Under the pieces are notes generated by a model, which worked only from the letters and a program-made list of their open reading frames with translations, did no database searches and was not told where the DNA came from. The position numbers were made by a program, and so were the translations under genes. Positions 1 to 64,000 of a DNA stretch of 64,000 nucleotides are shown here, piece by piece. Position 1 is the stretch's first letter. Every line of letters begins with the position of its first letter. Location of the stretch: the NCBI GenBank assembly GCA_016926955.1, contig JAFGNN010000080.1, positions 12,483 through 76,482 on the forward strand, in the 5' to 3' direction. The stretch comes from Spirochaetales bacterium (lineage in GTDB: Bacteria > Spirochaetota > Spirochaetia > Treponematales > UBA12059).

Positions 1-1
1 C

Positions 2-247
2 GCCCTCGAGTACGGCGAGGCGGAGATCGAGATGCACGCCGCCGACATTCCGGAAGGCGGCCGTGTCCTCATCGTCGACGACCTCGTGGCCACGGGAGGC
101 ACGCTCAAGGCCACCGCCGAGCTGCTCGAGGAGGCCGGCGCGACGCCCGTCGCGGTCTTCTCGGTCATCGGCCTGCCCTTCCTCGACTACGAGGCCGCGC
201 TCGCGCCCCTGCGCGTCGACACGCTCATCGAATACTTCGGAGAGTAG
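2..247 (+). CDS. apt: adenine phosphoribosyltransferase, 3' part (5' end upstream of window)
   Basis: Frame is open to the window edge. Translation [37 protein letters not shown] carries the PRPP-binding VLIVDDLxATGGT motif of type I phosphoribosyltransferases. Confidence 0.9.
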
Positions 248-588
248 GCGGCGGAGGGACGGGGACGGGGAGCCCGGCTCAAGGCCGAGCCGTTCCGGCG
301 TACCGCGCGCCGCCCCGAATTCCGCGGCGCGGCTTGCCCGTTCCCGGCCCGTCCGGGCTCGGGAGCGGAAGACTCAGTCCGCCCGACGGCGCGGCCGCCC
401 TCGCGAAACGCGGCCGCCCTCGCGGGCAGCGCGGCCTTGCGGCGCCGCGGCAAAGGCCGGAGCGCGCGCGGTTGCCCCGCGACACCCCCTCTCGCTACTA
501 TTGGAACAGGGCCCGCAGGAGCGGGACACGATAGCGATACCCGCGACCCCGAGCCACCGCGTCCGGCGCCGCGTCCCGAGGAGTTCCC

Positions 589-2244
<1,656 letters not shown>

Positions 2245-2295
2245 GTCTTTCCGCGCGCGCGGCGTGGCCGCGCGCGCGGACTTGCGCTGTCAAAC

Positions 2296-2340
2296 GAGCG
2301 CCCCCGTCCGGGATCCGGGCGGGGGCGCTCGCATTTTTTC
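2296..2340 (+). terminator. rho-independent terminator after gpmI
   Basis: Hairpin GAGCGCCCCCGTCCGG/CCGGGCGGGGGCGCTC followed by T6 (2334-2339). A second GC hairpin lies at 2250-2280. Confidence 0.7.
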
Positions 2341-2345
2341 CTGGC

Positions 2346-2936
2346 TCAGGCCTCGGACGTCGATTTGCCCGCCGCGGGACGGTCCCGATCCATCCATGAA
2401 GCGGCGCCCATGAAAAGGATGCCATTGGCGAAATAGGCGAGCTGCATCCACCAGGGGCAATGGAAGATGTCCAGGATCGGCCAGCCCCGGAAGGCCGTTC
2501 CCCGGTCCAGGTGGACGCCGAGCGCGTGGTAGCCGAGCCATTCGGCGGCGATGATGCCGATCGAGTAGACCAGGGCCAGCAGCGCCCAGCGCTTGAGCCA
2601 GGGGCGTAGCCTGATGGCCGGAACCAGATAGAGGTAGGCGAAGGCCAGGCCCGTGGGCCAGGCGACCATCGGAAAGACCGCGAGGCCGAAGAGCTCGAGC
2701 TTGAAGACGTTGTAGCCTTCGTACATGCGCCCCGAGACCAGCATCCAGGCCGCGGTGATCGCGACGGCGGGAATCCAGCCCTTGAGGCGACCGGGGTGGA
2801 AGAGCGCGGCGAGAAGCAAGGTCAGGAACGCCGCGGCGAGTATCGCGGCGTCGTACGAGAAGGAAAGCAGGACGGCCAGGATGCCGACGGAGCCGAGCAG
2901 GAAGGCAGGTTCGCTGTAACGAAGGATGGATCTCAT
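2346..2936 (-). CDS. hypothetical polytopic membrane protein
   Basis: 196-aa ORF made of consecutive hydrophobic segments. Amino-acid composition looks normal, unlike the overlapping Arg/Pro-rich alternative frames. No family recognised. Confidence 0.6.
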   Translation of the reverse strand: MRSILRYSEPAFLLGSVGILAVLLSFSYDAAILAAAFLTLLLAALFHPGRLKGWIPAVAITAAWMLVSGRMYEGYNVFKLELFGLAVFPMVAWPTGLAFAYLYLVPAIRLRPWLKRWALLALVYSIGIIAAEWLGYHALGVHLDRGTAFRGWPILDIFHCPWWMQLAYFANGILFMGAASWMDRDRPAAGKSTSEA

Positions 2937-2999
2937 GGTCAGGGAGCATATAACGTTCCGGAGCGAAACACAGCCCCTCCGCGCTCGCGGTCCGGCGGT

Positions 3000-3374
3000 T
3001 CAGGAGCCTCCGTTCCTGAAACCTCTCCCTCCCGTCCCGCGGCCGCCGCCCGGGCCACCCCATCCCATTCCGAGCCCGGAGCCGCCCCCGCGACATCCGC
3101 CCGCGCCGCGGCCTCGCCCTGTCGCGCCGGTTTCGCCCGTGCCGACGGGCGCGGGCCTCCGTTCGGCGACCTTCGCCGGTCTCGCGGGTCCCTCGCTCGC
3201 TGCCTTGGCCGGAGAGATCGCACCGGGCGGGCAGGCGTCGATGCAGCGCCCGCAATCCGTGCACCTGGACGGATCGACGACGGCGAGCCGTCCCTTCATG
3301 GCCAGGGCGACTTCAGGGCAGAACCGGGTGCAGATTCCGCAGCCCCTGCAGAGCCGCGCGTCTATTGAAACCAT
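3000..3374 (-). CDS. 2x[4Fe-4S] ferredoxin-domain protein with Gly/Arg-rich C-terminal tail
   Basis: Two cluster motifs, CRGCGICTRFCP and CTDCGRCIDACP. The last ~70 aa are low-complexity (GRGRGAGGCRGGGSGLGMGWGGPGGGRGTGGRGFRNGG). Confidence 0.75.
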   Translation of the reverse strand: MVSIDARLCRGCGICTRFCPEVALAMKGRLAVVDPSRCTDCGRCIDACPPGAISPAKAASEGPARPAKVAERRPAPVGTGETGATGRGRGAGGCRGGGSGLGMGWGGPGGGRGTGGRGFRNGGS

Positions 3375-3503
3375 CCAAACCTCCGAATATTCGAGTATTT
3401 AGAAAATAAGCATATGCTCATAACAGGTCAATAAGGAAAGCGCGTATCGATGCAGTCCGGATCTCTTGCGTCGGGACAAGCCACACCGTGTATACTCGAA
3501 ACC

Positions 3504-4052
3504 ATGCTGGAAGTTGAACTCAAGGCACGGATCGATGACGCGAACGCGGTCGAAGCGCGCGTGGGGAAGTGGGCCAGGTTCGTCAGGCGCTTCGACAAGC
3601 GGGACGCCTACTGGCACGGCCCGGAATGGCGCCTCGCGCGGGGAGCAAAGGGCTTCCGCGTACGGACCGACGGGGAAAAGGCCACGGTCACCTTCAAGAC
3701 CAAGCGCGCCGAAGGCGGCATGGAGCTCAACCTGGAGCGCGAGTTCGAGGTGTCCGACGCGGACGCCTTCGAGGCACTCGCGGAGCGGATCGGCTGCGAG
3801 CGCTTCATACGGAAGCGCAAGACGGGTTCCGCGTGGGAAAAGGACGGCACTCTCGTAGAGATCATGGAAGTGGAAGGCCTCGGCGCCTTCATCGAGATCG
3901 AGCGCCTGGTCGACGAGGACGAGCCCGCCGCCATCGCGCTCGCGCAGGGCATGGTCCGCGCCACCCTGGCCGACGCGGGCGTGCCGCCCGAGGCCATCGA
4001 GAGCCGCACCTACTCCGAGTTGTTGCTCGCGGCGGGGACGGGCTCCCGGTGA
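3504..4052 (+). CDS. CYTH-domain protein (class IV adenylate cyclase / triphosphatase family)
   Basis: N-terminal ExExK signature (MLEVELKARI) and a beta-rich ~180-aa body. Start moved from 3450 to ATG 3504, where the conserved domain begins. Confidence 0.75.
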   Translation: MLEVELKARIDDANAVEARVGKWARFVRRFDKRDAYWHGPEWRLARGAKGFRVRTDGEKATVTFKTKRAEGGMELNLEREFEVSDADAFEALAERIGCERFIRKRKTGSAWEKDGTLVEIMEVEGLGAFIEIERLVDEDEPAAIALAQGMVRATLADAGVPPEAIESRTYSELLLAAGTGSR

Positions 4053-4495
4053 CAAGCCCCGGGGAAGGCGAACGCGCCGCTGCCGTCCCGCCGGCGGGCC
4101 CGCCGGCGCTCCGCATGGTCCCCATGCCCGCGGACGTCAACATCAACGGCGACGTCTTCGGCGGCTGGATCATGGCCCAGGCTGACGTGGCGGGCGGCAT
4201 CACCGCCCGGCGGATCGCGGGCGGCCGGCTGGCCACGGTGGCGGTGACGAATTTCCTGTTCCGCCAGCCCGTATCGGTCGGCGACGTCGTCTCGTTCTAC
4301 GCGCGGATCATCAAGGTCGGCACGAGCTCCATCACCGTCGACGTCGAGGTTTTCGCGGAACGGCACGACGGTGTCAAGTTCACCCAGGTGCGGGTCACCG
4401 AGGCCCAGTTGGTCTACGTGGCCATCGACTCAGGAGGGCGGAAGCGGGTCCTGCCTGCCGGTGCCGCGGTGTCGGCCGGGCTCGAGGGAGCCTGA
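4049..4495 (+). CDS. acyl-CoA thioesterase, hotdog fold (YciA-like)
   Basis: MPADVNINGDVFGGWIMAQADVAGG...VAVTNFLFRQPVSVGDVVSFYA matches the YciA-type thioesterase pattern. GTG 4049 overlaps the upstream stop (GTGA); ATG 4115 is an alternative start. The long N-terminal extension in the ORF track (from 3569) is Arg-rich junk. Confidence 0.8.
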   Translation: MTSPGEGERAAAVPPAGPPALRMVPMPADVNINGDVFGGWIMAQADVAGGITARRIAGGRLATVAVTNFLFRQPVSVGDVVSFYARIIKVGTSSITVDVEVFAERHDGVKFTQVRVTEAQLVYVAIDSGGRKRVLPAGAAVSAGLEGA

Positions 4496-4567
4496 GTCGA
4501 TACGGAACCGTTTCGCGAGTCCTCGCCGTTGACGAGAGGGAAGGGCTTCGAAAGCAAACGATTTCGC

Positions 4568-4596
4568 TTGCGTCCCCGAACCCGCCATGCTAGTGT
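4568..4596 (+). promoter_or_regulatory. candidate sigma70-type promoter of the lysine operon leader
   Basis: TTGCGT (4568-4573), 17-nt spacer, TAGTGT (4591-4596), placed just upstream of the riboswitch 5' end. Confidence 0.35.
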
Positions 4597-4604
4597 CCGC
4601 GCAA

Positions 4605-4775
4605 CCGATTGGAGGAGCGATCCCCATGAGTAGCCGGACGGAGGGCGGGCAGCCCGAAGAGTTCCGGTGAAGGGGGAGGATCGCCGAAGGGAAGCGCGGA
4701 GACGCCCGCCGCCTTCCTTGGACGTCCGGGCCAATACCCGACGGCTGTCGCGGGACTCAACTCGAGTTTCCGCGG
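4605..4775 (+). promoter_or_regulatory. lysine riboswitch (L-box)
   Basis: Conserved L-box blocks in the correct order: GGAGGAGCG..CAUGAGUAGCC, GGUGAAGGGGGAGGAUCGCCGAAGG, and CGGCUGUCGCGGGAC. It lies in the 5' leader of a DAP/lysine operon. The downstream hairpin GGGATCTCC/GGAGGTCCC (about 4832-4859) can occlude the SD before GTG 4862. Confidence 0.8.
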
Positions 4776-4861
4776 AGTGCCATCGATTCTCGTCCCCGAA
4801 ATGAGGTCCGGAACGGACCGGGACGGTTTCATGGGATCTCCTTCGGATTGGAGGTCCCTCC

Positions 4862-5947
4862 GTGACGACCTTGCAATCCGTGGAGCGACGCGCCCGCCTC
4901 TTCCTGGCGGAGCTGTGTTCCACGCACACACCGGCCGGCGCCGAGCGTCGGTTGCTGCCCCTCCTCGAACGCGAGCTCGCGCGCCTCGGCGCCTCCGCCC
5001 AGATCCAGGCCCTGCCTGACGGCCGCGTCAACGTCCTCGCCGTCTGGGGCGAGCCGCGCGTCGTCTACAGCACCCACCTCGACGTCGTGGACCCGGCCCT
5101 GCCGGTCGCGGTTGACGACTCGGGTATCGCGGCGCGCGGAGCCTGCGACGCCAAGGGCCAGATCGCGGCCCAGTTCGCCGCCATCGAAATCCTGCTCGCG
5201 GAGGGCGGGGGAAACCTGGCCTGGCTCGGAGTGTCGGGCGAAGAAACCGATTCCGCCGGCGCGCGGGCCGCGCTCGCGCTCGCGCCGCGCTTCCGCTCCT
5301 GCCGCGCCGTCATCGCGGGCGAGCCCACGCGCTGCCGCGTCGCCCGCGGGCAGAAGGGCTACCTGCGCCTCCGGCTCTCGTGCCGCGGCCGGTCGGCCCA
5401 CGGGGGCAGCCCCGAGCTCGGGGACAACGCTGTCGAGAAGCTCATGGACTGGCTCGTCGCCATCCGCGCCGCGCCCCGCGCGGAGCATCCGCGCCTCGGT
5501 CGCGAGGTCCTCAACATCGGCGCGATCTCGGGCGGCGTCGCGGCCAACGTCGTGCCGGACTTCGCGGGCGCCGAGATCTCGATCCGCACCGTACCGGGGG
5601 GCGTACTCCCCGCGACGGTCGAATCCGCGAGGCCTCAGGGCGCTCTGGTCGAGACGCTCATCGACGAGACTTGGGACGAGTTCGACGCGCCGGAAGGCTT
5701 TGAGTCCGCTCCCGTTTCCTTCGGTTCCGACCTTCCGGCGCTGCGCGCCCTCGCGCCCGGCGCCTTCGCCATCCTCGCGGGTCCCGGCGACATCGCGCTC
5801 GCCCACTCGGAGGCCGAGCGCCTCGACTGGGGCGAGCTTGCGCGCGGCATCGAGCTGTTCCGCGCGCTCGGCGAGCGTTACCTGCTGGATGGAAAGTCGC
5901 CCGTGCTCCCCGACAAATCGAAGCGACGGCCGGCGGGAATCCGCTAG
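4862..5947 (+). CDS. M20-family deacylase, probable N-succinyl-diaminopimelate desuccinylase (DapE/ArgE family)
   Basis: HLDVV, GACDAKGQ and SGEETDS metal-ligand motifs of M20 peptidases. It is the first gene of the riboswitch-controlled DAP operon. GTG start. Confidence 0.8.
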   Translation: MTTLQSVERRARLFLAELCSTHTPAGAERRLLPLLERELARLGASAQIQALPDGRVNVLAVWGEPRVVYSTHLDVVDPALPVAVDDSGIAARGACDAKGQIAAQFAAIEILLAEGGGNLAWLGVSGEETDSAGARAALALAPRFRSCRAVIAGEPTRCRVARGQKGYLRLRLSCRGRSAHGGSPELGDNAVEKLMDWLVAIRAAPRAEHPRLGREVLNIGAISGGVAANVVPDFAGAEISIRTVPGGVLPATVESARPQGALVETLIDETWDEFDAPEGFESAPVSFGSDLPALRALAPGAFAILAGPGDIALAHSEAERLDWGELARGIELFRALGERYLLDGKSPVLPDKSKRRPAGIR

Positions 5948-6223
5948 GGGGCGTCGCCCCCGGCATCCCGTCGGCCTCGAGCTGCCCGGCGGACGGCGCT
6001 CAGTGCGGCGCCTCCGCCGTCGCGAGCCTCCAGTCGCAGCCCTTCGGGGCGCGGCTCGGGGAGGCGCGCGCCCCGGGCCGAGACGCGACCCGGGCGTCCA
6101 GCACTTCCAGGAGCATGTCATGAGAAAGATCCAGACAAGCTTGCACCGCGCCAATGGCGCCGGGGGGCATCCTCCAGCGCATCCCTCCTTCAAGGCGGTC
6201 GCGCCCGCGGCAGGAGGGCACCC

Positions 6224-6931
6224 ATGAGGATCGGCATTTTCGGAAGCGGCCGCCTCGGCTCCGCCGTCGCCTCGCTCGTGGGGGAAGATCCGGATCTCGA
6301 ACTTGCCTTCGTCGCGGGAAAGGATCAGGCGGCGGGCGCCGCGGACGCAGCGCTCGAGGCGAGCGTTGCCGCCGCGGTTCCCGGGCGGCTTGAATGGGCC
6401 CGCCGGACGGGCACCGATCTCGTCATCGGGACGACGGGCTGGGACGAGGCCATCCTGGACGGATACTGCGACGCGGACATCGGCATCCTCGTCGCGCCCA
6501 ACTTCTCGCTCGCCGCGGCTTTCATGCGGCGGGCCGCGCTCGCGCTCGGGCGCTTCGCCGCCCTCGACGGCAGCGCGGACCTTTCCGTGCTCGAGCGCCA
6601 CCACCGCGCCAAGCGCGACGCGCCGAGCGGCACGGCCAAGCTTCTCGCCGCGGCCCTCGCGGAGGGCTGTCCCCGCTACCCGGGCGCGGCAGCAATCCCG
6701 ACGCTCGCGCTCCGGTGCGGGGCGGAGCCGGGTTACCACGAGATCAGGCTTGAAGCGGACGCGGAGAGCCTCGTGCTCGCGCACGCGGCGCGCTCGCGCG
6801 AGACCTTCGCGCGCGGGGCGCTCCGGGCCCTCCGCTGGATACGCGGGCGGAAGGGCGTCCGTCGTTTCGACGAGCTGGCCGCCGAGCTGCTGGACCCGAT
6901 CCTGGCCGGCGCCGGGGGAGGAAGGCCATGA
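6224..6931 (+). CDS. dapB: 4-hydroxy-tetrahydrodipicolinate reductase
   Basis: N-terminal Rossmann motif MRIGIFGSGRLG and the signature ERHHRAKRDAPSGTA. GGAGGG RBS. Confidence 0.88.
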   Translation: MRIGIFGSGRLGSAVASLVGEDPDLELAFVAGKDQAAGAADAALEASVAAAVPGRLEWARRTGTDLVIGTTGWDEAILDGYCDADIGILVAPNFSLAAAFMRRAALALGRFAALDGSADLSVLERHHRAKRDAPSGTAKLLAAALAEGCPRYPGAAAIPTLALRCGAEPGYHEIRLEADAESLVLAHAARSRETFARGALRALRWIRGRKGVRRFDELAAELLDPILAGAGGGRP

Positions 6932-6987
6932 GCGTTTCCCCCAGCGCTTCCCCCGCCGCCCGGTACGAAACCCCAAGGAGCTCAAGC

Positions 6988-7998
6988 ATGCGCCATGAAA
7001 CCGTGTTCAAGGGCCTCGGCGTCGCCCTCGCGACCCCCTTCCATCCCGGAGCGCCAGGCCGCGACTCAGGCGCGGTCGACTATCCCGCCTACCGGGCGCT
7101 CGTGCGGAGCGTCGTCTCGGGCGGCGCGGACTTCCTTGTCACGCTCGGCTCGACCGGCGAGGCCGCCGCGCTGACGGGCGAGGAGCGGAGCGCGCTCATC
7201 CGCGCGACGCTCGAGGAAGCTGGCGGCGTCCCGGTGGTGGCAGGCGCCGGCCACAACTCGACGCGGGAGGCGTGCGAGCTTGCAGCCCGCGCCGCGGAGC
7301 TCGGCGTCGCGGGGCTCCTCGTCGTCACGCCTTACTACAACAAGCCGCAGGGGGACGGGCTCGAGGCCCACTACCGCGCGGTCGCGGAGGCGGCCCGCGG
7401 GACGCCCCTCATCGTCTACAACGTGCCGGGAAGGACGGGCATCAACCTCGCGCCTGAGACGCTTGCGCGCCTCTGGGCCATCCCGGGAATCGTCGCGGTC
7501 AAGGAGTCCTCGGGGAACCTCGCCCAGATCGGCGAGATCGCGCGGACCCTGCCCCCGGGCAAGACCCTGCTCGCCGGCGACGACGCCCTCGCGCTGGCTT
7601 CGATCGCAGTCGGCGCGGAGGGCTTGGTGTCCGTCGCGGGCAACGTCGCGCCGGCGGCGATGAATGCGCTCGTCGACGCGGCGCTCCGCTCGCGGATGGA
7701 TGAGGCTCGCTCGCTCCACGCCCGGCTCCTGCCGCTCATGGACGCGCTCTTCGCGGAGACCAATCCCGTTCCGCTCAAGGCGGCGCTCTCGCTGGCCGGG
7801 CTCTGCTCCGACGCGGTGCGCTTGCCGCTCGCACCGGCGCGGGGGGCGACGCGCGAGAAGCTCGAAGGAGTCCTCGCGGCGCTCGGTTACCCGACGCTCC
7901 GCGAGTCTGGCCTCGGAGGCATCGAGGCGCTTCTCGGCGCCGGAGGCGTAACCGGAGGCTTAGACCGGGAGCCGGCCGCGGCGAGGAGGGCGTCGTGA
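6988..7998 (+). CDS. dapA: 4-hydroxy-tetrahydrodipicolinate synthase
   Basis: GVALATPF, GSTGEAAALT, YNVPGRTG and VAVKESSG (Schiff-base Lys) motifs. ATG 6988 follows an AAGGAG RBS. The C-terminus is extended by ~45 aa relative to a typical DapA. Confidence 0.9.
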   Translation: MRHETVFKGLGVALATPFHPGAPGRDSGAVDYPAYRALVRSVVSGGADFLVTLGSTGEAAALTGEERSALIRATLEEAGGVPVVAGAGHNSTREACELAARAAELGVAGLLVVTPYYNKPQGDGLEAHYRAVAEAARGTPLIVYNVPGRTGINLAPETLARLWAIPGIVAVKESSGNLAQIGEIARTLPPGKTLLAGDDALALASIAVGAEGLVSVAGNVAPAAMNALVDAALRSRMDEARSLHARLLPLMDALFAETNPVPLKAALSLAGLCSDAVRLPLAPARGATREKLEGVLAALGYPTLRESGLGGIEALLGAGGVTGGLDREPAAARRAS

Positions 7999-8804
7999 AC
8001 GCGCTCGAGGCCTTCTTCTCGCGCGGCGGCGACGAGATCCTGGCGGACCCGGGACTCGGCGAAGCGCTGGCAACGCTGCTCGACGCGCTCGAATCGGGTT
8101 CGGTCCGGGCAGCCGCGCGGGGAGCGGACGGCGAGTGGCGAGCGAACGCCTGGGTGAAGACGGGCATACTCGCCGGTTTCCGCTCGAGCGCGGTGGTGCC
8201 GGTCGAAGGCTGGCAGGCGGGGGCGAGCGACAAGGCGGCGTTTCCTCCGCGCGTCCTCACCGGAGCGGAGGGCGTGCGGCTCGTGCCCGGCGGCTCGGCG
8301 CTCCGGCGCGGAGCGTGTCTCGAGCCCGGCGCCGTCGTCATGCCGCCCGCCTACGTCAACGTCGGGGCCTTCATCGGCGAGCTTTCGATGGTCGACAGCC
8401 ACGCCCTGGTCGGTTCCTGCGCCCAGGTCGGCGCGCGGGTCCACCTCTCCGCCGGCGTCCAGGTTGGCGGGGTGCTCGAGCCCGCGGGGGCTCGGCCGGT
8501 CGTGGTCGAGGACGGGTGCTTTATCGGCGCGCTTTCGGGACTCTTCGAGGGCGTGGTGGTGCGCGAGCGCGCGGTGCTGGCGCCGGGCGTCGTCCTGACC
8601 GGCTCGACAAGCATCTTCGACCTCGTGAAGGGTCGCGAGTTCAGGGGCGAGGTGCCCCCGGGCGCGGTGGTTGTGCCGGGCTCGCGGCCCGCCGGCGGGG
8701 ACTGGGCGCGCGCGCGGGGCATCCAGCTCTACGCGCCGTGCGTCGTCAAGTACCGCAACGAATCCACGGACGCCGCGACCGCCCTCGAGGAGGCGCTGCG
8801 ATGA
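7995..8804 (+). CDS. dapD: tetrahydrodipicolinate N-succinyltransferase
   Basis: Left-handed beta-helix hexapeptide repeats (VNVGAFIGELSMVDSHALVGSCAQVGARVHLSAGVQVGG) and the C-terminal VVKYR..T motif. The GTG start overlaps the dapA stop. Confidence 0.88.
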   Translation: MNALEAFFSRGGDEILADPGLGEALATLLDALESGSVRAAARGADGEWRANAWVKTGILAGFRSSAVVPVEGWQAGASDKAAFPPRVLTGAEGVRLVPGGSALRRGACLEPGAVVMPPAYVNVGAFIGELSMVDSHALVGSCAQVGARVHLSAGVQVGGVLEPAGARPVVVEDGCFIGALSGLFEGVVVRERAVLAPGVVLTGSTSIFDLVKGREFRGEVPPGAVVVPGSRPAGGDWARARGIQLYAPCVVKYRNESTDAATALEEALR

Positions 8805-9946
8805 GGACCGAAGCGCAACCGGCCGCGACCCCCGCAAGGGCGCGGCGCCTCGCGGGGCTCGGGCTTTCGCCCATCCGCGCCATGTACGAAGGGGCGCCGC
8901 CCGGCTGCGTCTCGCTCGGCCTCGGCGAACCGGGTTGGTCTCTGCCAGAGCCCGGACGGAAGGCACTCGCGCGCGCGGAGGGCGCCTGCCCCTACGGGCC
9001 GAACGCGGGGCTCCCCGGGCTGCGGGCCGCCATCGCGGACTACCACGGCGCGCGCGTCGGGGAGGTGATGACGGGCGCCGGAAGCCAGGGCGTCCTCTTC
9101 GCCCTCTTCCAGGCCTGGGCGGGTCCGGGGGACGCGGTGCTGGTACCGGATCCGGGCTTCCTCGCGTACCCCGCGCTGGCGCGAGTCGCGGGCGCGCGGC
9201 CGGTTTCCTACGCGCTCGCGGCAGACGGATCGCTCGACGCGGCCGCCTTCGGGGCGGCGCTCGACGCGGCGCCGGACGCGAAGCTCGCGGTGCTGAACCA
9301 CCCCGCCAACCCGACGGGAGCGGGCGCGACGGCAACGGCGCTCGCTGCGGCCGCGCGCGCGTGCGAAGCGCGCGGCGTCATCCTCGTATCCGACGAGGTA
9401 TACCGCGAACTCCACCTTGGCGCCCGACCGCCTTCGCTCCGCGACGCGACGACGACGGGAATTGTCCTCGGCTCTGCCAGCAAGGCTTTCGCCGCGCCGG
9501 GCCTGCGTGTGGGCTGGGCGGTCGGCGCGCCGGAGCTGCTCGAACCGGCGCGGCTCATCCACAACTACATGGTCACCTGCGCCGCGCGCCCCTCCCAGGA
9601 GGCGGCGCGGGCGCTCCTCGAGGCCGCGCCCTCGGTCCTCCCGGCCGCGCGCGAGGAGTTGTCGACGCGCTGGGAGGTTTTTGCCGAGGCGCTGCGGGAA
9701 GGGCTGGGCGTGGAAGCCGCCCCGCCTTCGGGCGGCTTCTACCAGTGGCTCCGGCTGCCCGGGCGGGCCCTGGCCGATCCGCTCGGCTTCTGCATCCGGC
9801 TCCGCGACGAGGCGAAGGTGATCGTGGCGCCGGGCCTGGCCTTCGGCGAGCGGGGTCGGGGCTTCGTCCGCCTGAGCTACGCGGGCGATCCGGACGAGAT
9901 CCGGGAAGGCGTCCGGCGCCTCGCCCCGTTCTGGAGGACGGCATGA
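8801..9946 (+). CDS. class I/II PLP aminotransferase, probable succinyldiaminopimelate aminotransferase
   Basis: LNHPANPTG and SASKAFAAPGLRVGW (PLP lysine) motifs. ATGA overlap with dapD. Position in the DAP operon fits this role. The ORF-track start at 8135 is a spurious extension. Confidence 0.8.
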   Translation: MRTEAQPAATPARARRLAGLGLSPIRAMYEGAPPGCVSLGLGEPGWSLPEPGRKALARAEGACPYGPNAGLPGLRAAIADYHGARVGEVMTGAGSQGVLFALFQAWAGPGDAVLVPDPGFLAYPALARVAGARPVSYALAADGSLDAAAFGAALDAAPDAKLAVLNHPANPTGAGATATALAAAARACEARGVILVSDEVYRELHLGARPPSLRDATTTGIVLGSASKAFAAPGLRVGWAVGAPELLEPARLIHNYMVTCAARPSQEAARALLEAAPSVLPAAREELSTRWEVFAEALREGLGVEAAPPSGGFYQWLRLPGRALADPLGFCIRLRDEAKVIVAPGLAFGERGRGFVRLSYAGDPDEIREGVRRLAPFWRTA

Positions 9947-11154
9947 GCCTCTTCGCCCTCGACGACCGTGAAGCCCTCCGGCTCGCGTCGCGCGGCACGC
10001 CGCTCTTCGCGTACCGGCTCGACCTGGCGCGCGACGCCTTCAGGCGCCTCCGCGCGGCCCTGCCGCCCAGAGTCCGCCTTGCCTACGCGATAAAGGCCAA
10101 TCCGCACCCCGCGCTGCTCGCGGCCTTCGCCCCGCTCGGCGCCTGGTTCGACACGGCCTCGGGCGGCGAGCTCGAGCGGCTGGACTCCCTCGGCGTCGAC
10201 GGAAGCCGCGTCCTCTTTGCCGGTCCCGGCAAGGCCGACGACGAACTCGCGCTCGCCCTCGGCATGGGCGCCCGGATCCAGGCCGACGGCCTCGAGGACC
10301 TCGGGCGCCTGGAACGCTCGCTGGAGGAACGCGGCAGCCCCGCGCCGGGCGGCAACGGGGCGGGAACCCGGGACGATCCGCTCCGCGTCAATCTCCGCGT
10401 GGCGCCCGCGACGGGCGTGTCGGAAGGCGCGCGCATCATCGGCGGCACGGGAGCGACGGCCTTCGGCGTCGACGAGGAAGGGCTCGACGCCTTCATGGCG
10501 GAGGCCGCCGTGTTCCGCCGCGTGCGGATCGCGGGCCTGCAGGTCTTCGCCGCGAGCAATGAACTGGACTCGGAGCGCCTTCTGGCCAACCACCGGGTTG
10601 CCCTTGCCATCGGCGAAGGGATGGCGAAGCGTCACGGCATCGCGCTCGAGCTGATCGACCTTGGGGGCGGGCTCGGCATTCCCTACGCGGAGGGTGAAGG
10701 CGCGCTCGACGTCGAGGCGCTCGGGCGCGGCCTGTCCCTGCTGCTCGACGAGCATGCCTGGTTCCGGGGCGAGCTGGTCCTCGAACCGGGGCGCTACCTG
10801 GCCGGTCCCTGCGGGGTCTACCTGGCGCGCGTGCTCAGGGTCAAGGAAAGCCGCGGAACGCACTTCGCCGTGCTCGAAGGCGGCATCAACCACCTGCTCC
10901 GGCCGCTCCTCACGGGACAGGCTTTTCCGGCGCGCGCGCCCGGCCTGGCCGGGCCGGCGCTCCGGCAGACCCTGGCCGGGCCGCTCTGCACTTCGCTCGA
11001 CCGGCTCGGCGAGGTCGAGCTGCCCGAGCTCGCGCCGGGCGACCTGGTCATGCTCGGCCGGGCGGGAGCCTACGGCTTCACCGAGGCGATGGGCGCCTTC
11101 CTTTCGCACCCGACGCCTGAGGAAATCATCCTCGACGGCCCGGCTTCGGCATGA
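9943..11154 (+). CDS. lysA: diaminopimelate decarboxylase
   Basis: AYAIKANP (PLP lysine), DTASGGEL, GGGLGIPY and EPGRYL motifs of group IV decarboxylases. ATGA overlap with the upstream gene. Confidence 0.9.
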   Translation: MSLFALDDREALRLASRGTPLFAYRLDLARDAFRRLRAALPPRVRLAYAIKANPHPALLAAFAPLGAWFDTASGGELERLDSLGVDGSRVLFAGPGKADDELALALGMGARIQADGLEDLGRLERSLEERGSPAPGGNGAGTRDDPLRVNLRVAPATGVSEGARIIGGTGATAFGVDEEGLDAFMAEAAVFRRVRIAGLQVFAASNELDSERLLANHRVALAIGEGMAKRHGIALELIDLGGGLGIPYAEGEGALDVEALGRGLSLLLDEHAWFRGELVLEPGRYLAGPCGVYLARVLRVKESRGTHFAVLEGGINHLLRPLLTGQAFPARAPGLAGPALRQTLAGPLCTSLDRLGEVELPELAPGDLVMLGRAGAYGFTEAMGAFLSHPTPEEIILDGPASA

Positions 11155-12052
11155 TGCCCCAGGTCCGCTTCCGGTACTCCGCGTAGGCGGGGTACTTCGA
11201 GGCGGTGATGCCCTCGGTGAAGCGGATGGACCCCGCGAAGAGCGCCGCGAGCAGGACCGCCCCCGACAGCGCCTCGGGGACGAAGCGCCCGGCGGCGAGG
11301 GTGCACGCGAGCGCAAGGAAGGTCCAGAACGAAAGCTCGCCGAGGTAGGCGGGGTGGCGGCAGCGCGCGAAGAGGCCGGTCGTCCGGAAGCCGCGCGCCA
11401 CGTCGTCCCGGAACGGTTCCGGCACGGTCTCGCCGGAGCGGGCCCGTCGCTTCCACTCCTGGAATGTCCACTGCTGCGCGTCGGCCGCGGTTTCGAGGGC
11501 TACCGCCGCCGCCATGAGCGCGAGGCCGGCGATGAAAGGCGCGTTCGGCGCGCGGCCTTCCAGCGCGAGGGAGCGGAGGGGCAGGGTGAAGAGGACGAAG
11601 AGTCCGACCTGGAAGAGCGATATGAACAGCAGGTTGAACAGCTGCCAGAAGAAGCCCGTGCCCAGGCGCGAGCGGAGCACCGCCCAGCGGTAGTCCTCTT
11701 CGCCCGAGTAGCCGCCGCGCCGGGCGAAGTTCGCGGTGAGCCGCGCGCCCCACAGGGTGACGACGAGGGCGGCCGCGACGATGCCGATACCGAAGCCGCC
11801 GCGGAAGGCGTAGTACCAGGCGAAGGCGACCGGCAGGGTGGACCAGAGCCGGTCGACCCAGGAGTAGTCGCCCGTGGCCGCGCCGGCCGCGAAGCTCGCG
11901 AGCGCGAAGCCGACGGCCCAGAGCGCCACGACGAGCGCGGGGTCGGCTCCGGCGGCGAAGCCGGGCAGGGCGCGGAAACCGCCCGAGGCGAGCGCCAGTA
12001 TGAGGGCGGAAAGCAGGGAGGCGAAAAGCAGGAACACGATGAAGCGTCTCAT
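11126..12052 (-). CDS. DUF1295 / steroid-5-alpha-reductase-like membrane protein
   Basis: Multi-TM protein with the C-terminal GLFARCRHPAYLGELSFW and YPAYAEYRKRT motifs typical of DUF1295/ICMT-like families. Start at ATG 12052; upstream sequence in the ORF track is Arg-rich junk. Its 3' end overlaps lysA by 29 bp, convergently. Confidence 0.7.
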   Translation of the reverse strand: MRRFIVFLLFASLLSALILALASGGFRALPGFAAGADPALVVALWAVGFALASFAAGAATGDYSWVDRLWSTLPVAFAWYYAFRGGFGIGIVAAALVVTLWGARLTANFARRGGYSGEEDYRWAVLRSRLGTGFFWQLFNLLFISLFQVGLFVLFTLPLRSLALEGRAPNAPFIAGLALMAAAVALETAADAQQWTFQEWKRRARSGETVPEPFRDDVARGFRTTGLFARCRHPAYLGELSFWTFLALACTLAAGRFVPEALSGAVLLAALFAGSIRFTEGITASKYPAYAEYRKRTWGIMPKPGRRG

Positions 12053-12111
12053 GCGGGAATCCTGCCCGGGCGGAGCTCGTCGGGGCAAGGGGGAGGGCGT
12101 TGAAGCTCCGT

Positions 12112-12444
12112 TCAGGAACGGCGGGGAAGGGCGATGTCGAGCTTGGCTCGGCGCTTGGCGAGTATGGTGCCCTCGGCGCAGGCGGCCATGTCGAGCACGC
12201 AGGGCGCGACCAGGCGGTACTCCACCTGGGTGCCGCGCTTTTCCGTGTCGACGAGACCGGCGGCCTTGAGCTGCGATAGGTGTTTCGAAGCCACCGACTT
12301 CTCGAGCCCGAGCGCGGCCGCCAGCTCGCAGACGCACCAGGGCTTGTCCTTGAGCGTCTCGAGCATGAGGACGCGCATCGGGTGCGCGAGCGCCTTGAAT
12401 ATGCCGGCGCGGAATTCGCAGCGCTTCAGCGTCTTCTCGTCCAT
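12112..12444 (-). CDS. arsR: ArsR/SmtB-family metalloregulator
   Basis: Winged HTH pattern FKALAHPMRVLMLETL...CVCELAAALGLEKSVASKHLSQLKAAGLV, including the CVC metal-binding site. ATG 12444 is preferred over 12465 because the latter lies inside the operator palindrome. Confidence 0.88.
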   Translation of the reverse strand: MDEKTLKRCEFRAGIFKALAHPMRVLMLETLKDKPWCVCELAAALGLEKSVASKHLSQLKAAGLVDTEKRGTQVEYRLVAPCVLDMAACAEGTILAKRRAKLDIALPRRS

Positions 12445-12451
12445 CGTCCCA

Positions 12452-12523
12452 TTGTTGCAAAACATGGAAACTTATGTCAAGCTCGCCTTGACATCAATGC
12501 AATGTTTCCAAATAATGCAACAA
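12452..12523. promoter_or_regulatory. ars divergent promoter/operator with nested palindromes
   Basis: Inner perfect palindrome ATGTCAAG-N5-CTTGACAT (12474-12494) overlaps a TTGACA -35 (12488-12493), 17-nt spacer, AATAAT (12511-12516). Outer 20-nt imperfect inverted arms lie at 12452-12471 and 12504-12523. Confidence 0.6.
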
Positions 12524-12533
12524 GGAGGAAGGA

Positions 12534-12785
12534 ATGAAGGTGCAAATTCTCGGGACGGGGTGCCCGAAATGCCAGTTGCTCGAGCAGCACGCGCGCGAGG
12601 CGGTGGCCGAGCTCGGGATCGACGCCGAGATCGTCAAGGTCGACAAGGTCGACGACATCATGGAAATGGGCGTCATGATGACGCCCGCGCTCGCCGTCGA
12701 CGGCGAGGTCAAGAGCGTCGGGAAGGTCCTGACCAAGGACCAGGTCAAGGCCCAGCTCGGCGGCCCGAAATTCACCCGGGCTTAA
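12534..12785 (+). CDS. small thioredoxin-fold redox-active disulfide protein
   Basis: 83 aa with a CPKC active site near the N-terminus and a MMTPALAVDG motif. AAGGAGG RBS. This family typically precedes ArsP-like permeases. Confidence 0.8.
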   Translation: MKVQILGTGCPKCQLLEQHAREAVAELGIDAEIVKVDKVDDIMEMGVMMTPALAVDGEVKSVGKVLTKDQVKAQLGGPKFTRA

Positions 12786-12791
12786 GCAGGC

Positions 12792-13973
12792 ATGGCCAAG
12801 AAGCTTTCGCCGAACCATCAGCTCCTGATCGTCACCGGTGTATTCCTGGCGGCGTACTTCGTGCCCTGGGGCTCCGCCACGGTGGCGACCGCGCTCAACG
12901 AAGCCTTCCTGATGCTGGCGGAATACGCCCGGCAGCACGTCATCCTCTGCCTCTTGCCCGCCATGTTCATCGCGGGTGCCATCACCGTGTTCCTGAACCG
13001 GCAGGCGGTGCTGCGTTACCTGGGGCCTGACGCGAAGCGAGCGGTCGCCTACGGCGTCGCGTCGGTGTCGGGGACCATCCTCGCGGTCTGCTCGTGCACG
13101 GTGCTGCCGATCTTCAAGGGCATCTACAAGAAAGGCGCGGGCCTCGGACCGGCCGTGGCCTTCCTCTATTCCGGTCCTGCCATCAATATCCTGGCCATCG
13201 TGCTCTCGGCCAAGGTGTTCGGCTGGAAGCTCGGGCTCGCCCGCGCCGTCGGCGCCGTAATCTTCTCCATTGTCATCGGGCTCCTCATGGCGTTCTTCTA
13301 CCGCAAGGACGACGCGAAGCGGGCGGCGGACGCCCGCATGTTCCAGACGCCCGACGAAGACTCGAAGCGGTCCCTCGGCAAGATGGCCGTCTACATGGCC
13401 AGCATGGTCGGCATCCTCGTGTTCCTGAACTGGGCCGACTCGAAGGGCGGGTCCGCAGTCTGGGACGCCGTCTTCGCCGCCAAGTGGTGGATCTCGGGCG
13501 GCTTCGCGCTCGTTCTCGCGTACGCGCTCATCCGCTGGTTCGACCGCGAAGAGCGGGTTGAATGGGTGACGGCGACACGCGACTTCGCGTTGCAGATCCT
13601 GCCCCTCCTTTTCGGCGGCGTCCTGGTGGCGGGTTTCCTGCTCGGCCGCCCCGGACACGACGCCCTCATACCCACGGAGTGGATCGCCTCGCTCATGGGC
13701 GGCAACTCGGTGTTCGCAAACTTCTTCGCGTCGATCGCGGGCGCGCTCATGTACTTCGCAACGCTGACCGAGATCCCCATCGTCCAGGGTCTGCTCGGCG
13801 CCGGCATGGGACAGGGACCCGCGCTCGCGCTCCTGCTCGCGGGACCGAGCCTTTCGCTGCCGTCCATCCTCGTCATCGGCGGAGAACTCGGCTGGAAGAA
13901 GACCGCAACCTACGTCGGGCTCGTGGTGGCGCTTTCGACGCTGGCAGGATTGGCATTCGGGGCGGCGGCGTAG
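12792..13973 (+). CDS. ArsP-like permease (UPF0718/DUF318 family)
   Basis: 393-aa polytopic membrane protein with the vicinal-cysteine motif VCSCTVLPIF. Located within the ars operon. Confidence 0.75.
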   Translation: MAKKLSPNHQLLIVTGVFLAAYFVPWGSATVATALNEAFLMLAEYARQHVILCLLPAMFIAGAITVFLNRQAVLRYLGPDAKRAVAYGVASVSGTILAVCSCTVLPIFKGIYKKGAGLGPAVAFLYSGPAINILAIVLSAKVFGWKLGLARAVGAVIFSIVIGLLMAFFYRKDDAKRAADARMFQTPDEDSKRSLGKMAVYMASMVGILVFLNWADSKGGSAVWDAVFAAKWWISGGFALVLAYALIRWFDREERVEWVTATRDFALQILPLLFGGVLVAGFLLGRPGHDALIPTEWIASLMGGNSVFANFFASIAGALMYFATLTEIPIVQGLLGAGMGQGPALALLLAGPSLSLPSILVIGGELGWKKTATYVGLVVALSTLAGLAFGAAA

Positions 13974-14017
13974 GATGCCGGAGCGCGTACGCGGCTCCGG
14001 TCCGGAAGGAGTAAGGC

Positions 14018-15073
14018 ATGGCTGAACGCGGCAAGGACGGGATCGGCTTTTTCGCCAAATACCTTTCCCTCTGGGTGGCGCTCTGCATCGCCCTCGGCGT
14101 GGCTATCGGCCGCTTCCTGCCCGGCGTTCCGGCCTTCCTGGGAAGGTTCGAATACGCCCGAGTTTCCATTCCCGTCGCCGTCCTGATCTGGCTGATGATC
14201 TACCCGATGATGCTGAAAGTGGACTTCGCGAGCGTCAGGAACGCGGGGCGGAAACCGAAGGGACTCGTCATCACGCTCGTGGTGAACTGGCTCGTCAAGC
14301 CCTTCACCATGTACCTGATCGCCTGGTTCTTCCTGAAAGTGGTCTTCAAGGCCTTGATACCGGGCGAGCTTTCCACCGAGTACCTCGCGGGCGCGGTGCT
14401 GCTCGGCGCCGCCCCCTGCACGGCCATGGTCTTCGTGTGGAGCTATCTCTCGGACGGCGACCCGGGCTACACGGTGGTGCAGGTCGCGGTCAACGACCTC
14501 GTCATCCTTCTCGCCTTCACGCCCATCGTCGCCTTCCTGCTGGGCGTCTCCGACGCGCGCGTTCCATGGGATACCCTCATCCTGTCCGTGGTCCTCTTCG
14601 TCGTCATCCCGCTGGGGTTCGGAGCGATCACCCGGGTGAACCTGATCAAGCGCCGCGGCAAGGAATGGTTCGAAGGCGTCTTCATCAAGAAGTTCGAGGG
14701 CATCACCGAGGGCGGACTCCTGCTGACCCTGGTCATCCTCTTCGCCTTCCAGGGACGGGTGATCCTTTCTAACCCGCTCGCCATCGTCCTCATCGCGGTG
14801 CCGCTCGTGCTCCAGACCTACTTCATATTCTTCCTGGGCTACGGCTGGGCGCGGGCGTGGAAGGTGCCGTACGCGACCGCCGCTCCCGCGGCGCTCATCG
14901 GCGCCTCGAATTTCTTCGAGCTGGCCGTGGCTGTCGCCATCAGCCTCTTCGGCCTTTCGTCCGGCGCGGCGCTCGCCACGGTGGTGGGCGTGCTCGTCGA
15001 GGTGCCGGTCATGCTCTCGCTCGTGAAGATCGCGCGCGCGACGCGTTCGCGCTTTCCCGCCGTTACACCATGA
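14018..15073 (+). CDS. acr3: arsenite efflux transporter, ACR3 family
   Basis: [18 protein letters not shown] and [12 protein letters not shown] motifs characteristic of ACR3. Confidence 0.9.
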
Positions 15074-15513
15074 CGCCGATGGAGGATTCCGACATGACAC
15101 GCGTGCTGTTCCTGTGCGTCCACAATTCCGCCCGCAGCCAGATGGCCGAGGCCTTCCTGAAGCGTATCGGAGGGGATCGCTTCGAGGTCGAGAGCGCGGG
15201 ACTCGAGCCCGGAAAGCTCAACCCCTTCGTCGTGCGCGCCATGGCGGAAAAAGGCATCGACATTTCCGGAAACGGGACGAAGAGCGTCTTCGACCTGCAC
15301 GCGGCCGGCAGGAAATTCGACGTCGTCGTCACGGTCTGCTCGAAGGACGCCGCCGAGCGCTGCCCGATCTTCCCCGGCCGCGTCGAGCGCCACCACTGGC
15401 CCTTCGACGATCCCTCGTCCATGAAGGGGACGGAGGATGAGATAATGGCCGGCGTCCGTCGCGTGCGCGACGAGATCGAGGCTGCGGTGCGGGATTTCGC
15501 CGCGGGGCATTGA
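15070..15513 (+). CDS. arsC: arsenate reductase, LMW-PTPase / thioredoxin-coupled type
   Basis: [18 protein letters not shown]-loop (CX5R) plus downstream Cys residues ([13 protein letters not shown]). ATG 15070 overlaps the acr3 stop. ATG 15094, 8 nt after a GGAGGA, is an equally good start. Confidence 0.9.
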
Positions 15514-15583
15514 GCCCTTCAGGGCGCGCGGTTCCGCTCGGGCCAGTCGCGACCGGACGTGTCCGTGGACGCGGACTCCCCGC

Positions 15584-16069
15584 TTAGCCGAAACGCTTGC
15601 GCATGAACTTTCGGTAAGGCTTCCGGAACCAGGGGATGTTGTCGAAGATGTCGCCCCAGAGGTCGTAGTAGTCGCGCTGCGCGGCGATGCGGCCGTCCGG
15701 GTGCACCGTGAGCGCCGTGGCGCCGTGGAGCTCCGTGCTCGGGTACTTGTCGAACATCATGGTCATGGTCCAGTTCATGAGGATGACGTTCCCCTCGCGC
15801 GCGAGCGCGTGGATGTCCATGCGGAGCTCCTTGCAGCGCGACGCGAGCCGCGCGCAGAGCTCCTTGAAATTCTCGAGCCCTTCGACGGTCTGGATCGAGT
15901 CGCGGAACACGACGTCGTCGTGGTAGTAGGGGTAGATGTGCGACCAGTCGGGTTTGCCCTGCGTGTTGTAGGTTTTCGACCAGAGCTCGCGGACGAGGTC
16001 CACGTCGAGGGGGCGGGGCGGGATCGCCGCGGCGTCGCCGCTTGTGTCATGCTGCATGACGAAAAGCAT
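15584..16069 (-). CDS. SnoaL/NTF2-like fold protein
   Basis: ~160 aa with a pattern typical of SnoaL-like proteins (YHDDVVFRDSIQTVEGLENF...ILMNWTMTM...). Start is uncertain: 16069, 16057 or 16093. Confidence 0.55.
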   Translation of the reverse strand: MLFVMQHDTSGDAAAIPPRPLDVDLVRELWSKTYNTQGKPDWSHIYPYYHDDVVFRDSIQTVEGLENFKELCARLASRCKELRMDIHALAREGNVILMNWTMTMMFDKYPSTELHGATALTVHPDGRIAAQRDYYDLWGDIFDNIPWFRKPYRKFMRKRFG

Positions 16070-16196
16070 AGGCGCAGGAGGCGCGGGACGCAAATCACGG
16101 GGAAATCCCCAGATGCCCGCGCCTTGCGCGTTCGAGCGTGTCCGCGGCGCGGCCCGCTCGGTTGACCCTCGATAGCGGCATCGCTACCATGCGGAA

Positions 16197-17795
16197 ATGG
16201 ATTCCGACTCCGGACAGATACGCAAACGGCTGACCTTCGCGATCATCTCGCACCCCGACGCCGGCAAGACGACCATAACCGAGAAGCTCCTCCTCTTCGG
16301 CGGCGCCATCCACGTGGCGGGCGCGGTGAAGGGCGGGAAGGCCGGCCGGCAGACCACCTCCGACTTCATGAAGATGGAGCAGGAGCGCGGCATCTCGATC
16401 AGCACCTCCGTGATGGGCTTCGAGTATGGCGGCCGCTCGGTCAACCTGCTCGACACCCCGGGCCACGCCGACTTCTCCGAAGACACCTTCCGCGGGCTCT
16501 CGGCCGTGGACAGCGCGCTCATCGTCATCGACGCGGTCAAGGGCGTCGAGGAGCGGACGCGTCGCCTCTGCGAGGTCTCGCGCATGCGCGACACGCCCAT
16601 CGCCACATTCATCAACAAGATGGACCGGGAGGGCAAGGAACCCATCGAGCTGCTCGACGAGATCGAGCGGGAACTGGATATCGGCGTGCGGCCGCTGACC
16701 TGGCCGATCGGGCAGGGACGCTCGTTCAAGGGCGTCTTCGACCTCCGCGGAAACCGCCTGCACCTGTTCGCTCCCAAGGGCGAGGAACGTCCCGACGAGG
16801 TCGCCGCTTTCACGGGGCCGGACGATCCGGGCATCGACGCGATCGTCGGTGAGAGCGCCGCGCGGCGGCTCCGCGAGGAGCTCGCGCTCGTCAGCGCGGT
16901 CTACCCGCCCTTCTCGGAGGAGGAGTATCGCCGCGGCGCGGCGACGCCCGTCTTCTTCGGCTCCGCGCTCAACAATTTCGGCATCCGCGAGCTGCTCGAC
17001 AACCTGGTGGAATTCGCCCCGCCGCCGCTTTCCAAGACCGCGCTCGAGCGCGTCGTGGATCCGGAGGAGGAAGCGCTCACCGGATTCATTTTCAAGATCC
17101 ACGCGAACCTGAACCCCCGTCACCGCGACCGCATCGCCTTCCTGCGCGTGTGCTCGGGCCGCTTCGAGCGGAACAAAACCTATTTGCACGTCAGGACCGG
17201 AAAGCCCTTCCGCAGCGCCAATCCGACCGCCTTCATGGCCCAGAACCGCGAGATCATCGACGAGGCCTGGGCCGGCGACATCATCGGCATCCACGACACC
17301 GGCACCTTCGCGATCGGGGACACAATCACCGAGGGCGAGGCCTTGCACTACCGGGGCATTCCCGCCTTCGCTCCGCAGATTTTCAGGACGATCCGCAACG
17401 CCGACCCGCTGCGCGAAAAGCAGTTCCGGAACGGGCTCGACCATCTGGCCGAGGAAGGGGTCGCGCAGATACTCTCCAAGCGGAAAAGCCCCGGCGCCCG
17501 CGTGGTCGGGGTGGTGGGCCAGCTCCAGCTCGAGGTGCTGCAGGCGAGGCTCGTTCACGAGTACGGCGCGAGCTGCGTCTACGGCGTCATGGATTATTCC
17601 ATCGCCCGCTGGGTCGATTCCGACGACCGCAAGGCGCTCGACGCCTTCCTCGACGAGCACGAGCGGCGCATCCTGGTCGACGCGAAGGGCGGGAACATCC
17701 TGATGTGCGAGTCGGAATGGGAGCTCGGGTATATCGTGAAGAAGAACGCGAAAATCCGCTTCCACACGACGAACGAAGCCCTGCACGGCACCTGA
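16197..17795 (+). CDS. prfC: peptide chain release factor 3
   Basis: GTPase motifs AIISHPDAGKTT, LLDTPGHADF and NKMDRE. Overall RF3 length and pattern. Confidence 0.93.
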   Translation: MDSDSGQIRKRLTFAIISHPDAGKTTITEKLLLFGGAIHVAGAVKGGKAGRQTTSDFMKMEQERGISISTSVMGFEYGGRSVNLLDTPGHADFSEDTFRGLSAVDSALIVIDAVKGVEERTRRLCEVSRMRDTPIATFINKMDREGKEPIELLDEIERELDIGVRPLTWPIGQGRSFKGVFDLRGNRLHLFAPKGEERPDEVAAFTGPDDPGIDAIVGESAARRLREELALVSAVYPPFSEEEYRRGAATPVFFGSALNNFGIRELLDNLVEFAPPPLSKTALERVVDPEEEALTGFIFKIHANLNPRHRDRIAFLRVCSGRFERNKTYLHVRTGKPFRSANPTAFMAQNREIIDEAWAGDIIGIHDTGTFAIGDTITEGEALHYRGIPAFAPQIFRTIRNADPLREKQFRNGLDHLAEEGVAQILSKRKSPGARVVGVVGQLQLEVLQARLVHEYGASCVYGVMDYSIARWVDSDDRKALDAFLDEHERRILVDAKGGNILMCESEWELGYIVKKNAKIRFHTTNEALHGT

Positions 17796-17825
17796 GCGCG
17801 AGGGGCGGGTTTTGGAAGGAAGGGG

Positions 17826-17880
17826 CCGGGGAGGGAAACCTTTTTGAAAGGTTTCCCTCCCCGGAGGGTTTCCCGTTTTC
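17826..17880 (+). terminator. terminator after prfC
   Basis: Hairpin CCGGGGAGGGAAACC/GGTTTCCCTCCCCGG (17826-17864) followed by a T-rich stretch. Confidence 0.6.
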
Positions 17881-17965
17881 AAGGACCTTGCGCGCGCGCA
17901 CGGCCTGCCCTAAGCTCCAGGCGTCCGGCGCGTGACCGCGTCGGGCAGCGATCGGGGAGGCGCTC

Positions 17966-18403
17966 ATGAACATCGAATTCCGGGAGATCGACGACGACAA
18001 CTTCGACGAGTGCGTGGCCCTCGCCGTGCGCGAGGACCAGCCCTTCGTCGCGTCCAACATGAAATCGCTCGCTCAGGCGTACATCAACCATCGTGCGGTG
18101 CCGCGGGCCATCTATGTCGAAGGTGCGATGGTCGGCTTCCTCATGTACCTCGTGGACCGCGGCGGGGGCGAGCTCTACCTCTGGCGTTTCATGATGGACA
18201 AGGGCCGGCAGGGCAAGGGCTACGGTACCGCGGCCCTCGGACTCCTCGAGCGCATCGCGCGGGCAGAGCCCGGTGTCGTCCGCCTGAGGCTCGGCACTTC
18301 GCCGGACAACGCGAACGGCATCAAGGTCTACACGAAATTCGGCTTCGTCGATACGGGTCTCCTCGAAGACGGCGAAGAGGTGTTCGTGAAGGAACTCAGG
18401 TAG
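17966..18403 (+). CDS. GNAT-family N-acetyltransferase
   Basis: The acetyl-CoA binding motif RQGKGYGTAAL, and the FGF motif of KFGFV near the C-terminus. Confidence 0.85.
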   Translation: MNIEFREIDDDNFDECVALAVREDQPFVASNMKSLAQAYINHRAVPRAIYVEGAMVGFLMYLVDRGGGELYLWRFMMDKGRQGKGYGTAALGLLERIARAEPGVVRLRLGTSPDNANGIKVYTKFGFVDTGLLEDGEEVFVKELR

Positions 18404-18423
18404 GGGACGGAATTCCGCGCTCC

Positions 18424-19074
18424 GTTTCGATTCCCTCAGCGCTAAGAATGTTGAACACCGCCATTCGGCGGCGTTCTCCGGTTGGGCGCTGAGGGAATCG
18501 CCCTCCGGCTTTCGGCATGCGTCGCTGCGCGCCGCTTTCGGGGATGAGGGGATTGACGTGCCCGCTGTGGCGGGCGACCTCATCCTGCCTCAAGCCTCCG
18601 GGCCGCCTGCGCGGCTTGGGCCGACATGCGTCGCTTCGCTCCGCTTTCAGAGAGGTAATGATTCACGTGCCCGCTTGCGCGGGCGACCTCATCCTGTCGG
18701 CCCATCCTCGACCCGTCCTCAAACGATCGGACAGGTCGAGGACCGCCGCTCCGTTTCAAATCCCTCAGCGCCCCGATTGAAAAAGGCCGCCTTGCGGCGG
18801 CCTCGGTCGTGGGCGCTGAGGGAATCGCCCTCCATGCCTCGGCTTCCTGCCTCGGCTTTCCGGGCCGCCTCGTCGCCTTCGCGCGCCATGCGTCGCTACG
18901 CGCCGCTTTCGGAGTGGAATGGATTGTCGTGGTCGCGCTCCGCGCGACCTCCTCATCCTTGGCGCGCGATCCGCCCGACGCGCTGCGATGTCTCGCGCGT
19001 CGGACGGATCGGCGACTCGGTTCGAATCCCTCAGCGCCCCGATTGAAAAGGCCGCCTTGCGGCGGCCTCGTTGG
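18424..19074. repeat. array of tRNA-Val-3'-end-derived inverted repeats and ~72-nt structured sub-repeats
   Basis: Three compound hairpins: CCCTCAGCGC(CC)...inner GGCCGCC/GGCGGCC stem...GGGCGCTGAGGG at 18431-18497, 18760-18825 and 19021-19090. Three diverged ~72-nt copies (18516-18587, 18625-18696, 18887-18960) all start CATGCGTCGCT and end CCTCATCCT. Confidence 0.85.
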
Positions 19075-19116
19075 TGGGCGCTGAGGGATTCGAACCCCCG
19101 ACCTACTGGGTGTAAA
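19075..19116 (-). repeat. distal att-like direct repeat (copy of tRNA-Val 3' part)
   Basis: The 42 bp TGGGCGCTGAGGGATTCGAACCCCCGACCTACTGGGTGTAAA are identical to 34185-34226, in the same orientation. Confidence 0.95.
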
Positions 19117-19310
19117 TCGTGCTACCGGCTTGGAACGAAAATGTGGCGTCATGAATAAAGTATTGTAAATAAAGCACTTGCAATCAAGCGGATATGAAAT
19201 GAAATGAAACGAAGGGCGCGAAAAGTCGAGAAAACGGGCGATTTTCAGTAACAAATTCAGTAACACGGGGCAGGGCTCGTAAGGATTGACACAACCTACA
19301 ATGGGTAGTG

Positions 19311-19648
19311 TTAATCGAATACGAAGATGGCTTCCTTCGCCTTGAGAGCGAAGCCTTCAAAGAGCAGCTTCTTGACCGCCGGGGTGAACCAAATACCGTG
19401 GTAGACGGTGTAACGGTTTGACTGCGTATCAAAGCCCCCCCGCGAGGCGGGCGTAAATACTCTTCCTGATCAAGCCTGCTCAGGACATAGATGGGCGACT
19501 CCAGCTTATGGCCGTCCCGGTTCGTGGCATGGTCTTCGGAGCTAATGATCCGCTTGCCATAGGAGACGCCGACCTCAAGGTCATAGGTCAATGCGATGAA
19601 GAACGAGTCGAGTCGGCGGGTGAGCCAGCAAGTTCCCACTTCTCCCAA
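19311..19648 (-). pseudogene. small hypothetical gene interrupted at a G7 tract
   Basis: TTG-start ORF (GEVGTCWLTRRLDSFFIALTYDLEVGVSYGKRII...) turns into Ser/Arg/Pro-rich junk after the G7 run (C7 on the + strand, 19435-19441). The frame reached by adding one G reads FDTQSNRYTVYHGIWFTPAVKKLLFEGFALKAKEAIFVFD* and ends at 19311. Confidence 0.45.
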
Positions 19649-19710
19649 AGTAGTCTCATCCTGTGGAACCTCGAATAATTGGATCCGGGAATGGTAGGAC
19701 AGAAACGGAC

Positions 19711-21180
19711 TCAGCGACAGGTTCGCGTCAGGACCTCATGAAGCCTCACCATTGCGAGCGTGTCGAGACCGCAGTAGTCCCTGAGTGCCTTGGCAAGCGA
19801 AGCCTTGCGATCCGGATCCTGCGTCGAAATCAGCTCGGCCCATGCGACCTGGGCATCCTCGCCGTTGCCGACCTCGAGTCCGTCGTAGCCGAGCTCCGGG
19901 CAGAGTACGGGCAGGACGTGCTTGATCGAGCTCGAGCCCTTGAAGGCGGGGTCGAAGTAGTGCTTACGGAAGATATCGAGAAGGTCGACGAACCTGGGCT
20001 GGAACAGGTTGAGGGGCATGGCGAACTCTGGGAGGAATGTAGCGAGTTTGCCGATCACGCTTTTCTCGAAGCTGGCGTTATAAGCGACGATGGAACCGGA
20101 TGATCCGATCTGAGCCAGCAAGGTACGGGCGATCGCGGGGCGGGGATCGCTCAGGTCCTGGTGAAGGAAGCCCGGCGTTTCCTCGAGTCGGCCGTCCTCG
20201 TGGAGGATGTGTAGCGAGAACTGGAACGGAATGCTGCCGAACGGTCCGAGCCCTTCAAGCCGGGGCAAGGCAGGTGCATCCGTCTCGAAGTCGAGGAAGT
20301 GGATCGGATACACCAGCCGCTTGAGCCAGGTGCGGATGCCGTCGACATCGATCTCCTTCGTCCCGGAACGATGGAGCCTCAAGAAGCGCTCACCTTGCGG
20401 TCCGAGCTCGGCGTCAGCCGGGACGTCCTCGAGTGCGAGGATGCCGCGTTCGATGAGGGCGTCGCGTTGTTCGGGATGCATGTGCGGAATGTCGAAAACC
20501 GACGGATCGGGCAGCATCCAGAGTCCGTCGCAGTAAGGACGGAACGGGCACTCGTAGGGCTTCGCGCAACGCGTCCCGAGGTGGACCGCGGGCTCTTGCG
20601 GATTGTCGAGTACAGCCTTCAACTCGGCGAGCTTGCCGGCGACCTCGGGCAGGTGTCGGCGAACGGGATCGGTGAGGTCGGCGAGGGAAAAGAGGTTCGA
20701 GAGGTCCGGGTAACGACAGCTCGTGTTGAGGTGCATGAGGACGGCCCTGCGGATCGGCAGTCCCGAACCTTCGTAGACGTAGGTCTGCACAGCGAGGTCG
20801 AGAATGTGTTCGGGCTTGGGGCCGGTGTTCGACTTCACCTCGTAGACGTCGAAGGATCCGTCGTCGTTCCGGGACAGCACGTCCGCGCGGGCGATGGTGT
20901 CGTCGTGGATGAAACAGGGCTCGAAAAGGACGCGAGCCCCGGCGGAAAGCGCCTCGGTCGTTTCGGTGAGGGCTGCACGCCATTTTAGCGGATCTTCGGA
21001 AATGAGGATGCCGCCAGGAAACCGTTCGCGCGCGAGGCGGCCGACCTCGTGGCCTTGCGAGAAAACACGGGCCCGGGCCGGGGATGGCGGCGGGAGCAGG
21101 TCACGACGATGCGTTTCGAGCCAAAGGCGCTTCGGGCATTGCCGTCCGACGAGGTACTTTGATTTTGAGAGTGTGGTCAT
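19711..21180 (-). CDS. DUF2779-type protein: N-terminal Cas4-like PD-(D/E)XK nuclease with 4 Cys, plus C-terminal DEDD-like exonuclease domain
   Basis: N-terminus LSKSKYLVGRQCPKRLWL. Nuclease motif D...FDVYEVKS. Cys triad CAKPYECPFRPYC. The C-terminal half has IHFLDFETD, AYNASFEKS and YCGLDTLAM acidic motifs. Confidence 0.75.
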   Translation of the reverse strand: MTTLSKSKYLVGRQCPKRLWLETHRRDLLPPPSPARARVFSQGHEVGRLARERFPGGILISEDPLKWRAALTETTEALSAGARVLFEPCFIHDDTIARADVLSRNDDGSFDVYEVKSNTGPKPEHILDLAVQTYVYEGSGLPIRRAVLMHLNTSCRYPDLSNLFSLADLTDPVRRHLPEVAGKLAELKAVLDNPQEPAVHLGTRCAKPYECPFRPYCDGLWMLPDPSVFDIPHMHPEQRDALIERGILALEDVPADAELGPQGERFLRLHRSGTKEIDVDGIRTWLKRLVYPIHFLDFETDAPALPRLEGLGPFGSIPFQFSLHILHEDGRLEETPGFLHQDLSDPRPAIARTLLAQIGSSGSIVAYNASFEKSVIGKLATFLPEFAMPLNLFQPRFVDLLDIFRKHYFDPAFKGSSSIKHVLPVLCPELGYDGLEVGNGEDAQVAWAELISTQDPDRKASLAKALRDYCGLDTLAMVRLHEVLTRTCR

Positions 21181-21255
21181 CCAGTATCTCCGCTGTGCGA
21201 TAGTTCACTTCGCACTGTTTCGGGTTGGCCTCCATTTTTTTCCGGCGGTGATCGG

Positions 21256-21885
21256 TCAGCGCCTGAAATCCTCGCGGTTCCTTCCGACCAGATCAGTGAA
21301 GTAGTCGGCAACCGCCGCGTACTTGCTCTTGTCCACCAGTCCGATCAGTTCTTCCCATTCGAGGACGATGAAAGGTTGTTTGGATTCTCGCGAATAACCT
21401 AAAAGCCGATGGTAATTGCTATCCGGATGGTTCGCCGCCTGCATCACTGCCGTGTGCTTCCGCCTGGTCAGGAGAAGTGCTTGGATGACGTTGATCTGAA
21501 ATTTATCCCTGAGTATCTTGATGCGCTCCGCATTGGCGGTGATATCCTTATCGAAGTTCCAGTCCGTGAGGAATTTTGCCTCGATGGCGATGACCGAGCG
21601 ATTCGCCAAGTCCTCGATCAGGATATCTGCCAATTCACCCTTATCGGATGAATTTTCCAGCAGATAGGAATGGTAGTCGAACGAGGCAAGCAGAGTACCG
21701 TCGAAGTTCTCAAGCTTGAACGTGCTGCCGGATTCTAGAAGCCTCCGGTTGAGCAGCAGGCGCAAAGCTTGCGTCCTGGATTGGTAGCCATCCACGAGCT
21801 CATTCAGGAAGAACCCGGCGAAGAACTTGTAGTAGAGATTCCGTTCTTTCTCCGATTCAAACAGCATCGTCTTATCGAAGATCAT
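21256..21885 (-). CDS. hypothetical protein with PD-(D/E)XK-like motif
   Basis: ELADILIEDLANRSVIAIEAKF fits a D-x(n)-E-x-K nuclease core. ATG 21885 follows a GAGGGGAG RBS. Visibly lower GC than neighbouring genes. Confidence 0.5.
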   Translation of the reverse strand: MIFDKTMLFESEKERNLYYKFFAGFFLNELVDGYQSRTQALRLLLNRRLLESGSTFKLENFDGTLLASFDYHSYLLENSSDKGELADILIEDLANRSVIAIEAKFLTDWNFDKDITANAERIKILRDKFQINVIQALLLTRRKHTAVMQAANHPDSNYHRLLGYSRESKQPFIVLEWEELIGLVDKSKYAAVADYFTDLVGRNREDFRR

Positions 21886-21936
21886 GGCAACTCCCCTCTT
21901 TGTATTGTCAGATCGAGTTTCAAGGAACGACACAAA

Positions 21937-22779
21937 TCATGTCTTGCGAATAAGCGCTACAAACCTGTCCCCCTGCTTCTCAAACCCGTCGACCGACTCC
22001 GCCGCCTTCTCGAGACCGGCAAGCACCTCGGCAAGGATCGATGGGAGCGGTGCGTAGCCGCCTTCGGACTTGGTTCGCTCGAGCGCGGCTTCGACGATGG
22101 GCGGGATGCCGACTTCGTCCCAATCGCCCGAAGGGAAGAAGACGAGGTCGCCGCGTTCGAGCGGCAGCTTGAACGCTTTCCAGCCTCCCTGCATTTCGAT
22201 CATCATGGAGGGCATCATGCCGAGTGGGGGACCTGAGACCAGCTTGAGCTTGCGGCAGGACTTCGTGTCTTCGCGGTAGAGGTATGCGTCTGGACCGCCG
22301 GCGGAGAGCCAGGCCGATTCCCCCGATTGGGATATGACGCCGAGGCCGAGCATGGCGAAGCGCCCGGGAAGACGGCGTTCGAGGAGCGCGTCGTTGTGTT
22401 CCTCGACGAAAGCCTTGAGCTCCCGCGCTCCGGCGTTGGGCTTGAAGCGCTCCGAAAATCGGGCGGCGAGATCCTGGGATTGGAAGGCCGGAACGAGTCC
22501 CCGTCCCGAACATTTGAAGAGCCCGATGGCTCCGCCCCGTTCCGGACCGGGCAGGACGAAGGAAGCCGAGGAAACTTGGTTGGGCAGGACGAGATGGATA
22601 CCCGCCTCGAAAGATCCGAAGGAAGACACCGCGTGCGCCTGCGTGCCGTCGCCCGACGGTTCGGCGCCGAGCAACCTGAGCTGCAAAGCCGCAAGCTGCT
22701 CCACGTGCTCGGGGCCGAAGAGATTCGGGCCGGATGCTGTCCCATTGACCGGTTCCACGGTGCCGTCTTCATCGTGCAT
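21937..22779 (-). CDS. SpoIIE/PP2C-like domain protein with degenerate catalytic motifs
   Basis: Four collinear blocks match the SpoIIE/RsbU pattern: GLFKCSGRGLVPAF (expected DVSGHGxxAA), LSAGGPDAYLY (expected nAGHpPpll), SGPPLGMM (expected g.pLG), and ERGDLVFFPSGDWDE (expected pGD.lllyTDG..E). ATG 22779 follows a GAGGAG RBS. Confidence 0.55.
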   Translation of the reverse strand: MHDEDGTVEPVNGTASGPNLFGPEHVEQLAALQLRLLGAEPSGDGTQAHAVSSFGSFEAGIHLVLPNQVSSASFVLPGPERGGAIGLFKCSGRGLVPAFQSQDLAARFSERFKPNAGARELKAFVEEHNDALLERRLPGRFAMLGLGVISQSGESAWLSAGGPDAYLYREDTKSCRKLKLVSGPPLGMMPSMMIEMQGGWKAFKLPLERGDLVFFPSGDWDEVGIPPIVEAALERTKSEGGYAPLPSILAEVLAGLEKAAESVDGFEKQGDRFVALIRKT

Positions 22780-22921
22780 GTGCGCTCCTCGATGGGATCT
22801 ATCATCTCCGCATCGTTTCCGCGTCGCCGGCGTCGGCGCGACTTCGGTCGGGGTCAAACGATAAGGCATGGTCGGGCTGATTTCCACGTGAAGCCCCGCG
22901 CGAATCCGCGAGCGGCGGTCC

Positions 22922-25255
22922 TTAAGCGCTGAAGCCGATCCTCCGCCCCGCCGGCGCGGCGCGGCAAGCGAGCTCCGCCTCGAGACGGCCGAGGACGAAG
23001 CCGTGCTCGAGCCTGGCGGAGCCTCCGCGGGCGGCTACGACGGGTACGAGGGCCTTGTGCACGGCCGCGAAATCGCCGGGACAGAGTCCTTCGAGCCGCG
23101 CGAGGCGCTCGGACGCGCCTGAGTCCGGCTCGCCGCAGAGCTCGGCGAAGTAGCTTCGGTAGAGCTGGAGTCGCTTCCCGGCGTCAGGCGGGGCGAAGGT
23201 GAGCTTCCACTGGAAACGCCGCATGGCAGCCGCGTCGAAGTCGTCGCGGCGGTTGGTACAGCAGACGAGGATGCCCGCGAAGCTCTCCATCCGGGTGAGG
23301 AGCTCGTTGGTCTGGCTCCGCTCCCAGCCGCGTTCCGCGCGTGCGCGGTCGAGGAAGAGGCTGTCGGCCTCGTCGAGGAGGAGCAGGGCGCCGGACGCTT
23401 CGGCTTCCTCGAAAGCGTCGGCGATGTTCCGCTCGGTGCCGCCCACGAACGGCGAGAGCAGGTCGGACGCGCGCTTCTGGACTAGCGGCAGCTCGAGCGC
23501 GTCGGCGAGCCAGCGTGCGTAGGCGGTCTTGCCCGTTCCCGGGCCGCCCGAGAAAAGGAGCTTGGCTTCGAGGACTTCCGGGGAGCCATCGCATGGGTTG
23601 AGCGGGAGGATCGTTCCCTCTGCGGCGCGCTTTCGTTCCTTGAGGGAGCGGGCGACGTGCTCGAGCCCCGCGCGCAGTTCCTCGAGGCTCGTGTCGACGT
23701 TGAGCGCGCCGGGCAGGTAGCGGGAGTCGCGCGCTTTCCGGAGGCTTTCGGGCGCGCGACGGAGCCCGGTCATGAGCGTCTCGTGCCGCCCCAGGATCTC
23801 CGAGAGTACCGCGAGCGGCTCTCCTTCGGCCAGAGGGTTGCCCGAATCGACGACGCTCCTCAAGGCCCGGAGCGCAGCGTCGATGCCGCCCGCACTCACC
23901 TCGAATTTCTTTGCCAGGGCCTGGACGGATTCCTCGGCGACGACCTTGGCGAGCCCGTAGCCGTCGAGGAGCTCGCGCCATACGCCTTCCCGCGCGCGTT
24001 CGTCCTGGCGCCGGAATTCGAGGCTGTAGACGAAGCGACGCTTGATGGCGTCGTGGACGCCGTCCACCTCGTTGGCGATCCAGACCGTCGCGGGAGAGCG
24101 GGCGTCGAGGAACTCCGCGAGCCAGGCCTTGGCCGCGGCAGCGCCCGGGCGGTCGAGGTCGGCGCCCGCGAGGAAGGATTCGCACTCGTCGACGACGAGG
24201 ACGCCGCCGGAGGCAGCCGCGACGTGGGCGGCCATCTTGAGCCTGAGAAAAGCCGGCTTGTTCTCCGCGTCGGCCCCGCCCGAGCCGAGGACGAAGGCCT
24301 TGAGCCCGGCTTCGCACAGGAGGTTGGCGACGAAGGTCGTCTTGCCCGTGCCGGGCGCGCCATGGACGAGGACGGCGCCGCCGCCGCTCCGCAGCACTGC
24401 CTCGACGATACGGCGCGAAGCCGCGGGCACAGAGAAACGCCCAAGGGGCGCGCGGCGCACGAGAGAATCGGCCATGAAGGTTTCGAGCGGCTTCGCCATC
24501 GTCTGGAGGGAACCTTCGCCCGCGAAGAACTCTCGGAGCTCCTCGGCGAGCACGTAATGGGGCGGGGGAAAGAAGTCCTGGATGACGAAGCCGGGCTTCA
24601 CGAGCTTTCCGTCCGGCGCGAGCATCTCTTTCAGCTCGCGGAGCGGAAGGCTTGAGCAGACGGACAGGACACGCTGGTAGTCCGAGAGCTTGAGGCTGTC
24701 GAGAAGCTCGCGGAAGGCGGGTTCGGACCCCGCGCACCAGATGAAGGTCAGCGTTTCGATTTCGCCTTCCGGAAGCGCGAAGACCGACGCGAGCTTCTCG
24801 CGGTGGGCGAGGAAAGGATCGCAGAGCTCGCGGCCAGCGTGGCTCGTGCGGAAGGCGGCGAGGGTTTCGCGCTCGATCAGGGCCGGGTCGATTCCGGGAC
24901 GCGTGGAACGCGCGCTATCCCGCGATCCGCGCTCCCAGTCAACCCAGGCCGAGACGACGAGGGGGCTGAGCTCCCCGGACCGGCCGGATTCCGCGAACGG
25001 ATTTTCATCGTCGTCCTTCGCGTCCGAACTCTCCGCCGCAGATGCGTTGCCGAGGAGGGCGTGATGGAGCGCGGCGCGCGAGGGCTCGTCAAGGGTGCGC
25101 TCCATCGCCCGGAAAAGCTCCTTCGAGAAGGGCAGGACGAGCCGCGCCCGGTCGAGGTAATACGCCACCAGGTCGAAGAGGGAGGAGCCGTTTTCGGCGG
25201 ACGGGAGGGGCGAACCCTCGCCGTCGGCGAGTATCCTGCGTGGCGCGCTCGACAT
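22922..25255 (-). CDS. large ATPase with two AAA+ modules
   Basis: Module 1: VLVHGAPGTGKTTF with VLVVDECESF. Module 2: LLFSGGPGTGKTAYA with LLLLDEADSLF and a TNRRDDFDAAAMRRF second-region-of-homology-like segment. ATG 25255 follows a GGAGG RBS. Confidence 0.8.
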   Translation of the reverse strand: MSSAPRRILADGEGSPLPSAENGSSLFDLVAYYLDRARLVLPFSKELFRAMERTLDEPSRAALHHALLGNASAAESSDAKDDDENPFAESGRSGELSPLVVSAWVDWERGSRDSARSTRPGIDPALIERETLAAFRTSHAGRELCDPFLAHREKLASVFALPEGEIETLTFIWCAGSEPAFRELLDSLKLSDYQRVLSVCSSLPLRELKEMLAPDGKLVKPGFVIQDFFPPPHYVLAEELREFFAGEGSLQTMAKPLETFMADSLVRRAPLGRFSVPAASRRIVEAVLRSGGGAVLVHGAPGTGKTTFVANLLCEAGLKAFVLGSGGADAENKPAFLRLKMAAHVAAASGGVLVVDECESFLAGADLDRPGAAAAKAWLAEFLDARSPATVWIANEVDGVHDAIKRRFVYSLEFRRQDERAREGVWRELLDGYGLAKVVAEESVQALAKKFEVSAGGIDAALRALRSVVDSGNPLAEGEPLAVLSEILGRHETLMTGLRRAPESLRKARDSRYLPGALNVDTSLEELRAGLEHVARSLKERKRAAEGTILPLNPCDGSPEVLEAKLLFSGGPGTGKTAYARWLADALELPLVQKRASDLLSPFVGGTERNIADAFEEAEASGALLLLDEADSLFLDRARAERGWERSQTNELLTRMESFAGILVCCTNRRDDFDAAAMRRFQWKLTFAPPDAGKRLQLYRSYFAELCGEPDSGASERLARLEGLCPGDFAAVHKALVPVVAARGGSARLEHGFVLGRLEAELACRAAPAGRRIGFSA

Positions 25256-25425
25256 GTCGGCCTCCTTGCGCGATGCTGTCGGCAAGGATATCGGGACAGG
25301 GTGACAGCGATTGACACCGCCGGCCGGTCTCCTGGAAATTCGCGGTGGCTTCCGGAGGTGACGGTTCCTGTCATCGTCGGACGCGATCATGAGGGAAGGA
25401 CCGCAGAAGCGATGGAGGAAGCGCG

Positions 25426-26346
25426 GTGAGCCTGAAGCTCGACAATCTCATCACCCTGTTCGATTACCTCTCGGAGCACCAGTGGCGGAGCGCGGAGCAG
25501 GTGGCGCGCAGGCTCGAGGTGGACCGCCGGACCGTGTTCCGGTACATGGACGAGGTCGAGCTCGCCTTCAGCCCGGTGCCCGTCATCGAGCGCGGGCGCG
25601 AAGGCTACCGCCTCTGCCGCAACGATTTCCTCGACGTGCTCCAGTCGCGCGAGGACTACGCAGGCGTCGCGGCCCTGGTCGCGTCACCCTTAGGAGAATT
25701 GGCGAGCGGCGGCAAGCCCTTGCCGGACCGGCTCCTCAGGCAGGCCCGGGAGCTCGTGGAGACGAGGGCGAGCCTCGAGCCGAAGCTGCTCCGCCAGCTC
25801 TTCGAGGCGATGCGCTCCGGCGTGTTCCTGGAGCTTTCCTACACGGCCAAGGACGAGCCCCGGCCGCACCGCGTCGTCCCGATCAAGTTCGCCTTGCGAT
25901 CCGGCATCCCTTACCTCGTTGCGTTCGACGAAGGCTACGGGCACCTCATCGTGCTCGCCGCGGACAAGATCGGCCGCGCCGCGAAGTCGCGGAAATTCCT
26001 CACCCCCGATGAGCTTTCGTCGCTGCGAACCTACGTCAACTCGGCCTGGGGCGTCATGGTGCGCCACAAGGAGCGCCTCGTGAGCGAGCTCTCGTTCGAG
26101 GCGAACCGATCGGCCGCGGCTTTCTTCGAAAAAGCCCCGCTCCACCCGAGCCAGCGCTGCGAGCGGGAAGGGGAGCGCTTCGTGTTCACCCTCAAGGTCC
26201 ACAGCGAAGGCGAGTTCTTCCGCCACATCCTGCGCTTCGGCCGGGGGGCGCGCGTCGTCGCTCCCGAAAGCGCCATCGCGGAAGCCCGCGCCTTCCTGGC
26301 CTCGATGGGCGAGTTCTATGGTTCCGCCGGCACGGTGGAAGCTTGA
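25426..26346 (+). CDS. WYL-domain transcriptional regulator (HTH-WYL-WCX architecture)
   Basis: N-terminal HTH (WRSAEQVARRLEVDRRTVFRYMDEV). Central WYL-like block (HRVVPIKFALRSGIPYLVAFDEGYGHLIVLAADKI). GTG start after a GGAGGA RBS. Divergent from the AAA+ operon. Confidence 0.8.
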   Translation: MSLKLDNLITLFDYLSEHQWRSAEQVARRLEVDRRTVFRYMDEVELAFSPVPVIERGREGYRLCRNDFLDVLQSREDYAGVAALVASPLGELASGGKPLPDRLLRQARELVETRASLEPKLLRQLFEAMRSGVFLELSYTAKDEPRPHRVVPIKFALRSGIPYLVAFDEGYGHLIVLAADKIGRAAKSRKFLTPDELSSLRTYVNSAWGVMVRHKERLVSELSFEANRSAAAFFEKAPLHPSQRCEREGERFVFTLKVHSEGEFFRHILRFGRGARVVAPESAIAEARAFLASMGEFYGSAGTVEA

Positions 26347-26402
26347 AAGGAAGCGGGGCGCGGCTTACCCTTTCACGAAGAACGGAACGATGAGGTAAGT
26401 AC

Positions 26403-28571
26403 ATGGATCTCGTATCGAACGAAGACAACTTGGGGCCGCTCAAGGCGCGGATAGCGGAGTACGCGGGAAGCGACGCGAACCGCGACGGCGAGGTGCTGAT
26501 AGGCTCGGGCTGGATACAGTCCGACTACTTCAAGCGGATATTCCCCGACGAGGTCGTCGCCGGACTTGCGGCGCGCGGCATCGGCGTCCGGGTCCTGCTC
26601 CGCGTCGGGAGCCCCACCGACTTGAAGATTTCCGACCTGGCCTTGTTCCGCGCGATGGTCTCGATGCGGCGGAAGGGCGTACGGACTTCGCTCCGCTTCT
26701 CGCGACATCACCATGCCAAGCTCTACGTTGTCGGTTCGGGCTACGCGATGCTCGGCTCCTTCAACCTCACCTCAGGCGGCTTCGGCGACGAAGACCGGCA
26801 CGGGAAGAACCCCGAGGCCGGCATCGCGACCACGGCCAAGGGCGAGGTCAAGGCGGCCGCCGCGCGCTTCGAGGCGATGTGGGCGGAGGCGGACGAGCTC
26901 GCGGACTCGCTGGCCGGGTTCGTCGCCAACGAGTCGGAAGACTCGGGCTTCTGGATGATCGGCGTGCGCGAGCTGCCCGCCGGCATGTTCGTCCAGGTGA
27001 AGGTCGGGGAACGGATCGTGCTCGGGAAGGTGGAGCGGAGCCTGCGCTACCGGCGCGACTTCTTCGGGGCCGACCGGGAATCGATCCTCGCCAATCCCTT
27101 CATCTTCGAGCAGTTCGGCATCGCCAAGCCCGCCCGCGAAATAGGCGGGATCAACCCGGTCGCGCTGAACGGCGTCGCGTCCGCGGGCAACGTCGACGCC
27201 CAGCTCGAGATCGCCCGGGTCAAGGCCATACGGAGTATCGAACCAAAGCCGGATGGCGGCCTCTCCTACGAGGCGTCATCGTTGCCTCCGCAGGTCGGCG
27301 CGGAGGTGCACGAGGCCGACCCCGCGCTGTTCAGGACGATGTTCGACCCCGCCGCCTGCGGCCGGCCCTACGCGACGCTCCGGGACAACCGCGAGATCGC
27401 GGTCTCGTTCGCCCCAGAATCCATGCTGGCCATGCACAGCGCCGTGCTCGGCGCCACCGGATCGGGGAAGTCGCATTTCATGAAGCGCTACCTCGCGGAC
27501 TTCCTGGCCCCCTATAACGAGTCGACCTGGAAGGGGCGCGTCGTCATCGTCGACACGCACGGCGAATACGGCGACTTCCTAGACGGGGCGGGGCTGGCGT
27601 ACGCCAACCTGGATTTCAAGACGGGAGAGCGCCTGGGTTTCGACGCGCCGCTCGTGGAGACGCTCGACGACTTCGTCGACCTCTACGACTTCAAGCCCGA
27701 CCGGAAGCTGAAGCGCCGCATCGTCGAGGCGCTGGCCATGAAGGACAAGCTCGACCAGGATACGTTCGTGCGCATCCTCGAGGAGGCCGCCTCCGACGAG
27801 GCTCGGCTCGACGCGATGCAGTACGTGGCCGATATTCTCGACAGCGAAGGCGAACCGGAAGTCGCCGAGGAACTGGTCAAGGAGTTCAAGAAGGCGCAGG
27901 ACCGTATCGCGCGGGCGAACGCCGTCTTCGACAAGAAGCGAAGGGCGGTTGCCATCGCGAACGTGCACAAGGAACTGGCCGACAAGGTGCTCAAGACCTA
28001 CGGTTACGGCAATTCCGAAACGCCGGCGCAGAAAGTCATCGCGGCCATCCAGCGCGACGGAATCCGCTTCGACCGGCTCGACTTCCTTCCGCAGCTGAGG
28101 AAGCCCGGCCTCTACCGCCTCGACCTGCGTCAGACGAGCGACCGGGAGACGCGGCAGGCCGTCGCGGGCGAGCTCATGGGGCAGATCTTCGAGGAAGCGA
28201 AGCGGACCGGCAAGTTCAACACCCTCTTCATCGTCGACGAGGCACAGAACTTCGCGCCGCAGGGGGAAGGGAAGTCCGTGCCCTCGAAGCGCGCCATGCG
28301 CATCGTCGCCTCGGAAGGCCGCAAGTTCCGCGTCGGACTCATGATCGCCACGCAGCGCCCCGCCTACGTCGACAAGGACGTCCTTGCGCAGTGCAACAGC
28401 CAGGCGATCTTCCGCCTCATAAACAACCTCGACATCGCCCAGGTCGAGAATACCGTCGAAGGCATCTCGAAGGTCGACCTCGACCAACTGCCGAATTTCG
28501 TGGCGGGCGAGGCCTTGTTCACCGGCGTGGCGATGACGATGCCGGTGAGGGTGAGGGTGGCACGCAGCTAG
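26403..28571 (+). CDS. PLD-family nuclease / HAS-barrel / HerA-type (DUF87) ATPase fusion protein
   Basis: HxK..GSxN motif: RHHHAKLYVVGSGYAMLGSFNLT (aa 101-123). HAS-barrel-like segment: MFVQVKVGERIVLGKVE. Walker A GATGSGKS (aa 350-357), Walker B LFIVDEAQNFAP, and IATQRP. Confidence 0.8.
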   Translation: MDLVSNEDNLGPLKARIAEYAGSDANRDGEVLIGSGWIQSDYFKRIFPDEVVAGLAARGIGVRVLLRVGSPTDLKISDLALFRAMVSMRRKGVRTSLRFSRHHHAKLYVVGSGYAMLGSFNLTSGGFGDEDRHGKNPEAGIATTAKGEVKAAAARFEAMWAEADELADSLAGFVANESEDSGFWMIGVRELPAGMFVQVKVGERIVLGKVERSLRYRRDFFGADRESILANPFIFEQFGIAKPAREIGGINPVALNGVASAGNVDAQLEIARVKAIRSIEPKPDGGLSYEASSLPPQVGAEVHEADPALFRTMFDPAACGRPYATLRDNREIAVSFAPESMLAMHSAVLGATGSGKSHFMKRYLADFLAPYNESTWKGRVVIVDTHGEYGDFLDGAGLAYANLDFKTGERLGFDAPLVETLDDFVDLYDFKPDRKLKRRIVEALAMKDKLDQDTFVRILEEAASDEARLDAMQYVADILDSEGEPEVAEELVKEFKKAQDRIARANAVFDKKRRAVAIANVHKELADKVLKTYGYGNSETPAQKVIAAIQRDGIRFDRLDFLPQLRKPGLYRLDLRQTSDRETRQAVAGELMGQIFEEAKRTGKFNTLFIVDEAQNFAPQGEGKSVPSKRAMRIVASEGRKFRVGLMIATQRPAYVDKDVLAQCNSQAIFRLINNLDIAQVENTVEGISKVDLDQLPNFVAGEALFTGVAMTMPVRVRVARS

Positions 28572-28765
28572 TAATCCTCGAAAATAAACAGTCTGGAAAG
28601 CCGTGCCAACATCTGTGCTTGGAAATATATGTGATGAAAAGGAGAAAGGTGAGTGTTGAATCTTAATAGCAAATAATGCATAGCCGTATTTGGGCAGAGT
28701 TGACTGTTTGAATTTGAAGACGATGATGTATTCAAAGATTAGCATTTCCAGAAGAAGGAGTCGTG

Positions 28766-29299
28766 ATGCGTCCTTACAGAAGTATCGACTTGGATGAAGC
28801 GCTGGTCATTGATGAGATTGAGCGGTATCGCCAGGGTATGGAGCTTGGGAATTGCGACTTCATTACTTTTATTCCCACTAGTCCTCGGCAGGAAGGAGTG
28901 GATATTCTCTATTTTAAAAGCCCCATCTATAAGACCATCCAGGTGAAGGGATCACGGGTTTATGATAACCGCAGTAGTCTTCCGACAGCATGGATCGTTC
29001 TACCGGACAAGTATTTCTCAAAAAAAACCTGTCCTGCCATCGACTTCTTTGTTTTTGTCTTCCATGTAGTAGTAGGTGGAAAGCATAAGCCCAAATTCAC
29101 TCAGGAGTATTTGGTGGTTCCGTTTGCTGATATGGATTCATATATAGTAACAAATGGGATTAAATCATCCGGTGGCAAGTATCATTTTGCGTTCGAAATC
29201 GATTTGGCACGAAAGTCTATAATCCAAGTTCGACATAAATTGGTTGCCTTGAGCTCGAGCAACTTCACAAAATACTGGAACAATTGGAGTCAGCTTTGA
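28766..29299 (+). CDS. hypothetical protein, Mrr-like PD-(D/E)XK candidate
   Basis: AT-rich 177-aa ORF with an AAGGAG RBS. GVDILYFKSPIYKTIQVKGS fits a D-x(n)-Q-x-K restriction-endonuclease-like core. Confidence 0.5.
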   Translation: MRPYRSIDLDEALVIDEIERYRQGMELGNCDFITFIPTSPRQEGVDILYFKSPIYKTIQVKGSRVYDNRSSLPTAWIVLPDKYFSKKTCPAIDFFVFVFHVVVGGKHKPKFTQEYLVVPFADMDSYIVTNGIKSSGGKYHFAFEIDLARKSIIQVRHKLVALSSSNFTKYWNNWSQL

Positions 29300-29660
29300 T
29301 TGGATAGCTCTGTCTTGAACTTTTGGTTGTGTCCAGTTAAAAGATAATAATACCGATAAGGTAATTCGCGGCTCGATGGGTGCTTTCGACCGAATTACCC
29401 GAGCAGTATCGGGTGACGAAATATATAGTTGGAGCGCTTGAGGTAAGGTCGGAAAGCTCGATCTAAAAGTCTGAAGGCGAGAGCCGCATCCTGAGGGGGG
29501 CGGCTCTCGCTAAAAGGTGGTAGTTACGAGCTCTCAGCTCCTGAGCGGATCTGTCTGCCGTTCGGGTGATTTGGGCCGGATTTGGGGCCGGATCACATCA
29601 TCTTGTGACATGGGGCTAAACAAAACCGAGGCTGTTCTGATATTACAATCGGGATAGGAA

Positions 29661-30893
29661 TCAAGGCCGGACAACCCGGAATCCGAAATCTTGGACCTGG
29701 GCGGGGGGATAGTAGTGGAATCGAAAAGCCAAGGCGCAGAAAGATGAATCGTTGCCCCAGCTACCTCCGCTCGCGATACGCTCCGTGCCCGAATCCGCCC
29801 CCCGGTAGTCCGTAACCGTACCTGTGGGGTAGTCGCCATACCAGTCCCAAGTCCATTCAAACACATTGCCGCTCATGTCGTAGAGCCCAAGCTCGTTGGC
29901 GCCCGCCGTTTTACTGCCAACGGGATTACTTCTTTCCGTATCGGTCCTTCCAGTTTCGGTTTGGTAATAACCAAAGACGGCATAGTCACCTATTGTATTG
30001 CTCCCGGTGCTCCCTGCAAAAGCTTTTAGGTAACCTGTGGTGTTTATTGCTCCGGGATCGGCAGTATCAGCACCCATGGCTGCCCAGAGCCATTCCATCT
30101 CCGTCGGCAAGCGATAACCATCGGCATTCCAATTGGCGGTTGCCGCATCCCAAACGGCCTGCAAAGCTGGATCAGCGAATCCGGTTGGTATTTGCGGGAA
30201 AGTAAGGGTTGTGAAATCCACTCCACTCACCTCATATACAGGTGTAAGGTCTTCGGTTATGCTCAGCTTGTTGCAGAAAGCAATGGCGTCGTACCAGCTC
30301 GTCATCTGTACAGGGTCTGTAGTGCCGCTTGAGTAGGTCGGATCACTCGGATCTGTAGAGAAAACCGCCGCAAATTGCTCCCTCGTAATTTCATGCGTAC
30401 TTATGCGATATGGTGACGTTATGACGCTGATATTGCTGGCCGTGGCATCCCTTTGAAACCTACCAGCAGGCACGAACTTCAAGATGCCGATATTGGGCGA
30501 ATCGTAATTCTCGCCCCAGGTGGCAGGGAAAACCGCGGTGACCACGCCCGAATCAGCCGGGTTCGAGACGCTCGAAGCCCCTTCAACCTCGAAGAAGTCC
30601 CCGGCAACGCCGGTCAGCGTAAAGCCGGACTTGGGTGTCAGCGTGATGGTAGCGGTATATACCGTGCTGGCTGCAAAGGTAGCCGGAGAGCCGTTCCACG
30701 TGACAGTTCCGGTATACTGGATGGTCTCGGCAATCGCCGTTACCGGGGTGGCGCCATAGACCGGCGCGCTTACTCCATGTATGGCGGCGATGTCGATCAC
30801 CGCATCTGCTGCCGGAGTAACGGGGCTTTGGCATCCAACTAATGAAATAACAGTAAACGCCAGCAGCATCGTGTGCCTCAGTTTTCTATTCAT
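29661..30893 (-). CDS. lipoprotein with FGE-sulfatase (SUMF1/PvdO-type) domain
   Basis: Signal peptide with lipobox (VISLVGC). C-terminal YRLPTEMEWLWAA, GLYDMSGNVFEWTWDWY and GGSW motifs of the formylglycine-generating-enzyme fold. Confidence 0.8.
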   Translation of the reverse strand: MNRKLRHTMLLAFTVISLVGCQSPVTPAADAVIDIAAIHGVSAPVYGATPVTAIAETIQYTGTVTWNGSPATFAASTVYTATITLTPKSGFTLTGVAGDFFEVEGASSVSNPADSGVVTAVFPATWGENYDSPNIGILKFVPAGRFQRDATASNISVITSPYRISTHEITREQFAAVFSTDPSDPTYSSGTTDPVQMTSWYDAIAFCNKLSITEDLTPVYEVSGVDFTTLTFPQIPTGFADPALQAVWDAATANWNADGYRLPTEMEWLWAAMGADTADPGAINTTGYLKAFAGSTGSNTIGDYAVFGYYQTETGRTDTERSNPVGSKTAGANELGLYDMSGNVFEWTWDWYGDYPTGTVTDYRGADSGTERIASGGSWGNDSSFCALAFRFHYYPPAQVQDFGFRVVRP

Positions 30894-31273
30894 TTTCTGG
30901 CTCCTTGAATGGGAAAATGACTAAAGGCTTAAGGAATATTGTATCCATTGAGCCTGTCGTCCATTGCATCGGACAGTTTATTGTAGGTCACATTATTAAA
31001 GGCCGCAAATTCCGGCATGTCGAATTACTCATACAGTCTCGATCCGCTAGCCCGTCTTTCTCAAGGAAGTATTGCCAACCATCGGGAGGGGGGTGAAAAC
31101 CGGACCGCAACCAATAGATGGCTTTGGGGAAGGTGTTTGGCACAAGTGTTCATCTCTTCTCGGAATGACCAACATGCCGGGCAGTAAGTCGCAAGAGTGG
31201 GACAAGGTCTGGATCGGAGTCCTCACCGAGCTCGAATTGACGAGTACTAGGGTCTCTGTGCCAGTCTGGGTCT

Positions 31274-31897
31274 TCACATTATATCAAATGAATGTTTAGA
31301 AAGATCCTCGTGGAGATCGATATCCCTTACATGCAAAGTGATGTTGGTTTCAGAGATATCGCTAAACACAATATTTGGACTAAATCCCATCGCCTGTTCG
31401 ATGACATCGAGCATCGCTTTTTCATAGTAGAGAATATTGCCTCGCTTGAGGCTGTCATGGATTTCATAGTTACCATTGCCTAGATTAATAATGGTGTATG
31501 GGCTTATTACGTCAACCCCATATTGCGAATATGCATCAGCTAAGTATCGATCGCTGATGTTGTTATGACCGATTCCTGCATAGGCAGTCACACCTGACTT
31601 ATTGGAATCACCATTTGAAATGCTTTGAAGATTACTGATTTCCACGTTATTGATCCTAAGATTTCTTTGCATCCACTCAAGTTTTCCATATTTCAACTCA
31701 CATAACAGCCAATCATGGTCATCTTTAGTGAATTTGCTGTGGTTGCTGTCTATATAACTTATACAGTAGCAGTTAATGATCATTCCCTTTAAGTGCTTTT
31801 CGGCACTTTTACTTGTGATTTCTCCTCTGAGCTGAGTTTCGAAATCATTAAGGCTAGAACAAATCTGGCTAATTAAGGACTGGATGGTATAATTCAT
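31274..31897 (-). CDS. hypothetical protein (AT-rich)
   Basis: 207-aa ORF with normal composition in a strongly AT-rich segment. No family recognised. Confidence 0.45.
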   Translation of the reverse strand: MNYTIQSLISQICSSLNDFETQLRGEITSKSAEKHLKGMIINCYCISYIDSNHSKFTKDDHDWLLCELKYGKLEWMQRNLRINNVEISNLQSISNGDSNKSGVTAYAGIGHNNISDRYLADAYSQYGVDVISPYTIINLGNGNYEIHDSLKRGNILYYEKAMLDVIEQAMGFSPNIVFSDISETNITLHVRDIDLHEDLSKHSFDIM

Positions 31898-32241
31898 GTT
31901 CTACTCCTCTTTGCAAGAGAAACAGGTATCAGCGGTTTTGATACTACCCGCGTAGTATCAATCATCAATCGACGGGCCACAAGTAAAAAATAAAACTGCG
32001 TGATGTCGAACCGCGCTTCATGCCTCGTGCCGTCGGCCAGTTCGATCTCGACGAGGTCGAGCCAACCATCGGGGGCGCGGGGCATGAGGCGCTGGCTCAC
32101 GAACTTCCAGTCCCGGTCGCGTTGGCCGAATCGCTGTTCCAGGTACTCGTACTCGAGCGGGACGCCAGTCGCGGAGTCGGGCGCGTGGATGACGACGAAA
32201 TCGCCTTTGTCCTCGAAGCAGGGTGCCGGTCGATTCGTCAT
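31894..32241 (-). CDS. hypothetical small protein translationally coupled to the DUF5131 gene
   Basis: Its ATG overlaps the DUF5131 stop (ATGA at 32238-32241). The GC-rich body (MTNRPAPCFEDKGDFVVIHAPD...FDITQFYF) runs into the AT-rich segment, so the last ~30 codons are probably not native. Confidence 0.45.
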   Translation of the reverse strand: MTNRPAPCFEDKGDFVVIHAPDSATGVPLEYEYLEQRFGQRDRDWKFVSQRLMPRAPDGWLDLVEIELADGTRHEARFDITQFYFLLVARRLMIDTTRVVSKPLIPVSLAKRSRT

Positions 32242-32984
32242 TTCACGAACCCCTTCGGGAACTCGTCCCAAGTCCGGCCGTCGAGCTCGCGGAGCTGGTC
32301 CTTGTGGCTCGTCCCGAGCTGCTTGATGAAGAAGGGAATGCCGTGGCCGATGGCCTGGTCGCGAATCTCGCGGGCCCAGGCGAGATCCAGGGGCCGAGCC
32401 CGTTTCCCGGTCTCGGAGCCGACGATGATCCACTCGAGCGGCAGGTGGGCGGACAAGTCGACGGGGCCGAGGAGCGGCTCGAGGACGACGACCCGGGTGC
32501 CCTTTACCCGCGCGAGTTCGGGCAGGCGCTCGTCGGCGGTGGCCTGGTTCTCGACCGATACAGCGACCGCGAGATGGCCGGGCAGTCCCGCGGGATAGCG
32601 CCGGGTCAGGACCTCGGCCATCCTCCGGGCGCGCTTTGTCCAAAGGAGGTACTTCGGAGTCCTGCGCTTCCGCGCCGCGACAGCGTCGACGATCGAGAGT
32701 ACCGTGTCTATCGTGGCCTCGGGCACCTTTTCCCAAAAGAGGTCGCCGTGCTGGACCACGCCGACGATACCGTTCTTCGGGTACAGCGCATCCTCGGAAA
32801 GGCGCTTCGGGAACGCGTGGGACTCGTCCGGGCGGACCCCGGCGGGGATGTTCCCGAGCCTCTGCTGCCAGGGGAAGATGCCGTCGAGGTACCAACAAGC
32901 TCGGCATCCGGCCGAGTAGCGCTCGCATCCGATGACCGGGTTCCAGTCGCCGCTGAGGACGTCGCCCGGGTTCTTCTTGGCCAT
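32238..32984 (-). CDS. DUF5131 (phage Gp37/Gp68 family) protein
   Basis: N-terminal three-Cys motif WNPVIGCERYSAGCRACW, and the later IIVGSETG and IPFFIKQLG blocks typical of this family. ATG 32984 follows a GGAGG RBS. Confidence 0.7.
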   Translation of the reverse strand: MAKKNPGDVLSGDWNPVIGCERYSAGCRACWYLDGIFPWQQRLGNIPAGVRPDESHAFPKRLSEDALYPKNGIVGVVQHGDLFWEKVPEATIDTVLSIVDAVAARKRRTPKYLLWTKRARRMAEVLTRRYPAGLPGHLAVAVSVENQATADERLPELARVKGTRVVVLEPLLGPVDLSAHLPLEWIIVGSETGKRARPLDLAWAREIRDQAIGHGIPFFIKQLGTSHKDQLRELDGRTWDEFPKGFVK

Positions 32985-33128
32985 GGGCCCTCCTTGAGGG
33001 TCGGATTTCGACCGTCGGAACGAACGATATACCCTTGTGGTGACAATAAGCGTCACCATGACGCATTACCTTGATCGCATTGGTATCCATTCGGGAAACG
33101 CCGGCGGGCCTGAGCCGGCAAGGAGGAC

Positions 33129-33353
33129 ATGATGAGTGTAACGTGCGGCGCGTGTTCGCGCGAGCTCGATCCGGGCCATGACGCTTGCTGGCTCTGCCCC
33201 GACTGCGAGGATCCCCGGGTACTGTTATGCCCCGCGTGCGCCCCGTCGTCGAAGCGCTGCCCTCGCTGCGGGGCCGACCTTTCGTACCGGGAAACGTCCA
33301 TCACCAAGAAGGCCTTCTTCAATCCCGCGACGCGCGGGCTCCTCGGTTTCTAG
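33129..33353 (+). CDS. small multi-CxxC zinc-ribbon protein
   Basis: 74 aa with an AAGGAGG RBS. Five CxxC pairs: CGAC, CWLC, CPDC, CPAC, CPRC. Confidence 0.55.
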   Translation: MMSVTCGACSRELDPGHDACWLCPDCEDPRVLLCPACAPSSKRCPRCGADLSYRETSITKKAFFNPATRGLLGF

Positions 33354-33363
33354 CTGACGCGCG

Positions 33364-34110
33364 ATGGCAGGCGAGGGGGAAATCGCGCTGCTCCCGCGTG
33401 GGGCGGTCCTGTTGCGGAGCATCGACGAGTTCTGGGGGGAGATGTGGGAAGGGGAAGGTGCTTCCTCCGTGGAGATCCGGGTCATCGAGGGAGCGAATGC
33501 CATTGGGGAACTCGACGAGACCCACCGCTACGGCGGCACGGGAGCGCTCCTGGAATCGCGCTACTTCGAGGATGGCGAAGCGGAGCTCGTTCGGACCAAC
33601 CGCTTTAACTCAAGGAGCTATCCGGCGGAGCGGATCAGCCTGCATCCTCGGAACGGCTCGTGGACTCGCTGGCGCATTCGCGAGGTCCAGTTCGAAGGCA
33701 GGCCTGCGGTCGTCGCCGAAATCGATTCGGACCGCAAGGATTCGTCCGCAATGACCGAGGTCTACTTCCTCGACGCGGCCGGCCTCATCGAGGAGTGTCG
33801 CTACCGGTCGGCTTCAGGTTGGGATGAGGATCGCTGGCTCGTCGCGCGTGACGGGCGGGGACGTATCGTCGAGCGGCGCAGCGTCTCTGGCGATGCGTCT
33901 CCCCTGGTGTGGTCGATCGAGCCGGACGGTCACGGGCTGTCGCGCCGCGAGACCATGGTCGGCCGTACGGGCGGACCGGAGGAGGAGCGGCGCTGGTCGC
34001 GGGAATACGACGAAAGGGGTTCCTGGACTCGGGAGCGGCTCGAGGTGTACGAGCTCGCACGCTCGGGAACGGTGCCGGCCTGGACGAGGGTGCGGGTAAA
34101 AAATACATGA
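33364..34110 (+). CDS. hypothetical protein with degenerate YD/MORN-like repeats
   Basis: 248-aa ORF with recurring E/R/W/G-rich short repeats (RYFEDGEAELVR, ARDGRGRIVERR, REYDERGSWTRE). No clear RBS; family not recognised. Confidence 0.4.
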   Translation: MAGEGEIALLPRGAVLLRSIDEFWGEMWEGEGASSVEIRVIEGANAIGELDETHRYGGTGALLESRYFEDGEAELVRTNRFNSRSYPAERISLHPRNGSWTRWRIREVQFEGRPAVVAEIDSDRKDSSAMTEVYFLDAAGLIEECRYRSASGWDEDRWLVARDGRGRIVERRSVSGDASPLVWSIEPDGHGLSRRETMVGRTGGPEEERRWSREYDERGSWTRERLEVYELARSGTVPAWTRVRVKNT

Positions 34111-34184
34111 TTACCCGAGGCTGAGGATCGAGAACGCAATAGGCTTGTGGCCATTTTGCAAAGTCGCTGCTTGCTAATTCCTTA

Positions 34185-34226
34185 TGGGCGCTGAGGGATT
34201 CGAACCCCCGACCTACTGGGTGTAAA
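34185..34226 (-). repeat. proximal att-like repeat within tRNA-Val (anticodon loop to discriminator)
   Basis: Identical to 19075-19116. Confidence 0.95.
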
Positions 34227-34258
34227 CCAGCCGCTCTAACCAGCTGAGCCAAGCGCCC
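34185..34258 (-). tRNA. tRNA-Val (anticodon UAC)
   Basis: The reverse complement folds as a cloverleaf: GGGCGCT/AGCGCCC acceptor, GCTC/GAGC D stem, GCTGG-TTTACAC-CCAGT anticodon arm, GGGGG-TTCGAAT-CCCTC T arm, discriminator A. CCA is not encoded. Confidence 0.93.
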
Positions 34259-34391
34259 CGGGGCTAAATGCTAGCATGGAGAGCGCGGCGCGATCAAGAT
34301 CGGGACCCCGGTCCCGAAGGGAAGCAAGTACCCGGGGGCGGGAACGCTGCCCGTTGCGGGTTTCGCGGGGGCGGGTTTATACTTCCTTCAT

Positions 34392-35354
34392 ATGCGCTTC
34401 GTCGGAATCGGCAACGCCCTGCTCGACCTGGCCGCCGCGGTGGAGGAAGGCTTCCCGCCGCGTTGCGGCTTCCATACGGGCATGTCGAGCCACGTGTCGA
34501 CCGGGCGGGCCGAGGCGCTCGCGGGGGAGCTCGAGAAACCGAACGTCTCCGCGGGCGGCGGGGCGGCCAACGCGGCGCGCGTCGCGGCGGCCCTCGGCGC
34601 CGAAGCCGCATTCGTGGGGACGGTCGGCGGCGACGCGAGAGGCCGGCACTACCGCGACGACCTGGCTGCCGCGGGCGTCGAGGTCCTTCTCGGCGACAGT
34701 CCGCACCCGACGGGCCTCTTCCTGGCTCTCGTGGAGCCCTGTTCGCGCCGGACCGTCGTGGTGGCGCCCGGCGCCGCCGTAGACCTGGGGGAAGGCGAGG
34801 TGCCGGATTCGGCCTTTGTTCCCGGTGGCGTGCTCTACCTCGAAGGCTTCCTGGCCGCGCGTCGGGACTTCCTCTCGTACCTGGCCGCTCGCGGGGCCGG
34901 AGCCGGCATGACGGTGGTGCTTGACGTCGGCAGCTACGCGCTGGCCCGGCGCGAATCGGCCTTCCTCCTCGCCCTGCTCGAAGGCCCGGTGGACCTGGCC
35001 TTCATGAACGAGGACGAGTTCCACGCCCTGACCGGCACCGCGGTGCGCGAAGGCCTGCCGCTCCTGGCCGCGGACGGCCTCGAGGTGGTGGTCAAGCGCG
35101 CCGAGCGCGGCGCCATCTGGGCCTGCTCAGGCGAGCTCATCGAGAGCCCCGTCCGCGCCATCGAGGCCGTCGACGAGACGGGCGCCGGTGACGCCTTCGC
35201 GGCGGGCTTCCTCTGCGCGCGAGACCAGGGCCTGGCGCCCGAGCGTGCGCTGCGCGCGGCCAACCGCGTGGCGGGAGAGGTGGTGCGCGAGCTCGGCTGC
35301 TCGCCGGACCCCGAGCGCATACGCAGGGCCTTCGACTCTGTCGCCTGGTCCTGA
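34392..35354 (+). CDS. PfkB-family carbohydrate/nucleoside kinase
   Basis: N-terminal GNALLD and GGGAANAA motifs and the C-terminal DETGAGDAFAAGF catalytic motif of the ribokinase/adenosine-kinase family. Confidence 0.8.
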   Translation: MRFVGIGNALLDLAAAVEEGFPPRCGFHTGMSSHVSTGRAEALAGELEKPNVSAGGGAANAARVAAALGAEAAFVGTVGGDARGRHYRDDLAAAGVEVLLGDSPHPTGLFLALVEPCSRRTVVVAPGAAVDLGEGEVPDSAFVPGGVLYLEGFLAARRDFLSYLAARGAGAGMTVVLDVGSYALARRESAFLLALLEGPVDLAFMNEDEFHALTGTAVREGLPLLAADGLEVVVKRAERGAIWACSGELIESPVRAIEAVDETGAGDAFAAGFLCARDQGLAPERALRAANRVAGEVVRELGCSPDPERIRRAFDSVAWS

Positions 35355-35584
35355 AAGGCCGACCCGGAACGCTGCGAAGCCATGGGGACGGCGCGACGCC
35401 GGAAGGCGGCGCCGGGGCGGGGCGCGGAGGAAGGGGCGCGGGGGAGGAGGCGGAGCCTCCGCTCCCGCACGGTTCCCCCCGTGCGATTCCTCTCGCCAGG
35501 AACCTCTGAAGGAAGCTCGAAACCTTGCCCGGAGCCCCCGTTTCCCTTATTTTTAGGGTTGAAACCCGCAAAAAGGAACGAGGA

Positions 35585-37933
35585 ATGAGCGAGAACGAGA
35601 TCATCCCCATCGAGCAGCTGTTGCCCGCCAAGGTGCCTGTGGTACCGCTCCTCGGCAAGCCGATTTTCCCGGGCATATTCACGCCGATCATGCTCGGCGG
35701 CGCGGACGACATACGCACGGTCGACGAGGCCATGCAGGCTGACGGCATCATCGGCTTCATCCTGATCAAGGCCGAGTTCGAGAAGGCGACCGCGGCCGAC
35801 CTGCACGCGGTGGGCACGGTGGCGAAGATCGTCAAGCGCATAAACCTGCCGGACGGCTCGGTGAACATCTTCATCTCCACCATGAAGCGTTTCCGCGTCA
35901 AGAAGTTCCTGACGAAGGACCCGCCCATCATGGCCGCGGTGGAGTACCTCGAAGACGAGCACGACGCTTCCGACGAAATCAAGGCGCTGACCCGCGCGTT
36001 GATCGGCGAGATGAAGCAGGTCTCGGAGAACAACCCGCTGTTCTCCGAGGAGATGCGCCTCAACATGATCAACATCGACCATCCGGGCAAGATCGCGGAC
36101 TTCATCGCGAGCATCCTGAATGTGGACCGCAAGGAGCAGCAGAAGATCCTCGAGACCCTCGACGTGCGCGAGCGCATGGAGAAGGTGCTGGTCTTCATCA
36201 AGCGCGAGCAGGAGCTCCTGAAGATCCAGAAGCGCATCCAGGGCGAGATCAACGAGAAGATCGAGAAAAGCCAGCGGGACTACTTCCTGCGCGAGGAGCT
36301 CAAGGCCATCAAGGCCGAGCTCGGCATGCCCACCGACTCGAAGAGCGGCGAGCACGCCAAGTTCAAGGAGAAGATCGAAGCCTTCGCCTTCTCGGGCGAA
36401 GTGAAGGAGCAGGTGGAGCAGGAGCTCGAGAAGTTCGCGCTGATGGACCCGAACTCGAGCGAGTTCATCGTGACGCGGAACTGGCTCGACCTGGTCTGCG
36501 CCCTGCCCTGGAAGGAGCCGCTCTCGGCGGCCTTCGACATCGCGAAGGCTCAAGCGACGCTCGAGGCGGACCACTACGGCCTCAAGGACGTGAAGGAACG
36601 CATCCTCGAATATCTGGCCGTGCGCAAGCTCAAGAACGACGCCAAGGGTTCCATCCTCTGCCTTGTCGGCCCGCCGGGGGTGGGCAAGACGAGCGTGGGC
36701 AAGTCCATCGCGCGCGCGCTCGGCAAGGAGTTCTTCCGCTTCTCGGTGGGCGGCATGCGGGACGAGGCGGAGATCAAGGGCCACCGCCGCACCTATGTCG
36801 GCGCCATGGCGGGGAAGATCCTCCAGGGCCTCAAGATCGCGAAGCGGCGCGATCCGGTGTTCATGATCGACGAGATAGACAAGATGGGCTCGAGCTACCA
36901 GGGCGACCCTTCGAGCGCGCTCCTCGAGGCGCTCGACCCGGAGCAGAACCACGCCTTCCGCGACCACTACCTGGACCTGCCCTTCGACATCTCGAACGTC
37001 TTCTTCATCGTGACGGCGAACACGCTCGACACGATCCCGGCGCCCTTGCGCGACCGCATGGAGATAATCCAGCTGCCGGGCTACGTCGACACCGAGAAGC
37101 TCGAGATCGCGAAGCGCTACCTGGTGCCGAAGAGCCTCGAGAAGCACGGCCTGAAAAAAAGCCAGGTGAAGTTCACGCGCGACGCCCTGGTGCACGTCGC
37201 GGAGAGCTACGCGCGCGAGGCGGGGGTGCGCAACCTCGAGAAGCTGATCGACAAGGTGAACCGGAAGATCGCGAAGGCCGTGGTGATGGACGGCAAGGCG
37301 AAGGACGTGTTCCGCGTCGACAAGCCGGGCCTCGAGAAGTATTTGGGGAAGCCCTTCTTCGACGCGGACGAGGTGAAGCGCGCGGACGCGCCGGGCCTGG
37401 CCGTGGGGCTCGCCTGGACGAGCATGGGCGGCGACACCCTGATCATCGAGGCGGTGGCGAACCCCGGCAAGGAAGGCTTCAAGCTGACCGGCCAGATGGG
37501 CGACGTCATGAAGGAAAGCGCGAACATCGCTTACACCTACGTCCGGAAGCTCGCGGCCGAGCGCTACGGCGTGAGCGCCAAGTGGTTCGAGGAGCGGCAG
37601 GTCCACCTGCACATTCCCGAGGGCGCGACGCCGAAGGACGGGCCGAGCGCGGGCATCACCATGGCCATAGCGCTGCTGTCGCTGGTGCTCGGGCGGAAGA
37701 TCAAGGACCGCGTGGCGATGACGGGCGAGCTGTCGCTTACGGGCCAGGTGCTGCCGATCGGGGGCCTCAAGGAAAAGACCGTGGCCGCCAAGCGCAACAA
37801 GGTGCGCGAGATCATCATACCGAAGCGCAACGCGAAGGACGTCGACGAGATTCCCGAGCACGTGAGGAAGGGCATCGTCTTCCACCCCGTGGAGCGCTTC
37901 GAGGACGTCCTCGCCATCGCCCTGCCGGAATAG
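35585..37933 (+). CDS. lon: ATP-dependent Lon protease
   Basis: N-terminal LON domain, Walker A GPPGVGKTS, and protease motif PKDGPSAGITMA (catalytic Ser). ATG 35585. Confidence 0.95.
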   Translation: MSENEIIPIEQLLPAKVPVVPLLGKPIFPGIFTPIMLGGADDIRTVDEAMQADGIIGFILIKAEFEKATAADLHAVGTVAKIVKRINLPDGSVNIFISTMKRFRVKKFLTKDPPIMAAVEYLEDEHDASDEIKALTRALIGEMKQVSENNPLFSEEMRLNMINIDHPGKIADFIASILNVDRKEQQKILETLDVRERMEKVLVFIKREQELLKIQKRIQGEINEKIEKSQRDYFLREELKAIKAELGMPTDSKSGEHAKFKEKIEAFAFSGEVKEQVEQELEKFALMDPNSSEFIVTRNWLDLVCALPWKEPLSAAFDIAKAQATLEADHYGLKDVKERILEYLAVRKLKNDAKGSILCLVGPPGVGKTSVGKSIARALGKEFFRFSVGGMRDEAEIKGHRRTYVGAMAGKILQGLKIAKRRDPVFMIDEIDKMGSSYQGDPSSALLEALDPEQNHAFRDHYLDLPFDISNVFFIVTANTLDTIPAPLRDRMEIIQLPGYVDTEKLEIAKRYLVPKSLEKHGLKKSQVKFTRDALVHVAESYAREAGVRNLEKLIDKVNRKIAKAVVMDGKAKDVFRVDKPGLEKYLGKPFFDADEVKRADAPGLAVGLAWTSMGGDTLIIEAVANPGKEGFKLTGQMGDVMKESANIAYTYVRKLAAERYGVSAKWFEERQVHLHIPEGATPKDGPSAGITMAIALLSLVLGRKIKDRVAMTGELSLTGQVLPIGGLKEKTVAAKRNKVREIIIPKRNAKDVDEIPEHVRKGIVFHPVERFEDVLAIALPE

Positions 37934-37949
37934 CAGGTACACGTATCGA

Positions 37950-38066
37950 ACCACGGAGACACGGAGGCACGGAGCCAAGAGGGAGAAGACCAGGACTGGA
38001 ATCGGGAATCCTGATTTTTATCGTCTCTTCCTCCCTCCTTACTCCTCCTCTCCGTGCCTCCGTGGT
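37950..38066. repeat. MITE/REP-like palindromic element, copy 1
   Basis: Terminal inverted repeats ACACGGAGGCACGGAG (37959-37974) and CTCCGTGCCTCCGTGGT (38050-38066). Purine-rich left arm, pyrimidine-rich right arm, and a central GAATCCTGATT core shared with copy 2. Confidence 0.8.
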
Positions 38067-38086
38067 CTTCTTGTTGATGTAGCCTT

Positions 38087-39595
38087 TCAGGCGGGGCGCC
38101 AGCGTTGGTTTTCGAGGCGGAGGCCGTAGACGGTTTCCATGAGGCGCTTCTGGCCGGCGGCGAGGAGGCGGGCGGTGTCCGCGATGCCGGCGGGCAGGGG
38201 GCGCGCGGGTTCGGCGCCGCTCGACATGAGGGTTTCGAGGAGCAGCTTGGCCGCGATGAAGCGTTCGTACTTGTCCACGGCGAAGCCGACGAAGCCGTCC
38301 ATGAGGGCCGCGACCTCCCAGGTGACCTGCTCGGCCTGGCTGTAGCGGCCCGAGTCCTTGTCCTGGTCGCTGAGCCGCACGGGCAGCTCGCGAGCGAGCT
38401 CGTCGAGGCGCGGCACGAGTAGCTCGAGGTCGAAGAGGCCTGTGGCGCAGTTGAAGAGGATGCGCGCGCCGGACTTTTCGAGCTCCAGCACCCGGTCGAA
38501 GGAGATGGCCGGCCCGATGTCCGCGATGGTGCGGGCGCCCGAGGCGGTCTCGACCAGGATGCCGCCCTTGACGTCCACGGGCGTGCGCCATGCGAACTCG
38601 AAGGCGGCCGGGGCGCCGGAGAGGGCGAAGGCGGCGAGTTCGGCGGGGTCGGGCACGTAGCCTGAGTTGTCGACGTTGCCGAGCCAGGCCCACTTGTAGC
38701 CGTCCGCGAGGAGGCCGCGGTAGACCTCCGCCAGCACGTGGAAGATCTGGCCGTGGCCGCCGGGCAGGGCGAGCGCCGTGTCGGGCTTGCCCCAGGCTTG
38801 GTCGAAGATCCTGCGGGGCCTGCCTTCGGAGGAATGGGTGAAGGCGGCGATCATCGGCTGTACGCCCGTACGCAGCTCGGCCGGGTCGACACCCTCCGAG
38901 CGCGCGAGCGGCGCGATCCAGGGGTGAACCCGCCACGCGCGGTAGTGCTCCGCGAGCGCCGAGTCGGTGCCGACGCTCGACATCTGGAAGAGGGGCAGGA
39001 CGGGCCGCTCAGGTGCGCCGAAGCGTTCGCGGCGCCCTGCGGCGAGAAGCAGGGCCGCCCGCTTTTTGAGTGTAAGGAAGCTTTCGCCCGGGTGTCCGTC
39101 GCCGTCGAGCCAGGCGGGCGAGGCGCCTTTCGGGACGCCCTCGCAGAGTGGGGCGAGGCGCTCGAAGCCCGGGCGGTAGGCTTCGAAGACATCCGCGCCG
39201 AGGGCTGCATTGCGCTTGGAGTCCGCGTAGCTCGTGGCCGAGCCGCCGTTGAGGACGCCGTAGGCCGCGCGGTCGAGCAGGCGGAACCCGAGCGCGCGCA
39301 GGGCCTCACGGTCGAAGGCGAGGGCGCCGTCCTGAGCCTCGGAGGCGCCGGATTCGGCGAACGGAACGCCGAGCGCTTCCAGGCGTTCGCGGGCAATGGA
39401 CTCCGGCAGCTCGACGCGGAGGGAGGGCCCCGCGTCCATGACGGAGCTTCCGTCCACGGGCGGGACACCCGCGGCCTCGACGCTCTTGAGGAAATCGTAG
39501 CGACCTGAGTTGATGTCTTTCAGGATGCGGAGGCTCAGCTCGAGGTCGATGCCCTTCGCCTCCATGTCGGCGCGCAACGCGGTGTTCGGTTCCAT
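38087..39595 (-). CDS. UDPGP-family (eukaryotic-type) UTP-sugar-1-phosphate uridylyltransferase
   Basis: VLNGGSATSY (expected LNGGLGTSMG), LPGGHGQIF (expected PxGHGDIY) and LGNVDNSG (expected NIDNLG). Start at ATG 39595. Confidence 0.7.
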   Translation of the reverse strand: MEPNTALRADMEAKGIDLELSLRILKDINSGRYDFLKSVEAAGVPPVDGSSVMDAGPSLRVELPESIARERLEALGVPFAESGASEAQDGALAFDREALRALGFRLLDRAAYGVLNGGSATSYADSKRNAALGADVFEAYRPGFERLAPLCEGVPKGASPAWLDGDGHPGESFLTLKKRAALLLAAGRRERFGAPERPVLPLFQMSSVGTDSALAEHYRAWRVHPWIAPLARSEGVDPAELRTGVQPMIAAFTHSSEGRPRRIFDQAWGKPDTALALPGGHGQIFHVLAEVYRGLLADGYKWAWLGNVDNSGYVPDPAELAAFALSGAPAAFEFAWRTPVDVKGGILVETASGARTIADIGPAISFDRVLELEKSGARILFNCATGLFDLELLVPRLDELARELPVRLSDQDKDSGRYSQAEQVTWEVAALMDGFVGFAVDKYERFIAAKLLLETLMSSGAEPARPLPAGIADTARLLAAGQKRLMETVYGLRLENQRWRPA

Positions 39596-39641
39596 GCGTC
39601 GTCCTCCCGTCTGGCGTCCGGCGTTCCCGCGGACGGCCCCT

Positions 39642-40691
39642 TCAGGATAACACGACCGCGGCGTTCGCGGCGCCGTAGAGCGAGACGTCGTAGTCGCGGG
39701 CGATCCAGACGGGCGTCTCGGCGAGGATGGCGCGGATGTGCTCGCGGTAGTTCCCCTCGAAGGCGGAGCGGAAGCGAGCGCCCTCGAGGAAGAAGCGTTC
39801 GTTCTTGGCTGCGATGCCGCCCGCAAGGTACACCCCGCCACCGGGCAGGAAGCTCGCAGCGTGGTCGGAGGCGACCCGTGCGTAGAGCTCCACGAAGAGC
39901 TCCAGGGCACGCACGGCGTTCGCGTCAGTGCCCGCGTGGGCGGTCTTCGAGATCATGGCCGGCCGCTCGGCCGGAGGGGCGGCGAGTATGGGCGAGTCCG
40001 CGGCGCAGCCCGAGCGCTGGCAGAGGAATTCATGCAGGTTGGAGATGCCCATGCCGGACACGCCAGCCTCGGCCCCGGGGACGAAGCCGAAGCGCTTTTC
40101 GAGCCAGGCTGAGAACTCGCGCGTGTCGCGGTCCCAGGCGGGCAGGGTCACGTGGCCGCCCTCGCTCGGAAAGGCCTGGGTGCGCTCCCCGACGCGGACC
40201 ACGTAGCCGACGCCGAGCCCGGTTCCGGCGCCGATGACGAGGCGCACCCCGTCGGGGCTCTGGGCCGGGAAGGACCCGTCGGCCCGCGTGACGGGGAGGA
40301 GCTGGGTCCGGTCCGCAGGGTCGAGGAGGAGGACGCCGTACGAGACCGCGGTGAAGTCGTTGATGACGCGCGCGGGAATCGAGAATTCCCGCTCGATCTC
40401 GGATGAGTCGATGCTCCAGGCCGCGTTCGTGAGTTCGATGCGGCCCGCCTTGACCGGCCCGGCTCCCGACACGCAGCAAAGGTCCGGCGGGAACGAGGGC
40501 GCGGCCTCGCCGGCGGCGTCCAGGAAGCGGCGCAGGCAGGCTGCGAGCGAAGGCTCGTCTTTGGTGCCGTAGCGGCGGTCGAGGATCTTCTCGAAGGTGG
40601 CGCCCTTCTTGCCGATGAGGGCGAAATTGGCGTTGGTGCCGCCGATGTCGCCTGCGAGGATGACGGTGTCGTACGCGGTTCTGGATTCCAT
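39642..40691 (-). CDS. glk: glucokinase
   Basis: ILAGDIGGTNANFAL ATP-binding motif, VINDFTAVSYG, and overall Glk length. Start at ATG 40691. Confidence 0.88.
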   Translation of the reverse strand: MESRTAYDTVILAGDIGGTNANFALIGKKGATFEKILDRRYGTKDEPSLAACLRRFLDAAGEAAPSFPPDLCCVSGAGPVKAGRIELTNAAWSIDSSEIEREFSIPARVINDFTAVSYGVLLLDPADRTQLLPVTRADGSFPAQSPDGVRLVIGAGTGLGVGYVVRVGERTQAFPSEGGHVTLPAWDRDTREFSAWLEKRFGFVPGAEAGVSGMGISNLHEFLCQRSGCAADSPILAAPPAERPAMISKTAHAGTDANAVRALELFVELYARVASDHAASFLPGGGVYLAGGIAAKNERFFLEGARFRSAFEGNYREHIRAILAETPVWIARDYDVSLYGAANAAVVLS

Positions 40692-40834
40692 ACGGGGATA
40701 GTACCGGCGGGGGCGAAGGGTGGCAAGAACGAAGAAACCACAGATGAGGTCGCCTGCGCGAAGCGCGGGCACTGAATCTTTCCGCTCCGAAAGCGACGCG
40801 AAGCGGCGCAGACGCCGAGGACACGCGGGGAAGA

Positions 40835-40868
40835 TAAAAAACAGCCGGCCGCGGGGGCGGCCGGCCGC
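40835..40868 (-). terminator. terminator after the OMP-like gene
   Basis: On the minus strand, a GCGGCCGGC/GCCGGCCGC hairpin is followed by a T-run (A-run 40836-40841 on the plus strand). Confidence 0.6.
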
Positions 40869-40888
40869 TTTCGGATCGGGCGCGGGGA

Positions 40889-41899
40889 CTAGAGCTGGAG
40901 GCGGGCGCTCAGGGACGCGCCGAGGGCTTTGGTGGCGGGGACGTACATGAGCTGGGCGTCGACGACCACGAGAATGTTGAGCGAGACGCCGGCGTAGACG
41001 CGCACGACAGGCGCGGTAGCCTCAGCGGTATAAAGGAAACCGTCGGCGGAAATGTCAGGGACGGGCTGCCCGGCATCGGTCAGGGCTGCTTCGAGCGCCT
41101 CGAACGAATCGGCTGGATGGCCGCCATATGCGGAACCGGTGATGCTAAGTGCAGATGCAAGGCCGCCTGTGACCGTCGACTTGCCGAAGGACACGCCGGC
41201 TCCCGCATATGGGGTCAGGATGAGCAGGACGTTCTTCGAGACCTGGGCGTTGAGGTCGAAGCTGGTGGACTCCCAGCCGAGCTCGAGCTCGGGGTCGCCA
41301 GCGGTGATGGTCCAACTGTAGGTTTCATAGTCGTAGGTGAAGGTTTCCCCGGAGCCGACGCCCATGGCGATGGAGCCGGTCTGGTAGCTGCCCGATACGC
41401 CGATGGAGAGCTCGGGGATCAGGACGCCTTCCTCGAGGACGCGGGCGCGGAGCACGGCGCCGAGGTTCTTGTACTCGGCGGCGACGCCGTAGGCTCCTTC
41501 AAGGGCCGTGGCCATCTCGGGGGTGACGACGCCGCCCTTGACGCCGACGTCGATCGGCAGGAAGGGGAGGCCGAGCTTGGCGGTGACGCCGAGCGCGGGC
41601 ACCGGTACGCCGAGGGCCTCGAGCTCGGCGGGAACCGTCTGGCCGATGGCGTCGAAGAGGGCCGCGGTGCCTTCCTTCCCGGCGAAGGTGGTGCCGAGGA
41701 CGATGCCGGCGCCGAAGTGGGGGAAGCCGCCGATGTAGGCGTCCGACCAGGTGGTGCCGATGGTCGAATTCATGGACAGGGTGGCGGCCATGTCGTCGGC
41801 GAAACCCGAGAACGCGGTCTGGAAGCCGTCGAGGGTCTGGGCGAACGCGCCGCCCGCGAGGAAGGCGAGGGCGATGATGATCAGTGCGAAACGCTTCAT
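40889..41899 (-). CDS. secreted beta-rich protein, probable outer-membrane protein
   Basis: Cleavable signal peptide (MKRFALIIIALAFLAGGAFA/Q). Gly/Ala/Thr-rich alternating pattern. The C-terminus has alternating hydrophobic residues, as in beta-barrel proteins. Confidence 0.6.
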   Translation of the reverse strand: MKRFALIIIALAFLAGGAFAQTLDGFQTAFSGFADDMAATLSMNSTIGTTWSDAYIGGFPHFGAGIVLGTTFAGKEGTAALFDAIGQTVPAELEALGVPVPALGVTAKLGLPFLPIDVGVKGGVVTPEMATALEGAYGVAAEYKNLGAVLRARVLEEGVLIPELSIGVSGSYQTGSIAMGVGSGETFTYDYETYSWTITAGDPELELGWESTSFDLNAQVSKNVLLILTPYAGAGVSFGKSTVTGGLASALSITGSAYGGHPADSFEALEAALTDAGQPVPDISADGFLYTAEATAPVVRVYAGVSLNILVVVDAQLMYVPATKALGASLSARLQL

Positions 41900-42006
41900 T
41901 GGTTACCTCCGTTGAAGACAGACACTAAGTGTAGCGCGTGAAGCGGCCCGGTTCAAAGCCGCTTCGGCCATTCCGGCGCCGTTTTCGGGATGTGGCGGGC
42001 GGGTGC

Positions 42007-43242
42007 TCAAGCGAGCGGGTGCGAGCGCGCCCAGGGCAGGGCCTTGGTCCAGGCCGCCTTGGTGCGCTCGAAGAGCTCGTGGTGCTTCCTCGCGTCGCGG
42101 TGGAAGCGCTTGAGCTCGTGCCGCAGGTGTCCGAATTCCGGGGCGTCGAAATACGACACGAGGGCTGGCGAAACCTTGGCGAAGGTCGCGTCCATCGACT
42201 CTATGGTCGCCTCGTACGCGGATCGGTTCGTGATGTAGGTCAGGAGGGGCTTGTAGCGCACCCAGCCGACCGTCGCGCGGGCGAAGCGGCGCACCACGTC
42301 GCGGTCGCGGGCTTCGACGGCGTCGAGGCTCCGGGGCAGGACGCCGTGGAGTATTGGCTGGTAGCGCAGCCACGCGTCGTGGAACGTGTAGGCGGGCACG
42401 CGCACCACGCGCTTGTCGCCGAGGCAGGTCGAGAGGAAGGTATCCTCTCCGCGGGCGCCCGGCGGATTGAAAAAGGGCGCGTCCGCGCCGCCCCGCCTCA
42501 GGTTGAGGCAGAGGTTGGCGCCGCTGATGAACTTCATGCCGTTGACCGCGGGCACCTCCTCCGCGCTCCCGTTCCCCGCGAAGGCTGGATCCGCGTAGGT
42601 GACGCCGCCGTCGCCCATGACCACCTGGCGGATGCGGTCCCAGGATACGATGTCGTTGGAGAGCGCGTCGATCAGCTCTGCGAAGGACCCTTCGTCAAGG
42701 CCGTCGCCGAAGCTGACGCGCGGGATGGGAGAGATGTAGCCGCAGTGCCTTCCGTGGGTCAGGTCCGCGTCGGCGGAAGCCGCCAGGTGCGTCCCGAGGA
42801 CAGACTGGCCCATCCAGCGCACCGGGTCGCCCCGCAGGGCTGCGAGCGGATACTCGTCGTCGTCGATGAAGAGCAGGCGGTCCATGCCCGCGCGGAGCGC
42901 GAACCAGACCACCGCGTTGCGTTTCTTGCCGTAGCCCTGGCCGAAGAGGAGCTGGGATTCCTCCGAATCCAGCACGCCCTCCCTGACCAGCGAGCGGCGT
43001 TCCTCGTCGATGGCCGTCGAGCCGAAGTACGAGACTCCGTCCAGCTTCGCGGCCAGGACCGGGTCGACGCGCTTGTAGTCGCTGGCGCTGGTGCCGAAAT
43101 AGGCCAGGTCGTAGGCGACGAACAGGCGCAGGGTCATCGAGGCGTCCTCGACGAAGCCATGCTCGTTCCAGTTGTTGACGTAGGTGCGGAAGAGCTGCTT
43201 GAAGCCCCGCCGTCCCGTCACGAATCCTATGCCGATTTTCAT
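42007..43242 (-). CDS. hypothetical protein, possible GT-A-like glycosyltransferase
   Basis: 411-aa ORF from ATG 43242 with an acidic LLFIDDDEYP motif (DxD-like). Family not recognised with certainty. Confidence 0.45.
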   Translation of the reverse strand: MKIGIGFVTGRRGFKQLFRTYVNNWNEHGFVEDASMTLRLFVAYDLAYFGTSASDYKRVDPVLAAKLDGVSYFGSTAIDEERRSLVREGVLDSEESQLLFGQGYGKKRNAVVWFALRAGMDRLLFIDDDEYPLAALRGDPVRWMGQSVLGTHLAASADADLTHGRHCGYISPIPRVSFGDGLDEGSFAELIDALSNDIVSWDRIRQVVMGDGGVTYADPAFAGNGSAEEVPAVNGMKFISGANLCLNLRRGGADAPFFNPPGARGEDTFLSTCLGDKRVVRVPAYTFHDAWLRYQPILHGVLPRSLDAVEARDRDVVRRFARATVGWVRYKPLLTYITNRSAYEATIESMDATFAKVSPALVSYFDAPEFGHLRHELKRFHRDARKHHELFERTKAAWTKALPWARSHPLA

Positions 43243-43288
43243 CTCTGCCAGAATACCCCGTATCGCGCTTCGGGGGCAAGGCGAGTGT

Positions 43289-43480
43289 GGTGTCACGAAG
43301 CTTCCGGGTCGCAGGGCGCGGCGAAGGAGCTGTCATGAAGCCTTCGGGCGCTGGTGGTGTCACGAAGCTTCCGGGTCGCAGGGTGCGGCGAAGGAGCTGT
43401 CATGAAGCTTTCGGGCGCTGGTGGTGTCACGAAGCTTCCGGGCGGGGAGGGCGCTGGTGGTGTCACGAAGCTTCCGGGTC
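43289..43480. repeat. 67-bp tandem repeat (2 full + 2 truncated copies)
   Basis: The GGTGTCACGAAGCTTCCGGG head recurs at 43289, 43356, 43423 and 43459. The two full units differ by 2 substitutions. Each unit contains an internal half-repeat, GTCATGAAGCYTTCGGG. Confidence 0.9.
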
Positions 43481-43589
43481 CGTGGACACGAATGGCGGAA
43501 GGGCGGATCCGCCGCCTCCTGTCGACGCGGAGCGAGCTGGGGCTCCGGCGCCTGTTTCGCCGGGCCGCGTGCGGCCCGGCGACCCTTCC

Positions 43590-44063
43590 CTACTTTTCGA
43601 GAGGACCGGCCCAGCGGGAGAGGCCGCCGAAGTCCACCACGCGGCTCCAGCCGAGGCTCATGAGGGTGGCCTTGGCCTGCGCCGAGCGGTTGCCGGAGCG
43701 GCAGTACACGATGACGAGCCCGTCCTTGGGGAAGGCGGGCGGTTCGGAGGCGATGCGGTCGTAGGGCTGGAGGAGCGCGCCCGGGATGCGGCCCGCGGCA
43801 AATTCCGAGGCCGTGCGGACATCGAGGAGGAGGAAGTCGCCCTTCCACGAGTCGAGGGCTGCGGCGGGGGTTCCCGTGGCCAGCAGGGCGGCGAGCTCCT
43901 TCGGGTCGCGGAAGCGTTCGTCCTCTGCGCTCGTCGATGCGCCGATGCCGGCCGGGGCGGGAAGCGGAGCGGGATCGGCCGCCGCCTCGGGAGCGCAGGC
44001 GCCGAGAACGGCTACGGCCGCTACGGCCAAGAGAGTGGCGAAGGGGCGAATGGTACGGAACAT
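43590..44063 (-). CDS. rhodanese-domain lipoprotein (sulfurtransferase)
   Basis: Signal peptide with lipobox (AVLGAC). Rhodanese active-site loop VIVYCRSGNRS. Confidence 0.8.
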   Translation of the reverse strand: MFRTIRPFATLLAVAAVAVLGACAPEAAADPAPLPAPAGIGASTSAEDERFRDPKELAALLATGTPAAALDSWKGDFLLLDVRTASEFAAGRIPGALLQPYDRIASEPPAFPKDGLVIVYCRSGNRSAQAKATLMSLGWSRVVDFGGLSRWAGPLEK

Positions 44064-44151
44064 GGATGCGTCCTTCTGAGGCGCGAGTTTTGACGCGCCC
44101 TGAATTTCATGGTGAAAAAGTAATGAATACCGAGACTGAAGGACAAGGTTT

Positions 44152-45126
44152 TCAGTCGCGCGCGACCACCAGGGCCCTGAGCTCATAGCAGTCGAGGCTC
44201 GCTCCGCGGACGACGTCGAAGATCTCGAGGTGGAGGTGCTCGCCGTGGCCGACCTTGCGGGCGTTGAGGCCGGTATTGCCGCCGCGGCCGAGCGGATCGC
44301 CGGGCCTGACGGCCTGGCCCGGAACCACTACCGTGTCGTGGAGGTGGAAGTAGGAATGGAAGCGCCCCTCGTCGGGAGAGTAGACGATGACGCCGTTGCC
44401 GGCCCGCGGGGAGAGTCCGCCCGACACGTAGGACGCCTGGGTGTCGCCGCCGCGCCAGTCTTCGCGCGCCGCCACGACGATGCCGTAGGACATGGAACGA
44501 ACGGTCGGCCCGATTTCCTCCGCGCCCTTGCGCTTGACTACGGGATAGAAGATGTCGATGGCGTCCTGGTGGTTGTACCTGAGCGAACGGACGGAGGGAA
44601 CCGATCGCTCGGAGGCTACCATCGGCGCCCGGGGATCCTGCCCGGAACGGGCCGAGGCCGGAAGGCGCAGCCACGCGACGTCGAGGAAGGCGCGCCAGCG
44701 CGCGGAATCGGCGTCGATGCGGTCGAAGCGCGCGGCGAGCGCGGCGTAGTAGGAACCGAAGGCGTTGCCGCCGTGGCCCATGCCGGCAAGCTCGCGGCGC
44801 GAGTCCGAGTCGGTGGTGAGGGCTATGAAGAAGTCGGCGGGCGGCAGGACGGATCGGAGCACCGTCCCGAGGTTCCGGCCGTCGGCGCGGCGCTCGTCGA
44901 GGAAGGCTTCCGCGACGAGGCGGGCGGAGGAGGAGTCCGCGGCGTGCAGCGCGCGCTCGAGCGCCGCCGCGTCCGGGAAGGCCGGGAAAGGCGGGGCTTC
45001 TTCCGGGACGGCCGCGCGCGGGTAGCGCGGGTCGCCCGCGGGCCCCGGCGCCGCGGCGACGGAAAACGCGAGCAAGAGGAGTGAGACGAAGGTCCAGGAA
45101 GCCAGGATGATCGAGGGGCGCTTCAC
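44152..45126 (-). CDS. M23-family metallopeptidase
   Basis: C-terminal HSYFHLHD...GDPLGRGGNTG...GEHLHLEI motifs (HxxxD / HxH) of LytM-type peptidases. The GTG start after a GGAGGAG RBS overlaps the upstream stop. Confidence 0.8.
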   Translation of the reverse strand: MKRPSIILASWTFVSLLLLAFSVAAAPGPAGDPRYPRAAVPEEAPPFPAFPDAAALERALHAADSSSARLVAEAFLDERRADGRNLGTVLRSVLPPADFFIALTTDSDSRRELAGMGHGGNAFGSYYAALAARFDRIDADSARWRAFLDVAWLRLPASARSGQDPRAPMVASERSVPSVRSLRYNHQDAIDIFYPVVKRKGAEEIGPTVRSMSYGIVVAAREDWRGGDTQASYVSGGLSPRAGNGVIVYSPDEGRFHSYFHLHDTVVVPGQAVRPGDPLGRGGNTGLNARKVGHGEHLHLEIFDVVRGASLDCYELRALVVARD

Positions 45127-45677
45127 GACCACGCTCCTCCCGTCACGATGTGCGGCACGAGGCGGGCACAGACGCGCGCGTCGTCGAGGGCGCGGTGGGC
45201 CGAGCCCGGGTCGATGCGGAAATCGCGGGCCAGGTTCTGGAGCGAATAGGATCGCATGCCCGGCAGGGCGAGGCGGGCCAGCGCGCAGGTGTCCGCGGTG
45301 GGGTTGGATGGGGCTTTGAGGCCGAGCCGCGCGAGGCCGGCCTTGAGGAAGCCGAGGTCGAAGGGGGCGTTGTGCGCCACCAGCACCGCGCCGCCCGCGA
45401 AGGCCAGGAAGCGGGGCAGGGCCGATTCGAGGTCGGGTTGTCCGCGCACCATGGCGTCGCTGATGCCGTTGACCTTGGAGGCGCCCCACGGAATCGGGCG
45501 GCCGGGGTCGACGAGGGTCTGGAAGGCCTCGGTCTCGCCGTCCGGGCCGAAGCGCAGGGCGCCGATCTCCACGATGCGGTCGTTCCGTCCGTCGAGTCCC
45601 GTCGTCTCGAAGTCGAAGGCGACGAAGGCGGCGCGGGGCCAGAGCTCCCGGAGCGCGGCGAGGTCGAGGTTCTTCAC
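45123..45677 (-). CDS. DnaQ-like 3'-5' exonuclease (DNA polymerase III epsilon family)
   Basis: Exo I FVAFDFETTGL, Exo II LVAHNAPFDLGFL, Exo III HRALDDARV. Confidence 0.85.
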   Translation of the reverse strand: MKNLDLAALRELWPRAAFVAFDFETTGLDGRNDRIVEIGALRFGPDGETEAFQTLVDPGRPIPWGASKVNGISDAMVRGQPDLESALPRFLAFAGGAVLVAHNAPFDLGFLKAGLARLGLKAPSNPTADTCALARLALPGMRSYSLQNLARDFRIDPGSAHRALDDARVCARLVPHIVTGGAWS

Positions 45678-45689
45678 GGTCCCTTCCCG

Positions 45690-47450
45690 TCAGCGCGCCG
45701 CGTCGACCGCGGCCTTGAGTTCGGCGATGATGCGCCCGACCTTCTCCGCGCTCGCGGCCTTCGCGGCCTCAAGGTTCCCGCCCTCGAGCGCGGTGCGCGA
45801 GAGGACGTAGAACTTGATCTTGGGCTCGGTGCCGCTGGGGCGCACGGTGACCACGGTGCCGTCGGCGAGCGTCCACTGGAGCACGTCGCTCGGGGGAAGC
45901 TCGATGCCGGCCTTCGCGCCCGCGGGCAGCTCGCGCTCGTAGCCTTCGAGGATGTCTCGGACCCCCGTCACGGCGATGCCGCCGAACGAAGCCGGCGCCG
46001 AGGCGCGGTAGCCTTCCATGATGCGCCGCATGACGTCCATGCCGGCCGGGCCCTCGAAGTACTTGTTGAGGCCCTTCTCCTCGTGGTAGCCGAACTCGCG
46101 GTACAGGTCGTCGAGGCGCTCGAGCAGGGTCTTGCCCTTCGAGCGCCAGTAGAGCGTCATCTCGGCGGTCATGGCGGCGGCGGAGATGCCGTCCTTGTCG
46201 CGCACCTCGTTCTCAACCAGGTAGCCGTAGCTCTCCTCGGTGCCGTAGACGAACTCGAAGCCCTTGCCGTCGGTCTCGAAGCGGCGCATGAGGTCCGCGA
46301 TCCATTTGAAGCCGGTCAGGCATTCGAAGCAGGTGGCGCCGTACTTCTCCGCGACCAGGTCCTGCAGCCGCGTGGTGACGACGGAGCGGATGGTGGCGGG
46401 CTTCGCGGGCAGGCGGCCGAGCTCTTTCATGGAAAGCAGGATGTAGTCGGCGAGCAGGGATCCGAGCTGGTTGCCCGTGACGAGGGCGTAGCCGCCTTTC
46501 CCGTCGGGCACCGCGATGCCGAGGCGGTCGGCGTCGGGGTCGGTGGCCATGACGACGTCGGCTTTTTCCTTCGCGCCGAGCTCGAGGGCCAGCTTGAGCG
46601 CGGGCGCCTCCTCCGGATTCGGGAAGGCGACCGTGGGGAAGTCGCCGTCGGGTTCGCGCTGCTCGGGAACGGTGACCACGTTCAGGCCGAGCTCGCCCAT
46701 GACGCGCTCGAAGTGGAAGGCGCCGGTGCCGTGGAGCGGGGTGTAGACCACCTTGACCTCGCCGGCCAGGCGCTTGATGAGTTCGGGGCGGAAGAGCTTC
46801 GACTTGACCAAGGCGACGTAGGCGTCGTCCATATCGCTCCCGAGCACGACGAAAAGGCCCTTGGCCAGCGCCTCGGCCCTGTCCATGGTGCGGATTGCCG
46901 GAGCGGCGTTCACGCGCGCGATGATGCCCTCGTCGTGGGGGGCGATGATCTGGGCGCCGTCGTTCCAGTAGGCCTTGTAGCCGTTGTAGGCGGGCGGGTT
47001 GTGGCTGGCCGTGACGACAATGCCCGTGTCGGCCTTGAGGCTGCGCACGGCGAACGAGAGTTGGGGCGTCGGGCGGAGCGAGGGGAAGACGTAGGCCTTG
47101 ATGCCGTTTGCCGCGAGCACGAGGGCGGCGGCCTCCGCGAACTCGGGGCTGTAATGGCGCGAGTCGTGGGCGATGACGGCGGAAAGGGCCTTGCCGGGGA
47201 CGGCGGATTTCAGGTACTCGGCGAGGCCCTGGGTGGCGCGGCGCACCACGAGGAGGTTCATGCGGTTCGAGCCGCCGCCGATGACGCCGCGGAGGCCCCC
47301 CGTACCGAACTCGAGGTCGCGGTAGAAGCGGTCCTCCAGCTCCTTCGCGTCGCCGGAGGCGAGCAGGGCTTCCACCTCGGCGCGGAATTTCGGATCGGTC
47401 TCGGCTTCGATATAGGCGCGGGCGCGTTCGCGGAGGGTTTCGGTATCCAT
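45690..47450 (-). CDS. phosphoglucomutase/phosphomannomutase-family phosphohexomutase
   Basis: Active-site TASHNPPAYNGYK, metal loop DPDADRLG, and sugar-binding GTEESYG. Start at ATG 47450 after an AGGAG RBS. Confidence 0.88.
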   Translation of the reverse strand: MDTETLRERARAYIEAETDPKFRAEVEALLASGDAKELEDRFYRDLEFGTGGLRGVIGGGSNRMNLLVVRRATQGLAEYLKSAVPGKALSAVIAHDSRHYSPEFAEAAALVLAANGIKAYVFPSLRPTPQLSFAVRSLKADTGIVVTASHNPPAYNGYKAYWNDGAQIIAPHDEGIIARVNAAPAIRTMDRAEALAKGLFVVLGSDMDDAYVALVKSKLFRPELIKRLAGEVKVVYTPLHGTGAFHFERVMGELGLNVVTVPEQREPDGDFPTVAFPNPEEAPALKLALELGAKEKADVVMATDPDADRLGIAVPDGKGGYALVTGNQLGSLLADYILLSMKELGRLPAKPATIRSVVTTRLQDLVAEKYGATCFECLTGFKWIADLMRRFETDGKGFEFVYGTEESYGYLVENEVRDKDGISAAAMTAEMTLYWRSKGKTLLERLDDLYREFGYHEEKGLNKYFEGPAGMDVMRRIMEGYRASAPASFGGIAVTGVRDILEGYERELPAGAKAGIELPPSDVLQWTLADGTVVTVRPSGTEPKIKFYVLSRTALEGGNLEAAKAASAEKVGRIIAELKAAVDAAR

Positions 47451-47553
47451 GGAGACTCCTTCGTGTCTTGTTTCGGGCGCGGCGCGCCAAGCGGACGGAG
47501 CCGGGTCGCGAGGCCACGCATACATCCAAGATACTACGAAGGAAGCCGCTTCC

Positions 47554-48225
47554 TCAATGCCGGGCAGGCGGAACGAGGGAGGCGAAGGCGGCCTGCAGTT
47601 CGGCGGGGCTTTCGATGACGAGGGCGGCGCCGGCCGACTCGAGCTCGAGGCGCCCGCGGAAGCCCCAGGCGCAGCCGATGCCGGGAAGGCGAGCGTTGCG
47701 TGCGGTCAGCATGTCCACGTCGGTGTCGCCGGCGAAGCCGGCCGCCTCCGGGGCGGAGCCGAGGCGCGCGAGCAGGGCGATGAGGCGGGACGGGTCGGGC
47801 TTGCGGCTCTGGCCGGGCAGGTCTCCGATGACTTCCGTGAAGGGAAGGCCGGGAAAGAGGCGCGAGACGGCCGCGCGCGCGACCGTCTCGGGCTTGTTGG
47901 TGAAGACGGCCAGTGCCACGCCCTCGGCCGCGAGCGCTTCGAGCGCCTCTGCGATTCCCTCGTAGGGATGCGAGGATCCGACCGGGTCGGCCTCGTAGGC
48001 GGCCTCCATGGCGCATCGGAGCTCTTCGACCAGGTCCCGGGGGGAGTCCGGCGGGCAGGCCGACCGCGCCAGCTCGCCGACGCCCCGGCCGACGAAGTGG
48101 CGGTAGGAGTCCGGCGCGTGCGCCGGGAGGCCGCGCGCGGAGAGGACGCCGTTCATCTTCTCCGCGATGTCGCCGAGGGTGTCGACCAGGGTACCGTCCA
48201 GGTCGAGTACGAGGGAGCGCTTCAT
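47554..48225 (-). CDS. HAD-superfamily hydrolase (phosphoglycolate phosphatase-like)
   Basis: Motif I LVLDLDGTLVDT, motif II FTNK, motif IV GDTDVD. Start at ATG 48225. Confidence 0.8.
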   Translation of the reverse strand: MKRSLVLDLDGTLVDTLGDIAEKMNGVLSARGLPAHAPDSYRHFVGRGVGELARSACPPDSPRDLVEELRCAMEAAYEADPVGSSHPYEGIAEALEALAAEGVALAVFTNKPETVARAAVSRLFPGLPFTEVIGDLPGQSRKPDPSRLIALLARLGSAPEAAGFAGDTDVDMLTARNARLPGIGCAWGFRGRLELESAGAALVIESPAELQAAFASLVPPARH

Positions 48226-48233
48226 CGTCCGCT

Positions 48234-48578
48234 TCAGTCCTTCGCGCTCAGGTCTTCGTCCTTGCCGCCGAGGCCCCTGAACTTCGCCTCGCGCTCTTCG
48301 ATGCGGCCGTCGAGCTCGGCGAGCTTGTCGAGCAGCTCCCTGGTCTCGGCGTCGGAGCCGGACAGGACGGGTTCGGCGCGCTCGGCCAGCACTTCGTAGG
48401 CGCGGGCGCCGAGCTTGGTCGTCAGCTTGCCGGCCTCGGAGCGCAGCTGGAGTATCTCCACCTTGAGCACGCCCATCTCGCCCCACTGCTGGGCCTTGTC
48501 GCCCGCCTTCGAAAGGAAGTCGCGGCTGGCGTCGAGCCCCTGGTCCACGAAGTGCTTGAGCTTCTCGGAAAAGTTCAC
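48234..48578 (-). CDS. hypothetical coiled-coil protein
   Basis: 114-aa charged helical protein. GTG start after an AAGGAGGA RBS. Confidence 0.5.
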   Translation of the reverse strand: MNFSEKLKHFVDQGLDASRDFLSKAGDKAQQWGEMGVLKVEILQLRSEAGKLTTKLGARAYEVLAERAEPVLSGSDAETRELLDKLAELDGRIEEREAKFRGLGGKDEDLSAKD

Positions 48579-48888
48579 TCTGTTCCTCCTTAGAGCGATG
48601 CGGCGCGGTCCGCGCCGGCCTTAAGGCCCCTGCGGACCGTCCGAGACCATGATAACGCCGCCCGCCCGCCAAGTCCAAACCGATCGTCCGGGGCCGGGCG
48701 GCGGCGCGCCTGAAGAATCTTCGGGAATCCGCTCGCCCTCGCTTGACAGGGCTCCGGAGGGGTACTATATCGTGTATCCATCGGACAAATGCCTACCACC
48801 GATGGTATGGTCCGTATAGCAAGAAGGATACCAACTCGACCATGCACGCCACGATTTGCTCAAGGAAAAACACCCGAGGAACGATACG

Positions 48889-49359
48889 GTGAGGTGTCCG
48901 CACTGCGGCTCGCTGGACGACCGCGTCCTCGACTCCCGTACCCTCGCCAACGGCGAGAGCACGAGGCGCCGCCGCGAGTGCCTCTCGTGCGGCTTCCGCT
49001 TCACCAGTTACGAGCGCATCGAGGAGCGCCCCCTCATGGTCGTCAAGCGCGACGGCCGGCGCGAACCCTTCGAGCGGGCCAAGCTGGCGCGGGGCATCGA
49101 GCGCGCCCTCGAGAAGCGGCCCGTGTCGCGCGACACCATCGAGAACATCATCAACGAGATCGAGGACCAGGCGGCCATGGCCGGCCGGGGCTCGGACGAG
49201 ATCGTGAGCCAGGCGCTCGGCGAGATGATCCTGGCGCGGCTCTACGAGCTGGACAAGGTCGCCTGCGTCCGTTTCGCCTCGGTGTACCGCAAGTTCGAGA
49301 CCCTGGACGAATTCCTCAAAGAGATAGAACGCCTGGCGGGAGCGCCGGGGCCCGCGTGA
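48889..49359 (+). CDS. nrdR: transcriptional repressor NrdR
   Basis: Zinc ribbon (V)RCPHCGS...CLSCGFRFT followed by an ATP-cone (VVKRDGRREPFERAKL). GTG 48889. Confidence 0.9.
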   Translation: MRCPHCGSLDDRVLDSRTLANGESTRRRRECLSCGFRFTSYERIEERPLMVVKRDGRREPFERAKLARGIERALEKRPVSRDTIENIINEIEDQAAMAGRGSDEIVSQALGEMILARLYELDKVACVRFASVYRKFETLDEFLKEIERLAGAPGPA

Positions 49360-49409
49360 AAAGCCCGGCGTCGAGCGGCGGGATGGAAGGATCGGGGGGG
49401 GAGCGGAAA

Positions 49410-51509
49410 ATGGAAGGCGAGCAGTTCTTCCCGGAGTGGCGGAGCCTCCTCGGGAACGCGGTCGGCGGGGAAAGCGGACCCGTCGTCCGTCAGGTCGTCA
49501 AGCGGTCGGGACGCGTCGAGCCCTGGGACGCGTCCAAGATCGTCATGGCGATCGAAGCGGCCTTCCGGGCGACCACGGGCCTCGACGGAGGCGGGAAGGC
49601 GGAGACCATAGCCGCCGACGTCGAGGCCCGCCTGGGCCTGCTCATGGCCGGGCGCCACCGGAACTCGATCCCCGCCATCGAGGAGATCCAGGACCTGGTG
49701 GAGACCGCCCTCATCGAGGCGAAGGAGGTGGCGGTCGCCAAGGCTTACATCCTCTACCGCGCCCGCCACGAGGCCATGCGCGACACCAGGCGCCTCATGC
49801 TCGACATCGACGCCACCATGGACGGCTATCTGGGCCAGGGCGACTGGCGGGTCAAGGAGAACGCCAACGTCAACTACTCGCTCGGCGGCCTCATCCTCCA
49901 CAACTCGGGCTCGATCACGGCGAACTACTGGCTCAAGAACGTGTACCCCGAGGAGATCGCCGAGGCGCACCGCAACGCGGACTTCCACATCCACGACCTC
50001 TCCATGTTCTCCGGCTACTGCGCCGGCTGGTCGCTCCGCGCCCTGATAGCCGAGGGCCTCGGGGGCGTGCCGGACAAGATCTCGTCGAAGCCTGCGAAGC
50101 ACCTCTCGACCCTCGCGCAGCAGCTGGTGAACTTCCTCGGCGCCCTCCAGAACGAGTGGGCCGGCGCCCAGGCGCTCTCGAGCTTCGACACCTACCTGGC
50201 GCCCTTCGTCCGCGCCGACCGTCTCTCGGAGTCCGAGGTGAGGCAGGGCATCCAGAGCTTCCTCTTCGGCGTCAACACGCCGAGCCGCTGGGGCTGCCAG
50301 GCGCCCTTCTCGAACGTAACGCTCGACTGGACCTGCCCCCCGGACCTCCGCGACCGGCCCGCCGTGGTGGGCGGCGAGGAGCGGGACTTCACCTACGGCG
50401 ACTGCCAGGCGGAGATGGACCTGGTGAACAAGGTCTTCCTCGAGCTCATGCTGGAAGGCGACGCCGAGGGCCGCGGCTTCCAGTACCCCATCCCGACCTA
50501 CAACGTCACCGAGGACTTCGACTGGGACGGGGCGAACGCGAAGCTGCTCTTCGAGATGGCGGCCAAGTACGGCACGCCGTATTTCCAGAACTTCCTCAAC
50601 TCGGACCTCGACCCGAACGACGTGCGCTCCATGTGCTGCCGCCTCCGCCTCGACAAGCGCGAGCTCCGCAAGCGCGGCGGCGGACTCTTCGGCTCCGACG
50701 AGCTCACCGGCTCCATCGGAGTCGTCACGCTCAACCTGCCTCGGCTCGGGTACCTGGCCAAGGACGAGGCGGACTTCATGAAGCGCCTCTACCGCCTGAT
50801 GGGCCTGGCGGCGACGAGCCTCACGATGAAGCGGAAGGTCTGCGCCCGCCTGCTCGAGGCGGGACTCTTCCCCTACACGCGGCGCTGGCTGCCCTCCTTC
50901 GACAACCACTTCTCCACGATAGGAATTTGCGGCATGCACGAAGCCTGCCTCAACCTCCTGGGCAAGGGCATCGACGAGGCGGAGGGAAGGGCCTTCGCCC
51001 TCCGCGTGCTCGAGCGCATGCGCCAGCGCCTCCAGGACCTGCAGGTCGAAACCGGCGAACTCTTCAACCTCGAGGCCACGCCGGCGGAGTCCACCTCGTA
51101 CCGCCTGGCGCGGCATGACAAGGAGCGCTGGCCGGACATCGTCGCGTCCGGCGAGGCGGCCCCCTACTACACCAACTCGACGCAGCTGCCGGCGGACGCC
51201 GACATCGACCTCTTCGACGCACTCGACCACCAGGAGGACCTGCAGGCCGCGTACACGGGCGGCACGGTCTTCCACGTGTTCCTTTCCGAGGCCGTGGAGG
51301 ACTGGCGCGCAGCGCGCGAGCTCGTTAAGTCGGTGGCCTCGAACTACCGCGTGCCGTACTTCACCCTGTCGCCGACCTTCTCGGTCTGTCCGGTGCACGG
51401 CTATCTGTCGGGCCATCACGAATTCTGCCCGAAGTGCCGCGACGAGAAGCGCCGCGCCATCGCGGAGGAACTGGAAAAAGCCAAGGCCGAACTGGCCGCG
51501 CTGATATAA
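49410..51509 (+). CDS. nrdD: anaerobic ribonucleoside-triphosphate reductase, large body lacking the glycyl-radical motif
   Basis: ATP-cone (VVKRSGRVEPWDASKIV). Class III RNR blocks (NANVNYSLGG, FHIHDLS, RSMCCRLRL, TPAESTSYR). Zn site CPVHGYLSGHHEFCPKC. The ORF then ends in a helical tail (RDEKRRAIAEELEKAKAELAALI*) before any RxxGY motif. Confidence 0.85.
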   Translation: MEGEQFFPEWRSLLGNAVGGESGPVVRQVVKRSGRVEPWDASKIVMAIEAAFRATTGLDGGGKAETIAADVEARLGLLMAGRHRNSIPAIEEIQDLVETALIEAKEVAVAKAYILYRARHEAMRDTRRLMLDIDATMDGYLGQGDWRVKENANVNYSLGGLILHNSGSITANYWLKNVYPEEIAEAHRNADFHIHDLSMFSGYCAGWSLRALIAEGLGGVPDKISSKPAKHLSTLAQQLVNFLGALQNEWAGAQALSSFDTYLAPFVRADRLSESEVRQGIQSFLFGVNTPSRWGCQAPFSNVTLDWTCPPDLRDRPAVVGGEERDFTYGDCQAEMDLVNKVFLELMLEGDAEGRGFQYPIPTYNVTEDFDWDGANAKLLFEMAAKYGTPYFQNFLNSDLDPNDVRSMCCRLRLDKRELRKRGGGLFGSDELTGSIGVVTLNLPRLGYLAKDEADFMKRLYRLMGLAATSLTMKRKVCARLLEAGLFPYTRRWLPSFDNHFSTIGICGMHEACLNLLGKGIDEAEGRAFALRVLERMRQRLQDLQVETGELFNLEATPAESTSYRLARHDKERWPDIVASGEAAPYYTNSTQLPADADIDLFDALDHQEDLQAAYTGGTVFHVFLSEAVEDWRAARELVKSVASNYRVPYFTLSPTFSVCPVHGYLSGHHEFCPKCRDEKRRAIAEELEKAKAELAALI

Positions 51510-51517
51510 AGAACGAA

Positions 51518-51643
51518 ACCACGGAGGCACGGAGCGAGGGAGGGAAGAGGGAGCGATGGACGGGACCGAGTCGGGATTGATGGTTTTCGAATCCTGATTC
51601 CGAATTTGGTTGCCCGCTCCTCTTCGCTCCGTGCCTCCGTGGT
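51518..51643. repeat. MITE/REP-like palindromic element, copy 2
   Basis: Terminal inverted repeats ACCACGGAGGCACGGAG (51518-51534) and CTCCGTGCCTCCGTGGT (51627-51643), with a central GAATCCTGATT core. Starts 9 nt after the nrdD stop. Confidence 0.8.
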
Positions 51644-51679
51644 GGATGTTTGTGAGGCTTTTTTTTTTGGGGGGGGGAG

Positions 51680-52300
51680 ATGGAGAAGGGGGAGCTGGAG
51701 GCGAGGATCGCGGGGCTCGAATCGGAGCTCGCGGCGGTCGAGGGGACGCGCACCGAGGTGTACGCGCGCATCGTGGGCTACTACCGCTCGGTGCGGAACT
51801 GGAACGCGGGCAAACGCGAGGAGTTCTCGCGGAGGCGGCCTTGGGTCCTCGGAAAGGAAGCTCCCGGCGCCCGGATGGTCGTCGCCGGCGCATTCCGGGA
51901 GGCCGCGCGCGAGGCCGCCGAGCCCGCCGCCGTCTACGCGGCCGCCCGCCCGGCCGGGGCCGCGCCGTCGCTCCGCGCCGCGCCCGCGCTCAAGGACCTG
52001 GTCGGCGCCGCGCCGCGCTACGGCGACGAGGTCCCGCGCGGAGAGGGCGAGGTGGCGGAATACACGGTCTATGTGCGCGCGACCTGCCCGGGCTGCCCGC
52101 CGGTCAAGGCCTTCCTCGCCGCCTCGGGCCTGCCGGGGCGCCTCGTGGACGTCGACGCCGAGGAGGGCCTCCGCGAGGCGTTGGCGGCTGGCGTCATGTC
52201 CACGCCGACCGCCATCCTCGCCGACGGCGAGGGGCGGGAACTCACCCGCGCGCGCTCGGTCCAGGAGCTCCGCTCGACCCTGATGCCCGTGCTGGCCTAG
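51680..52300 (+). CDS. NrdD glycyl-radical module fused to a thioredoxin-fold CPGC domain
   Basis: An N-terminal helical segment is followed by EVYARIVGYYRSVRNWNAGKREEFSRR, the class III RNR glycyl-radical signature. The C-terminal ~80 aa (YVRATCPGCPPVKAFL...VMSTPTAIL) resemble the small thioredoxin-like protein at 12534-12785. Confidence 0.7.
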   Translation: MEKGELEARIAGLESELAAVEGTRTEVYARIVGYYRSVRNWNAGKREEFSRRRPWVLGKEAPGARMVVAGAFREAAREAAEPAAVYAAARPAGAAPSLRAAPALKDLVGAAPRYGDEVPRGEGEVAEYTVYVRATCPGCPPVKAFLAASGLPGRLVDVDAEEGLREALAAGVMSTPTAILADGEGRELTRARSVQELRSTLMPVLA

Positions 52301-52341
52301 CGGGGCGGCGCGGTGGGCAGGACTTCAGGCGGGGCGCGCGC

Positions 52342-53034
52342 GTGATCACGCGGCTCGGCCTGCAGCGGAGCAGCCTGGCGGACTATCCGGGGGCGCTGGC
52401 CTGCGTCCTCTTCACGGTCGGCTGCGACTTCCGCTGCCCCTGGTGCCACAACCCCGAGCTTGTGGAACCAGAGCCCGGCGACCCGGGCCTCCTGCCCGTC
52501 GGGGAGGTCCTCGGCTTCCTCGACAAACGGAAGCGCGTCCTCTCCGGGGCCGTGCTCTCGGGCGGGGAGCCCTGCCTGCACCCCGACCTGCCGCGCCTCG
52601 CGGACGCGGTCAGGAAGCGCGGCCTCAAGGTCAAGCTCGACACGAACGGATCCTTCCCCGACGCGCTCGCGGAAGTCCGGGCCGACTATGTCGCCATCGA
52701 CGTGAAGGCACGCGCCGCCGACTACCCGAAGCTCGCGCCCCTTGTGCCGGACGCAGCCGAGCGCGTGGCCCGCTCGCTCGGGTGGCTCAGGTCCTCGGGG
52801 ACGCCCTTCGAGGTCCGCGTGACGGCGGCGCCCGGCTTCGTCGACCCGGACACGGCGGCGATCGTGGCCGAATTCCTCGAGGCGGACGACGAGGTGGTCC
52901 TGCAGCAGTTCCGTCCGCTCCGCACCCTCGAAAGCGCCTGGCAAACAGTTGAGCCCCACGGCGACGCGGCCCTGGCGGAGATACTCGCGGCGCTCAAGCA
53001 CCGTTCGCCGAAGGCCCGGCTCCGGGGCGGCTGA
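52342..53034 (+). CDS. nrdG: anaerobic ribonucleotide reductase activating protein (radical SAM)
   Basis: CDFRCPWCHN radical-SAM cluster motif and GVVLSGGEP-like SGGEPCL. GTG 52342. Confidence 0.85.
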   Translation: MITRLGLQRSSLADYPGALACVLFTVGCDFRCPWCHNPELVEPEPGDPGLLPVGEVLGFLDKRKRVLSGAVLSGGEPCLHPDLPRLADAVRKRGLKVKLDTNGSFPDALAEVRADYVAIDVKARAADYPKLAPLVPDAAERVARSLGWLRSSGTPFEVRVTAAPGFVDPDTAAIVAEFLEADDEVVLQQFRPLRTLESAWQTVEPHGDAALAEILAALKHRSPKARLRGG

Positions 53035-53219
53035 ATGCCCGAGCGCCGGGACGCGGGGGAGGAGCCGCGGCGCGCCGGGACGGGACCCGCCGCCCGAAGC
53101 GGAAAACGCGACCCGCCGCCTCGGGGCGGGCGAAGCGAGCCTTAAGCCCCCGGCGCCTGTTTCCCCCATGGATTCCCGGACCCACGCTCCGCTTGCCGCA
53201 TCCGGCGCCCGGGACTACC

Positions 53220-56200
53220 ATGGCGTCCATGAGCGACGATCCGCTTTCCGGCCTCCATCCGCTCGTGGCCGCCTGGTTCCGCGATCGGCACGGGACGCCC
53301 ACCGCGGTGCAGGCCGGGGTTTGGCCCCTCCTGGCCGCCGGACGGGACGCGCTCGCGGTGGCGCCGACCGGTTCGGGAAAGACGCTCGCGGCCTTCCTGG
53401 ACGGCATCTCGCGCCTGGCCTCGGGCGAATACCCCGCCGACCGGCTCTCCATCCTCTACCTTTCGCCGCTCAAGGCCCTGGCCGAGGACGTGCGCGTCAA
53501 CCTGCTGGAACCCCTGGGGGGCGTCCGCTCGCGCTTCGACGCGGCGGGAATCCCGTTTCCGCCGCTCCGCGCCTCGGTGCGCACGGGCGACACGGCGGCC
53601 TCCGAACGCCGCCGCGATTTCTCGAAGCCGCCCTCCATACTCGCGACGACCCCCGAGAGCCTTTCCATCCTGCTCAACTCCGTCTCCGGGACCAGGCTGC
53701 TCGCGGAGGTCCGGCTCGTCATCGCGGACGAGGTGCACGCCCTGGTCGGCACGAAGCGCGGCGCCTTCCTGGCCGCGGCGCTCGGCCGGCTCGCGCTGCT
53801 GGCGGGGGAGTTCCGCAGGGTGGCGCTTTCGGCGACCGTGAGCCCCGTGGAGGAGGCCGCGCGCTTCGTGGCGGGCTTCCGGCTCGAGCGGCTGCCCGAC
53901 GGGACGGCCGCGTACGGGGAGCGGCGCATGGAAGTGGTCGCGCCGCCCTCGGAGAAGCGGATCGGGTTCGCGGTGGACTGGCCGGAGAGCCCGATGCGCG
54001 TGCCCGTGCCGGGCGCGGCCGGCGCGGCGGGCGGGGGAGCGGCGGACGGCGCCGACCGCTCGGCGGCGGGCACCCGGCTCGCGGCGCTCGCGGACGAGGT
54101 GATAACGCGGACGAAGCGCAACCGCTCGACCCTGGTCTTCGTCGACTCGAGGCGGCGGGCGGAGTCGCTCGCGCGCATGATCAACGACCGCGGGGGCGAG
54201 GGCCTCGCGTGGGCGCACCACGGCTCGCTCGCGAAGGAGGCGCGCCGGGCGGTGGAGCGGCGCCTCAAGGAAGGCCGGCTCGCCTGCGTGGTGGCCACGG
54301 CGAGCCTCGAGCTCGGCATCGACATCGGCTCGGTGGACGAGGTGGTGCTCGCGGGGACCCCGCCCGGTGCGGCCCAGGCCCTGCAGCGGATCGGGCGCTC
54401 GGGACACGCAGTCGGCGCCGCGAGCCGGGGCCTGCTCTTGCCCCTGCACCCGATGGACCTGCTCCGCGCCGCGGCCATGAGCGAGCTCGTCTCCCGGCGG
54501 GCCGTGGAGGAGCTCCGCGCGCTCGCGAACCCGCTCGACATCCTGGCGCAGGTCCTGCTCGGCATGTGCCTCCGCGAGGAGCGGAAGCTCGACGCGCTCT
54601 ACGACGAGGTCCGCGCGATGAGTCCCTTCGCCCGGCTTTCACGGGCGGACTTCGACGCGGTGGTCGACATGCTCTCCGGCAAGTACTCGGGCGCGCGCTA
54701 CGGCGAGCTCAAGGCGCGGCTCCTCGTCGATCCCGGGACGCGGAGCGCGCGCGCGAAGGAGGGCAGCGCCACGCTGCTCTTCGCCTCGGGCGGGGCCATA
54801 GCCGACCGGGGCGCCTACGCGCTCAGGGAGGCGGGCAGCGGAGCGCGGCTCGGCGAGCTCGACGAGGAGTACGTCTGGGAGCGCCGCGTCGGCGACACCC
54901 TGAGCTTCGGCTCGCGGTCCTGGCGCATCGTCGCCATCGGTCACGAGGCGGTCGAGGTGCGGGCCCTGGAGCGGGCCGCGGACTTCGCGCCCTTCTGGAA
55001 GGCCGACGCCCGCTTCCGCTCGCCGCTCCTCGCGGAGGCGACCCTGGACTTCCTCGAAGCCTGGGGAGGTCGCGCGGGCACACGGGAATTCGACGCGGAG
55101 CTGGAACGGCGCGGCTTCAGCGAACGGGCGGCGCGGGTGCTTTCAGGCTTCCTCAAGGCTCAGGCCTCCGTCGCGCCGCTGCCGGGCCGCGCGCTTGCGC
55201 CCTTCGAGCTCTTCGACGATCCGTCGGGGCGCGCCGAAACCCGGAACGTCGTGATCCACCACTGCCGGGGCGGCGCCTTCTCGGAAACCCTGGCCATGGC
55301 GCTCGGCGCGGAGCTCGAGGAACGCCTGGGCTTGGCTGTGAGGCCCGTCGCCGACGAGGACGCCCTCCTCGTGTCGCTGCCGCGCTTGGAAGGCGGCGTC
55401 GCGCCGGAGGCGACGGTCCTCGACGCGCTGCGCTCGCTCGGAGCGCCCGGCGGGACGGGAAGCGGCGGCGCCTTCGAACGGGCCCTCGCGCGCAGGTTGG
55501 AGGGCTCGCCCCTATTCGGCGCCGCCTTCCGCGAGGACTCCGAGCGCGCCCTGCTGCTGCCGCACCCGGGCTTCGGCAAGCGGCGCCCGCTCTGGGTGGC
55601 GCGGCTCAGGGCCAAGCGGCTTTTCGACGCGGTGGCGGCCTTCCCGGACTTTCCCATGGCCGCCCAGGCCCGGCGCGACTGCCTCGAGCTGTCGCTCGAC
55701 GTGGCGGGCGCCAGGGACTTCGCCGTCGAGGTCGCGGAGGGGCGGATCGCGACGCCCTTCGCGCGGACCCGGGGGCCGAGCCCCTTCGCCCGCGAGGCGG
55801 GCTGGCGCGAGACGAACCGCCTGCTCTACCAGGACGACGGCCTCGAGCCGCGGCGCGACGGAGCGGGGGCGGCGCAGGCCGCCATCGAGGAGGCGGTCGC
55901 GGGCGCCGGACGGCGGCCGTCGCTCGAGCCGGAGCTCGTTGCCCGCTTCCGCGCCCGCGCGCGGCGCGAGAGCGCGGAGCTCGCGCCTTCCGACCCGCTC
56001 GAACTCGCGGATTGGCTTTCCGAACGCGTCGCGGTGCCCGCCGACGAATGGGAGCGCCTCGTCGCGTTCGTGGACCCCGAGGTCGCGGCGGCTTTCGAAG
56101 CGGAGGAACGGTACGCCTCCCGCGCCGTCCGTACGCGCTTTCCCGGAGCCTCGGTGGACGCGCTGGTCGCGGCGGAACGGCTCGCGGGTCTCGGGGCGGC

Positions 56201-57830
56201 GCTGGCGCCGGACGGGGACCCGCTGCACGCCGTCGCCGAGTACCTGCGCGCGGGGGGGCCCGAAGCGCTCGATCGGATCGGCGCCGTGTTCGGCCTCGAC
56301 GCGGGGCGCCTCGGGGCGCTCGCGGAGCGGCTTGTCGCCGGGGGCGCCTTCGTCCGCGTCGCGCTGCCACGCGCGGCTTTCGTCGGGGAAGCTGGGGGCC
56401 GGACGGCGTCGGGCGCCGCGGCGGGATCCGGAGGCGGGGAAGGCGGGGAAGGCGGGGACGGCGGCGAAGGGTGCGCGACCCTCGACTGTCTCGCGTACGC
56501 GGAGCACTACGGCATCCTGCTCCGGCAGAAACGCAAGGCCGCGCGGCCGGCCTTTTCGGGCAGGCCGCTCTCCTGGCTGCCGGCCTTCGTCGCGGAGCTG
56601 CAGGGCGTCGTCCCGTGCGGCGCGGGAAGCGCGACCGGCGCGAAGGGGCCGCCTCCTGACGCGGTAGAGGAACTCCTCGGCGCGCTCGCGCCGCTTTCGG
56701 GACTGCCGCTTCCGGCCGCGGAGTGGGAGGCTTCCATCCTGCCGGCACGGCTCGCCGACTACCGGCCCGGCCGGCTCGACGCGGCCATCGCGGCCGGACG
56801 CCTCGCCTGGTACGGCGCGGGGAAGGGCCTCGTGGCGTTTGCGAGTCCCTGGCTCCTCGAAGCCTGCGTCGAGAGGGAAGGCTCGCCGCGGCTCGCGTCC
56901 GCCCTGCCGCGCCGCCGGGCCGAGCTCGCCGCCCTGAGCGGCCTGGACCGCGCTGCGCTCCTCGAGGCCCTCTGGGATGAAGCCTGGCGCGGGCTCGCGT
57001 CGACGGACTCCTTCGAGGCCGTGCGCAGGGGGATCGCCTCCACCTGGAACTTCGAATCGCCGGACCGAGCGAAAGGAGCGGGCTCTCCCGGAGCGCCCGA
57101 GGCGGGCAATCCCTTCGGCCGCGCCCGCCGCCTGCCCGCCGCGTTCCGCCGGGGCCCAGGCGCCCGAGAGGACGAGGGCGCCTGGTTCTCGCTCGTCCCC
57201 GACGACGAAGCGGGCCCCGCGCCCGACACCCTCGACGAGGCGGAGCTTGACGCCGAGCGCGTGCGGATCGTCGCCGCGCGCCGCGGGCTCCTCTGCCGCG
57301 AGACCTTCGAGCGCGAGGCGCCCCGCTTCGGCTGGGCGCGGCTCTCGCGGGCCCTGCGCCGGCTCGAGCTCTCCGGCGAGCTGGTCGCAGGGCGCTTCTT
57401 CGAGGGCGGCGCGGGCCCCCAGTTCATGCGGGCGGCCGACTTCGAGCGGCTCCGTTCCTGGGAACCGAGACCGGCGGCCTACGCGATCGACGCGCGGGAC
57501 CCGGCGAGCCTCGCTTCAGCGGGCTTCGAGGGGCCGTGGCACGAGCTGCCGCAGCGCGTACCGGGAGCCTCCTACGCGTTCCGGGGCGAAACGCTCCTCT
57601 GGGTCGCCCGGCGCGGCGGCCGCGAGCTTTCGCTGTTCGTCCCGCCCGACGCGCCGGGCCTCGCCGGGTCGCTCGGAGCCCTGGCCCGGCCCCGCCGTCG
57701 CGCCGTGCTCCCCGAGCGCTCGGTGGTCGTGGAGCGCGTCGACGGCGCGGCGGCCTCCTCGAGCCCGCTCGCGCCGCTCCTCGCCACGCACGGTTTCGAG
57801 CCGGACCGCGGCGCCCTCAGGCTCTGGTAA
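53220..57830 (+). CDS. lhr: Lhr-family large ATP-dependent helicase
   Basis: Walker A APTGSGKT, DEVH box (IADEVHALVG), and SAT and QRIGRSGH motifs, followed by a ~1000-aa Lhr-type C-terminal extension. First ATG at 53220 (the ORF track starts at TTG 53193). Confidence 0.88.
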   Translation: MASMSDDPLSGLHPLVAAWFRDRHGTPTAVQAGVWPLLAAGRDALAVAPTGSGKTLAAFLDGISRLASGEYPADRLSILYLSPLKALAEDVRVNLLEPLGGVRSRFDAAGIPFPPLRASVRTGDTAASERRRDFSKPPSILATTPESLSILLNSVSGTRLLAEVRLVIADEVHALVGTKRGAFLAAALGRLALLAGEFRRVALSATVSPVEEAARFVAGFRLERLPDGTAAYGERRMEVVAPPSEKRIGFAVDWPESPMRVPVPGAAGAAGGGAADGADRSAAGTRLAALADEVITRTKRNRSTLVFVDSRRRAESLARMINDRGGEGLAWAHHGSLAKEARRAVERRLKEGRLACVVATASLELGIDIGSVDEVVLAGTPPGAAQALQRIGRSGHAVGAASRGLLLPLHPMDLLRAAAMSELVSRRAVEELRALANPLDILAQVLLGMCLREERKLDALYDEVRAMSPFARLSRADFDAVVDMLSGKYSGARYGELKARLLVDPGTRSARAKEGSATLLFASGGAIADRGAYALREAGSGARLGELDEEYVWERRVGDTLSFGSRSWRIVAIGHEAVEVRALERAADFAPFWKADARFRSPLLAEATLDFLEAWGGRAGTREFDAELERRGFSERAARVLSGFLKAQASVAPLPGRALAPFELFDDPSGRAETRNVVIHHCRGGAFSETLAMALGAELEERLGLAVRPVADEDALLVSLPRLEGGVAPEATVLDALRSLGAPGGTGSGGAFERALARRLEGSPLFGAAFREDSERALLLPHPGFGKRRPLWVARLRAKRLFDAVAAFPDFPMAAQARRDCLELSLDVAGARDFAVEVAEGRIATPFARTRGPSPFAREAGWRETNRLLYQDDGLEPRRDGAGAAQAAIEEAVAGAGRRPSLEPELVARFRARARRESAELAPSDPLELADWLSERVAVPADEWERLVAFVDPEVAAAFEAEERYASRAVRTRFPGASVDALVAAERLAGLGAALAPDGDPLHAVAEYLRAGGPEALDRIGAVFGLDAGRLGALAERLVAGGAFVRVALPRAAFVGEAGGRTASGAAAGSGGGEGGEGGDGGEGCATLDCLAYAEHYGILLRQKRKAARPAFSGRPLSWLPAFVAELQGVVPCGAGSATGAKGPPPDAVEELLGALAPLSGLPLPAAEWEASILPARLADYRPGRLDAAIAAGRLAWYGAGKGLVAFASPWLLEACVEREGSPRLASALPRRRAELAALSGLDRAALLEALWDEAWRGLASTDSFEAVRRGIASTWNFESPDRAKGAGSPGAPEAGNPFGRARRLPAAFRRGPGAREDEGAWFSLVPDDEAGPAPDTLDEAELDAERVRIVAARRGLLCRETFEREAPRFGWARLSRALRRLELSGELVAGRFFEGGAGPQFMRAADFERLRSWEPRPAAYAIDARDPASLASAGFEGPWHELPQRVPGASYAFRGETLLWVARRGGRELSLFVPPDAPGLAGSLGALARPRRRAVLPERSVVVERVDGAAASSSPLAPLLATHGFEPDRGALRLW

Positions 57831-57844
57831 CGCCGGCTTGCGAT

Positions 57845-57889
57845 AAAAAAAAAGGTCCCTCCCGCGGGCGTTCGCCCGCGGGAGGGACC
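57845..57889 (-). terminator. terminator between convergent lhr and the EF-G paralogue
   Basis: Hairpin GGTCCCTCCCGCGGGCG/CGCCCGCGGGAGGGACC (57854-57889). An A9 run on the plus strand gives a U-tract for the minus-strand transcript. Confidence 0.7.
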
Positions 57890-57915
57890 CGCCTCCTTGA
57901 AAGGAAGGGAGCCGC

Positions 57916-60012
57916 TTACTCCTCTTCCTCCGTCGTCGTCCTGAATGCCGCCGCCGCCTTGATCACGTCCTCGGCGATCTTGCCGCTTATCGGGGCGTAG
58001 TGGTCGAATTCCACCTCGAAGCCGCCCGTGCCGCTCGTCATGGCCCGGAGGTCGATCGAGTAGCGGAGGAGCTCCGCCTGCGGCACCTGCGCGTCGATCT
58101 CGACGATGCCGCCGCCGATGGGCTGCTGGCCGGAGATGCGGCCGCGCCGGCCGGACAGGTCGGACATTACGTCTCCGAGGTACTTTTCCTCGACAAAGAC
58201 CGAAAGGTTCATGACGGGTTCGAGCAGGGTGGCGCCCGCCTCGCGCATGGCCTCGCGGAAGGCCATGCGGCTCGCGATCTTGAAGGCCATTTCCGAGGAG
58301 TCGACCGGGTGCTCCTTGCCGTCCATGAGGCTCGACTTGACGTCGACCACGGGGTAGCCCGCCACGACGCCTGCCTCCATGGCCTGGTGGATGCCCTTCT
58401 CGATGCCGGGGATGAAGCCCTTCGAAACGGCGCCGCCGAACACCTTGTTCTCGAAGCCGTAGCCCGCGCCGCGCTCGAGCGGATCGATCTCGAGGACGAC
58501 GCGCGCGTACTGGCCGTGGCCGCCGGTCTGCTTCTTGTGCGAGTACTCCGCGCGGGCGTGCTTCGCGATGGTCTCGCGATAGGCGACGCGCGGCACCCGG
58601 GTCTCGACGGCTATCTTGGCCGAGTTCTTGATCTTGTCCAGCACCATGTTGATCTGGAGCTCGCCCATGCCGGAGATGACCGTCTCGTGGGTCTCCGCGT
58701 TGAAGCGCACGGTGAAGGTCAGATCCTCCTCGGCCGCCTTGTGGAGGAGCTCTCCGAGCTTGTCCTCTTCCTTCTTGTTGACCGCGGAGATGGCCAGCGC
58801 ATGGACCGGCTGCGGCAGGCGCAGGTACTTGAAGGGAAGCGGCTCGCCTTCGAGCGAGAGGGTGTCGTTGGTGTGGAGGGCGGCGACCTTGGTGGTCATG
58901 CCGATGTCGCCGGCGCAGAGCTCGCCGACTTCCTCGAGCTTCTTGCCCGTGGCGGTGAAGAGCTTGCCGACCTTTTCCTTCTTGTTCTCGCGGACGTCGA
59001 GCAGCTCCATGTCCGCCTTCAGCGTGCCGCCGAAGATCTTGAGCCAGGAGATGCGGCCGGAGAACTGGTCGATCTGCGTCTTGATGGCCAGCGCCGTCGG
59101 CTGTCCCGAGGCGTCGTAGGGGTGCTTGCGCTCGGTGCCGTCGGCCAGGACCACGACCTCGGGAACGGACCACGACGGATCGGGCGCGATCTCGGCGACG
59201 AAGTCGAGCAGGGCGGCGATGCCCGAGCCCTTCACGGCGGAGCCCGCGAAGATCGGGACGATGCGGTTGGCCGCGAAGGCCTCGCGGAGTCCCTTCACGG
59301 TCTCTTCGGGGCCGAGCTCCCCTTGCTCGAGGTACTTCTCCATGAGCTCGTCGTCGCCCTCGGCGGCGGCCTCGTGGAGCCGCGCGCGCGCGGCGGTGAG
59401 GGCATCGGCGTACTCGGCGGGCACCGCGGCCGCAGCTTCCTTCTGGTCGTGCGAGGCGGGAAGGGGCCACGCCTTTCCGGAGAGGACGTCTATGACGCCC
59501 TTGTAGTCGGGGCCCTCGCCCATGGGAATGGTGACCGGAACGGCGTCGACCTTGAATTTCTCCTTGAGGTCGGCGAGAGCGCCCGCGAGCGAGGCGCGCT
59601 CCACGTCCATCTTGTTGGCGAAGACGGCGCGCGGGCGGTTTCGCCCTTCCAGGTTGCGCCAGGTCTTGATCGTCTCAATCTGCACGCCGACGTGCGCGTC
59701 GACGAGAACCAGCGCCGTCTCGCAGGCGCGCAGCGCCAGGATCACGTCGCCGACGAAATCCGAGGAACCGGGGGTGTCGATGAAGTTGAGCTTGCGGCCG
59801 GCGCGCTCGACGTGGCCGAGGGCGGCGTGCACGGATATCTTGCGTTCGATTTCCTCGTCCGAGTAATCGCTGACGGTCTTGCCCGATTCGAGGGTCTCGG
59901 GCCTGGCGATCGCGCCGCCTGAGAAGAGGAGATGCTCGAACAATGTTGTCTTGCCGGTTCCCCCGTGGCCCGCGATAGCCACGTTCCGGATCAGGTCGGT
60001 CGTGAAGGCCAT
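57916..60012 (-). CDS. elongation factor G paralogue (EF-G2-like GTPase)
   Basis: G motifs AIAGHGGTGKTT, IDTPGSSDF and NKMD. All five EF-G domains fit in 698 aa. The gene lies away from the str operon, so it is a paralogue rather than the canonical fusA. Confidence 0.85.
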   Translation of the reverse strand: MAFTTDLIRNVAIAGHGGTGKTTLFEHLLFSGGAIARPETLESGKTVSDYSDEEIERKISVHAALGHVERAGRKLNFIDTPGSSDFVGDVILALRACETALVLVDAHVGVQIETIKTWRNLEGRNRPRAVFANKMDVERASLAGALADLKEKFKVDAVPVTIPMGEGPDYKGVIDVLSGKAWPLPASHDQKEAAAAVPAEYADALTAARARLHEAAAEGDDELMEKYLEQGELGPEETVKGLREAFAANRIVPIFAGSAVKGSGIAALLDFVAEIAPDPSWSVPEVVVLADGTERKHPYDASGQPTALAIKTQIDQFSGRISWLKIFGGTLKADMELLDVRENKKEKVGKLFTATGKKLEEVGELCAGDIGMTTKVAALHTNDTLSLEGEPLPFKYLRLPQPVHALAISAVNKKEEDKLGELLHKAAEEDLTFTVRFNAETHETVISGMGELQINMVLDKIKNSAKIAVETRVPRVAYRETIAKHARAEYSHKKQTGGHGQYARVVLEIDPLERGAGYGFENKVFGGAVSKGFIPGIEKGIHQAMEAGVVAGYPVVDVKSSLMDGKEHPVDSSEMAFKIASRMAFREAMREAGATLLEPVMNLSVFVEEKYLGDVMSDLSGRRGRISGQQPIGGGIVEIDAQVPQAELLRYSIDLRAMTSGTGGFEVEFDHYAPISGKIAEDVIKAAAAFRTTTEEEE

Positions 60013-60214
60013 ATGCGCTCCTTTGCGATGGAAACGAATGGGTCCGTCTTCCGGATTTCGACCGGTCGGCGGACCCGCCCGCGAAGAATTGCGCCTTGAG
60101 GAAAGGCGCGGCTGCGCGTGGGCGCCGGAAGGCGAGCTCCTCCCCGTGACGCCCGGGCGCCGAAGATGATGGCCCGCGGCACTGGCGTTGTCAAGGAAAA
60201 AGGCCCCGCCGTCC

Positions 60215-60244
60215 TTGACACGCCGCCGGGCCAGCGGCTACATA
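60215..60244 (+). promoter_or_regulatory. candidate promoter of the tRNA-Pro/tRNA-Arg pair
   Basis: TTGACA (60215-60220), 18-nt spacer, TACATA (60239-60244), about 35 nt upstream of tRNA-Pro. Confidence 0.4.
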
Positions 60245-60277
60245 GACCGTTGCCGCTTGATGAACGCCGTCATGACG

Positions 60278-60350
60278 CGGGACGTAGCCTAGAGGCCAAG
60301 GCGTCAGCTTTGGGAGCTGAAGATCGCGGGTTCGACTCCCGCCGTCCCGA
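60278..60350 (+). tRNA. tRNA-Pro (anticodon UGG)
   Basis: Cloverleaf: CGGGACG/CGTCCCG acceptor, GCCT/AGGC D stem, TCAGC-TTTGGGA-GCTGA anticodon arm, GCGGG-TTCGACT-CCCGC T arm. CCA is not encoded. Confidence 0.9.
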
Positions 60351-60367
60351 TACCATGCCCGGAAGAG

Positions 60368-60441
60368 GGGATCATAGCTCAACTGGATAGAGCAACGGCC
60401 TTCTAAGCCGTAGGTCGGGCGTTCGAGTCGCCCTGGTCCCA
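60368..60441 (+). tRNA. tRNA-Arg (anticodon UCU)
   Basis: Cloverleaf: GGGATCA/TGGTCCC acceptor (one G-U pair), GCTC/GAGC D stem, ACGGC-CTTCTAA-GCCGT anticodon arm, GGGCG-TTCGAGT-CGCCC T arm. Confidence 0.9.
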
Positions 60442-60453
60442 TGATACGCGAAA

Positions 60454-60486
60454 GGCCGGAGCCCCGCGGGGTCTCCGGCCTTTTTG
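60454..60486 (+). terminator. rho-independent terminator after the tRNA pair
   Basis: Hairpin GGCCGGAGCCCC/GGGGTCTCCGGCC followed by T5. Confidence 0.8.
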
Positions 60487-60571
60487 TCGAGGCGCGGGGG
60501 CGTTCTGCCGCTTCGCGCTCTCTTCCTTCCGTTCGCCCTTCGCGGCGCGCTCAGCGCCTGCGACCAGCCTC

Positions 60572-61246
60572 TCAGTTCGACAGGTCCAAGGGTTCCACGC
60601 CGCGTTCCGCCCGCGCGCCCTCGAGGGCTCCCCGGATTCCGAGATAGCCCGAACCGCCGCAGGCCGCCGCGAGCGCGATGAAGGCGGGCAGCTCGAGGCC
60701 GGCGACGAACAGGTAGAGGACGGAGGCCGCGGCAAAGCTCGAGAGGAGCGCAAGGCCCAGGAAGCCGACCAGCTCCCAGCCGTAGCGCGAGGGCGCTTCG
60801 CGGAGCGCCCAGACGAGGCCGAGCGAGAGGCCGAAACGGAGCAGCGGTTCGGCCAGATCGAGAAGCAGGGAGGGACGGCCGAAGGCGGAGAAGGCTTCGA
60901 TGGCGCCGAAAATGCTGAACCAGCCCGCCAGGTAGGCCAGGAAATCGCGGTACTCCCGGCTGGAGCGCTCGACGGCGTCCCAGGGCGCGAAGGCGCGCCG
61001 GGCCAGTACGGCGAGGCCGAAGGGCAACAGCACCCCTTCGATCCAGAGCCTGAACACGGCGAGAAAGGAGCCGTAGGCGCGCGGGACGAGCGGGGCGGCG
61101 AGGCGGGTGAGCGCGTAGCCGGCCAGGCCCATGGCCGCGCCGCGGAGGAAATTCCTGATGAAGTGGGCGCCGCGACCCTCGGGAAAGACCCAAGCCTGGA
61201 GCACCAGGAAGGAGAGGGGGGCGAACAAGAGCTGGTAGGCTCGCAT
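60572..61246 (-). CDS. hypothetical polytopic membrane protein
   Basis: 224-aa ORF with ~6 hydrophobic segments. No family recognised. Confidence 0.55.
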   Translation of the reverse strand: MRAYQLLFAPLSFLVLQAWVFPEGRGAHFIRNFLRGAAMGLAGYALTRLAAPLVPRAYGSFLAVFRLWIEGVLLPFGLAVLARRAFAPWDAVERSSREYRDFLAYLAGWFSIFGAIEAFSAFGRPSLLLDLAEPLLRFGLSLGLVWALREAPSRYGWELVGFLGLALLSSFAAASVLYLFVAGLELPAFIALAAACGGSGYLGIRGALEGARAERGVEPLDLSN

Positions 61247-61297
61247 GGAACTGAACCTAGCACGCGGAGCGGAATTCGCGCAAGCTGAAGGAGGAGG

Positions 61298-61741
61298 TCA
61301 GCCCAAGCCGAGGAGCTCGAGGTGCTCCTCCGCCCAGAGGGCGAATTTGCCCGACGAGTCCGCGAGGGAGCGCAGGGCGAAGGCCGTCTCCGGCGCCGCG
61401 CCGGCCGTGGCGTCCGCCAGCGCCGAGTAGCTTCTCGACAGGGCGCTTTCCTCGTCGCGGAGCAGAGAGAGCAGGGCGCTCGCCGGTTCGGCCGCGGCCG
61501 CGCCGGCCGGCGCGGGGGGGGGGAAGGGCCAGCCGTCGGGAAGCTCGACCAAGAGTCCGACCGGCGACTTGGCGAGGGCGGCGAGCTTCGAGGCGTGGCT
61601 GCCCTTGCGGTCGATGACCGACTCGGCGAGCCGCCGCTCGGCCGGTCCGGCGACTTGCGGCGCCAGCGCGCGGTATCGCTCGAGGGCCGAGTCTTCGAGG
61701 CGCCGGAGTTCGTCGACGGCGCTCTCAAGGCTGGTATTCAT
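61298..61741 (-). CDS. hypothetical helical protein
   Basis: 147 aa from ATG 61741, Ala/Leu/Glu-rich helical pattern. No family recognised. Confidence 0.45.
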
Positions 61742-61897
61742 GAGGCAAGCGTAGGTCGTTCCCGCCCGAAGCGCAAGCTCCCGTTTCAGCCGGAGTGCGG
61801 AGCGGCGCCGCGCATCGCCGACCCTTTGACTCAAAACCCCGAGTGTGCTAAGGTGGCTGGCAAATTCGGGTCTTTAGGACCGAGACGGGGAGGCCGA

Positions 61898-62575
61898 TTG
61901 GCAGACAACAAGAATTTGCGGATCAACGAGCAGATCCGCGTGCGCGAAGTGCGGCTCATCGACGACAAGGGCAATCAGAGCGGCATCGTGCCGACCATGG
62001 AAGCCCTCCGCATGGCCAGGGAGCAAGGCCTCGACCTCGTCGAGGTGGCTCCGCAGTCCGTGCCTCCCGTCTGCAAGATCCTGGACTACGGCAAGTACAA
62101 GTTCGAGAACGAGAAGAAGATCAAGGAAAGCCGGAAGAACCAGAAGATCGTGAAGATCAAGGAAGTCCGGATGCAGCCGAAGATCGACGACCACGACCTC
62201 GACTTCAAGTCGAAGCACGTGCGCCAGTTCCTCGACGAGGGGAACAAGGTCAAGGTGACCATCCGTTTCCGGGGCCGCGAGCTCGCGCACACCGAGATCG
62301 GCGAGGAGGTGCTGAAGAGCGTCCTCTCGCGCATCGAGGGCTCCTTCGCCATGGAGAAGATGCCTTCAATGGAAGGCCGCTTCATGTCGATGATCCTGAA
62401 TCCGAAGAACCCGCCGAAGAAGCCCCCCGTCGCGAAGAGCGAGGCTCCGAGGCCGACCCAGCCGGCCGACGGCGTTCCCGCCGCGGCGCCGGAGGCGGAC
62501 GCCGCCGAAAGGAAACCTGCCGTCGAGGCGGGCAAGGCACCGGCCGCCGCGAAGCAGCCGGAAGCGGACGCGTGA
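61898..62575 (+). CDS. infC: translation initiation factor IF-3
   Basis: [24 protein letters not shown] and [16 protein letters not shown] blocks. TTG start 5 nt after a GGGGAGG RBS; non-ATG starts are typical of infC. Ala/Pro/Lys-rich C-terminal extension. Confidence 0.9.
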
Positions 62576-62603
62576 TCCGATTTCGATAGAAGGACGGTAC
62601 GAT

Positions 62604-62804
62604 ATGCCCAAGATGAAGACCAAGAAGGCCGCCGCCAAGCGTTTCACGCTCACGGCCTCCGGCAAGGTCAAGTACAAGAAGATGAACCTCCGCCACATCC
62701 TGACCAAGAAGAGCCAGAAGCGCAAGCGGAAGCTCCGGAAGGCCGGTTTCCTCGCGGCCGGTCCCATCCACCAGATCAAGAAGAAACTGCTTCCCAACGG
62801 CTAG
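62604..62804 (+). CDS. rpmI: 50S ribosomal protein L35
   Basis: [14 protein letters not shown]... Confidence 0.95.
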
Positions 62805-62896
62805 GCGGAACGGGGAGCCGCGCGGAAGCCCCGTCCGCGCGCGACCCGAACCCTGACAGGGTAGCCGTCGACCGTATACGCCAAGGAGAATAGACT

Positions 62897-63262
62897 ATGC
62901 CGAGAGCAGTCGCCGGAACCAAGCGCAAGGACCATAGGAAGAAGATCCTCAAGCTCGCCAAGGGCTATTGGGGACGCCGCAGCACGAACCACAAGGTGGC
63001 CAAGGACGCCGTCGCCAAGGCGCTCTGGTACGCCTATCGCGACCGCCGCGACAAGAAGGGCGATTTCCGCAGCCTCTGGATCACGCGCATCAGCGCCGCC
63101 GTCCGGGCCGAGGGCCTGAGCTACAGCCGGTTCATCCAGGGCCTCGGCAAGGCCGGCATCACGCTCGACCGCAAGGTCCTCTCGGACATGGCCATGCGCG
63201 ATCCCGCCGCGTTCTCCGCGGTCGTCGCCAAGGTCAAGACCGCCGCCGCGGCCAGCGCCTGA
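62897..63262 (+). CDS. rplT: 50S ribosomal protein L20
   Basis: [28 protein letters not shown]... Confidence 0.95.
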
Positions 63263-63272
63263 CGCCGGACCC

Positions 63273-63713
63273 ATGCTGAGCCTCGACCAGGTCCGCGCGC
63301 TCGAGGAGCGCGTCGAGCGAGCAATCGCAGCGATCGACCGGCTGTCCGCCGAGAACGCCGCCCTGCGCGGCGAGCTCGAAGCCGCCCGGACGCGCGAGGG
63401 CGAGCTCGAGCGGACCATCGAGGATTTTCGCCGCGACCAGGAACGGATCGAGGCGGGTATCGTCTCCGCGTTGCGCAAGCTCGACGTCCTGGAGGACGCG
63501 GCCTTGCGTCCGCGCGGAACGGTTCCCGCCGGCACCGTCAACGCCGGCGCGGCCGCCCCCGTCGCGCCCGCGGCGGGGGACTCCGAGGCCGAAGCTGCGG
63601 CCGGCGAGGACATTCCCGCCGACGCCCGGGGCGTCGTGCTCGATCCCCCGTCCGACGCCTCGTCCGAGGCCCAGGGCTCCGAAGCGTCGAGCGCCGAGCT
63701 CGACATCTTCTAG
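63273..63713 (+). CDS. coiled-coil protein, ZapB-like cell-division factor candidate
   Basis: N-terminal heptad-rich segment (LDQVRALEERVERAIAAIDRLSAENAALRGELEAAR), then a disordered acidic tail. Located immediately upstream of zapA. Confidence 0.5.
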   Translation: MLSLDQVRALEERVERAIAAIDRLSAENAALRGELEAARTREGELERTIEDFRRDQERIEAGIVSALRKLDVLEDAALRPRGTVPAGTVNAGAAAPVAPAAGDSEAEAAAGEDIPADARGVVLDPPSDASSEAQGSEASSAELDIF

Positions 63714-63728
63714 CCCGGTCCCGCCGCC

Positions 63729-64000
63729 GTGCCCGTGCGGACCTTGCGGATCGAGGTACTGGGCTCATCCTTCACCATTCAAACCGACGAAACTCCCGAT
63801 TACCTCCGTGAGGTTGTCGCGCGTTTCACGCGCAAGGCCGACGAGGTGCGCGCCGCGAGCAGGGTTTCGGACCCGCTCAAGGTAGCCATACTGGCCGGCC
63901 TTTACCTCGTCGACGAGCTCGAGCGAGCCAAGACCGGAATGCGGGCCGACCCGGGCTCCGGTTCCGCCCGCGAAACGGCGGCGGCCATCGAGGCGGAGGC
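63729..64000 (+). CDS. zapA: cell division protein ZapA (5' part; continues past window)
   Basis: LRIEVLGSSFTIQTDETPDYLREVV...DPLKVAILAGLYLVDEL matches the ZapA pattern. GTG start. Open to the window end. Confidence 0.7.
   Translation, partial: MPVRTLRIEVLGSSFTIQTDETPDYLREVVARFTRKADEVRAASRVSDPLKVAILAGLYLVDELERAKTGMRADPGSGSARETAAAIEAE

Follow-up and report, generated by a model that had tools for sequence, protein, structure and literature searches.

The 64-kb stretch of DNA analysed here (the window) carries on its minus strand an intact gene for tRNA-Val(TAC). Beyond a 15-kb segment, in the tRNA sense, lies a second, partial copy of this gene, and next to it a region of further copies of the tRNA 3' end in both orientations, which reaches to a convergent GNAT gene (Table 1). 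The upstream synteny, with adenosine kinase and Lon, places the window in Spirochaetota, and its nearest named homologues are from Rectinemataceae.

The two copies of the tRNA gene end, 19075-19116 and 34185-34226, are identical over exactly 42 bp. As this repeat is exact and ends there, 19117-34184 is assigned as an inserted island and 19075-19116 as the displaced original end of the tRNA gene. The island has a lower and patchy GC content according to the composition profile, and Pfam finds in it genes for DUF2779, a SpoIIE-like protein, an AAA ATPase, PLD+HerA and an FGE-sulfatase, while no integrase was recognised in it in Pfam scans up to E 1. In the closest relative (L083/L033), whose kinase is 90% identical, there is no island, and a terminator and an inverted copy of the tRNA end (the 5' arm of the unit described below) follow directly behind the intact tRNA-Val. 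The island has thus merely separated the tRNA from an array that also exists without it.

Table 1. Features of the tRNA-Val locus, in ascending position within the window. Unit parts are named in the tRNA sense.
Feature	Position	Strand	Description	Evidence
GNAT gene	17966-18403	+	convergent	Pfam PF00583
Orphan 5' arm I3	18426..18442	-	without a core behind it; complementary to D2 at 15/15	abuts the GNAT stop codon
Terminal hairpin Tc	18453..18476	-	GAACGCCGCC-GAAU-GGCGGUGUUC; end of the array	sequence; a homologous hairpin ends the L070 array
Unit 2	18483..18773	-	291 nt	with modules removed, column-for-column alignment to L068_u1, L054_u2 and L045_u1
Unit 2, 5' arm I2	18755-18773	-
Unit 2, P2 5' part with P2a	18690-18749	-	followed by P2b
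Unit 2, module m2	18625..18689	-	65 nt, in P2b loop after CAGGAUG; sub-repeat 2	excision restores CCGACAGGAUGUCGG
Unit 2, P2 3' part	18611-18624	-
Unit 2, P3	18581-18604 and 18500-18515	-
Unit 2, module m3	18516..18580	-	65 nt, in P3 loop after CAGGAUG; sub-repeat 1	excision restores GAGGCAGGAUGCCGA
Unit 2, 3' arm D2	18483-18500	-
Terminator Tb	18780..18802 (scan: 18786-18798)	-	behind unit 1	terminator scan
Unit 1	18810..19039	-	230 nt	covariance model R1, 76.9 bits, E 1e-11, full model length
Unit 1, 5' arm I1	19019-19039	-
Unit 1, P2 with P2a	18954-19016	-	P2b loop with insertion
Unit 1, module m1	18887..18953	-	67 nt, in P2b loop directly after AAGGAUG, ends CAUG; sub-repeat 3
Unit 1, P2 3' part	18872-18886	-
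Unit 1, P3	18827-18866	-	loop CAGGAAG
Unit 1, 3' arm D1	18810-18827	-
Terminator Ta	19046..19067 (scan: 19051-19063)	-	original tRNA-Val terminator, GGCCGCC-GCAA-GGCGGCC then UUUU	also behind the tRNA in L083 and L033
Displaced tRNA-Val 3' part	19075..19116	-	42-bp att repeat, anticodon loop to 3' end	42-bp identity, 0 further matches on either side
Arm D0	within 19075..19116	-	last 21 nt of the displaced part
Inserted island	19117..34184	.	15 kb; splits the tRNA from its former downstream array	composition profile, Pfam, empty site in L083/L033
tRNA-Val(TAC)	34185..34258	-	intact gene	ARAGORN; Rfam tRNA model 71.3 bits
Last 21 nt of tRNA-Val	within 34185..34258	-	GGTTCGAATCCCTCAGCGCCC, source of the array copies

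Copies of the tRNA-Val 3' end

Within 18426-19096 the end of tRNA-Val is present six times, in three direct and three inverted copies, with a chance expectation of about 0.4. The exact 13-mer GGGCGCTGAGGGA is present at 18484, 18811 and 19076 (plus strand) and at 18761 and 19027 (minus strand), besides 34186 in tRNA-Val itself, and with up to one mismatch it has seven matches in the window, compared to 0.42 expected from shuffles. The pattern TCCCTCAGCGC-N25-55-GCGCTGAGGGA, which describes an inverted and a direct copy facing each other, is matched three times (18432-18496, 18761-18823 and 19027-19088), where shuffles give an expectation of 0.00. These counts bear out the first-pass annotation, which had described the tRNA-Val end in both orientations and three compound hairpins formed by the pairs. 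Chance similarity to the tRNA end as the source of the copies is contradicted by the shuffles.

The arms of the third hairpin are complementary at 21/21 positions (19019-19039 with 19076-19096), those of the first at 15/15 and those of the second at 13/13. The right arm of the third hairpin is also the start of the att copy; that it runs directly into this copy, as had been claimed, is confirmed by the exact identity over 42 bp. Concerning the inner stem, which had been given as GGCCGCC-TTGC-GGCGGCC in all three cases, the claim holds for hairpins 2 and 3, where the terminator scan identifies it as a minus-strand terminator, but not for hairpin 1, where a different stem is found (GAACACCGCC-ATTC-GGCGGCGTTC). 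These two minus-strand terminators, Ta and Tb, each combine a GC-rich stem with a U-run behind it, oriented like the gene upstream, as expected of an intrinsic terminator. At 18483-18506 and 18810-18833, the direct copies inside the array are one and the same 24-mer, whose T-loop lacks 2 nt compared with the tRNA. Among the arms in the window, the T-loop has three variants, CGAAT, CAAAT and CGATT.

The three sub-repeats that had been described between the hairpins are indeed present, at 18513-18587, 18622-18696 (81% identical) and 18884-18958 (63%). The fold proposed for them is obtained as the minimum free energy (MFE) structure of the first copy, GGATGAGG/CCTCATCC together with GCCCGC/GCGGGC, and in part for the second, while the third adopts another inner stem; the fold z-scores of the three are modest, -0.7 to -2.5. 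Tandem Repeats Finder did not detect the array in the window, because the copies are too diverged or contain indels.

The Val-trailer unit and its occurrence

In the tRNA sense (minus strand), the array reads as a copy of the tRNA 3' end, an intrinsic terminator, an inverted arm, a core of helices P2/P2a/P2b/P3, again a copy of the tRNA 3' end and a terminator, and so on. Since the inverted arm, the hairpins and the direct copy of the tRNA end follow one another in this order, often repeatedly, the repeating entity is a unit of ca 140 nt composed of arm, core and arm, called here the Val-trailer unit. Its 5' arm is the complement of the last 17-21 nt of tRNA-Val. The core of ca 105 nt (100-130 nt of hairpins across the loci) is a junction of P3 and of a P2 stem with the branches P2a and P2b. 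Each hairpin contains a symmetric tandem G.A/A.G internal loop (C-GA-G/C-GA-G). The 3' arm equals the last 18 nt of the tRNA, including the discriminator A, and is followed by an intrinsic terminator. Each compound hairpin is one joint, D(n)-terminator-I(n+1), the first between the tRNA and unit 1 and the next between unit 1 and unit 2. The pairing of each arm with the upstream copy, which the first-pass annotation had assumed, is possible, and pairing with the downstream copy, which closes the unit, is equally so. We thus assign the region, with a probability of about 0.95, as the downstream array of tRNA-Val, cut off by the island and built from a conserved Val-trailer unit.

The window contains two full units and one orphan arm. 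A covariance model of the unit (see below) has a single match in the 64 kb, on the minus strand, namely unit 1, and no second locus; unit 2 is not picked up owing to its two insertions. When the model search was run with the filters off, the window units were mis-aligned, again owing to the insertions. With 18887-18953, 18625-18689 and 18516-18580 cut out, however, both units align column-for-column with canonical units elsewhere. As the excision restores the canonical hairpins and the alignment, the sub-repeats are insertions of 65-67 nt in the loops of the units. In each case the GGAUG of a loop, in P2b or in P3, immediately precedes the module, which ends with AUG, and ATG is present at both sides. 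Relatives of the module are found in or beside units at L015, L033/L083, L041, L045 and L060, and no further copies exist elsewhere in the 64-kb window. The suggestion of a MITE-like element is therefore literally appropriate for the sub-repeats, given their precise loop insertions, whereas for the whole unit it is a live rival that is weighed below. The local copies may be crippled or decaying, as their loops are mostly interrupted by insertions. The array of L070 ends like that of the window, in a terminal hairpin followed by an orphan 5' arm.

The occurrence of the unit was examined with a genome scan for the hairpin pattern, using one genome per species and with the loci reoriented to the tRNA sense. 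It yielded about 25 spirochaete loci, three from Paceibacteria and one unclassified, with tRNA-Val(TAC), a terminator and an inverted copy of the tRNA 3' end; one Paceibacteria locus has the same layout with a tRNA called Ile(TAT). A metagenome scan added eight unit loci, and all of those with enough flank are behind tRNA-Val(TAC). The unit of ca 140 nt is thereby found behind tRNA-Val(TAC) in more than 30 spirochaete genomes or metagenome contigs, in one to three copies, and every genuine unit with enough flank is directly downstream of this tRNA. Four further loci were fetched by means of the adjacent adenosine kinase, with no DNA pattern used, and the terminator and the 5' arm are present in 4/4. 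No arm or unit was found at the tRNA-Pro or tRNA-Arg of the window, or at other tRNAs of the Paceibacteria loci. Hairpins with U-runs stand behind the tRNA in all loci, their sequences being unrelated. All the 5' arms keep a 21-nt complementarity to the tRNA, while the direct copies outside the tRNA share only 17-18 nt with it. At L087, tRNA-Val has another T arm (TTCGAGCCCCTCAGCGCCCA), and the 5' arm matches this variant at 20/21 positions.

Many other matches of the pattern were unrelated palindromes and were rejected (Versatilivorator, Terriglobia, a Gammaproteobacterium, and L061-L080). The 11-mer is also terminal in an unrelated dispersed repeat of 73 nt in Ca. Versatilivorator and in assorted palindromes, which is the one observation that could speak for chance similarity or for an ordinary genome-wide REP element. 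The latter was a refuting outcome named in the first-pass annotation. Given shuffle expectations of 0.42 for the 13-mer and 0.00 for the hairpin pattern, the position of all genuine units with flank at tRNA-Val, and the single locus in the 64-kb window, neither explanation is credible.

The single units fold alike, with z-scores of -7 to -10, into the closing helix P1 formed by the arms, P2 branching into P2a and P2b, and P3. In a seed of nine sequences, 92% of the cells are paired, compared to 30-40% with slid partners. The covariance model built from this seed finds 31 units at E < 1e-6 in the tRNA sense, with 60-157 bits, compared to less than 31 bits for the antisense. In the alignment of the 30 distinct units, which was fitted to the model and for which the structure is thus somewhat favoured, 91.2% of the cells are paired (30-41% slid), 36/49 pairs have double changes, and 0/500 shuffles attain the observed pairing values. 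The tandem GA columns are conserved across the units. The discriminator A and the 3' strand of the closing helix are kept in most units, and there is no T-loop. Pair 1 of the closing helix is unpaired in 12/29 units and pair 2 in 4/29; that the first one or two bases of the 5' arm are often unpaired weakens a strict mimicry of the acceptor stem. Rfam 15, searched with the window and 16 loci at the gathering score and at E up to 10, returned only tRNAs and the lysine riboswitch, and our literature search found no earlier description. The Val-trailer unit is an undescribed, tRNA-Val-specific element family that is supported by covariation.

These results bear directly on the proposal that islands which integrated serially at tRNA-Val and then decayed have left the repeats behind as fossil att sites. 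An island has truly integrated here with a 42-bp att repeat, and the direct copies begin in the T-loop, which Williams is said to have described in 2002 as a crossover sublocation for tRNA-targeting integrases. The copies are, however, 17-24 nt long and not 42, and integration yields no inverted copies. Moreover, L083 and many other loci have the architecture but no island, and what lies between the copies is a unit that is conserved and covaries. Fossil att sites are thus a very improbable explanation. Repeats of a tRNA 3' end beside an island are not automatically att fossils, and the Val-trailer unit can serve as a marker of the ancestral tRNA-Val flank when island boundaries are drawn in spirochaete genomes.

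RNA and DNA readings of the unit

Three features indicate the sense strand of the unit: the terminators, the tandem G.A loops, which are conserved, and the motifs of the P2b and P3 loops. GGA is present in 29/33 P2b loops and 24/35 P3 loops, compared to only 2-3 loops on the antisense strand, and CA(N)GGANG fits 28 P2b and 21 P3 loops. Most of these loops are CAGGAUG, CAGGAAG, CAGGGAUG or CAUGGAUG, often as GACAGGAUGUC. They agree with the CsrB repeat, CAGGA(U/A/C)G, and with the SELEX consensus of the CsrA site, RUACARGGAUGU, which is likewise presented in a hairpin loop (PMC7652899). Spirochaetes carry csrA-fliW, and homologues of csrB/csrC were not found in Leptospira genomes (PMC8668096). 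In E. coli, the small RNAs RrA, RrB and RrF, located between the dual terminators of rrn operons, are read-through products that bind CsrA (PMC8144298). On the basis of the GGA loops, the E. coli rrn precedent and the spirochaete csrA-fliW, we favour the view that the unit is a read-through small RNA with two candidate CsrA sites per unit. Structured sRNAs or terminators had been one of the three options raised for these repeats, next to fossil att sites and MITE-like elements, and it is the best-supported of them.

We infer the following steps: terminator read-through, processing of the arm helices and binding of CsrA. RNA polymerase starting at the tRNA-Val promoter would pass a leaky first terminator and yield a small RNA that comprises the unit, is held together by the arm helix and stops at the terminator behind it. 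RNase III could process this RNA at the long arm helices, or RNase P could do so, with the helices as mimics of the acceptor/T-stem. The two exposed loops, CAGGAUG/CAGGAAG and CA(G/U)GGAUG, would bind a CsrA dimer, and the array would titrate CsrA in step with stable-RNA transcription. No promoter-like site for the units was found, which makes expression reliant on the putative terminator read-through. No CsrA-like ORF was found in the 64-kb window. We estimate the odds to be about even that the unit is a small RNA made by read-through, while titration of CsrA by the unit is proposed more tentatively. If the unit is an RNA, it represents a well-supported structured family (30 distinct sequences, 36 covarying pairs) for Spirochaetota, a phylum poor in known sRNAs. 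It would also be a candidate RNA antagonist of CsrA that is tied to tRNA transcription, where the literature searched proposes only the protein FliW.

Several observations speak against the RNA reading. About a fifth of the loops have no GGA, 14 of them being CACGAUG/CACGAAG; 5/36 units have no GGA loop at all, and the units of Paceibacteria also lack GGA loops. At L086, L088, L032 and L044 the 5' arm is kept while the unit is truncated from the 3' side, as is often the case, and among the close relatives L007, L024 and L039 the number and order of the units differ. In the MFE structure of the whole window array, the arms pair across the terminators and not around the units; the P2/P3 cores have an identical fold whichever way the window arms pair. 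Finally, the internal helices contain 798 Watson-Crick pairs, 13 G-U and 15 A-C. G-U and A-C show no asymmetry that would separate RNA from DNA in this strand test; the near-absence of wobble pairing is unusual for an RNA under selection and fits pairing at the DNA level.

The main alternative is a DNA cassette, non-autonomous and either recombining or mobile, with the end of tRNA-Val (3') as its target. The arms would in that case be terminal inverted repeats or, in a second variant, the arm stem would in single-stranded DNA copy the duplex end of the tRNA gene, by analogy with the CTX phage, whose folded attP copies dif. Insertion, stacking and shuffling of the units would be due to a recombinase acting in trans or to homologous exchange at the arms, with the core as a DNA hairpin signal. 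In addition to the rarity of G-U, which equals that of A-C mismatches, and to the variable copy number and order, this alternative is in line with the arms, which are equal to the target sequence with their 21-nt complementarity in all 5' arms, and in the window the arm variants agree across the terminators (21/21 and 15/15) and not around the units. The cores are 80-91% identical between distant hosts whose adjacent kinases are only 44-48% identical, with unrelated terminators in between. The P2 and P3 variants occur in mosaic combinations among the loci, arrays of one to three units always have the same direction, and the layout is present also in Paceibacteria. Only the upstream kinase and Lon are syntenic among the loci, and the downstream genes vary.

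On the other hand, no reverse transcriptase, recombinase, integrase or transposase is conserved beside the units among the loci compared, and the viral contigs scanned gave 0 matches to the unit. There is no target-site duplication flanking the units with their 17-bp inverted arms, and no pair of an empty and a filled locus with a clean unit insertion was found. A circle of ca 200 bp is furthermore a poor substrate for known integrases. The terminator that accompanies each unit, the GGA loops on one strand and the conserved unpaired junction bases fit an RNA better than a cassette. We regard the cassette as possible but not as the probable case; such an element, devoid of genes, directed at one tRNA end only and passing between phyla, would be unusual.

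Another option considered was that the arms are a functionless mutational by-product. Template switching at the terminator palindrome would have inverted the tRNA end, hairpin-templated gene conversion would keep the arms identical to the tRNA, and the units would be decaying neutral DNA. This could account for the 5' arm, which remains and follows the tRNA sequence even at loci that have lost the rest (L087, L089, L032 and L044), for the perfect Watson-Crick stems and for the frequent truncation. It leaves unexplained, however, a core of 105 nt with conserved unpaired loops and junctions that is common to several families and Paceibacteria, and also the 91% identity between distant hosts, and we find it improbable.

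A more speculative idea is that the closing helix is built to imitate the end of the tRNA gene or of its transcript, and that the unit represents a new class of element. We are doubtful about this, and it could take two forms, to which jointly the same doubt applies. In the first, the unit would be a regulatory RNA that mimics the tRNA end, is released from the tRNA-Val precursor by the tRNA-processing enzymes and antagonises CsrA; if true, Proteobacteria would no longer be the only group with an RNA antagonist of CsrA. In the second form, the unit would be a gene-less mini-element that folds as single-stranded DNA and integrates at tRNA-Val because the duplex target is copied in its stem. It would spread among spirochaetes and Paceibacteria, and a loop-specific insertion element of 65 nt would parasitise it in turn.

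Comparison with known systems

A number of known systems were considered and rejected: a retron ncRNA (no RT gene), an integron attC site (no R-box core sites), a T-box (no downstream regulated gene), a primer-binding site (no complement to CCA) and a hammerhead ribozyme (no CUGANGA core).

With the Csr/Rsm sponges (CsrB, CsrC and RsmX/Y/Z), the units have in common the hairpin loops CAGGA(U/A)G or CA-N-GGA-NG, several sites per RNA and a 3' terminator. The rsmX genes can also lie in tandem, as the units do. The units differ in having no sequence or Rfam similarity to these sponges, only two candidate sites each, about one fifth of loops lacking GGA, and long, very stable stems embedded between copies of the tRNA 3' end; their CsrA binding is predicted, in a phylum where FliW is the only known CsrA antagonist.

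The RrA, RrB and RrF genes of E. coli are sRNA genes flanked by two terminators where a stable-RNA transcription unit ends, a position like that of the units (PMC8144298). They differ in that they follow rRNA operons, have no tRNA-end repeats and adopt another fold, and in that the read-through of the units is a prediction. The sponges of the 3'ETS-leuZ type are functional RNAs obtained from the trailer of a tRNA transcript, as the unit would be, but they base-pair with sRNAs, lie before the terminator and have no repeated folded unit.

Tandem stacking, and inverted target copies that fold together with a spacer into a mimic of the duplex target, are reportedly features of the folded single-stranded attP of the CTX phage, as described by Val et al. 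in 2005. In contrast to this and other Xer-exploiting elements, the unit has only ca 200 nt, with no phage genome, replication gene or recombinase. As to tRNA-like structures, the 4.5S precursor, mascRNA and the tRNA-like domain of bacterial Y RNA are minihelix substrates of this kind. The 3' strand of the closing helix resembles them, as it consists of the acceptor and T-stem strand of the tRNA with the discriminator base, but the unit has no T-loop or D-arm, its helix is longer than 12 bp with the first pairs often broken, and Rfam gives no tRNA match for it.

Finally, the pneumococcal BOX A-B(n)-C element, the Correia elements and REP/BIME are also non-coding and have terminal inverted repeats, a strong fold and variable internal modules. 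Whereas these are dispersed in tens to hundreds of copies, the Val-trailer unit has one locus per genome, and its arms are the end of the adjacent tRNA.

Unit layout and module insertions at other loci

The Val-trailer unit, the folded element of ~140 nt behind tRNA-Val, has its 5' arm (the complement of the tRNA 3' end) directly after the tRNA terminator at every locus except L064 (4642-4818), where ~180 nt of unrelated sequence separate the terminator from an otherwise canonical unit. The order tRNA, terminator, arm and core seen in the spirochaetes is also found in three Paceibacteria loci (L044, 7306-7500; L018; L032), with the junction motifs GAG-NC-GGGUCG...GACC common to both groups. 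The 3' arm is lost in two of these three, and the tRNA of L044 is called as Ile(TAT), yet its 3' end is tRNA-Val-like.

In the closest relative (L083/L033, kinase identity 90%), the island is missing, and the terminator and 5' arm are followed by four tandem copies of the 65-75-nt insertion module (L083 2580-2960, minus strand; L033). Neither P3 nor a 3' arm is present in this relative, so its unit has been destroyed. At L060 (418-480), a 63-nt relative of the module lies within the 5' arm (P1), flanked by GGGA and TTTGAACC, and the GGAUG loops are thus not the only site of the module.

A loop sequence shared with tRNA-Val

Many P2b/P3 loops (L007, L039, L054, L066 and other loci) contain the 10-mer CAGGAUGUCG, an exact match to the anticodon-stem 3' strand and variable loop of the adjacent tRNA-Val (CCCAGGAUGUCGGGGG; 34185-34258 in the window). 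Across the 552 kb of loci, 30 occurrences of this 10-mer were counted. The shared sequence may hint that a copy of tRNA-Val was the ancestor of the unit; the identity may also be a coincidence with the CsrA-like consensus.

A palindrome of 73 nt that begins and ends as TTTTTCCCTCAGCGCG...CGCGCTGAGGGAAAAA is repeated at dispersed sites (L002, L004-L006, L008, L010 and others of Ca. Versatilivorator; L020 of Terriglobia); it has dozens of copies in each genome and looks like a REP/MITE family. It has an 11-mer in common with the tRNA-Val arm and is otherwise unrelated to this tRNA.

The island and other features of the window

The listed island genes look defence-related. No recognisable integrase was found in the island, and several of its ORFs adjoining the tRNA have no Pfam match. 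No inverted tRNA-end copy is present behind tRNA-Pro/tRNA-Arg (60278-60500). The GC content of the island is patchy (0.43-0.70), and an (ATGAA)x4 microsatellite lies just within its edge, where the sequence is rich in AT.

Features of the window
Feature	Position	Strand	Remark
Lysine riboswitch aptamer	4602-4790	+	Rfam RF00168, 83 bits
Island	19117-34184
(ATGAA)x4 microsatellite	19194-19213
DUF2779	19711-21180		island gene
AAA ATPase, 822 aa	22922-25390		island gene
PLD-nuclease+HerA	26403-28571		island gene
SpoIIE-like phosphatase			within island
tRNA-Val(TAC)	34185-34258	-
tRNA-Pro + tRNA-Arg, with terminator	60278-60500		plain terminator behind, 60451-60483

What the first reader, a model, noticed from the sequence alone, without database searches (positions are those of the whole stretch)
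19075..34226. 15.1-kb tRNA-Val island with perfect 42-bp att-like repeats but no recognisable recombinase
Seen in sequence: the 42 bp from the anticodon loop to the discriminator of tRNA-Val(UAC) (34185-34226) recur identically and in the same orientation at 19075-19116. The DNA between them is accessory and compositionally patchy. The flanks (GNAT/prfC, pfkB/lon) look like core genes. Established knowledge: duplication of a tRNA 3' segment marks site-specific integration. Oddity: I found no tyrosine or serine recombinase, excisionase or DDE transposase motif in any long ORF of the island, although the repeats are undecayed. This implies either recent loss of int or mobilisation in trans (satellite-like behaviour).
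Basis: partly seen in the sequence, partly recalled or inferred. Interest (0 to 1): 0.7.

Follow-up and report, generated by a model that had tools for sequence, protein, structure and literature searches.

The report
Integrase-less defence island in tRNA-Val
A 15.1-kb block of phage-defence-type genes sits inside the 3' end of a tRNA-Val gene of an uncultivated spirochaete, bounded by perfect 42-bp attachment-site repeats but encoding no enzyme to move itself; this is a known kind of element (a decayed or cis-mobilizable island), with hints that it is still being moved by a recombinase encoded elsewhere.

Summary
tRNA-Val(UAC) lies at 34185-34258 (minus strand). Its last 42 nt, from the first base of the anticodon loop to the discriminator, recur exactly at 19075-19116, and nowhere else in the window.

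A congeneric genome has the empty site: there the intact tRNA is directly followed by the sequence found at window 19018-19074.

The 15,068 bp between the repeats has 60% GC against 69% in the flanks. It carries defence-type genes:
- a DUF2779 Cas4-like nuclease;
- a PP2C phosphatase plus an IetA-like double AAA ATPase;
- a WYL regulator plus a PLD-HerA fusion;
- a DUF5131 / Zn-ribbon / 248-aa module;
- a low-GC variable middle.

HMM scans of all ORFs and of every alternative-frame ORF of at least 50 aa found no tyrosine or serine recombinase, DDE transposase or Xis.

Versions of the island with the same ends occur in several related metagenome assemblies, also without an integrase in the parts seen. 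In those assemblies the core is joined to different partners: the island's left end, an unknown element "Y", or a junction that reads like a circle or tandem.

Best reading: a CIME-type island, inserted by a tyrosine-integrase-type crossover and now dependent on a recombinase in trans. A dead relic is the main rival. It is a new member of a known kind, of moderate interest.

The parts
34185..34258 (-). Intact tRNA-Val(UAC). Its 3' 42 nt (34185-34226) is attL, the copy of the core next to the island's right end.
   Evidence: ARAGORN; exact 42-mer. pfkB and lon to the right are syntenic in relatives.
19075..19116 (-). attR: the displaced 42-nt 3' fragment of tRNA-Val (anticodon loop to discriminator), 42/42 identical to attL.
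   Evidence: The same core-to-left-arm junction is seen in L020, L027 and L033.
19019..19074 (-). Native sequence downstream of the tRNA (B'), now 15 kb from the tRNA. It holds an intrinsic-terminator hairpin (stem 19050-19056 / 19061-19067, with the T-run on the minus strand) and a 21-nt inverted copy of the tRNA 3' end (19019-19039).
   Evidence: Contiguous with the intact tRNA in L003/L004. Terminator-like site. Inverted repeat I2, 100% complementary. Folds at -65.9 kcal/mol, z = -9.6.
18418..19018 (.). Left-flank repeat field, not part of the island. It holds two more palindromic units (U1 18426-18506, U2 18755-18833), each built as inverted tRNA end, hairpin, then a 19-24-nt tRNA-end-like arm. 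REP-like hairpin repeats separate them (18513-18587, 18622-18696, 18884-18958).
   Evidence: A REP-like copy also lies at 40743-40810.
19117..34184 (.). Island body, 15,068 bp. It is absent from the empty-site relative. GC is 60.3% against about 69% in the flanks. It has no terminal inverted repeats and no internal copy of the core.
19117..19710 (.). Left arm (P): 594 bp without an intact gene. The first 160 nt are conserved (86%) in other island copies. The window also has a frameshifted ORF remnant at about 19300-19650 (minus strand, broken at a C-run) that is missing from L027.
   Evidence: No Pfam hit for the repaired ORF.
19711..21180 (-). DUF2779 protein (489 aa): an N-terminal Cas4/RecB-like nuclease plus a DEDDh-like domain.
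   Evidence: Pfam 3.6e-37; PADLOC Cas4 8.5e-07; TIGR03491. A homologue with 77% identity lies inside an integrase-bearing element at tRNA-Ala in L030.
21256..21933 (-). 225-aa protein of unknown family. By eye it has a D...IEAK motif like PD-(D/E)xK nucleases (inference only).
   Evidence: No Pfam, PHROG, NCBIfam or PDB match. 80% identical in L027.
21937..22887 (-). PP2C/SpoIIE-type phosphatase (316 aa), immediately downstream of the AAA gene.
   Evidence: Pfam SpoIIE 3.7e-07.
22922..25390 (-). Double AAA+ ATPase (822 aa). Its C-terminal half resembles the anti-phage ATPase IetA/IteA.
   Evidence: Pfam AAA 4e-32; PADLOC IetA 4.3e-33; NCBIfam IteA_antiphage 1.3e-31, below the family cut-off.
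25426..26346 (+). HTH-WYL-WCX transcription regulator (306 aa).
26403..28571 (+). Fusion of a PLD-family nuclease domain and a HerA/FtsK-type ATPase (722 aa).
   Evidence: Pfam PLDc_2 1.4e-10 and DUF87 6.3e-16; PADLOC HerA 6e-34; NCBIfam HerA_antiphage 1.4e-27, below the family cut-off.
28572..31984 (.). Low-GC variable middle (GC3 0.43-0.58). It holds a 178-aa unknown (28763-29299, +), an FGE-sulfatase-domain lipoprotein (29661-30893, -) and a 207-aa unknown (31274-31897, -). In the G_b copy this segment is replaced by other genes of 191, 448 and 109 aa.
32238..33059 (-). DUF5131 (phage Gp37/Gp68) protein. It matches the PADLOC candidate-defence families PDC-M41B and PDC-M30B.
   Evidence: Pfam 1.3e-44; PADLOC 6.8e-38; phrog_2045.
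33129..33353 (+). 74-aa zinc-ribbon protein, always found together with the next gene.
   Evidence: Weak DZR match. Conserved with the 248-aa gene in L013-L018, L020 and L028.
33364..34110 (+). 248-aa protein of unknown family next to the tRNA. The model is all beta-hairpins, which is not a recombinase-like fold.
   Evidence: No family or PDB match. AlphaFold2 gives pLDDT 57 and 16 strands. Orthologues have 81-89% identity.
34111..34184 (.). Right arm (P'): 74 bp between the 248-aa gene and the core. The junction ...GCTAATTCCTTA|TGGGCGC is conserved in every island copy seen.

Best explanation
This is an integrase-less genomic island of the CIME type (cis-mobilizable element: attL and attR kept, recombination genes absent). 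Its cargo is anti-phage-defence-type genes.

How it arrived (inferred from the anatomy): a circular form carried a 42-bp copy of the tRNA-Val 3' part next to its right arm. It recombined with the chromosomal tRNA-Val by a tyrosine-integrase-type site-specific crossover at the anticodon-loop end of the core. The island's copy now completes the tRNA (attL, 34185-34226). The original 3' part, with the tRNA's own terminator, was pushed 15.1 kb away (attR, 19075-19116).

What is shown: the insertion, its exact borders, the empty site in a relative, the conserved ends in other copies, and the lack of any recognisable recombinase.

What is inferred: the recombinase is or was supplied in trans, by another element that uses the same core. 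The unknown 'Y' element that follows the same core in one assembly is a candidate. The island may still be exchanged among related Rectinemataceae spirochaetes.
For: 1. Exact 42-bp direct repeat with tRNA-defined borders.
2. Empty site in L003/L004. The tRNA plus window 19018-19074 is contiguous there (98% over 99 bp) and collinear from 34185 onwards at 84-90%. Eight further intact tRNA-Val loci in metagenomes have the same hairpin-plus-inverted-copy flank.
3. No recombinase, transposase or Xis. This covers the 12 main ORFs, the six-frame translation of regions without a Pfam hit, all 146 alternative-frame ORFs of at least 50 aa, and PHROGs, NCBIfam and PADLOC. The 248-aa protein next to the tRNA is predicted to be all-beta.
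4. No terminal inverted repeats and no internal core copy, so a transposon is unlikely.
5. Both ends are conserved in other copies. Core-to-left-arm junctions occur in L020, L027 and L033. Right-arm-to-core junctions occur in L013, L018, L020, L027 and L028.
6. Signs of recombination at the core.
   - L027 and L028 are 100% identical over 440 bp up to the last base of the core. After that, one continues into the island's left arm and the other into an unrelated sequence Y.
   - In L020 and L027 the island's right end is linked, through about 330 bp plus the core, to its left end, as in a circle or a tandem.
   - The L018 contig stops exactly at the end of the core.
7. The non-coding arms differ by 10-14% between copies, while the two cores in the window are 42/42 identical.
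8. Integrase-bearing elements at tRNA genes exist in related spirochaetes and share the DUF2779 gene (L030: tRNA-Ala, integrase, HTH_17..., WYL, DUF2779).
9. The CIME definition, and accretion with incoming elements, are described in PMC5704250.
Against: - No helper integrase has been identified. None is in the 64-kb window: the 10 ORFs I could not name by eye gave no recombinase family, the other ORFs outside the island were read by eye only, and the L030 integrase has no tblastn match. Only 64 nt of Y are known.
- The circle- or tandem-like junction comes from short metagenome contigs that cross a repeat of about 370 bp. It could be an assembly join.
- The right-arm / core / tRNA 5' half junction is seen only in the window. 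In the longest related contig (L013) the right arm abuts a palindrome arm that shares only the first 18 nt of the core (19 in L020, L027 and L028). That needs a further rearrangement which this model does not predict.
- A perfect 42-mer is only weak evidence for recency (P about 0.05-0.15 under neutrality).
- No relic of conjugation or replication genes shows that the island descends from an ICE or IME.
Confidence: 0.55

Rival explanations
1. Dead relic. The island was inserted by its own tyrosine integrase. The int/xis module was later deleted, and the island is now a fixed, vertically inherited part of the chromosome. It changes only by deletion, by cassette replacement, and by homologous or illegitimate recombination among the local tRNA-end palindromes.
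For: - Island proteins differ between genomes about as much as core proteins do. Island, window vs G_b: 85-97%. Core, window vs G_a: pfkB 90%, Lon 97%.
- The island is mosaic. GC3 runs from 0.43 to 0.90 and the middle is replaced in G_b.
- G_b has lost the left 3.8 kb.
- The left arm holds a frameshifted ORF remnant.
- The right-arm junction to a palindrome arm in L013 looks like recombination across 18 bp of shared sequence rather than a site-specific event.
- A perfect 42-mer is not improbable by chance.
Against: - No integrase pseudogene is left in any frame.
- Strain-identical contigs differ exactly at the core boundary (L027 vs L028).
- The relative's empty site is exact.
- Both cores are perfect although the arms have diverged by 10-14%.
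Confidence: 0.3
2. No site-specific integration at all. The 42-bp copy is one more local duplication of the tRNA 3' end and its terminator (like units U1 and U2). The 15 kb came to lie between the copies by homologous recombination or another rearrangement.
For: The region holds three copies of the unit 'inverted tRNA end, hairpin, tRNA-end arm', in tandem units of 265-330 bp. Related genomes show these units in different orders.
Against: - U1 and U2 share only 19-24 nt with the tRNA, which is the extent of the palindrome. The 42-mer runs on exactly to the anticodon-loop border, a classical crossover sublocation.
- The same core-to-arm junctions recur in independent assemblies.
- The empty site is exact.
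Confidence: 0.05
3. The island encodes its own recombinase of an unrecognised kind. A candidate is the WYL-regulated PLD-HerA fusion (the PLD domain belongs to a phosphodiesterase family and is joined to a DNA translocase), which is conserved in all copies seen. Another is the DUF2779 Cas4-like/DEDDh nuclease at the left end.
For: No known recombinase is present, yet the ends are conserved and polymorphic junctions exist. PLD-HerA and WYL are the best conserved island genes (96% identity).
Against: - These proteins match families listed as anti-phage defence.
- The DUF2779 gene is absent from the G_b copy. Elsewhere it sits in an element that has a normal integrase.
- The core has the anatomy expected for tyrosine integrases.
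- No precedent is known to me.
Confidence: 0.05
4. Assembly artefact. The element is really an episome carrying attP and the chromosome is empty. The MAG assembler threaded the circle into the tRNA through the shared 42-mer.
For: - The window comes from a metagenome-assembled genome.
- Short-k Logan contigs of the same sample break inside the 42-mer.
- Circle-like junction contigs exist in other samples.
Against: - A 42-bp repeat is shorter than ordinary reads and than the final k of common assemblers (own knowledge).
- The core-to-left-arm junction with the chromosomal hairpin flank is independently assembled in L020 and L027.
- In G_b the island lies in a 47-kb chromosomal contig.
Confidence: 0.03

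Closest known systems
CIMEs (cis-mobilizable elements), e.g. those next to ICESt1/ICESt3 in Streptococcus thermophilus. Definition from PMC5704250 and bioRxiv 10.1101/2022.11.18.517082; the example is from my own knowledge.
   Same: Flanked by attL and attR derived from the 3' end of the target gene. No integrase, excisionase or transfer genes. Found at a site that other elements also use. Tandem or composite arrangements occur.
   Different: Described almost only in Firmicutes (31 entries in ICEberg). Those are recognisably decayed ICEs or IMEs sitting next to a known helper ICE. Here the host is an uncultivated Rectinemataceae spirochaete, no helper is known, no ICE relic is visible, and the cargo is defence-type genes.
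tRNA-integrated genomic islands as catalogued by Islander (PMC4383910)
   Same: An intact tRNA at one end and a displaced 3' fragment at the other. [quoted passage not shown] Composition is atypical. The island is absent from a relative.
   Different: Those islands are defined with an integrase gene, usually next to the tRNA. Here the gene next to the tRNA is a 248-aa all-beta protein, and no integrase exists anywhere in the 15 kb.
Phage satellites and mobilizable islands (PICI, P4-like, and the MGIs mobilised by SXT/R391); from my own knowledge
   Same: Small islands at fixed att sites that depend on a helper for part of their life cycle and often carry defence genes.
   Different: Those encode their own integrase, and usually replication and packaging-redirection or oriT functions. 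None of these was found here.
Defence islands and hot spots next to tRNA genes (general concept)
   Same: WYL regulator, HerA-type ATPase with a nuclease, IetA-like ATPase, Cas4-like nuclease and a DUF5131 candidate system are clustered. A variable cassette is swapped between strains.
   Different: None of the PADLOC systems is complete by its own definition. The AAA ATPase is paired with a PP2C phosphatase, not an IetS protease. HerA is fused to PLD rather than paired with SIR2 or DUF4297 (pairings from my own knowledge).

Membership tests
tRNA-integrated genomic island (Islander-type) | Intact tRNA gene at one end, with a displaced fragment of the same tRNA as a direct repeat at the other | tested here: met
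   42/42 identity, same orientation.
tRNA-integrated genomic island (Islander-type) | Uninterrupted site in a related genome | tested here: met
   L003/L004: the tRNA is contiguous with window 19018-19074.
tRNA-integrated genomic island (Islander-type) | Tyrosine (or serine) integrase gene inside the island | tested here: not met
   Pfam, PHROGs, NCBIfam and PADLOC on all ORFs and all alternative frames.
CIME (cis-mobilizable element) | Retains attL and attR | tested here: met
   Perfect 42-bp repeats.
CIME (cis-mobilizable element) | Lacks recombination and conjugation genes | tested here: met
   No integrase or Xis. No relaxase or T4SS family appeared among the Pfam hits.
CIME (cis-mobilizable element) | Derived by decay from an ICE or IME | tested here: inconclusive
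   Only the DUF2779 gene is shared with an integrase-bearing element (L030). No relic of int or transfer genes remains. A frameshifted ORF of unknown family lies in the left arm.
CIME (cis-mobilizable element) | Excised or transferred by the integrase of another element that uses the same att site | not testable with these tools
   Suggestive only: core-boundary polymorphism (L027 vs L028, 100% identical over 440 bp) and circle- or tandem-like junctions (L020, L027).
Phage satellite (PICI / P4-like) | Own integrase, plus replication/primase and helper-interference genes | tested here: not met
   No such families. No match in IMG/VR to the core or the right-arm junction. No megablast match in phage records.
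Transposon / casposon | Terminal inverted repeats, a short target-site duplication, and a transposase or Cas1 | tested here: not met
   The inverted-repeat score is below the shuffle mean. The duplication is 42 bp and tRNA-defined. No DDE, HUH or Cas1 family.
Complete known defence systems (IetAS; HerA-SIR2 or HerA-DUF4297) | Both partner genes of the system present | tested here: not met
   The IetA-like ATPase has no IetS protease next to it; a PP2C phosphatase is there instead. HerA is fused to PLD. The NCBIfam scores are far below the family cut-offs.

The most novel reading that the evidence does not exclude
The island moves itself with a recombinase of a kind not yet recognised. The best candidate is the WYL-controlled PLD-HerA fusion, which is conserved in all copies seen and whose PLD domain belongs to a phosphodiesterase family. 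If so, perfect att repeats and exchanging junctions exist without any tyrosine recombinase, serine recombinase or DDE enzyme. A milder version has a probability of about 0.3: an integrase-less defence island is actively shuttled among uncultivated spirochaetes by an unidentified helper that uses the same tRNA-Val core.
Probability: 0.05. Interest if true: 0.85.

Novelty: new member of a known kind. Interest (0 to 1): 0.35.

Why it matters
Islands that keep both att sites but have no integrase are rarely catalogued, and almost all known cases are in Firmicutes. Tools such as Islander and ICEfinder need an integrase, so they miss them. This one is well delimited and lies in an uncultivated spirochaete lineage. 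It has an exact empty site, several sequence-diverged copies, and contigs in which the same core is joined to different partners.

If the junction polymorphism is real, it would show that a defence-gene cargo is spread by a borrowed recombinase. It would also offer a way to find the helper, starting from the 'Y' element. If not, this is an ordinary decayed island. Either way it adds no new principle.

Tried and rejected
- **Recombinase search.** I scanned the 12 main ORFs, the six-frame translation of regions without a Pfam hit, and all 146 alternative-frame ORFs of at least 50 aa. I also ran PHROGs, NCBIfam, PADLOC and PDB sequence searches on the unknown proteins. Nothing was found.
- **248-aa protein next to the tRNA as a cryptic recombinase.** Rejected. 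The model is all-beta, and the gene also occurs with its Zn-ribbon partner away from any att site in L015-L017.
- **Integrase elsewhere in the window.** The ORFs I could not name by eye have no such family. The L030 integrase has no tblastn match.
- **DNA beyond the window edges.** This failed: one look-up returned only a short Logan contig, and the other protein was not on record.
- **The 42-mer in GTDB species genomes.** There were four hits, all single intact tRNAs. The window's own genome is not in that set, and no genome has two copies.
- **IMG/VR.** No hits for the core, the right-arm junction or Y.
- **Plasmid and phage records.** No megablast match to the island.
- **Transposon reading.** Rejected: no terminal inverted repeats.
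- **U1/U2 right arms as decayed older att cores.** I considered this, but the similarity stops where the palindrome stops (19-24 nt). I now treat them as copies of the terminator palindrome.
- **An integron-like reading of the palindromes.** I considered it and dropped it without a test. No intI is present, and the units derive from the tRNA end.

Full report
**1. The observation**

ARAGORN places tRNA-Val(tac) at 34185-34258 on the minus strand. The 42-mer TGGGCGCTGAGGGATTCGAACCCCCGACCTACTGGGTGTAAA occurs exactly at 19075-19116 and 34185-34226, in the same orientation. There are no other copies even at 3 mismatches, and none in 100 shuffles.

In tRNA numbering the repeat starts at the first base of the anticodon loop (nt 33, with the anticodon at 35) and ends at the discriminator. 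Identity stops on both sides. The tRNA points towards lower coordinates, so the 15,068 bp between the repeats lies downstream of the tRNA, as expected for an element inserted in its 3' part.

**2. It is an insertion**

pfkB homologues place the organism in the Rectinemataceae (Spirochaetota). The window's own 248-aa protein is on record from an NCBI MAG labelled Spirochaetales bacterium (locus tag JXA15_13080, contig of 115 kb).

I refer to the genomes compared as follows:

| Label | Source |
|---|---|
| G_w | the window's genome |
| G_a | GCA_018262985.1 contig JADFDI010000014.1 (L003/L009) and a Logan contig from SRR13447936 (L004); 84-90% DNA identity to the window |
| G_b | GCA_017994525.1 contig JAGOKR010000017.1 (L013) |

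- G_a is collinear with the window from 34185 rightwards, through pfkB, lon and beyond.
- On the other side of its intact tRNA-Val, G_a continues directly with the sequence found at window 19018-19074 (98% over 99 bp).
- That sequence is the tRNA's own intrinsic terminator followed by a 21-nt inverted copy of the tRNA 3' end.
- Eight more intact tRNA-Val loci from metagenomes, and one from a GTDB genome, show the same kind of flank.

So the window shows the chromosomal flank, the core, the island, then the core within the tRNA. That is an attR ... attL arrangement, and relatives carry the empty attB.

**3. What the island carries**

GC is 60.3% against about 69% in the flanks. Gene GC3 ranges from 0.43 to 0.90 against 0.85-0.93 in core genes.

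| Coordinates (strand) | Gene | Evidence |
|---|---|---|
| 19711-21180 (-) | DUF2779 | Cas4/RecB-like plus DEDDh-like |
| 21256-21933 (-) | 225 aa, unknown | no match |
| 21937-22887 (-) | PP2C/SpoIIE phosphatase | Pfam SpoIIE |
| 22922-25390 (-) | double AAA ATPase | IetA/IteA-like C-terminal half |
| 25426-26346 (+) | WYL-WCX regulator | Pfam, PADLOC |
| 26403-28571 (+) | PLD-HerA fusion | Pfam, PADLOC, NCBIfam |
| 28572-31984 | low-GC stretch: 178-aa unknown, FGE-sulfatase lipoprotein, 207-aa unknown | Pfam FGE-sulfatase only |
| 32238-33059 (-) | DUF5131 | PADLOC PDC-M41B / PDC-M30B |
| 33129-33353 (+) | 74-aa Zn-ribbon protein | weak DZR match |
| 33364-34110 (+) | 248 aa, unknown | no match |

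This is the make-up of a defence island. No catalogued system is complete.

**4. No recombinase**

- Pfam on all main ORFs gave no recombinase.
- Neither did Pfam on the six-frame translation of every region without a Pfam hit.
- Neither did Pfam on all 146 alternative-frame ORFs of at least 50 aa (alignment A1).
- PHROGs, NCBIfam and PADLOC gave no tyrosine or serine recombinase, DDE or HUH transposase, Cas1 or excisionase.
- The unknown proteins have no PDB relatives.
- The 248-aa protein next to the tRNA, where an integrase usually sits, is predicted to be an all-beta hairpin repeat (pLDDT 57). It also occurs elsewhere without any att site (L015-L017).
- There are no terminal inverted repeats and no internal core copies.
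- The rest of the window looks like housekeeping by eye. The ORFs I could not name by eye have no recombinase family.

**5. The island elsewhere**

*G_b (L013).* This contig carries window 22912-28559 at 93% and 31985-34202 at 91.7% DNA identity. That covers AAA, WYL, PLD-HerA, a different middle, DUF5131, Zn-ribbon and the 253-aa gene. The left 3.8 kb is missing and a periplasmic-binding-protein gene stands there instead. Protein identities to the window are 85-97%, about the same as for core proteins between G_w and G_a. No integrase is called in G_b.

*Right junction.* The junction ...GCTAATTCCTTA|TGGGCGC... is conserved in L013, L018, L020, L027 and L028.

*Left junction.* The junction ...GGGTGTAAA|TCGTGCT... 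is conserved in L020, L027 and L033.

*What follows the right arm differs between contigs:*
- In L018 it is the full 42-mer, with one T-loop difference. The contig ends exactly at the end of the core.
- In L013, L020, L027 and L028 it is only the first 18-19 nt of the core. The sequence then runs into a palindrome arm, REP-like hairpins, another hairpin, and then a full core.
- After that full core, L020 and L027 continue into the island's left arm (DUF2779, the 225-aa gene, SpoIIE, AAA, WYL). L028 continues into an unrelated AT-rich sequence Y.
- L027 and L028 are 100% identical over the 440 bp up to the last base of the core.

*Reading.* The island's right end is linked to its left end as in a circle or a tandem. 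In the same sequence background the partner of the core changes exactly at its anticodon-loop border. That is what site-specific recombination would produce. But these are short metagenome contigs crossing a repeat of about 370 bp, so an assembly join is not excluded.

**6. Mechanism**

[quoted passage not shown] The element brings its own copy of the 3' part, which restores the gene (PMC4383910, abstract).

I therefore infer a tyrosine-integrase crossover. The element itself fits the definition of a CIME: attL and attR kept, integration and transfer genes lost, and mobilisable by another element that integrates at the same site (PMC5704250).

Two facts favour present or recent action in trans over simple decay.
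- The junction polymorphism described in section 5.
- The arms of different copies have diverged by 10-14%, while the two cores in the window are 42/42 identical. This second point is weak: P(0 changes) is roughly 0.05-0.15.

Integrase-bearing elements at tRNA genes exist in related spirochaetes and share the DUF2779 gene. L030 reads tRNA-Ala(cgc), integrase, HTH_17..., RadC, Gam, SSB, WYL, DUF2779, ParA. Only that one gene is shared, however, and the L030 integrase has no match in the window.

**7. What does not fit neatly**

- In G_b and its relatives the right arm abuts a palindrome arm that shares only 18-19 nt with the core. This needs a recombination between attL and one of the local palindromes. 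It could be homologous or illegitimate, or site-specific if the enzyme acts at the T-arm.
- The left flank of the window holds three such palindromes (U1, U2, and the native one) in tandem units of 265-330 bp with REP-like hairpins. Their order differs between genomes.
- I could not reconstruct one unique history.
- The GNAT/prfC side is not conserved next to tRNA-Val in the relatives I could see. G_a has a 735-aa double AAA ATPase there, 33% identical to the island's.

**8. Verdict**

The object is a well-delimited, integrase-less, CIME-type defence island at tRNA-Val: a new member of a known kind. Interest is moderate (0.35). It would rise if read-level data confirm circular or tandem junctions and identify a helper.

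Noticed in passing
window 19019-19096; also L004, L021-L026, L029: tRNA-Val is followed by its terminator hairpin and then a 21-nt perfect inverted copy of its own 3' end (T-loop, T-stem and acceptor strand). Together they can form a hairpin with a 21-bp stem (-65.9 kcal/mol, z = -9.6). The feature is kept in distant relatives and co-varies. Loci with GGGAATCGAACC in the tRNA have GGTTCGATTCCC in the inverted copy; loci with GGGATTCGAACC have GGTTCGAATCCC. Its function is unknown. It could reflect gene conversion, a termination or processing structure, or an attB feature.
   Followed up: partly
window 18418-19018 and 40743-40810: There is about 600 bp of tandem units (265-330 bp). Each has REP-like GC hairpins plus a palindrome made of a copy of the tRNA end. 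One REP-like copy lies 22 kb away, and in L003 at 7054-7126. The order and number of units differ between related genomes.
   Followed up: partly
L004 158-2365 (relative G_a): In the empty-site relative, the gene beyond the repeat field is a 735-aa double AAA ATPase. It is 33% identical to the island's 822-aa ATPase, and a short ORF follows it in the position of the PP2C gene. So the tRNA-Val neighbourhood holds related defence-type cargo even where this island is absent.
   Followed up: partly
L030 1240-17594; L031: An integrative element at tRNA-Ala(cgc) in a related metagenome carries integrase (458 aa), HTH_17, RadC, Mu Gam, SSB, DUF6573, WYL, DUF2779, ParA and an Eco57I-type enzyme. A sister contig (L031) carries AAA plus Peptidase_S8, an IetA/IetS-like pair. 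Only the DUF2779 gene (75% DNA identity) is shared with the window.
   Followed up: partly
window 28560-31984 vs L013 6265-8621: The low-GC middle of the island (178-aa unknown, FGE-sulfatase lipoprotein, 207-aa unknown; GC3 0.43-0.58) is replaced in G_b by three other genes (191, 448 and 109 aa, with no Pfam hit on record). The borders on both sides are conserved. This looks like a cassette-exchange spot inside the island.
   Followed up: no
window 19300-19650 (minus strand): An ORF of about 130 aa is broken by a frameshift at a C-run. It is present in the window's left arm but largely absent from L027 and L033 (about 210 bp shorter there). The repaired protein has no Pfam match.
   Followed up: partly
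L021 1165-2867 vs window 1857-19116: In one relative, tRNA-Val lies about 630 bp from the CYTH and phosphoglycerate-mutase genes. In the window, about 14 kb separates them from the tRNA (dapE/B/A, lysA, DUF1295, ACR3, prfC, GNAT). So the left side of the tRNA-Val locus has been rearranged on a larger scale as well.
   Followed up: no
L001 and L002 (Logan SRR13394437, same strain as the window): The two short-k contigs that carry the window's exact GNAT and pfkB genes end at 19102 and start at 34220, both inside the 42-mer. This is expected for a repeat longer than k, and it gives no evidence for or against other junctions.
   Followed up: yes

Follow-up and report, generated by a model that had tools for sequence, protein, structure and literature searches.

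We think it likely that the nrdD locus described here encodes a naturally two-subunit class III (anaerobic) ribonucleotide reductase (RNR) with a coiled-coil tether and a built-in redoxin. The window, meaning the whole stretch of DNA that was analysed (64,000 nt), carries the locus on its + strand, to which all genes and protein features given below belong. The cluster begins with nrdR (48856..49359), which encodes the transcriptional repressor of RNR genes (Pfam Zn_ribbon_NrdR, E=1.5e-17; ATP-cone, E=3.5e-21), and ends with nrdG (52342..53034), which encodes the radical-SAM activating enzyme (NCBIfam TIGR02495 NrdG2, 154.7 bits against a cut-off of 131; Pfam Radical_SAM and Fer4_12). Between them sits a pair of genes for a large subunit, NrdD-alpha (699 aa; 49410..51509, with an alternative in-frame ATG at 49383 and the stop TAA at 51507-51509), and a small subunit, NrdD-beta (206 aa; 51680..52300, stop TAG at 52298-52300). 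The large protein consists of an ATP-cone, a ten-stranded barrel, a Zn site and a C-terminal helix and is devoid of a glycyl-radical loop; the small one consists of an N-terminal helix, the glycyl-radical loop, a disordered linker and a thioredoxin-fold domain. The small ORF starts at an ATG exactly 170 nt past the stop of the large ORF and in another frame (49410 and 51680 leave remainders of 0 and 2 on division by three). The NrdD profile is divided almost exactly between the two ORFs, since the large ORF matches the Pfam ATP-cone and positions 1-531 of the 562 in the NRDD profile (E=1e-170) and residues 25-53 of the small ORF (TEVYARIVGYYRSVRNWNAGKREEF) match positions 533-560. NCBIfam NF006126 matches the large ORF over positions 2-651 of 684 (1040 bits, cut-off 548) and the small ORF over positions 648-679, and the C-terminus of the large protein reads ...SVCPVHGYLSGHHEFCPKC-RDEKRRAIAEELEKAKAELAALI up to the stop codon. 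A sequence-only reading of this DNA had described a split nrdD with its Gly loop in a separate frame, a 170-nt gap and a CPGC domain, and the ORFs and Pfam matches bear out that layout in every detail.

The AlphaFold2 model of the large ORF (pTM 0.70) matches class III RNR structures in Foldseek with TM 0.57-0.73, which together with the Pfam and NCBIfam matches and the MCCR motif identifies an NrdD-family barrel with a finger-loop cysteine. In a phmmer alignment to 4coi, Cys204 (50019..50021), the conserved active-site cysteine on strand beta-A, corresponds to Cys125 of Thermotoga maritima NrdD, the active-site residue named in PMC4493059. The finger loop M408-C409-C410-R411 (50631..50642) is of the double-cysteine type with a methionine; it aligns with T. 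maritima SCCR 328-331, falls within the finger-loop motif classes described in PMC9669993, and is at least 90% conserved in a 76-sequence alignment of large subunits and unsplit relatives. Glu555 (51072..51074), invariant in that alignment, aligns with E495 of T. maritima, the proposed proton-donor glutamate of thiol-dependent NrdD (PMC9669993 defines residue 495 in its methods). Also invariant there are C660, H663, C673 and C676 (CPVHG...CPKC; 51387..51437), a putative Zn-ribbon-like site that aligns with the C...H...CPVC region of T. maritima and in which one ligand is His, not Cys, as in that protein. This predicted metal-binding site precedes the position at which the Gly loop of a class III RNR would stand, and a dedicated NrdG activase gene lies alongside. 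The Gly motif RIVGYYR itself, however, is on the next ORF rather than on the same polypeptide, and the same is true in 83 of 83 relatives.

The single-chain NrdD of the T. maritima and N. bacilliformis type (NrdD2; RNRdb NrdDh; NF006126) is among the closest known systems, having the same barrel, ATP-cone, beta-A Cys, double-Cys finger loop, E495-aligned Glu, Zn site and NrdG partner, and the same Gly-loop sequence EVY[AS]RIVGYYR..NWN.GK. In single-chain NrdD proteins, including redoxin fusions from Firmicutes, the Gly loop comes 4 residues past the Zn site in one chain, whereas in the spirochaete enzyme the two are separated by a pair of helices, about 50 additional residues in all, and by a break in the chain.

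On the small subunit, the glycyl-radical loop spans residues 24-53 (51749..51838) and matches the NrdD C-terminus in both Pfam and NCBIfam. Gly33, the predicted radical site in RIVGYYR (51776-51778), is invariant together with its flanking residues in 113 small subunits, as are both cysteines of C136-P-G-C139 (52085-52096) and P176 and T177 of the cis-Pro motif T-P176-T (52202-52210). The latter two motifs belong to a redoxin domain at residues 126-201 (52055..52282), supported by AlphaFold2, Foldseek and phmmer: the model built from the 113-sequence alignment shows a thioredoxin fold at residues 127-201 (pLDDT 94-98) with beta-alpha-beta-alpha-beta-beta-alpha topology, Foldseek matches it to small thioredoxins, residues 129-175 with CPGC at 136-139 match Pfam Glutaredoxin, and the best sequence match of solved structure is the NrdH 4fiw (phmmer, E=2e-4). 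The active-site motif, CPGC here, is CPNC in 74 of 79 relatives. The domain thus has the thioredoxin fold, CxxC pair and cis-proline of an NrdH-redoxin. CVQC is the signature of the NrdH family, and both it and WSGFRP are absent from the domain in an alignment to 4fiw and 1r7h, which show WSGFRP. We therefore reject NrdH proper as its name in favour of thioredoxin-fold redoxin. Attachment of a CxxC domain of this fold to an RNR, physically or genetically, is also seen in Grx::NrdB of Facklamia ignava and in NrdH with class Ib enzymes, where it is the RNR reductant (PMC6187632). The spirochaete domain differs from these in residing on the radical-loop subunit of a class III enzyme and in having CP[NG]C, not the CVQC of two solved NrdH proteins; the same source lists only one grx::nrdD fusion, from a Lachnospiraceae strain (PMC6187632). 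The unsplit relatives of the spirochaete protein are mostly from Firmicutes and already carry the same C-terminal CPNC redoxin, so that the redoxin fusion is most likely older than the fission. The thioredoxin-type fusion noticed in the sequence-only reading is thus real and conserved, but it is widespread in unsplit relatives too and is no peculiarity of the split form. Single and repeated fission could not be told apart on a neighbour-joining tree.

The split arrangement is fixed among the spirochaetes that we sampled. The small ORF has 942 homologues, the best 120 of which are all 148-227 aa long; those with E<=1e-10 form 209 clusters at 50% identity, and nearly all begin at the N-helix. 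NrdD was split in 83 of 83 related loci inspected and continuous in none, these loci coming from species-level genomes, the best 80 of at least 598, which are all labelled Spirochaetota except one bin labelled Collinsella. They include the cultured strains T. lecithinolyticum ATCC 700332, T. bryantii XBD1002 and T. pectinovorum ATCC 33768, and the order nrdR-large-small-nrdG is kept in the related loci inspected. An alignment of orthologues from related taxa, proposed with the sequence-only reading, shows that the split, the two helical segments and the fusion to a redoxin are kept across Spirochaetota, at identities of 35-84%. The small ORFs of relatives have their own ATG, preceded in nearly all by a GGGAGG-like Shine-Dalgarno stretch. 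That reading had left a choice between a two-piece RNR and a recently disrupted gene; the conserved split, helices, fusion and operon order, the separate ribosome-binding sites and the invariant catalytic residues support the former, and we conclude from these sequence comparisons that the locus encodes a conserved, probably functional two-subunit NrdD.

Our literature search found no paper describing a split class III RNR, and NrdJ has been called the only RNR found in split form outside viruses (PMC4520616). In this class II system of Pseudomonas aeruginosa and other Proteobacteria, the RNR chain is likewise broken into two adjacent operon genes, nrdJa and nrdJb, and the split enzyme is active, with both pieces needed and the small C-terminal NrdJb performing thiol-disulfide exchange (PMC4520616). 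NrdJa/NrdJb differs, however, in class and in split site, and its small piece bears no radical-bearing residue.

A small separate protein with a glycyl-radical loop is known in GrcA/YfiD, whose loop works in the barrel of another protein once the cognate activase has acted (PMC8683613). It is conceivable, though we would not favour it, that the spirochaete small protein is mainly an exchangeable spare part of this kind, allowing an oxygen-cleaved loop to be swapped without remaking the 78-kDa barrel. Such a role would suit a split that puts the entire Gly loop on a protein that is small and cheap; in glycyl radical enzymes it is the radical that is sensitive to oxygen, and cleaved PFL is rescued by YfiD (PMC8683613). 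GrcA/YfiD, however, provides a second copy of a loop present in intact PFL and comes into play only once oxygen has cleaved that enzyme, whereas the large subunit is without a Gly loop of its own in 83 of 83 loci, and the small protein is therefore obligate and not a back-up. The spare-part idea concerns selective advantage and is compatible with the two-subunit enzyme that we favour. The comparison with GrcA/YfiD made in the sequence-only reading holds as analogy; we reject homology, as the small ORF matches NRDD and not the PFL-type domain and its partner has no Gly loop.

Both extra segments are conserved heptad amphipaths. The tail of the large subunit (residues 677-699, RDEKRRAIAEELEKAKAELAALI; 51438..51506) is modelled as a helix at 674-698 (AlphaFold2, pLDDT 86-94); it is 23 aa long here and 22-38 aa in the 83 of 83 split loci that have it, and it is absent from 112 unsplit relatives. 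At the N-terminus of the small subunit, an amphipathic helix (residues 3-21; 51686..51742; modelled at 3-19, pLDDT 84-90) lies in an extra segment of 25-35 aa in relatives, and its L17 and V20 are at least 90% conserved among the 113 small subunits. Hydrophobic positions recur at +8, +12, +15, (+19) and +22/23 of the tail and, across 79 unique pairs, at -23, -20, -16, -13, -9 and -6 of the N-helix relative to EVY. A register scan peaks, with period 7, at the offset that pairs residues lying equally far from the split point, as expected if the two segments form an antiparallel coiled coil. The mean net charge is slightly basic for the tail (+0.5) and acidic for the N-helix (-1.9), and the two charges are negatively correlated (Spearman rho = -0.40, p = 3e-4, with shared ancestry not corrected for). 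Moreover, 112 of 116 unsplit relatives have just 4 residues between CxxC and EVY, so the bases of the two helices must be adjacent, which forces an antiparallel arrangement. Coinciding heptads, opposite charges and adjacent bases are the marks of mutual, hairpin-like pairing. Of the earlier suggestion that complementary helices tether the two chains, then, the heptad periodicity, the in-register antiparallel pattern and the opposite charges are borne out, and physical pairing is what these patterns predict.

These same features make it unlikely, in our judgement, that the Gly loop docks unaided in what is still one enzyme and that the helices serve instead in dimerisation of the heterodimer, NrdG docking or ATP-cone contact. 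The lengths of tail and N-helix do not covary (rho = 0.16, p = 0.17), as unaided docking would allow, and YfiD binds cleaved PFL without a coiled coil (PMC8683613). A precedent is the class Ia NrdA-a/NrdA-b of Aeromonas phage Aeh1, which likewise has a C-tail and an N-tail that are missing from unsplit homologues and oppositely charged. Its basic C-tail and acidic N-tail are essential for activity and needed for dimerisation of the heterodimers into the (ab)2 form, yet dispensable for formation of the a/b heterodimer itself (PMC3045599). By analogy, the spirochaete helices could serve another interface too. The Aeh1 split, however, belongs to one phage, where a resident homing-endonuclease gene (mobE) gave rise to it, whereas the spirochaete split has no endonuclease, its tails are helices with regular heptads, and a bacterial phylum has the arrangement fixed throughout.

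We find it scarcely credible that frameshifting, translational bypass, splicing of the RNA or split-intein protein splicing rejoins the two ORFs to one chain. RNR genes often host introns and inteins (PMC3045599), and the intergenic gap (170 nt; 51510..51679, no strand assigned) folds to a very stable hairpin (-87 kcal/mol, z=-6.0). The gaps between large and small ORFs in relatives, however, vary between 11 and 357 nt and favour no frame (30/25/24 for gap length modulo 3), and the small ORFs have a Shine-Dalgarno stretch and ATG of their own; here the gap ends in T10 G9 AG right before the ATG, a G-rich Shine-Dalgarno-like stretch. The hairpin is a palindromic repeat (a candidate MITE/REP-like element of ~125 nt; 51518..51643, no strand assigned) whose terminal inverted repeats, 20 bp long, are perfect (ACCACGGAGGCACGGAGCGA). 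Another copy, at 37950-38068, makes two in 64 kb, both intergenic; the closest metagenome-assembled genome (MAG), L006, has an orthologous copy in the same gap, and none was found in the nrdD gaps of other relatives. The 170-nt length first reported is thus confirmed, but the gap is unusually long because this element is lodged in it, not because of the split. The gap matched no Rfam family above noise and, in particular, no intron family. A split intein is rejected as well, there being no intein/Hint match in Pfam and the extra segments (22-38 and 25-35 aa) being heptad helix only, with tails whose length, about 25 aa, falls far short of what an intein fold needs.

Equally improbable is a pseudogene, recent lesion or assembly error, for which one might cite the T10 and G9 homopolymer runs in the gap and one apparently fused relative, P0395: those runs lie outside both ORFs, the closest MAG has both the large-ORF stop and the small ORF in common with this locus, P0395 is rejected as an artefact because many genes are fragmented on its long-read contig (L089), and a recent disruption is refuted by 83 of 83 loci, drawn from cultured strains and independently assembled genomes, that are split at one site and have conserved tails.

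We return to the two-subunit enzyme with its proposed coiled-coil tether and ask how it might work. The glycyl-radical loop (Gly33), which in other NrdDs lies at the C-terminus of the same chain, is supplied in trans by the small subunit. The 23-aa tail helix and the N-helix of about 20 aa would pair as an antiparallel coiled coil of two helices, with its anchor at the point where the ancestral chain passed from the Zn site to the Gly loop, keeping the loop at the mouth of the barrel. Mobility of the glycyl-radical domain is a known property of NrdD (PMC11226230). NrdG, the product of the neighbouring gene, would put the radical on Gly33; as in other NrdDs, it would move on to a finger-loop cysteine and from there to the substrate. 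With its CPxC pair, the thioredoxin-fold domain, carried by a flexible linker of 60-100 residues, would re-reduce the active-site disulfide between Cys204 and a finger-loop Cys once each turnover is complete. The evolutionary order would be redoxin fusion first, then helical insertion and fission. In the alignment to 4coi, the double-Cys finger loop (C409/C410) and Glu555 place the protein in the thiol-dependent subtype, NrdD2 of Wei et al., such a loop and an E495-type glutamate having been linked to thiol-dependent NrdD (PMC4493059, PMC9669993). A finger-loop methionine is associated with formate use (PMC9669993), and, given Met408, formate is also a possible reductant. The redoxin domain may be recharged by a thioredoxin-reductase-type enzyme encoded elsewhere. 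In favour of such a reductant, an unsplit 802-aa relative with the same C-terminal redoxin has a thioredoxin-reductase-like gene with a CALCDG motif directly after it. Counting against it, no thioredoxin reductase gene was found in the window or, for any of the spirochaete loci, at a distance of up to about 4 kb.

A more speculative version, which we offer tentatively and regard as doubtful, is that the small subunit is a detachable, consumable radical cartridge, activated by NrdG either free or tethered by the coiled coil, which then plugs into the barrel, re-reduces the active site by means of its own thioredoxin domain and is thrown away and replaced after oxygen damage. Activation of such a cartridge would spare the enzyme from pulling a covalently attached loop out of the barrel. 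If this is correct, the spirochaete protein would be the first case of a glycyl radical enzyme normally supplied with its radical cofactor by a separate, exchangeable protein, and it would provide a natural system in which to study how glycyl-radical domains are presented to their activases.

The nrd locus occupies 48.8-53.0 kb of the window and consists of four genes that all run in the same direction: nrdR (48856-49359, plus strand), a large NrdD ORF of 699 aa (49410-51509, plus strand, ending in TAA and with an alternative in-frame ATG at 49383), a small ORF of 206 aa (51680-52300, plus strand) and nrdG (52342-53034, plus strand; TIGR02495, 154.7 bits with the cut-off at 131). The product of the large ORF matches the Pfam ATP-cone and positions 1-531 of the 562 in the NRDD profile (E=1e-170), as well as positions 2-651 of 684 in NCBIfam NF006126 (1040 bits), and it terminates 23 residues past the Zn site, in RDEKRRAIAEELEKAKAELAALI followed directly by the stop. 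NRDD positions 533-560 of 562 are found instead in the 206-aa product, as TEVYARIVGYYRSVRNWNAGKREEF, together with a Pfam Glutaredoxin match in which the CPGC motif spans residues 136-139. The two ORFs lie exactly 170 nt apart in different frames. An earlier sequence-only reading had described just this arrangement, with an nrdD ORF that stops after its Zn site in a helical tail, a glycyl-radical loop 170 nt downstream in another frame and a CPGC thioredoxin-like domain behind it, and each of these features was confirmed. It took the arrangement for either a two-piece ribonucleotide reductase (RNR) or a recently disrupted gene, and proposed comparing relatives for the split, the helical segments and the thioredoxin fusion.

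The relatives point clearly to the first of these explanations. With the small ORF as query, 942 homologues were recovered. The top 120 are all 148-227 aa long and all match the NrdD C-terminus, some of them a redoxin as well; their sources are genomes of Spirochaetales or Treponema, and metagenomes. One cluster, that of Treponema berlinense, is present on 304 contigs. When 1.84 billion cluster representatives were searched exhaustively, 209 clusters reached E<=1e-10, and among the best 150 of them nearly all are 125-250 aa and begin at the N-terminal helix. In both T. berlinense and HGW-Spirochaetae-3 the gene order is nrdR, an NrdD of about 700 aa, the small gene and nrdG, with 28 and 76 nt, respectively, between the large and small genes. 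A scan of one genome per species found a relative in at least 598 genomes, and the best 80 were taken for analysis of the locus. By record title these 80 are all Spirochaetota, including T. lecithinolyticum ATCC 700332, T. bryantii XBD1002 and T. pectinovorum ATCC 33768, except for one bin labelled Collinsella. The contig in this actinobacterium-labelled bin (L009; CAVEBK010000010.1, labelled uncultured Collinsella sp.) has a typical Treponema-type split nrdD locus and is probably mis-binned.

In the loci from these best 80 genomes, a script that located both halves found the gene split in 83 of 83 cases and continuous in none. The large ORFs end 22-38 residues past the CxxC (median 27), the small ORFs start 25-35 residues ahead of the EVY that opens the Gly loop, and in nearly all of the 83 loci the small-ORF ATG is preceded by a Shine-Dalgarno sequence of the GGGAGG type. 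Gap lengths among the relatives range from 11 to 357 nt, with a median of about 100 nt, and are spread almost evenly over the three frames (30/25/24 for gap length modulo 3). A split at all 83 loci, a Shine-Dalgarno sequence of the small gene's own and gaps without frame preference together exclude a pseudogene, an assembly error and frame-dependent recoding, and with them the idea of a recent disruption. The split and both helical segments are conserved, and we conclude with high confidence that the locus encodes a conserved two-gene class III RNR, arranged as nrdR, large subunit, small subunit and nrdG. Two apparent single-chain forms were considered and rejected. P0395, a protein that might have been a natural helix-SGGGK-helix fusion, has as its “loop” the translated Shine-Dalgarno region, and we treat it as an indel artefact because its contig is an error-rich long-read assembly with many fragmented genes. 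On that contig (L089; ena:ERZ21878193 ctg12766l), Iso_dh is in three parts, the ATP-cone is in two and Radical_SAM is truncated, a degree of fragmentation that makes single metagenome proteins unfit as evidence of gene fusion. The second, P0392, is an apparent read-through that lacks an upstream Zn site and was treated as a frameshift artefact.

The split forms carry two helices, a tail at the C-terminus of the large subunit and a helix at the N-terminus of the small one, that are both absent from unsplit relatives, where EVY follows the Zn-site CxxC after four residues in 112 of 116 sequences. AlphaFold2 models of the separate subunits place the tail helix at residues 674-698 (pLDDT 86-94) and the N-terminal helix at residues 3-19 (pLDDT 84-90). 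The tail has L/I at +8, +12, +15 and +22/23 and K/R/L at +19, and the N-terminal helix has hydrophobic residues at -23, -20, -16, -13, -9 and -6 relative to EVY, so that the 3-4 spacing characteristic of coiled coils is present in both. Since four residues sufficed between the two anchor points in the ancestral chain, the beginning of the tail should lie next to the end of the N-terminal helix, and we infer that any pairing between them would be antiparallel. In this geometry tail position +k faces position -(k+1) of the N-terminal helix and the hydrophobic positions coincide; a register scan gave a peak of period 7 at exactly this offset. The tail is slightly basic (mean net charge +0.5) and the N-terminal helix acidic (-1.9), and their net charges are inversely correlated (rho = -0.40, p = 3e-4, over 79 unique pairs and by a statistic that ignores shared ancestry). 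No covariation was found between the lengths of the two helices, and an analysis of helix columns by mutual information was uninformative, the variable N-terminal position dominating the signal. An antiparallel coiled coil that tethers the large subunit to the small one is a well-supported prediction from these sequence patterns. In phage Aeh1, whose NrdA is split, the tails are essential and have been reported to carry their charges in the same arrangement (PMC3045599).

Alignment to the T. maritima NrdD (4coi) pairs Cys204 with Cys125, M408-C409-C410-R411 with S-C329-C330-R, and Glu555 with Glu495, the proposed proton donor in thiol-dependent NrdDs (PMC4493059, PMC9669993). Conservation in a 76-sequence alignment is at least 90% for the finger-loop residues and complete for Glu555; Cys204 is not among the conserved columns of this alignment, which is shallow in that region. 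The model of the large subunit (pTM 0.70) has TM scores of 0.57-0.73 to class III RNR structures and is of low confidence in the finger loop, as expected for a subunit that lacks the Gly loop. The double-cysteine finger loop and Glu555 place the enzyme in the double-cysteine lineage, yet it keeps, as M408, the finger-loop methionine that has been linked to formate chemistry (PMC9669993), and the sequence by itself does not reveal its reductant.

Gly33, the cis-proline and the two redoxin cysteines show no variation among 113 small subunits, and the thioredoxin fusion too is conserved. The redoxin domain has a confidently predicted thioredoxin fold (pLDDT 94-98) with small thioredoxins as its Foldseek matches; its nearest solved sequence relative is NrdH (E=2e-4), whose motifs are absent. 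Disorder is predicted for the linker, which is about 26-107 residues long. The fused redoxin is plausibly a built-in reductant, with formate possible as well. No thioredoxin reductase was found near the split loci. An unsplit relative on MT835493.1, an unannotated record filed as (bacterio)phage, is informative here: the 802-aa protein is full-length, with an ATP-cone, NRDD positions 1-562 of 562 and Grx/Trx domains, and directly 3' of its gene is one for a thioredoxin-reductase-like flavoprotein with a CALCDG motif. Within the segment 44467-50859 of this record (L090), nrdG, which flanks the 802-aa gene, the NrdD-redoxin gene and the reductase-like gene stand in a row (ORFs 37-732, 1036-3444 and 3448-4356). 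The adjoining reductase-like gene gives good circumstantial support for the fused redoxin as the reductant of the enzyme. Together, the three genes would make up a compact, self-contained module for a thiol-dependent class III RNR.

Searches with a junction query, and then a follow-up, showed that many unsplit relatives have a C-terminal CPNC redoxin, the named ones being mostly Firmicutes (Lachnospiraceae, Clostridia, Erysipelotrichaceae, Enterocloster asparagiformis and Hungatella). Three unsplit NrdD-redoxin proteins from metagenomes and a Treponema MAG (P0121, P0409 and, from the MAG, P0393) carry insertions of 26 or 46 residues exactly at the split site, with the sequence AAEERRKMEQ...ILGTRT, and could represent intermediates or re-fusions. 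Most simply, the redoxin would have been fused first, an insertion between Zn site and Gly loop would have followed, and fission would have come last. A neighbour-joining tree (283 columns, without support values) divides the split sequences between two groups, with a few unsplit fragments from metagenomes scattered among them; it does not decide whether the split forms are monophyletic or whether there was a single fission.

The 170-nt gap in the window exceeds the median of about 100 nt because it contains a palindromic repeat element of about 125 nt (51518-51643) whose 20-bp terminal inverted repeats are perfect. It is predicted to fold with an energy of -87 kcal/mol (z = -6.0), and T10 and then G9 come after it. 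Another copy, at 37950-38068, is flanked by convergent genes, both window copies being intergenic, and an orthologous copy occupies the same nrdD gap in the closest MAG (3766-3891 of locus L006). Members of this family of about 120 nt share the termini ACCACGGAGGCACGGAG and the centre GAATCCTGATT. An Rfam search of the gap found no family, only noise-level microRNA-precursor matches attributable to the long hairpin, and a simple scan called no plus-strand terminator at the hairpin and T10. The element may be MITE/REP-like and might affect read-through into the small gene. Elsewhere in the window, a perfect 21-nt inverted repeat (19019-19039 and 19076-19096; arm sequence GGTTCGAATCC...) at the edge of an AT-rich stretch has arms that resemble a tRNA T-arm and acceptor 3' end, with CCA at the end of the minus-strand copy; ARAGORN called no tRNA there (19019 to about 19100), and the repeat may be what is left of the attachment site of an integrated element. 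Between this fragment and tRNA-Val (34185-34258), GC content falls to 58-61% (18000-22000) and 48-52% (28000-32000) versus about 68% elsewhere, and these stretches look like horizontally acquired DNA.

In our full-text literature searches we came across neither a split NrdD nor any class III RNR whose Gly loop is carried by a second polypeptide, and the RNR and glycyl-radical-enzyme reviews and phylogenies checked make no mention of one; every glycyl radical enzyme described in the literature searched has the radical glycine on the catalytic chain. Crona et al. (2015; PMC4520616) give NrdJa/NrdJb as the only RNR found in split form outside viruses, and Rozman Grinberg et al. (2018; PMC6187632) list one grx::nrdD fusion. 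The spirochaete arrangement most closely resembles NrdJa/b in being a split enzyme whose small piece, in NrdJ, does thiol exchange, phage Aeh1 NrdA-a/b in the charged tails of the fragments, and GrcA/YfiD in supplying a radical loop in trans, although GrcA/YfiD is a spare part for an intact enzyme; none of the three is homologous to it. If our interpretation is correct, this would be the first example of a class III RNR in split form and, after NrdJa/b, the second split RNR reported from cellular organisms. A natural enzyme whose Gly loop sits on a protein of its own, of 20 kDa, would make it possible to work on activation, docking and radical transfer with separable parts, which bears on the structural question of how a buried loop leaves the barrel to meet its activase. 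A C-terminal redoxin appears to be widespread within this NrdD lineage, and its spread, along with the thioredoxin-reductase-like gene of one relative, bears on the use of thiols versus formate among class III RNRs. The split NrdD should be of real interest to enzymologists who study RNRs and glycyl radical enzymes, and cultured Treponema offer a direct test of it. The hosts include oral, rumen and gut Treponema, and if this is their only anaerobic RNR, its unusual subunit interface would be a specific target.
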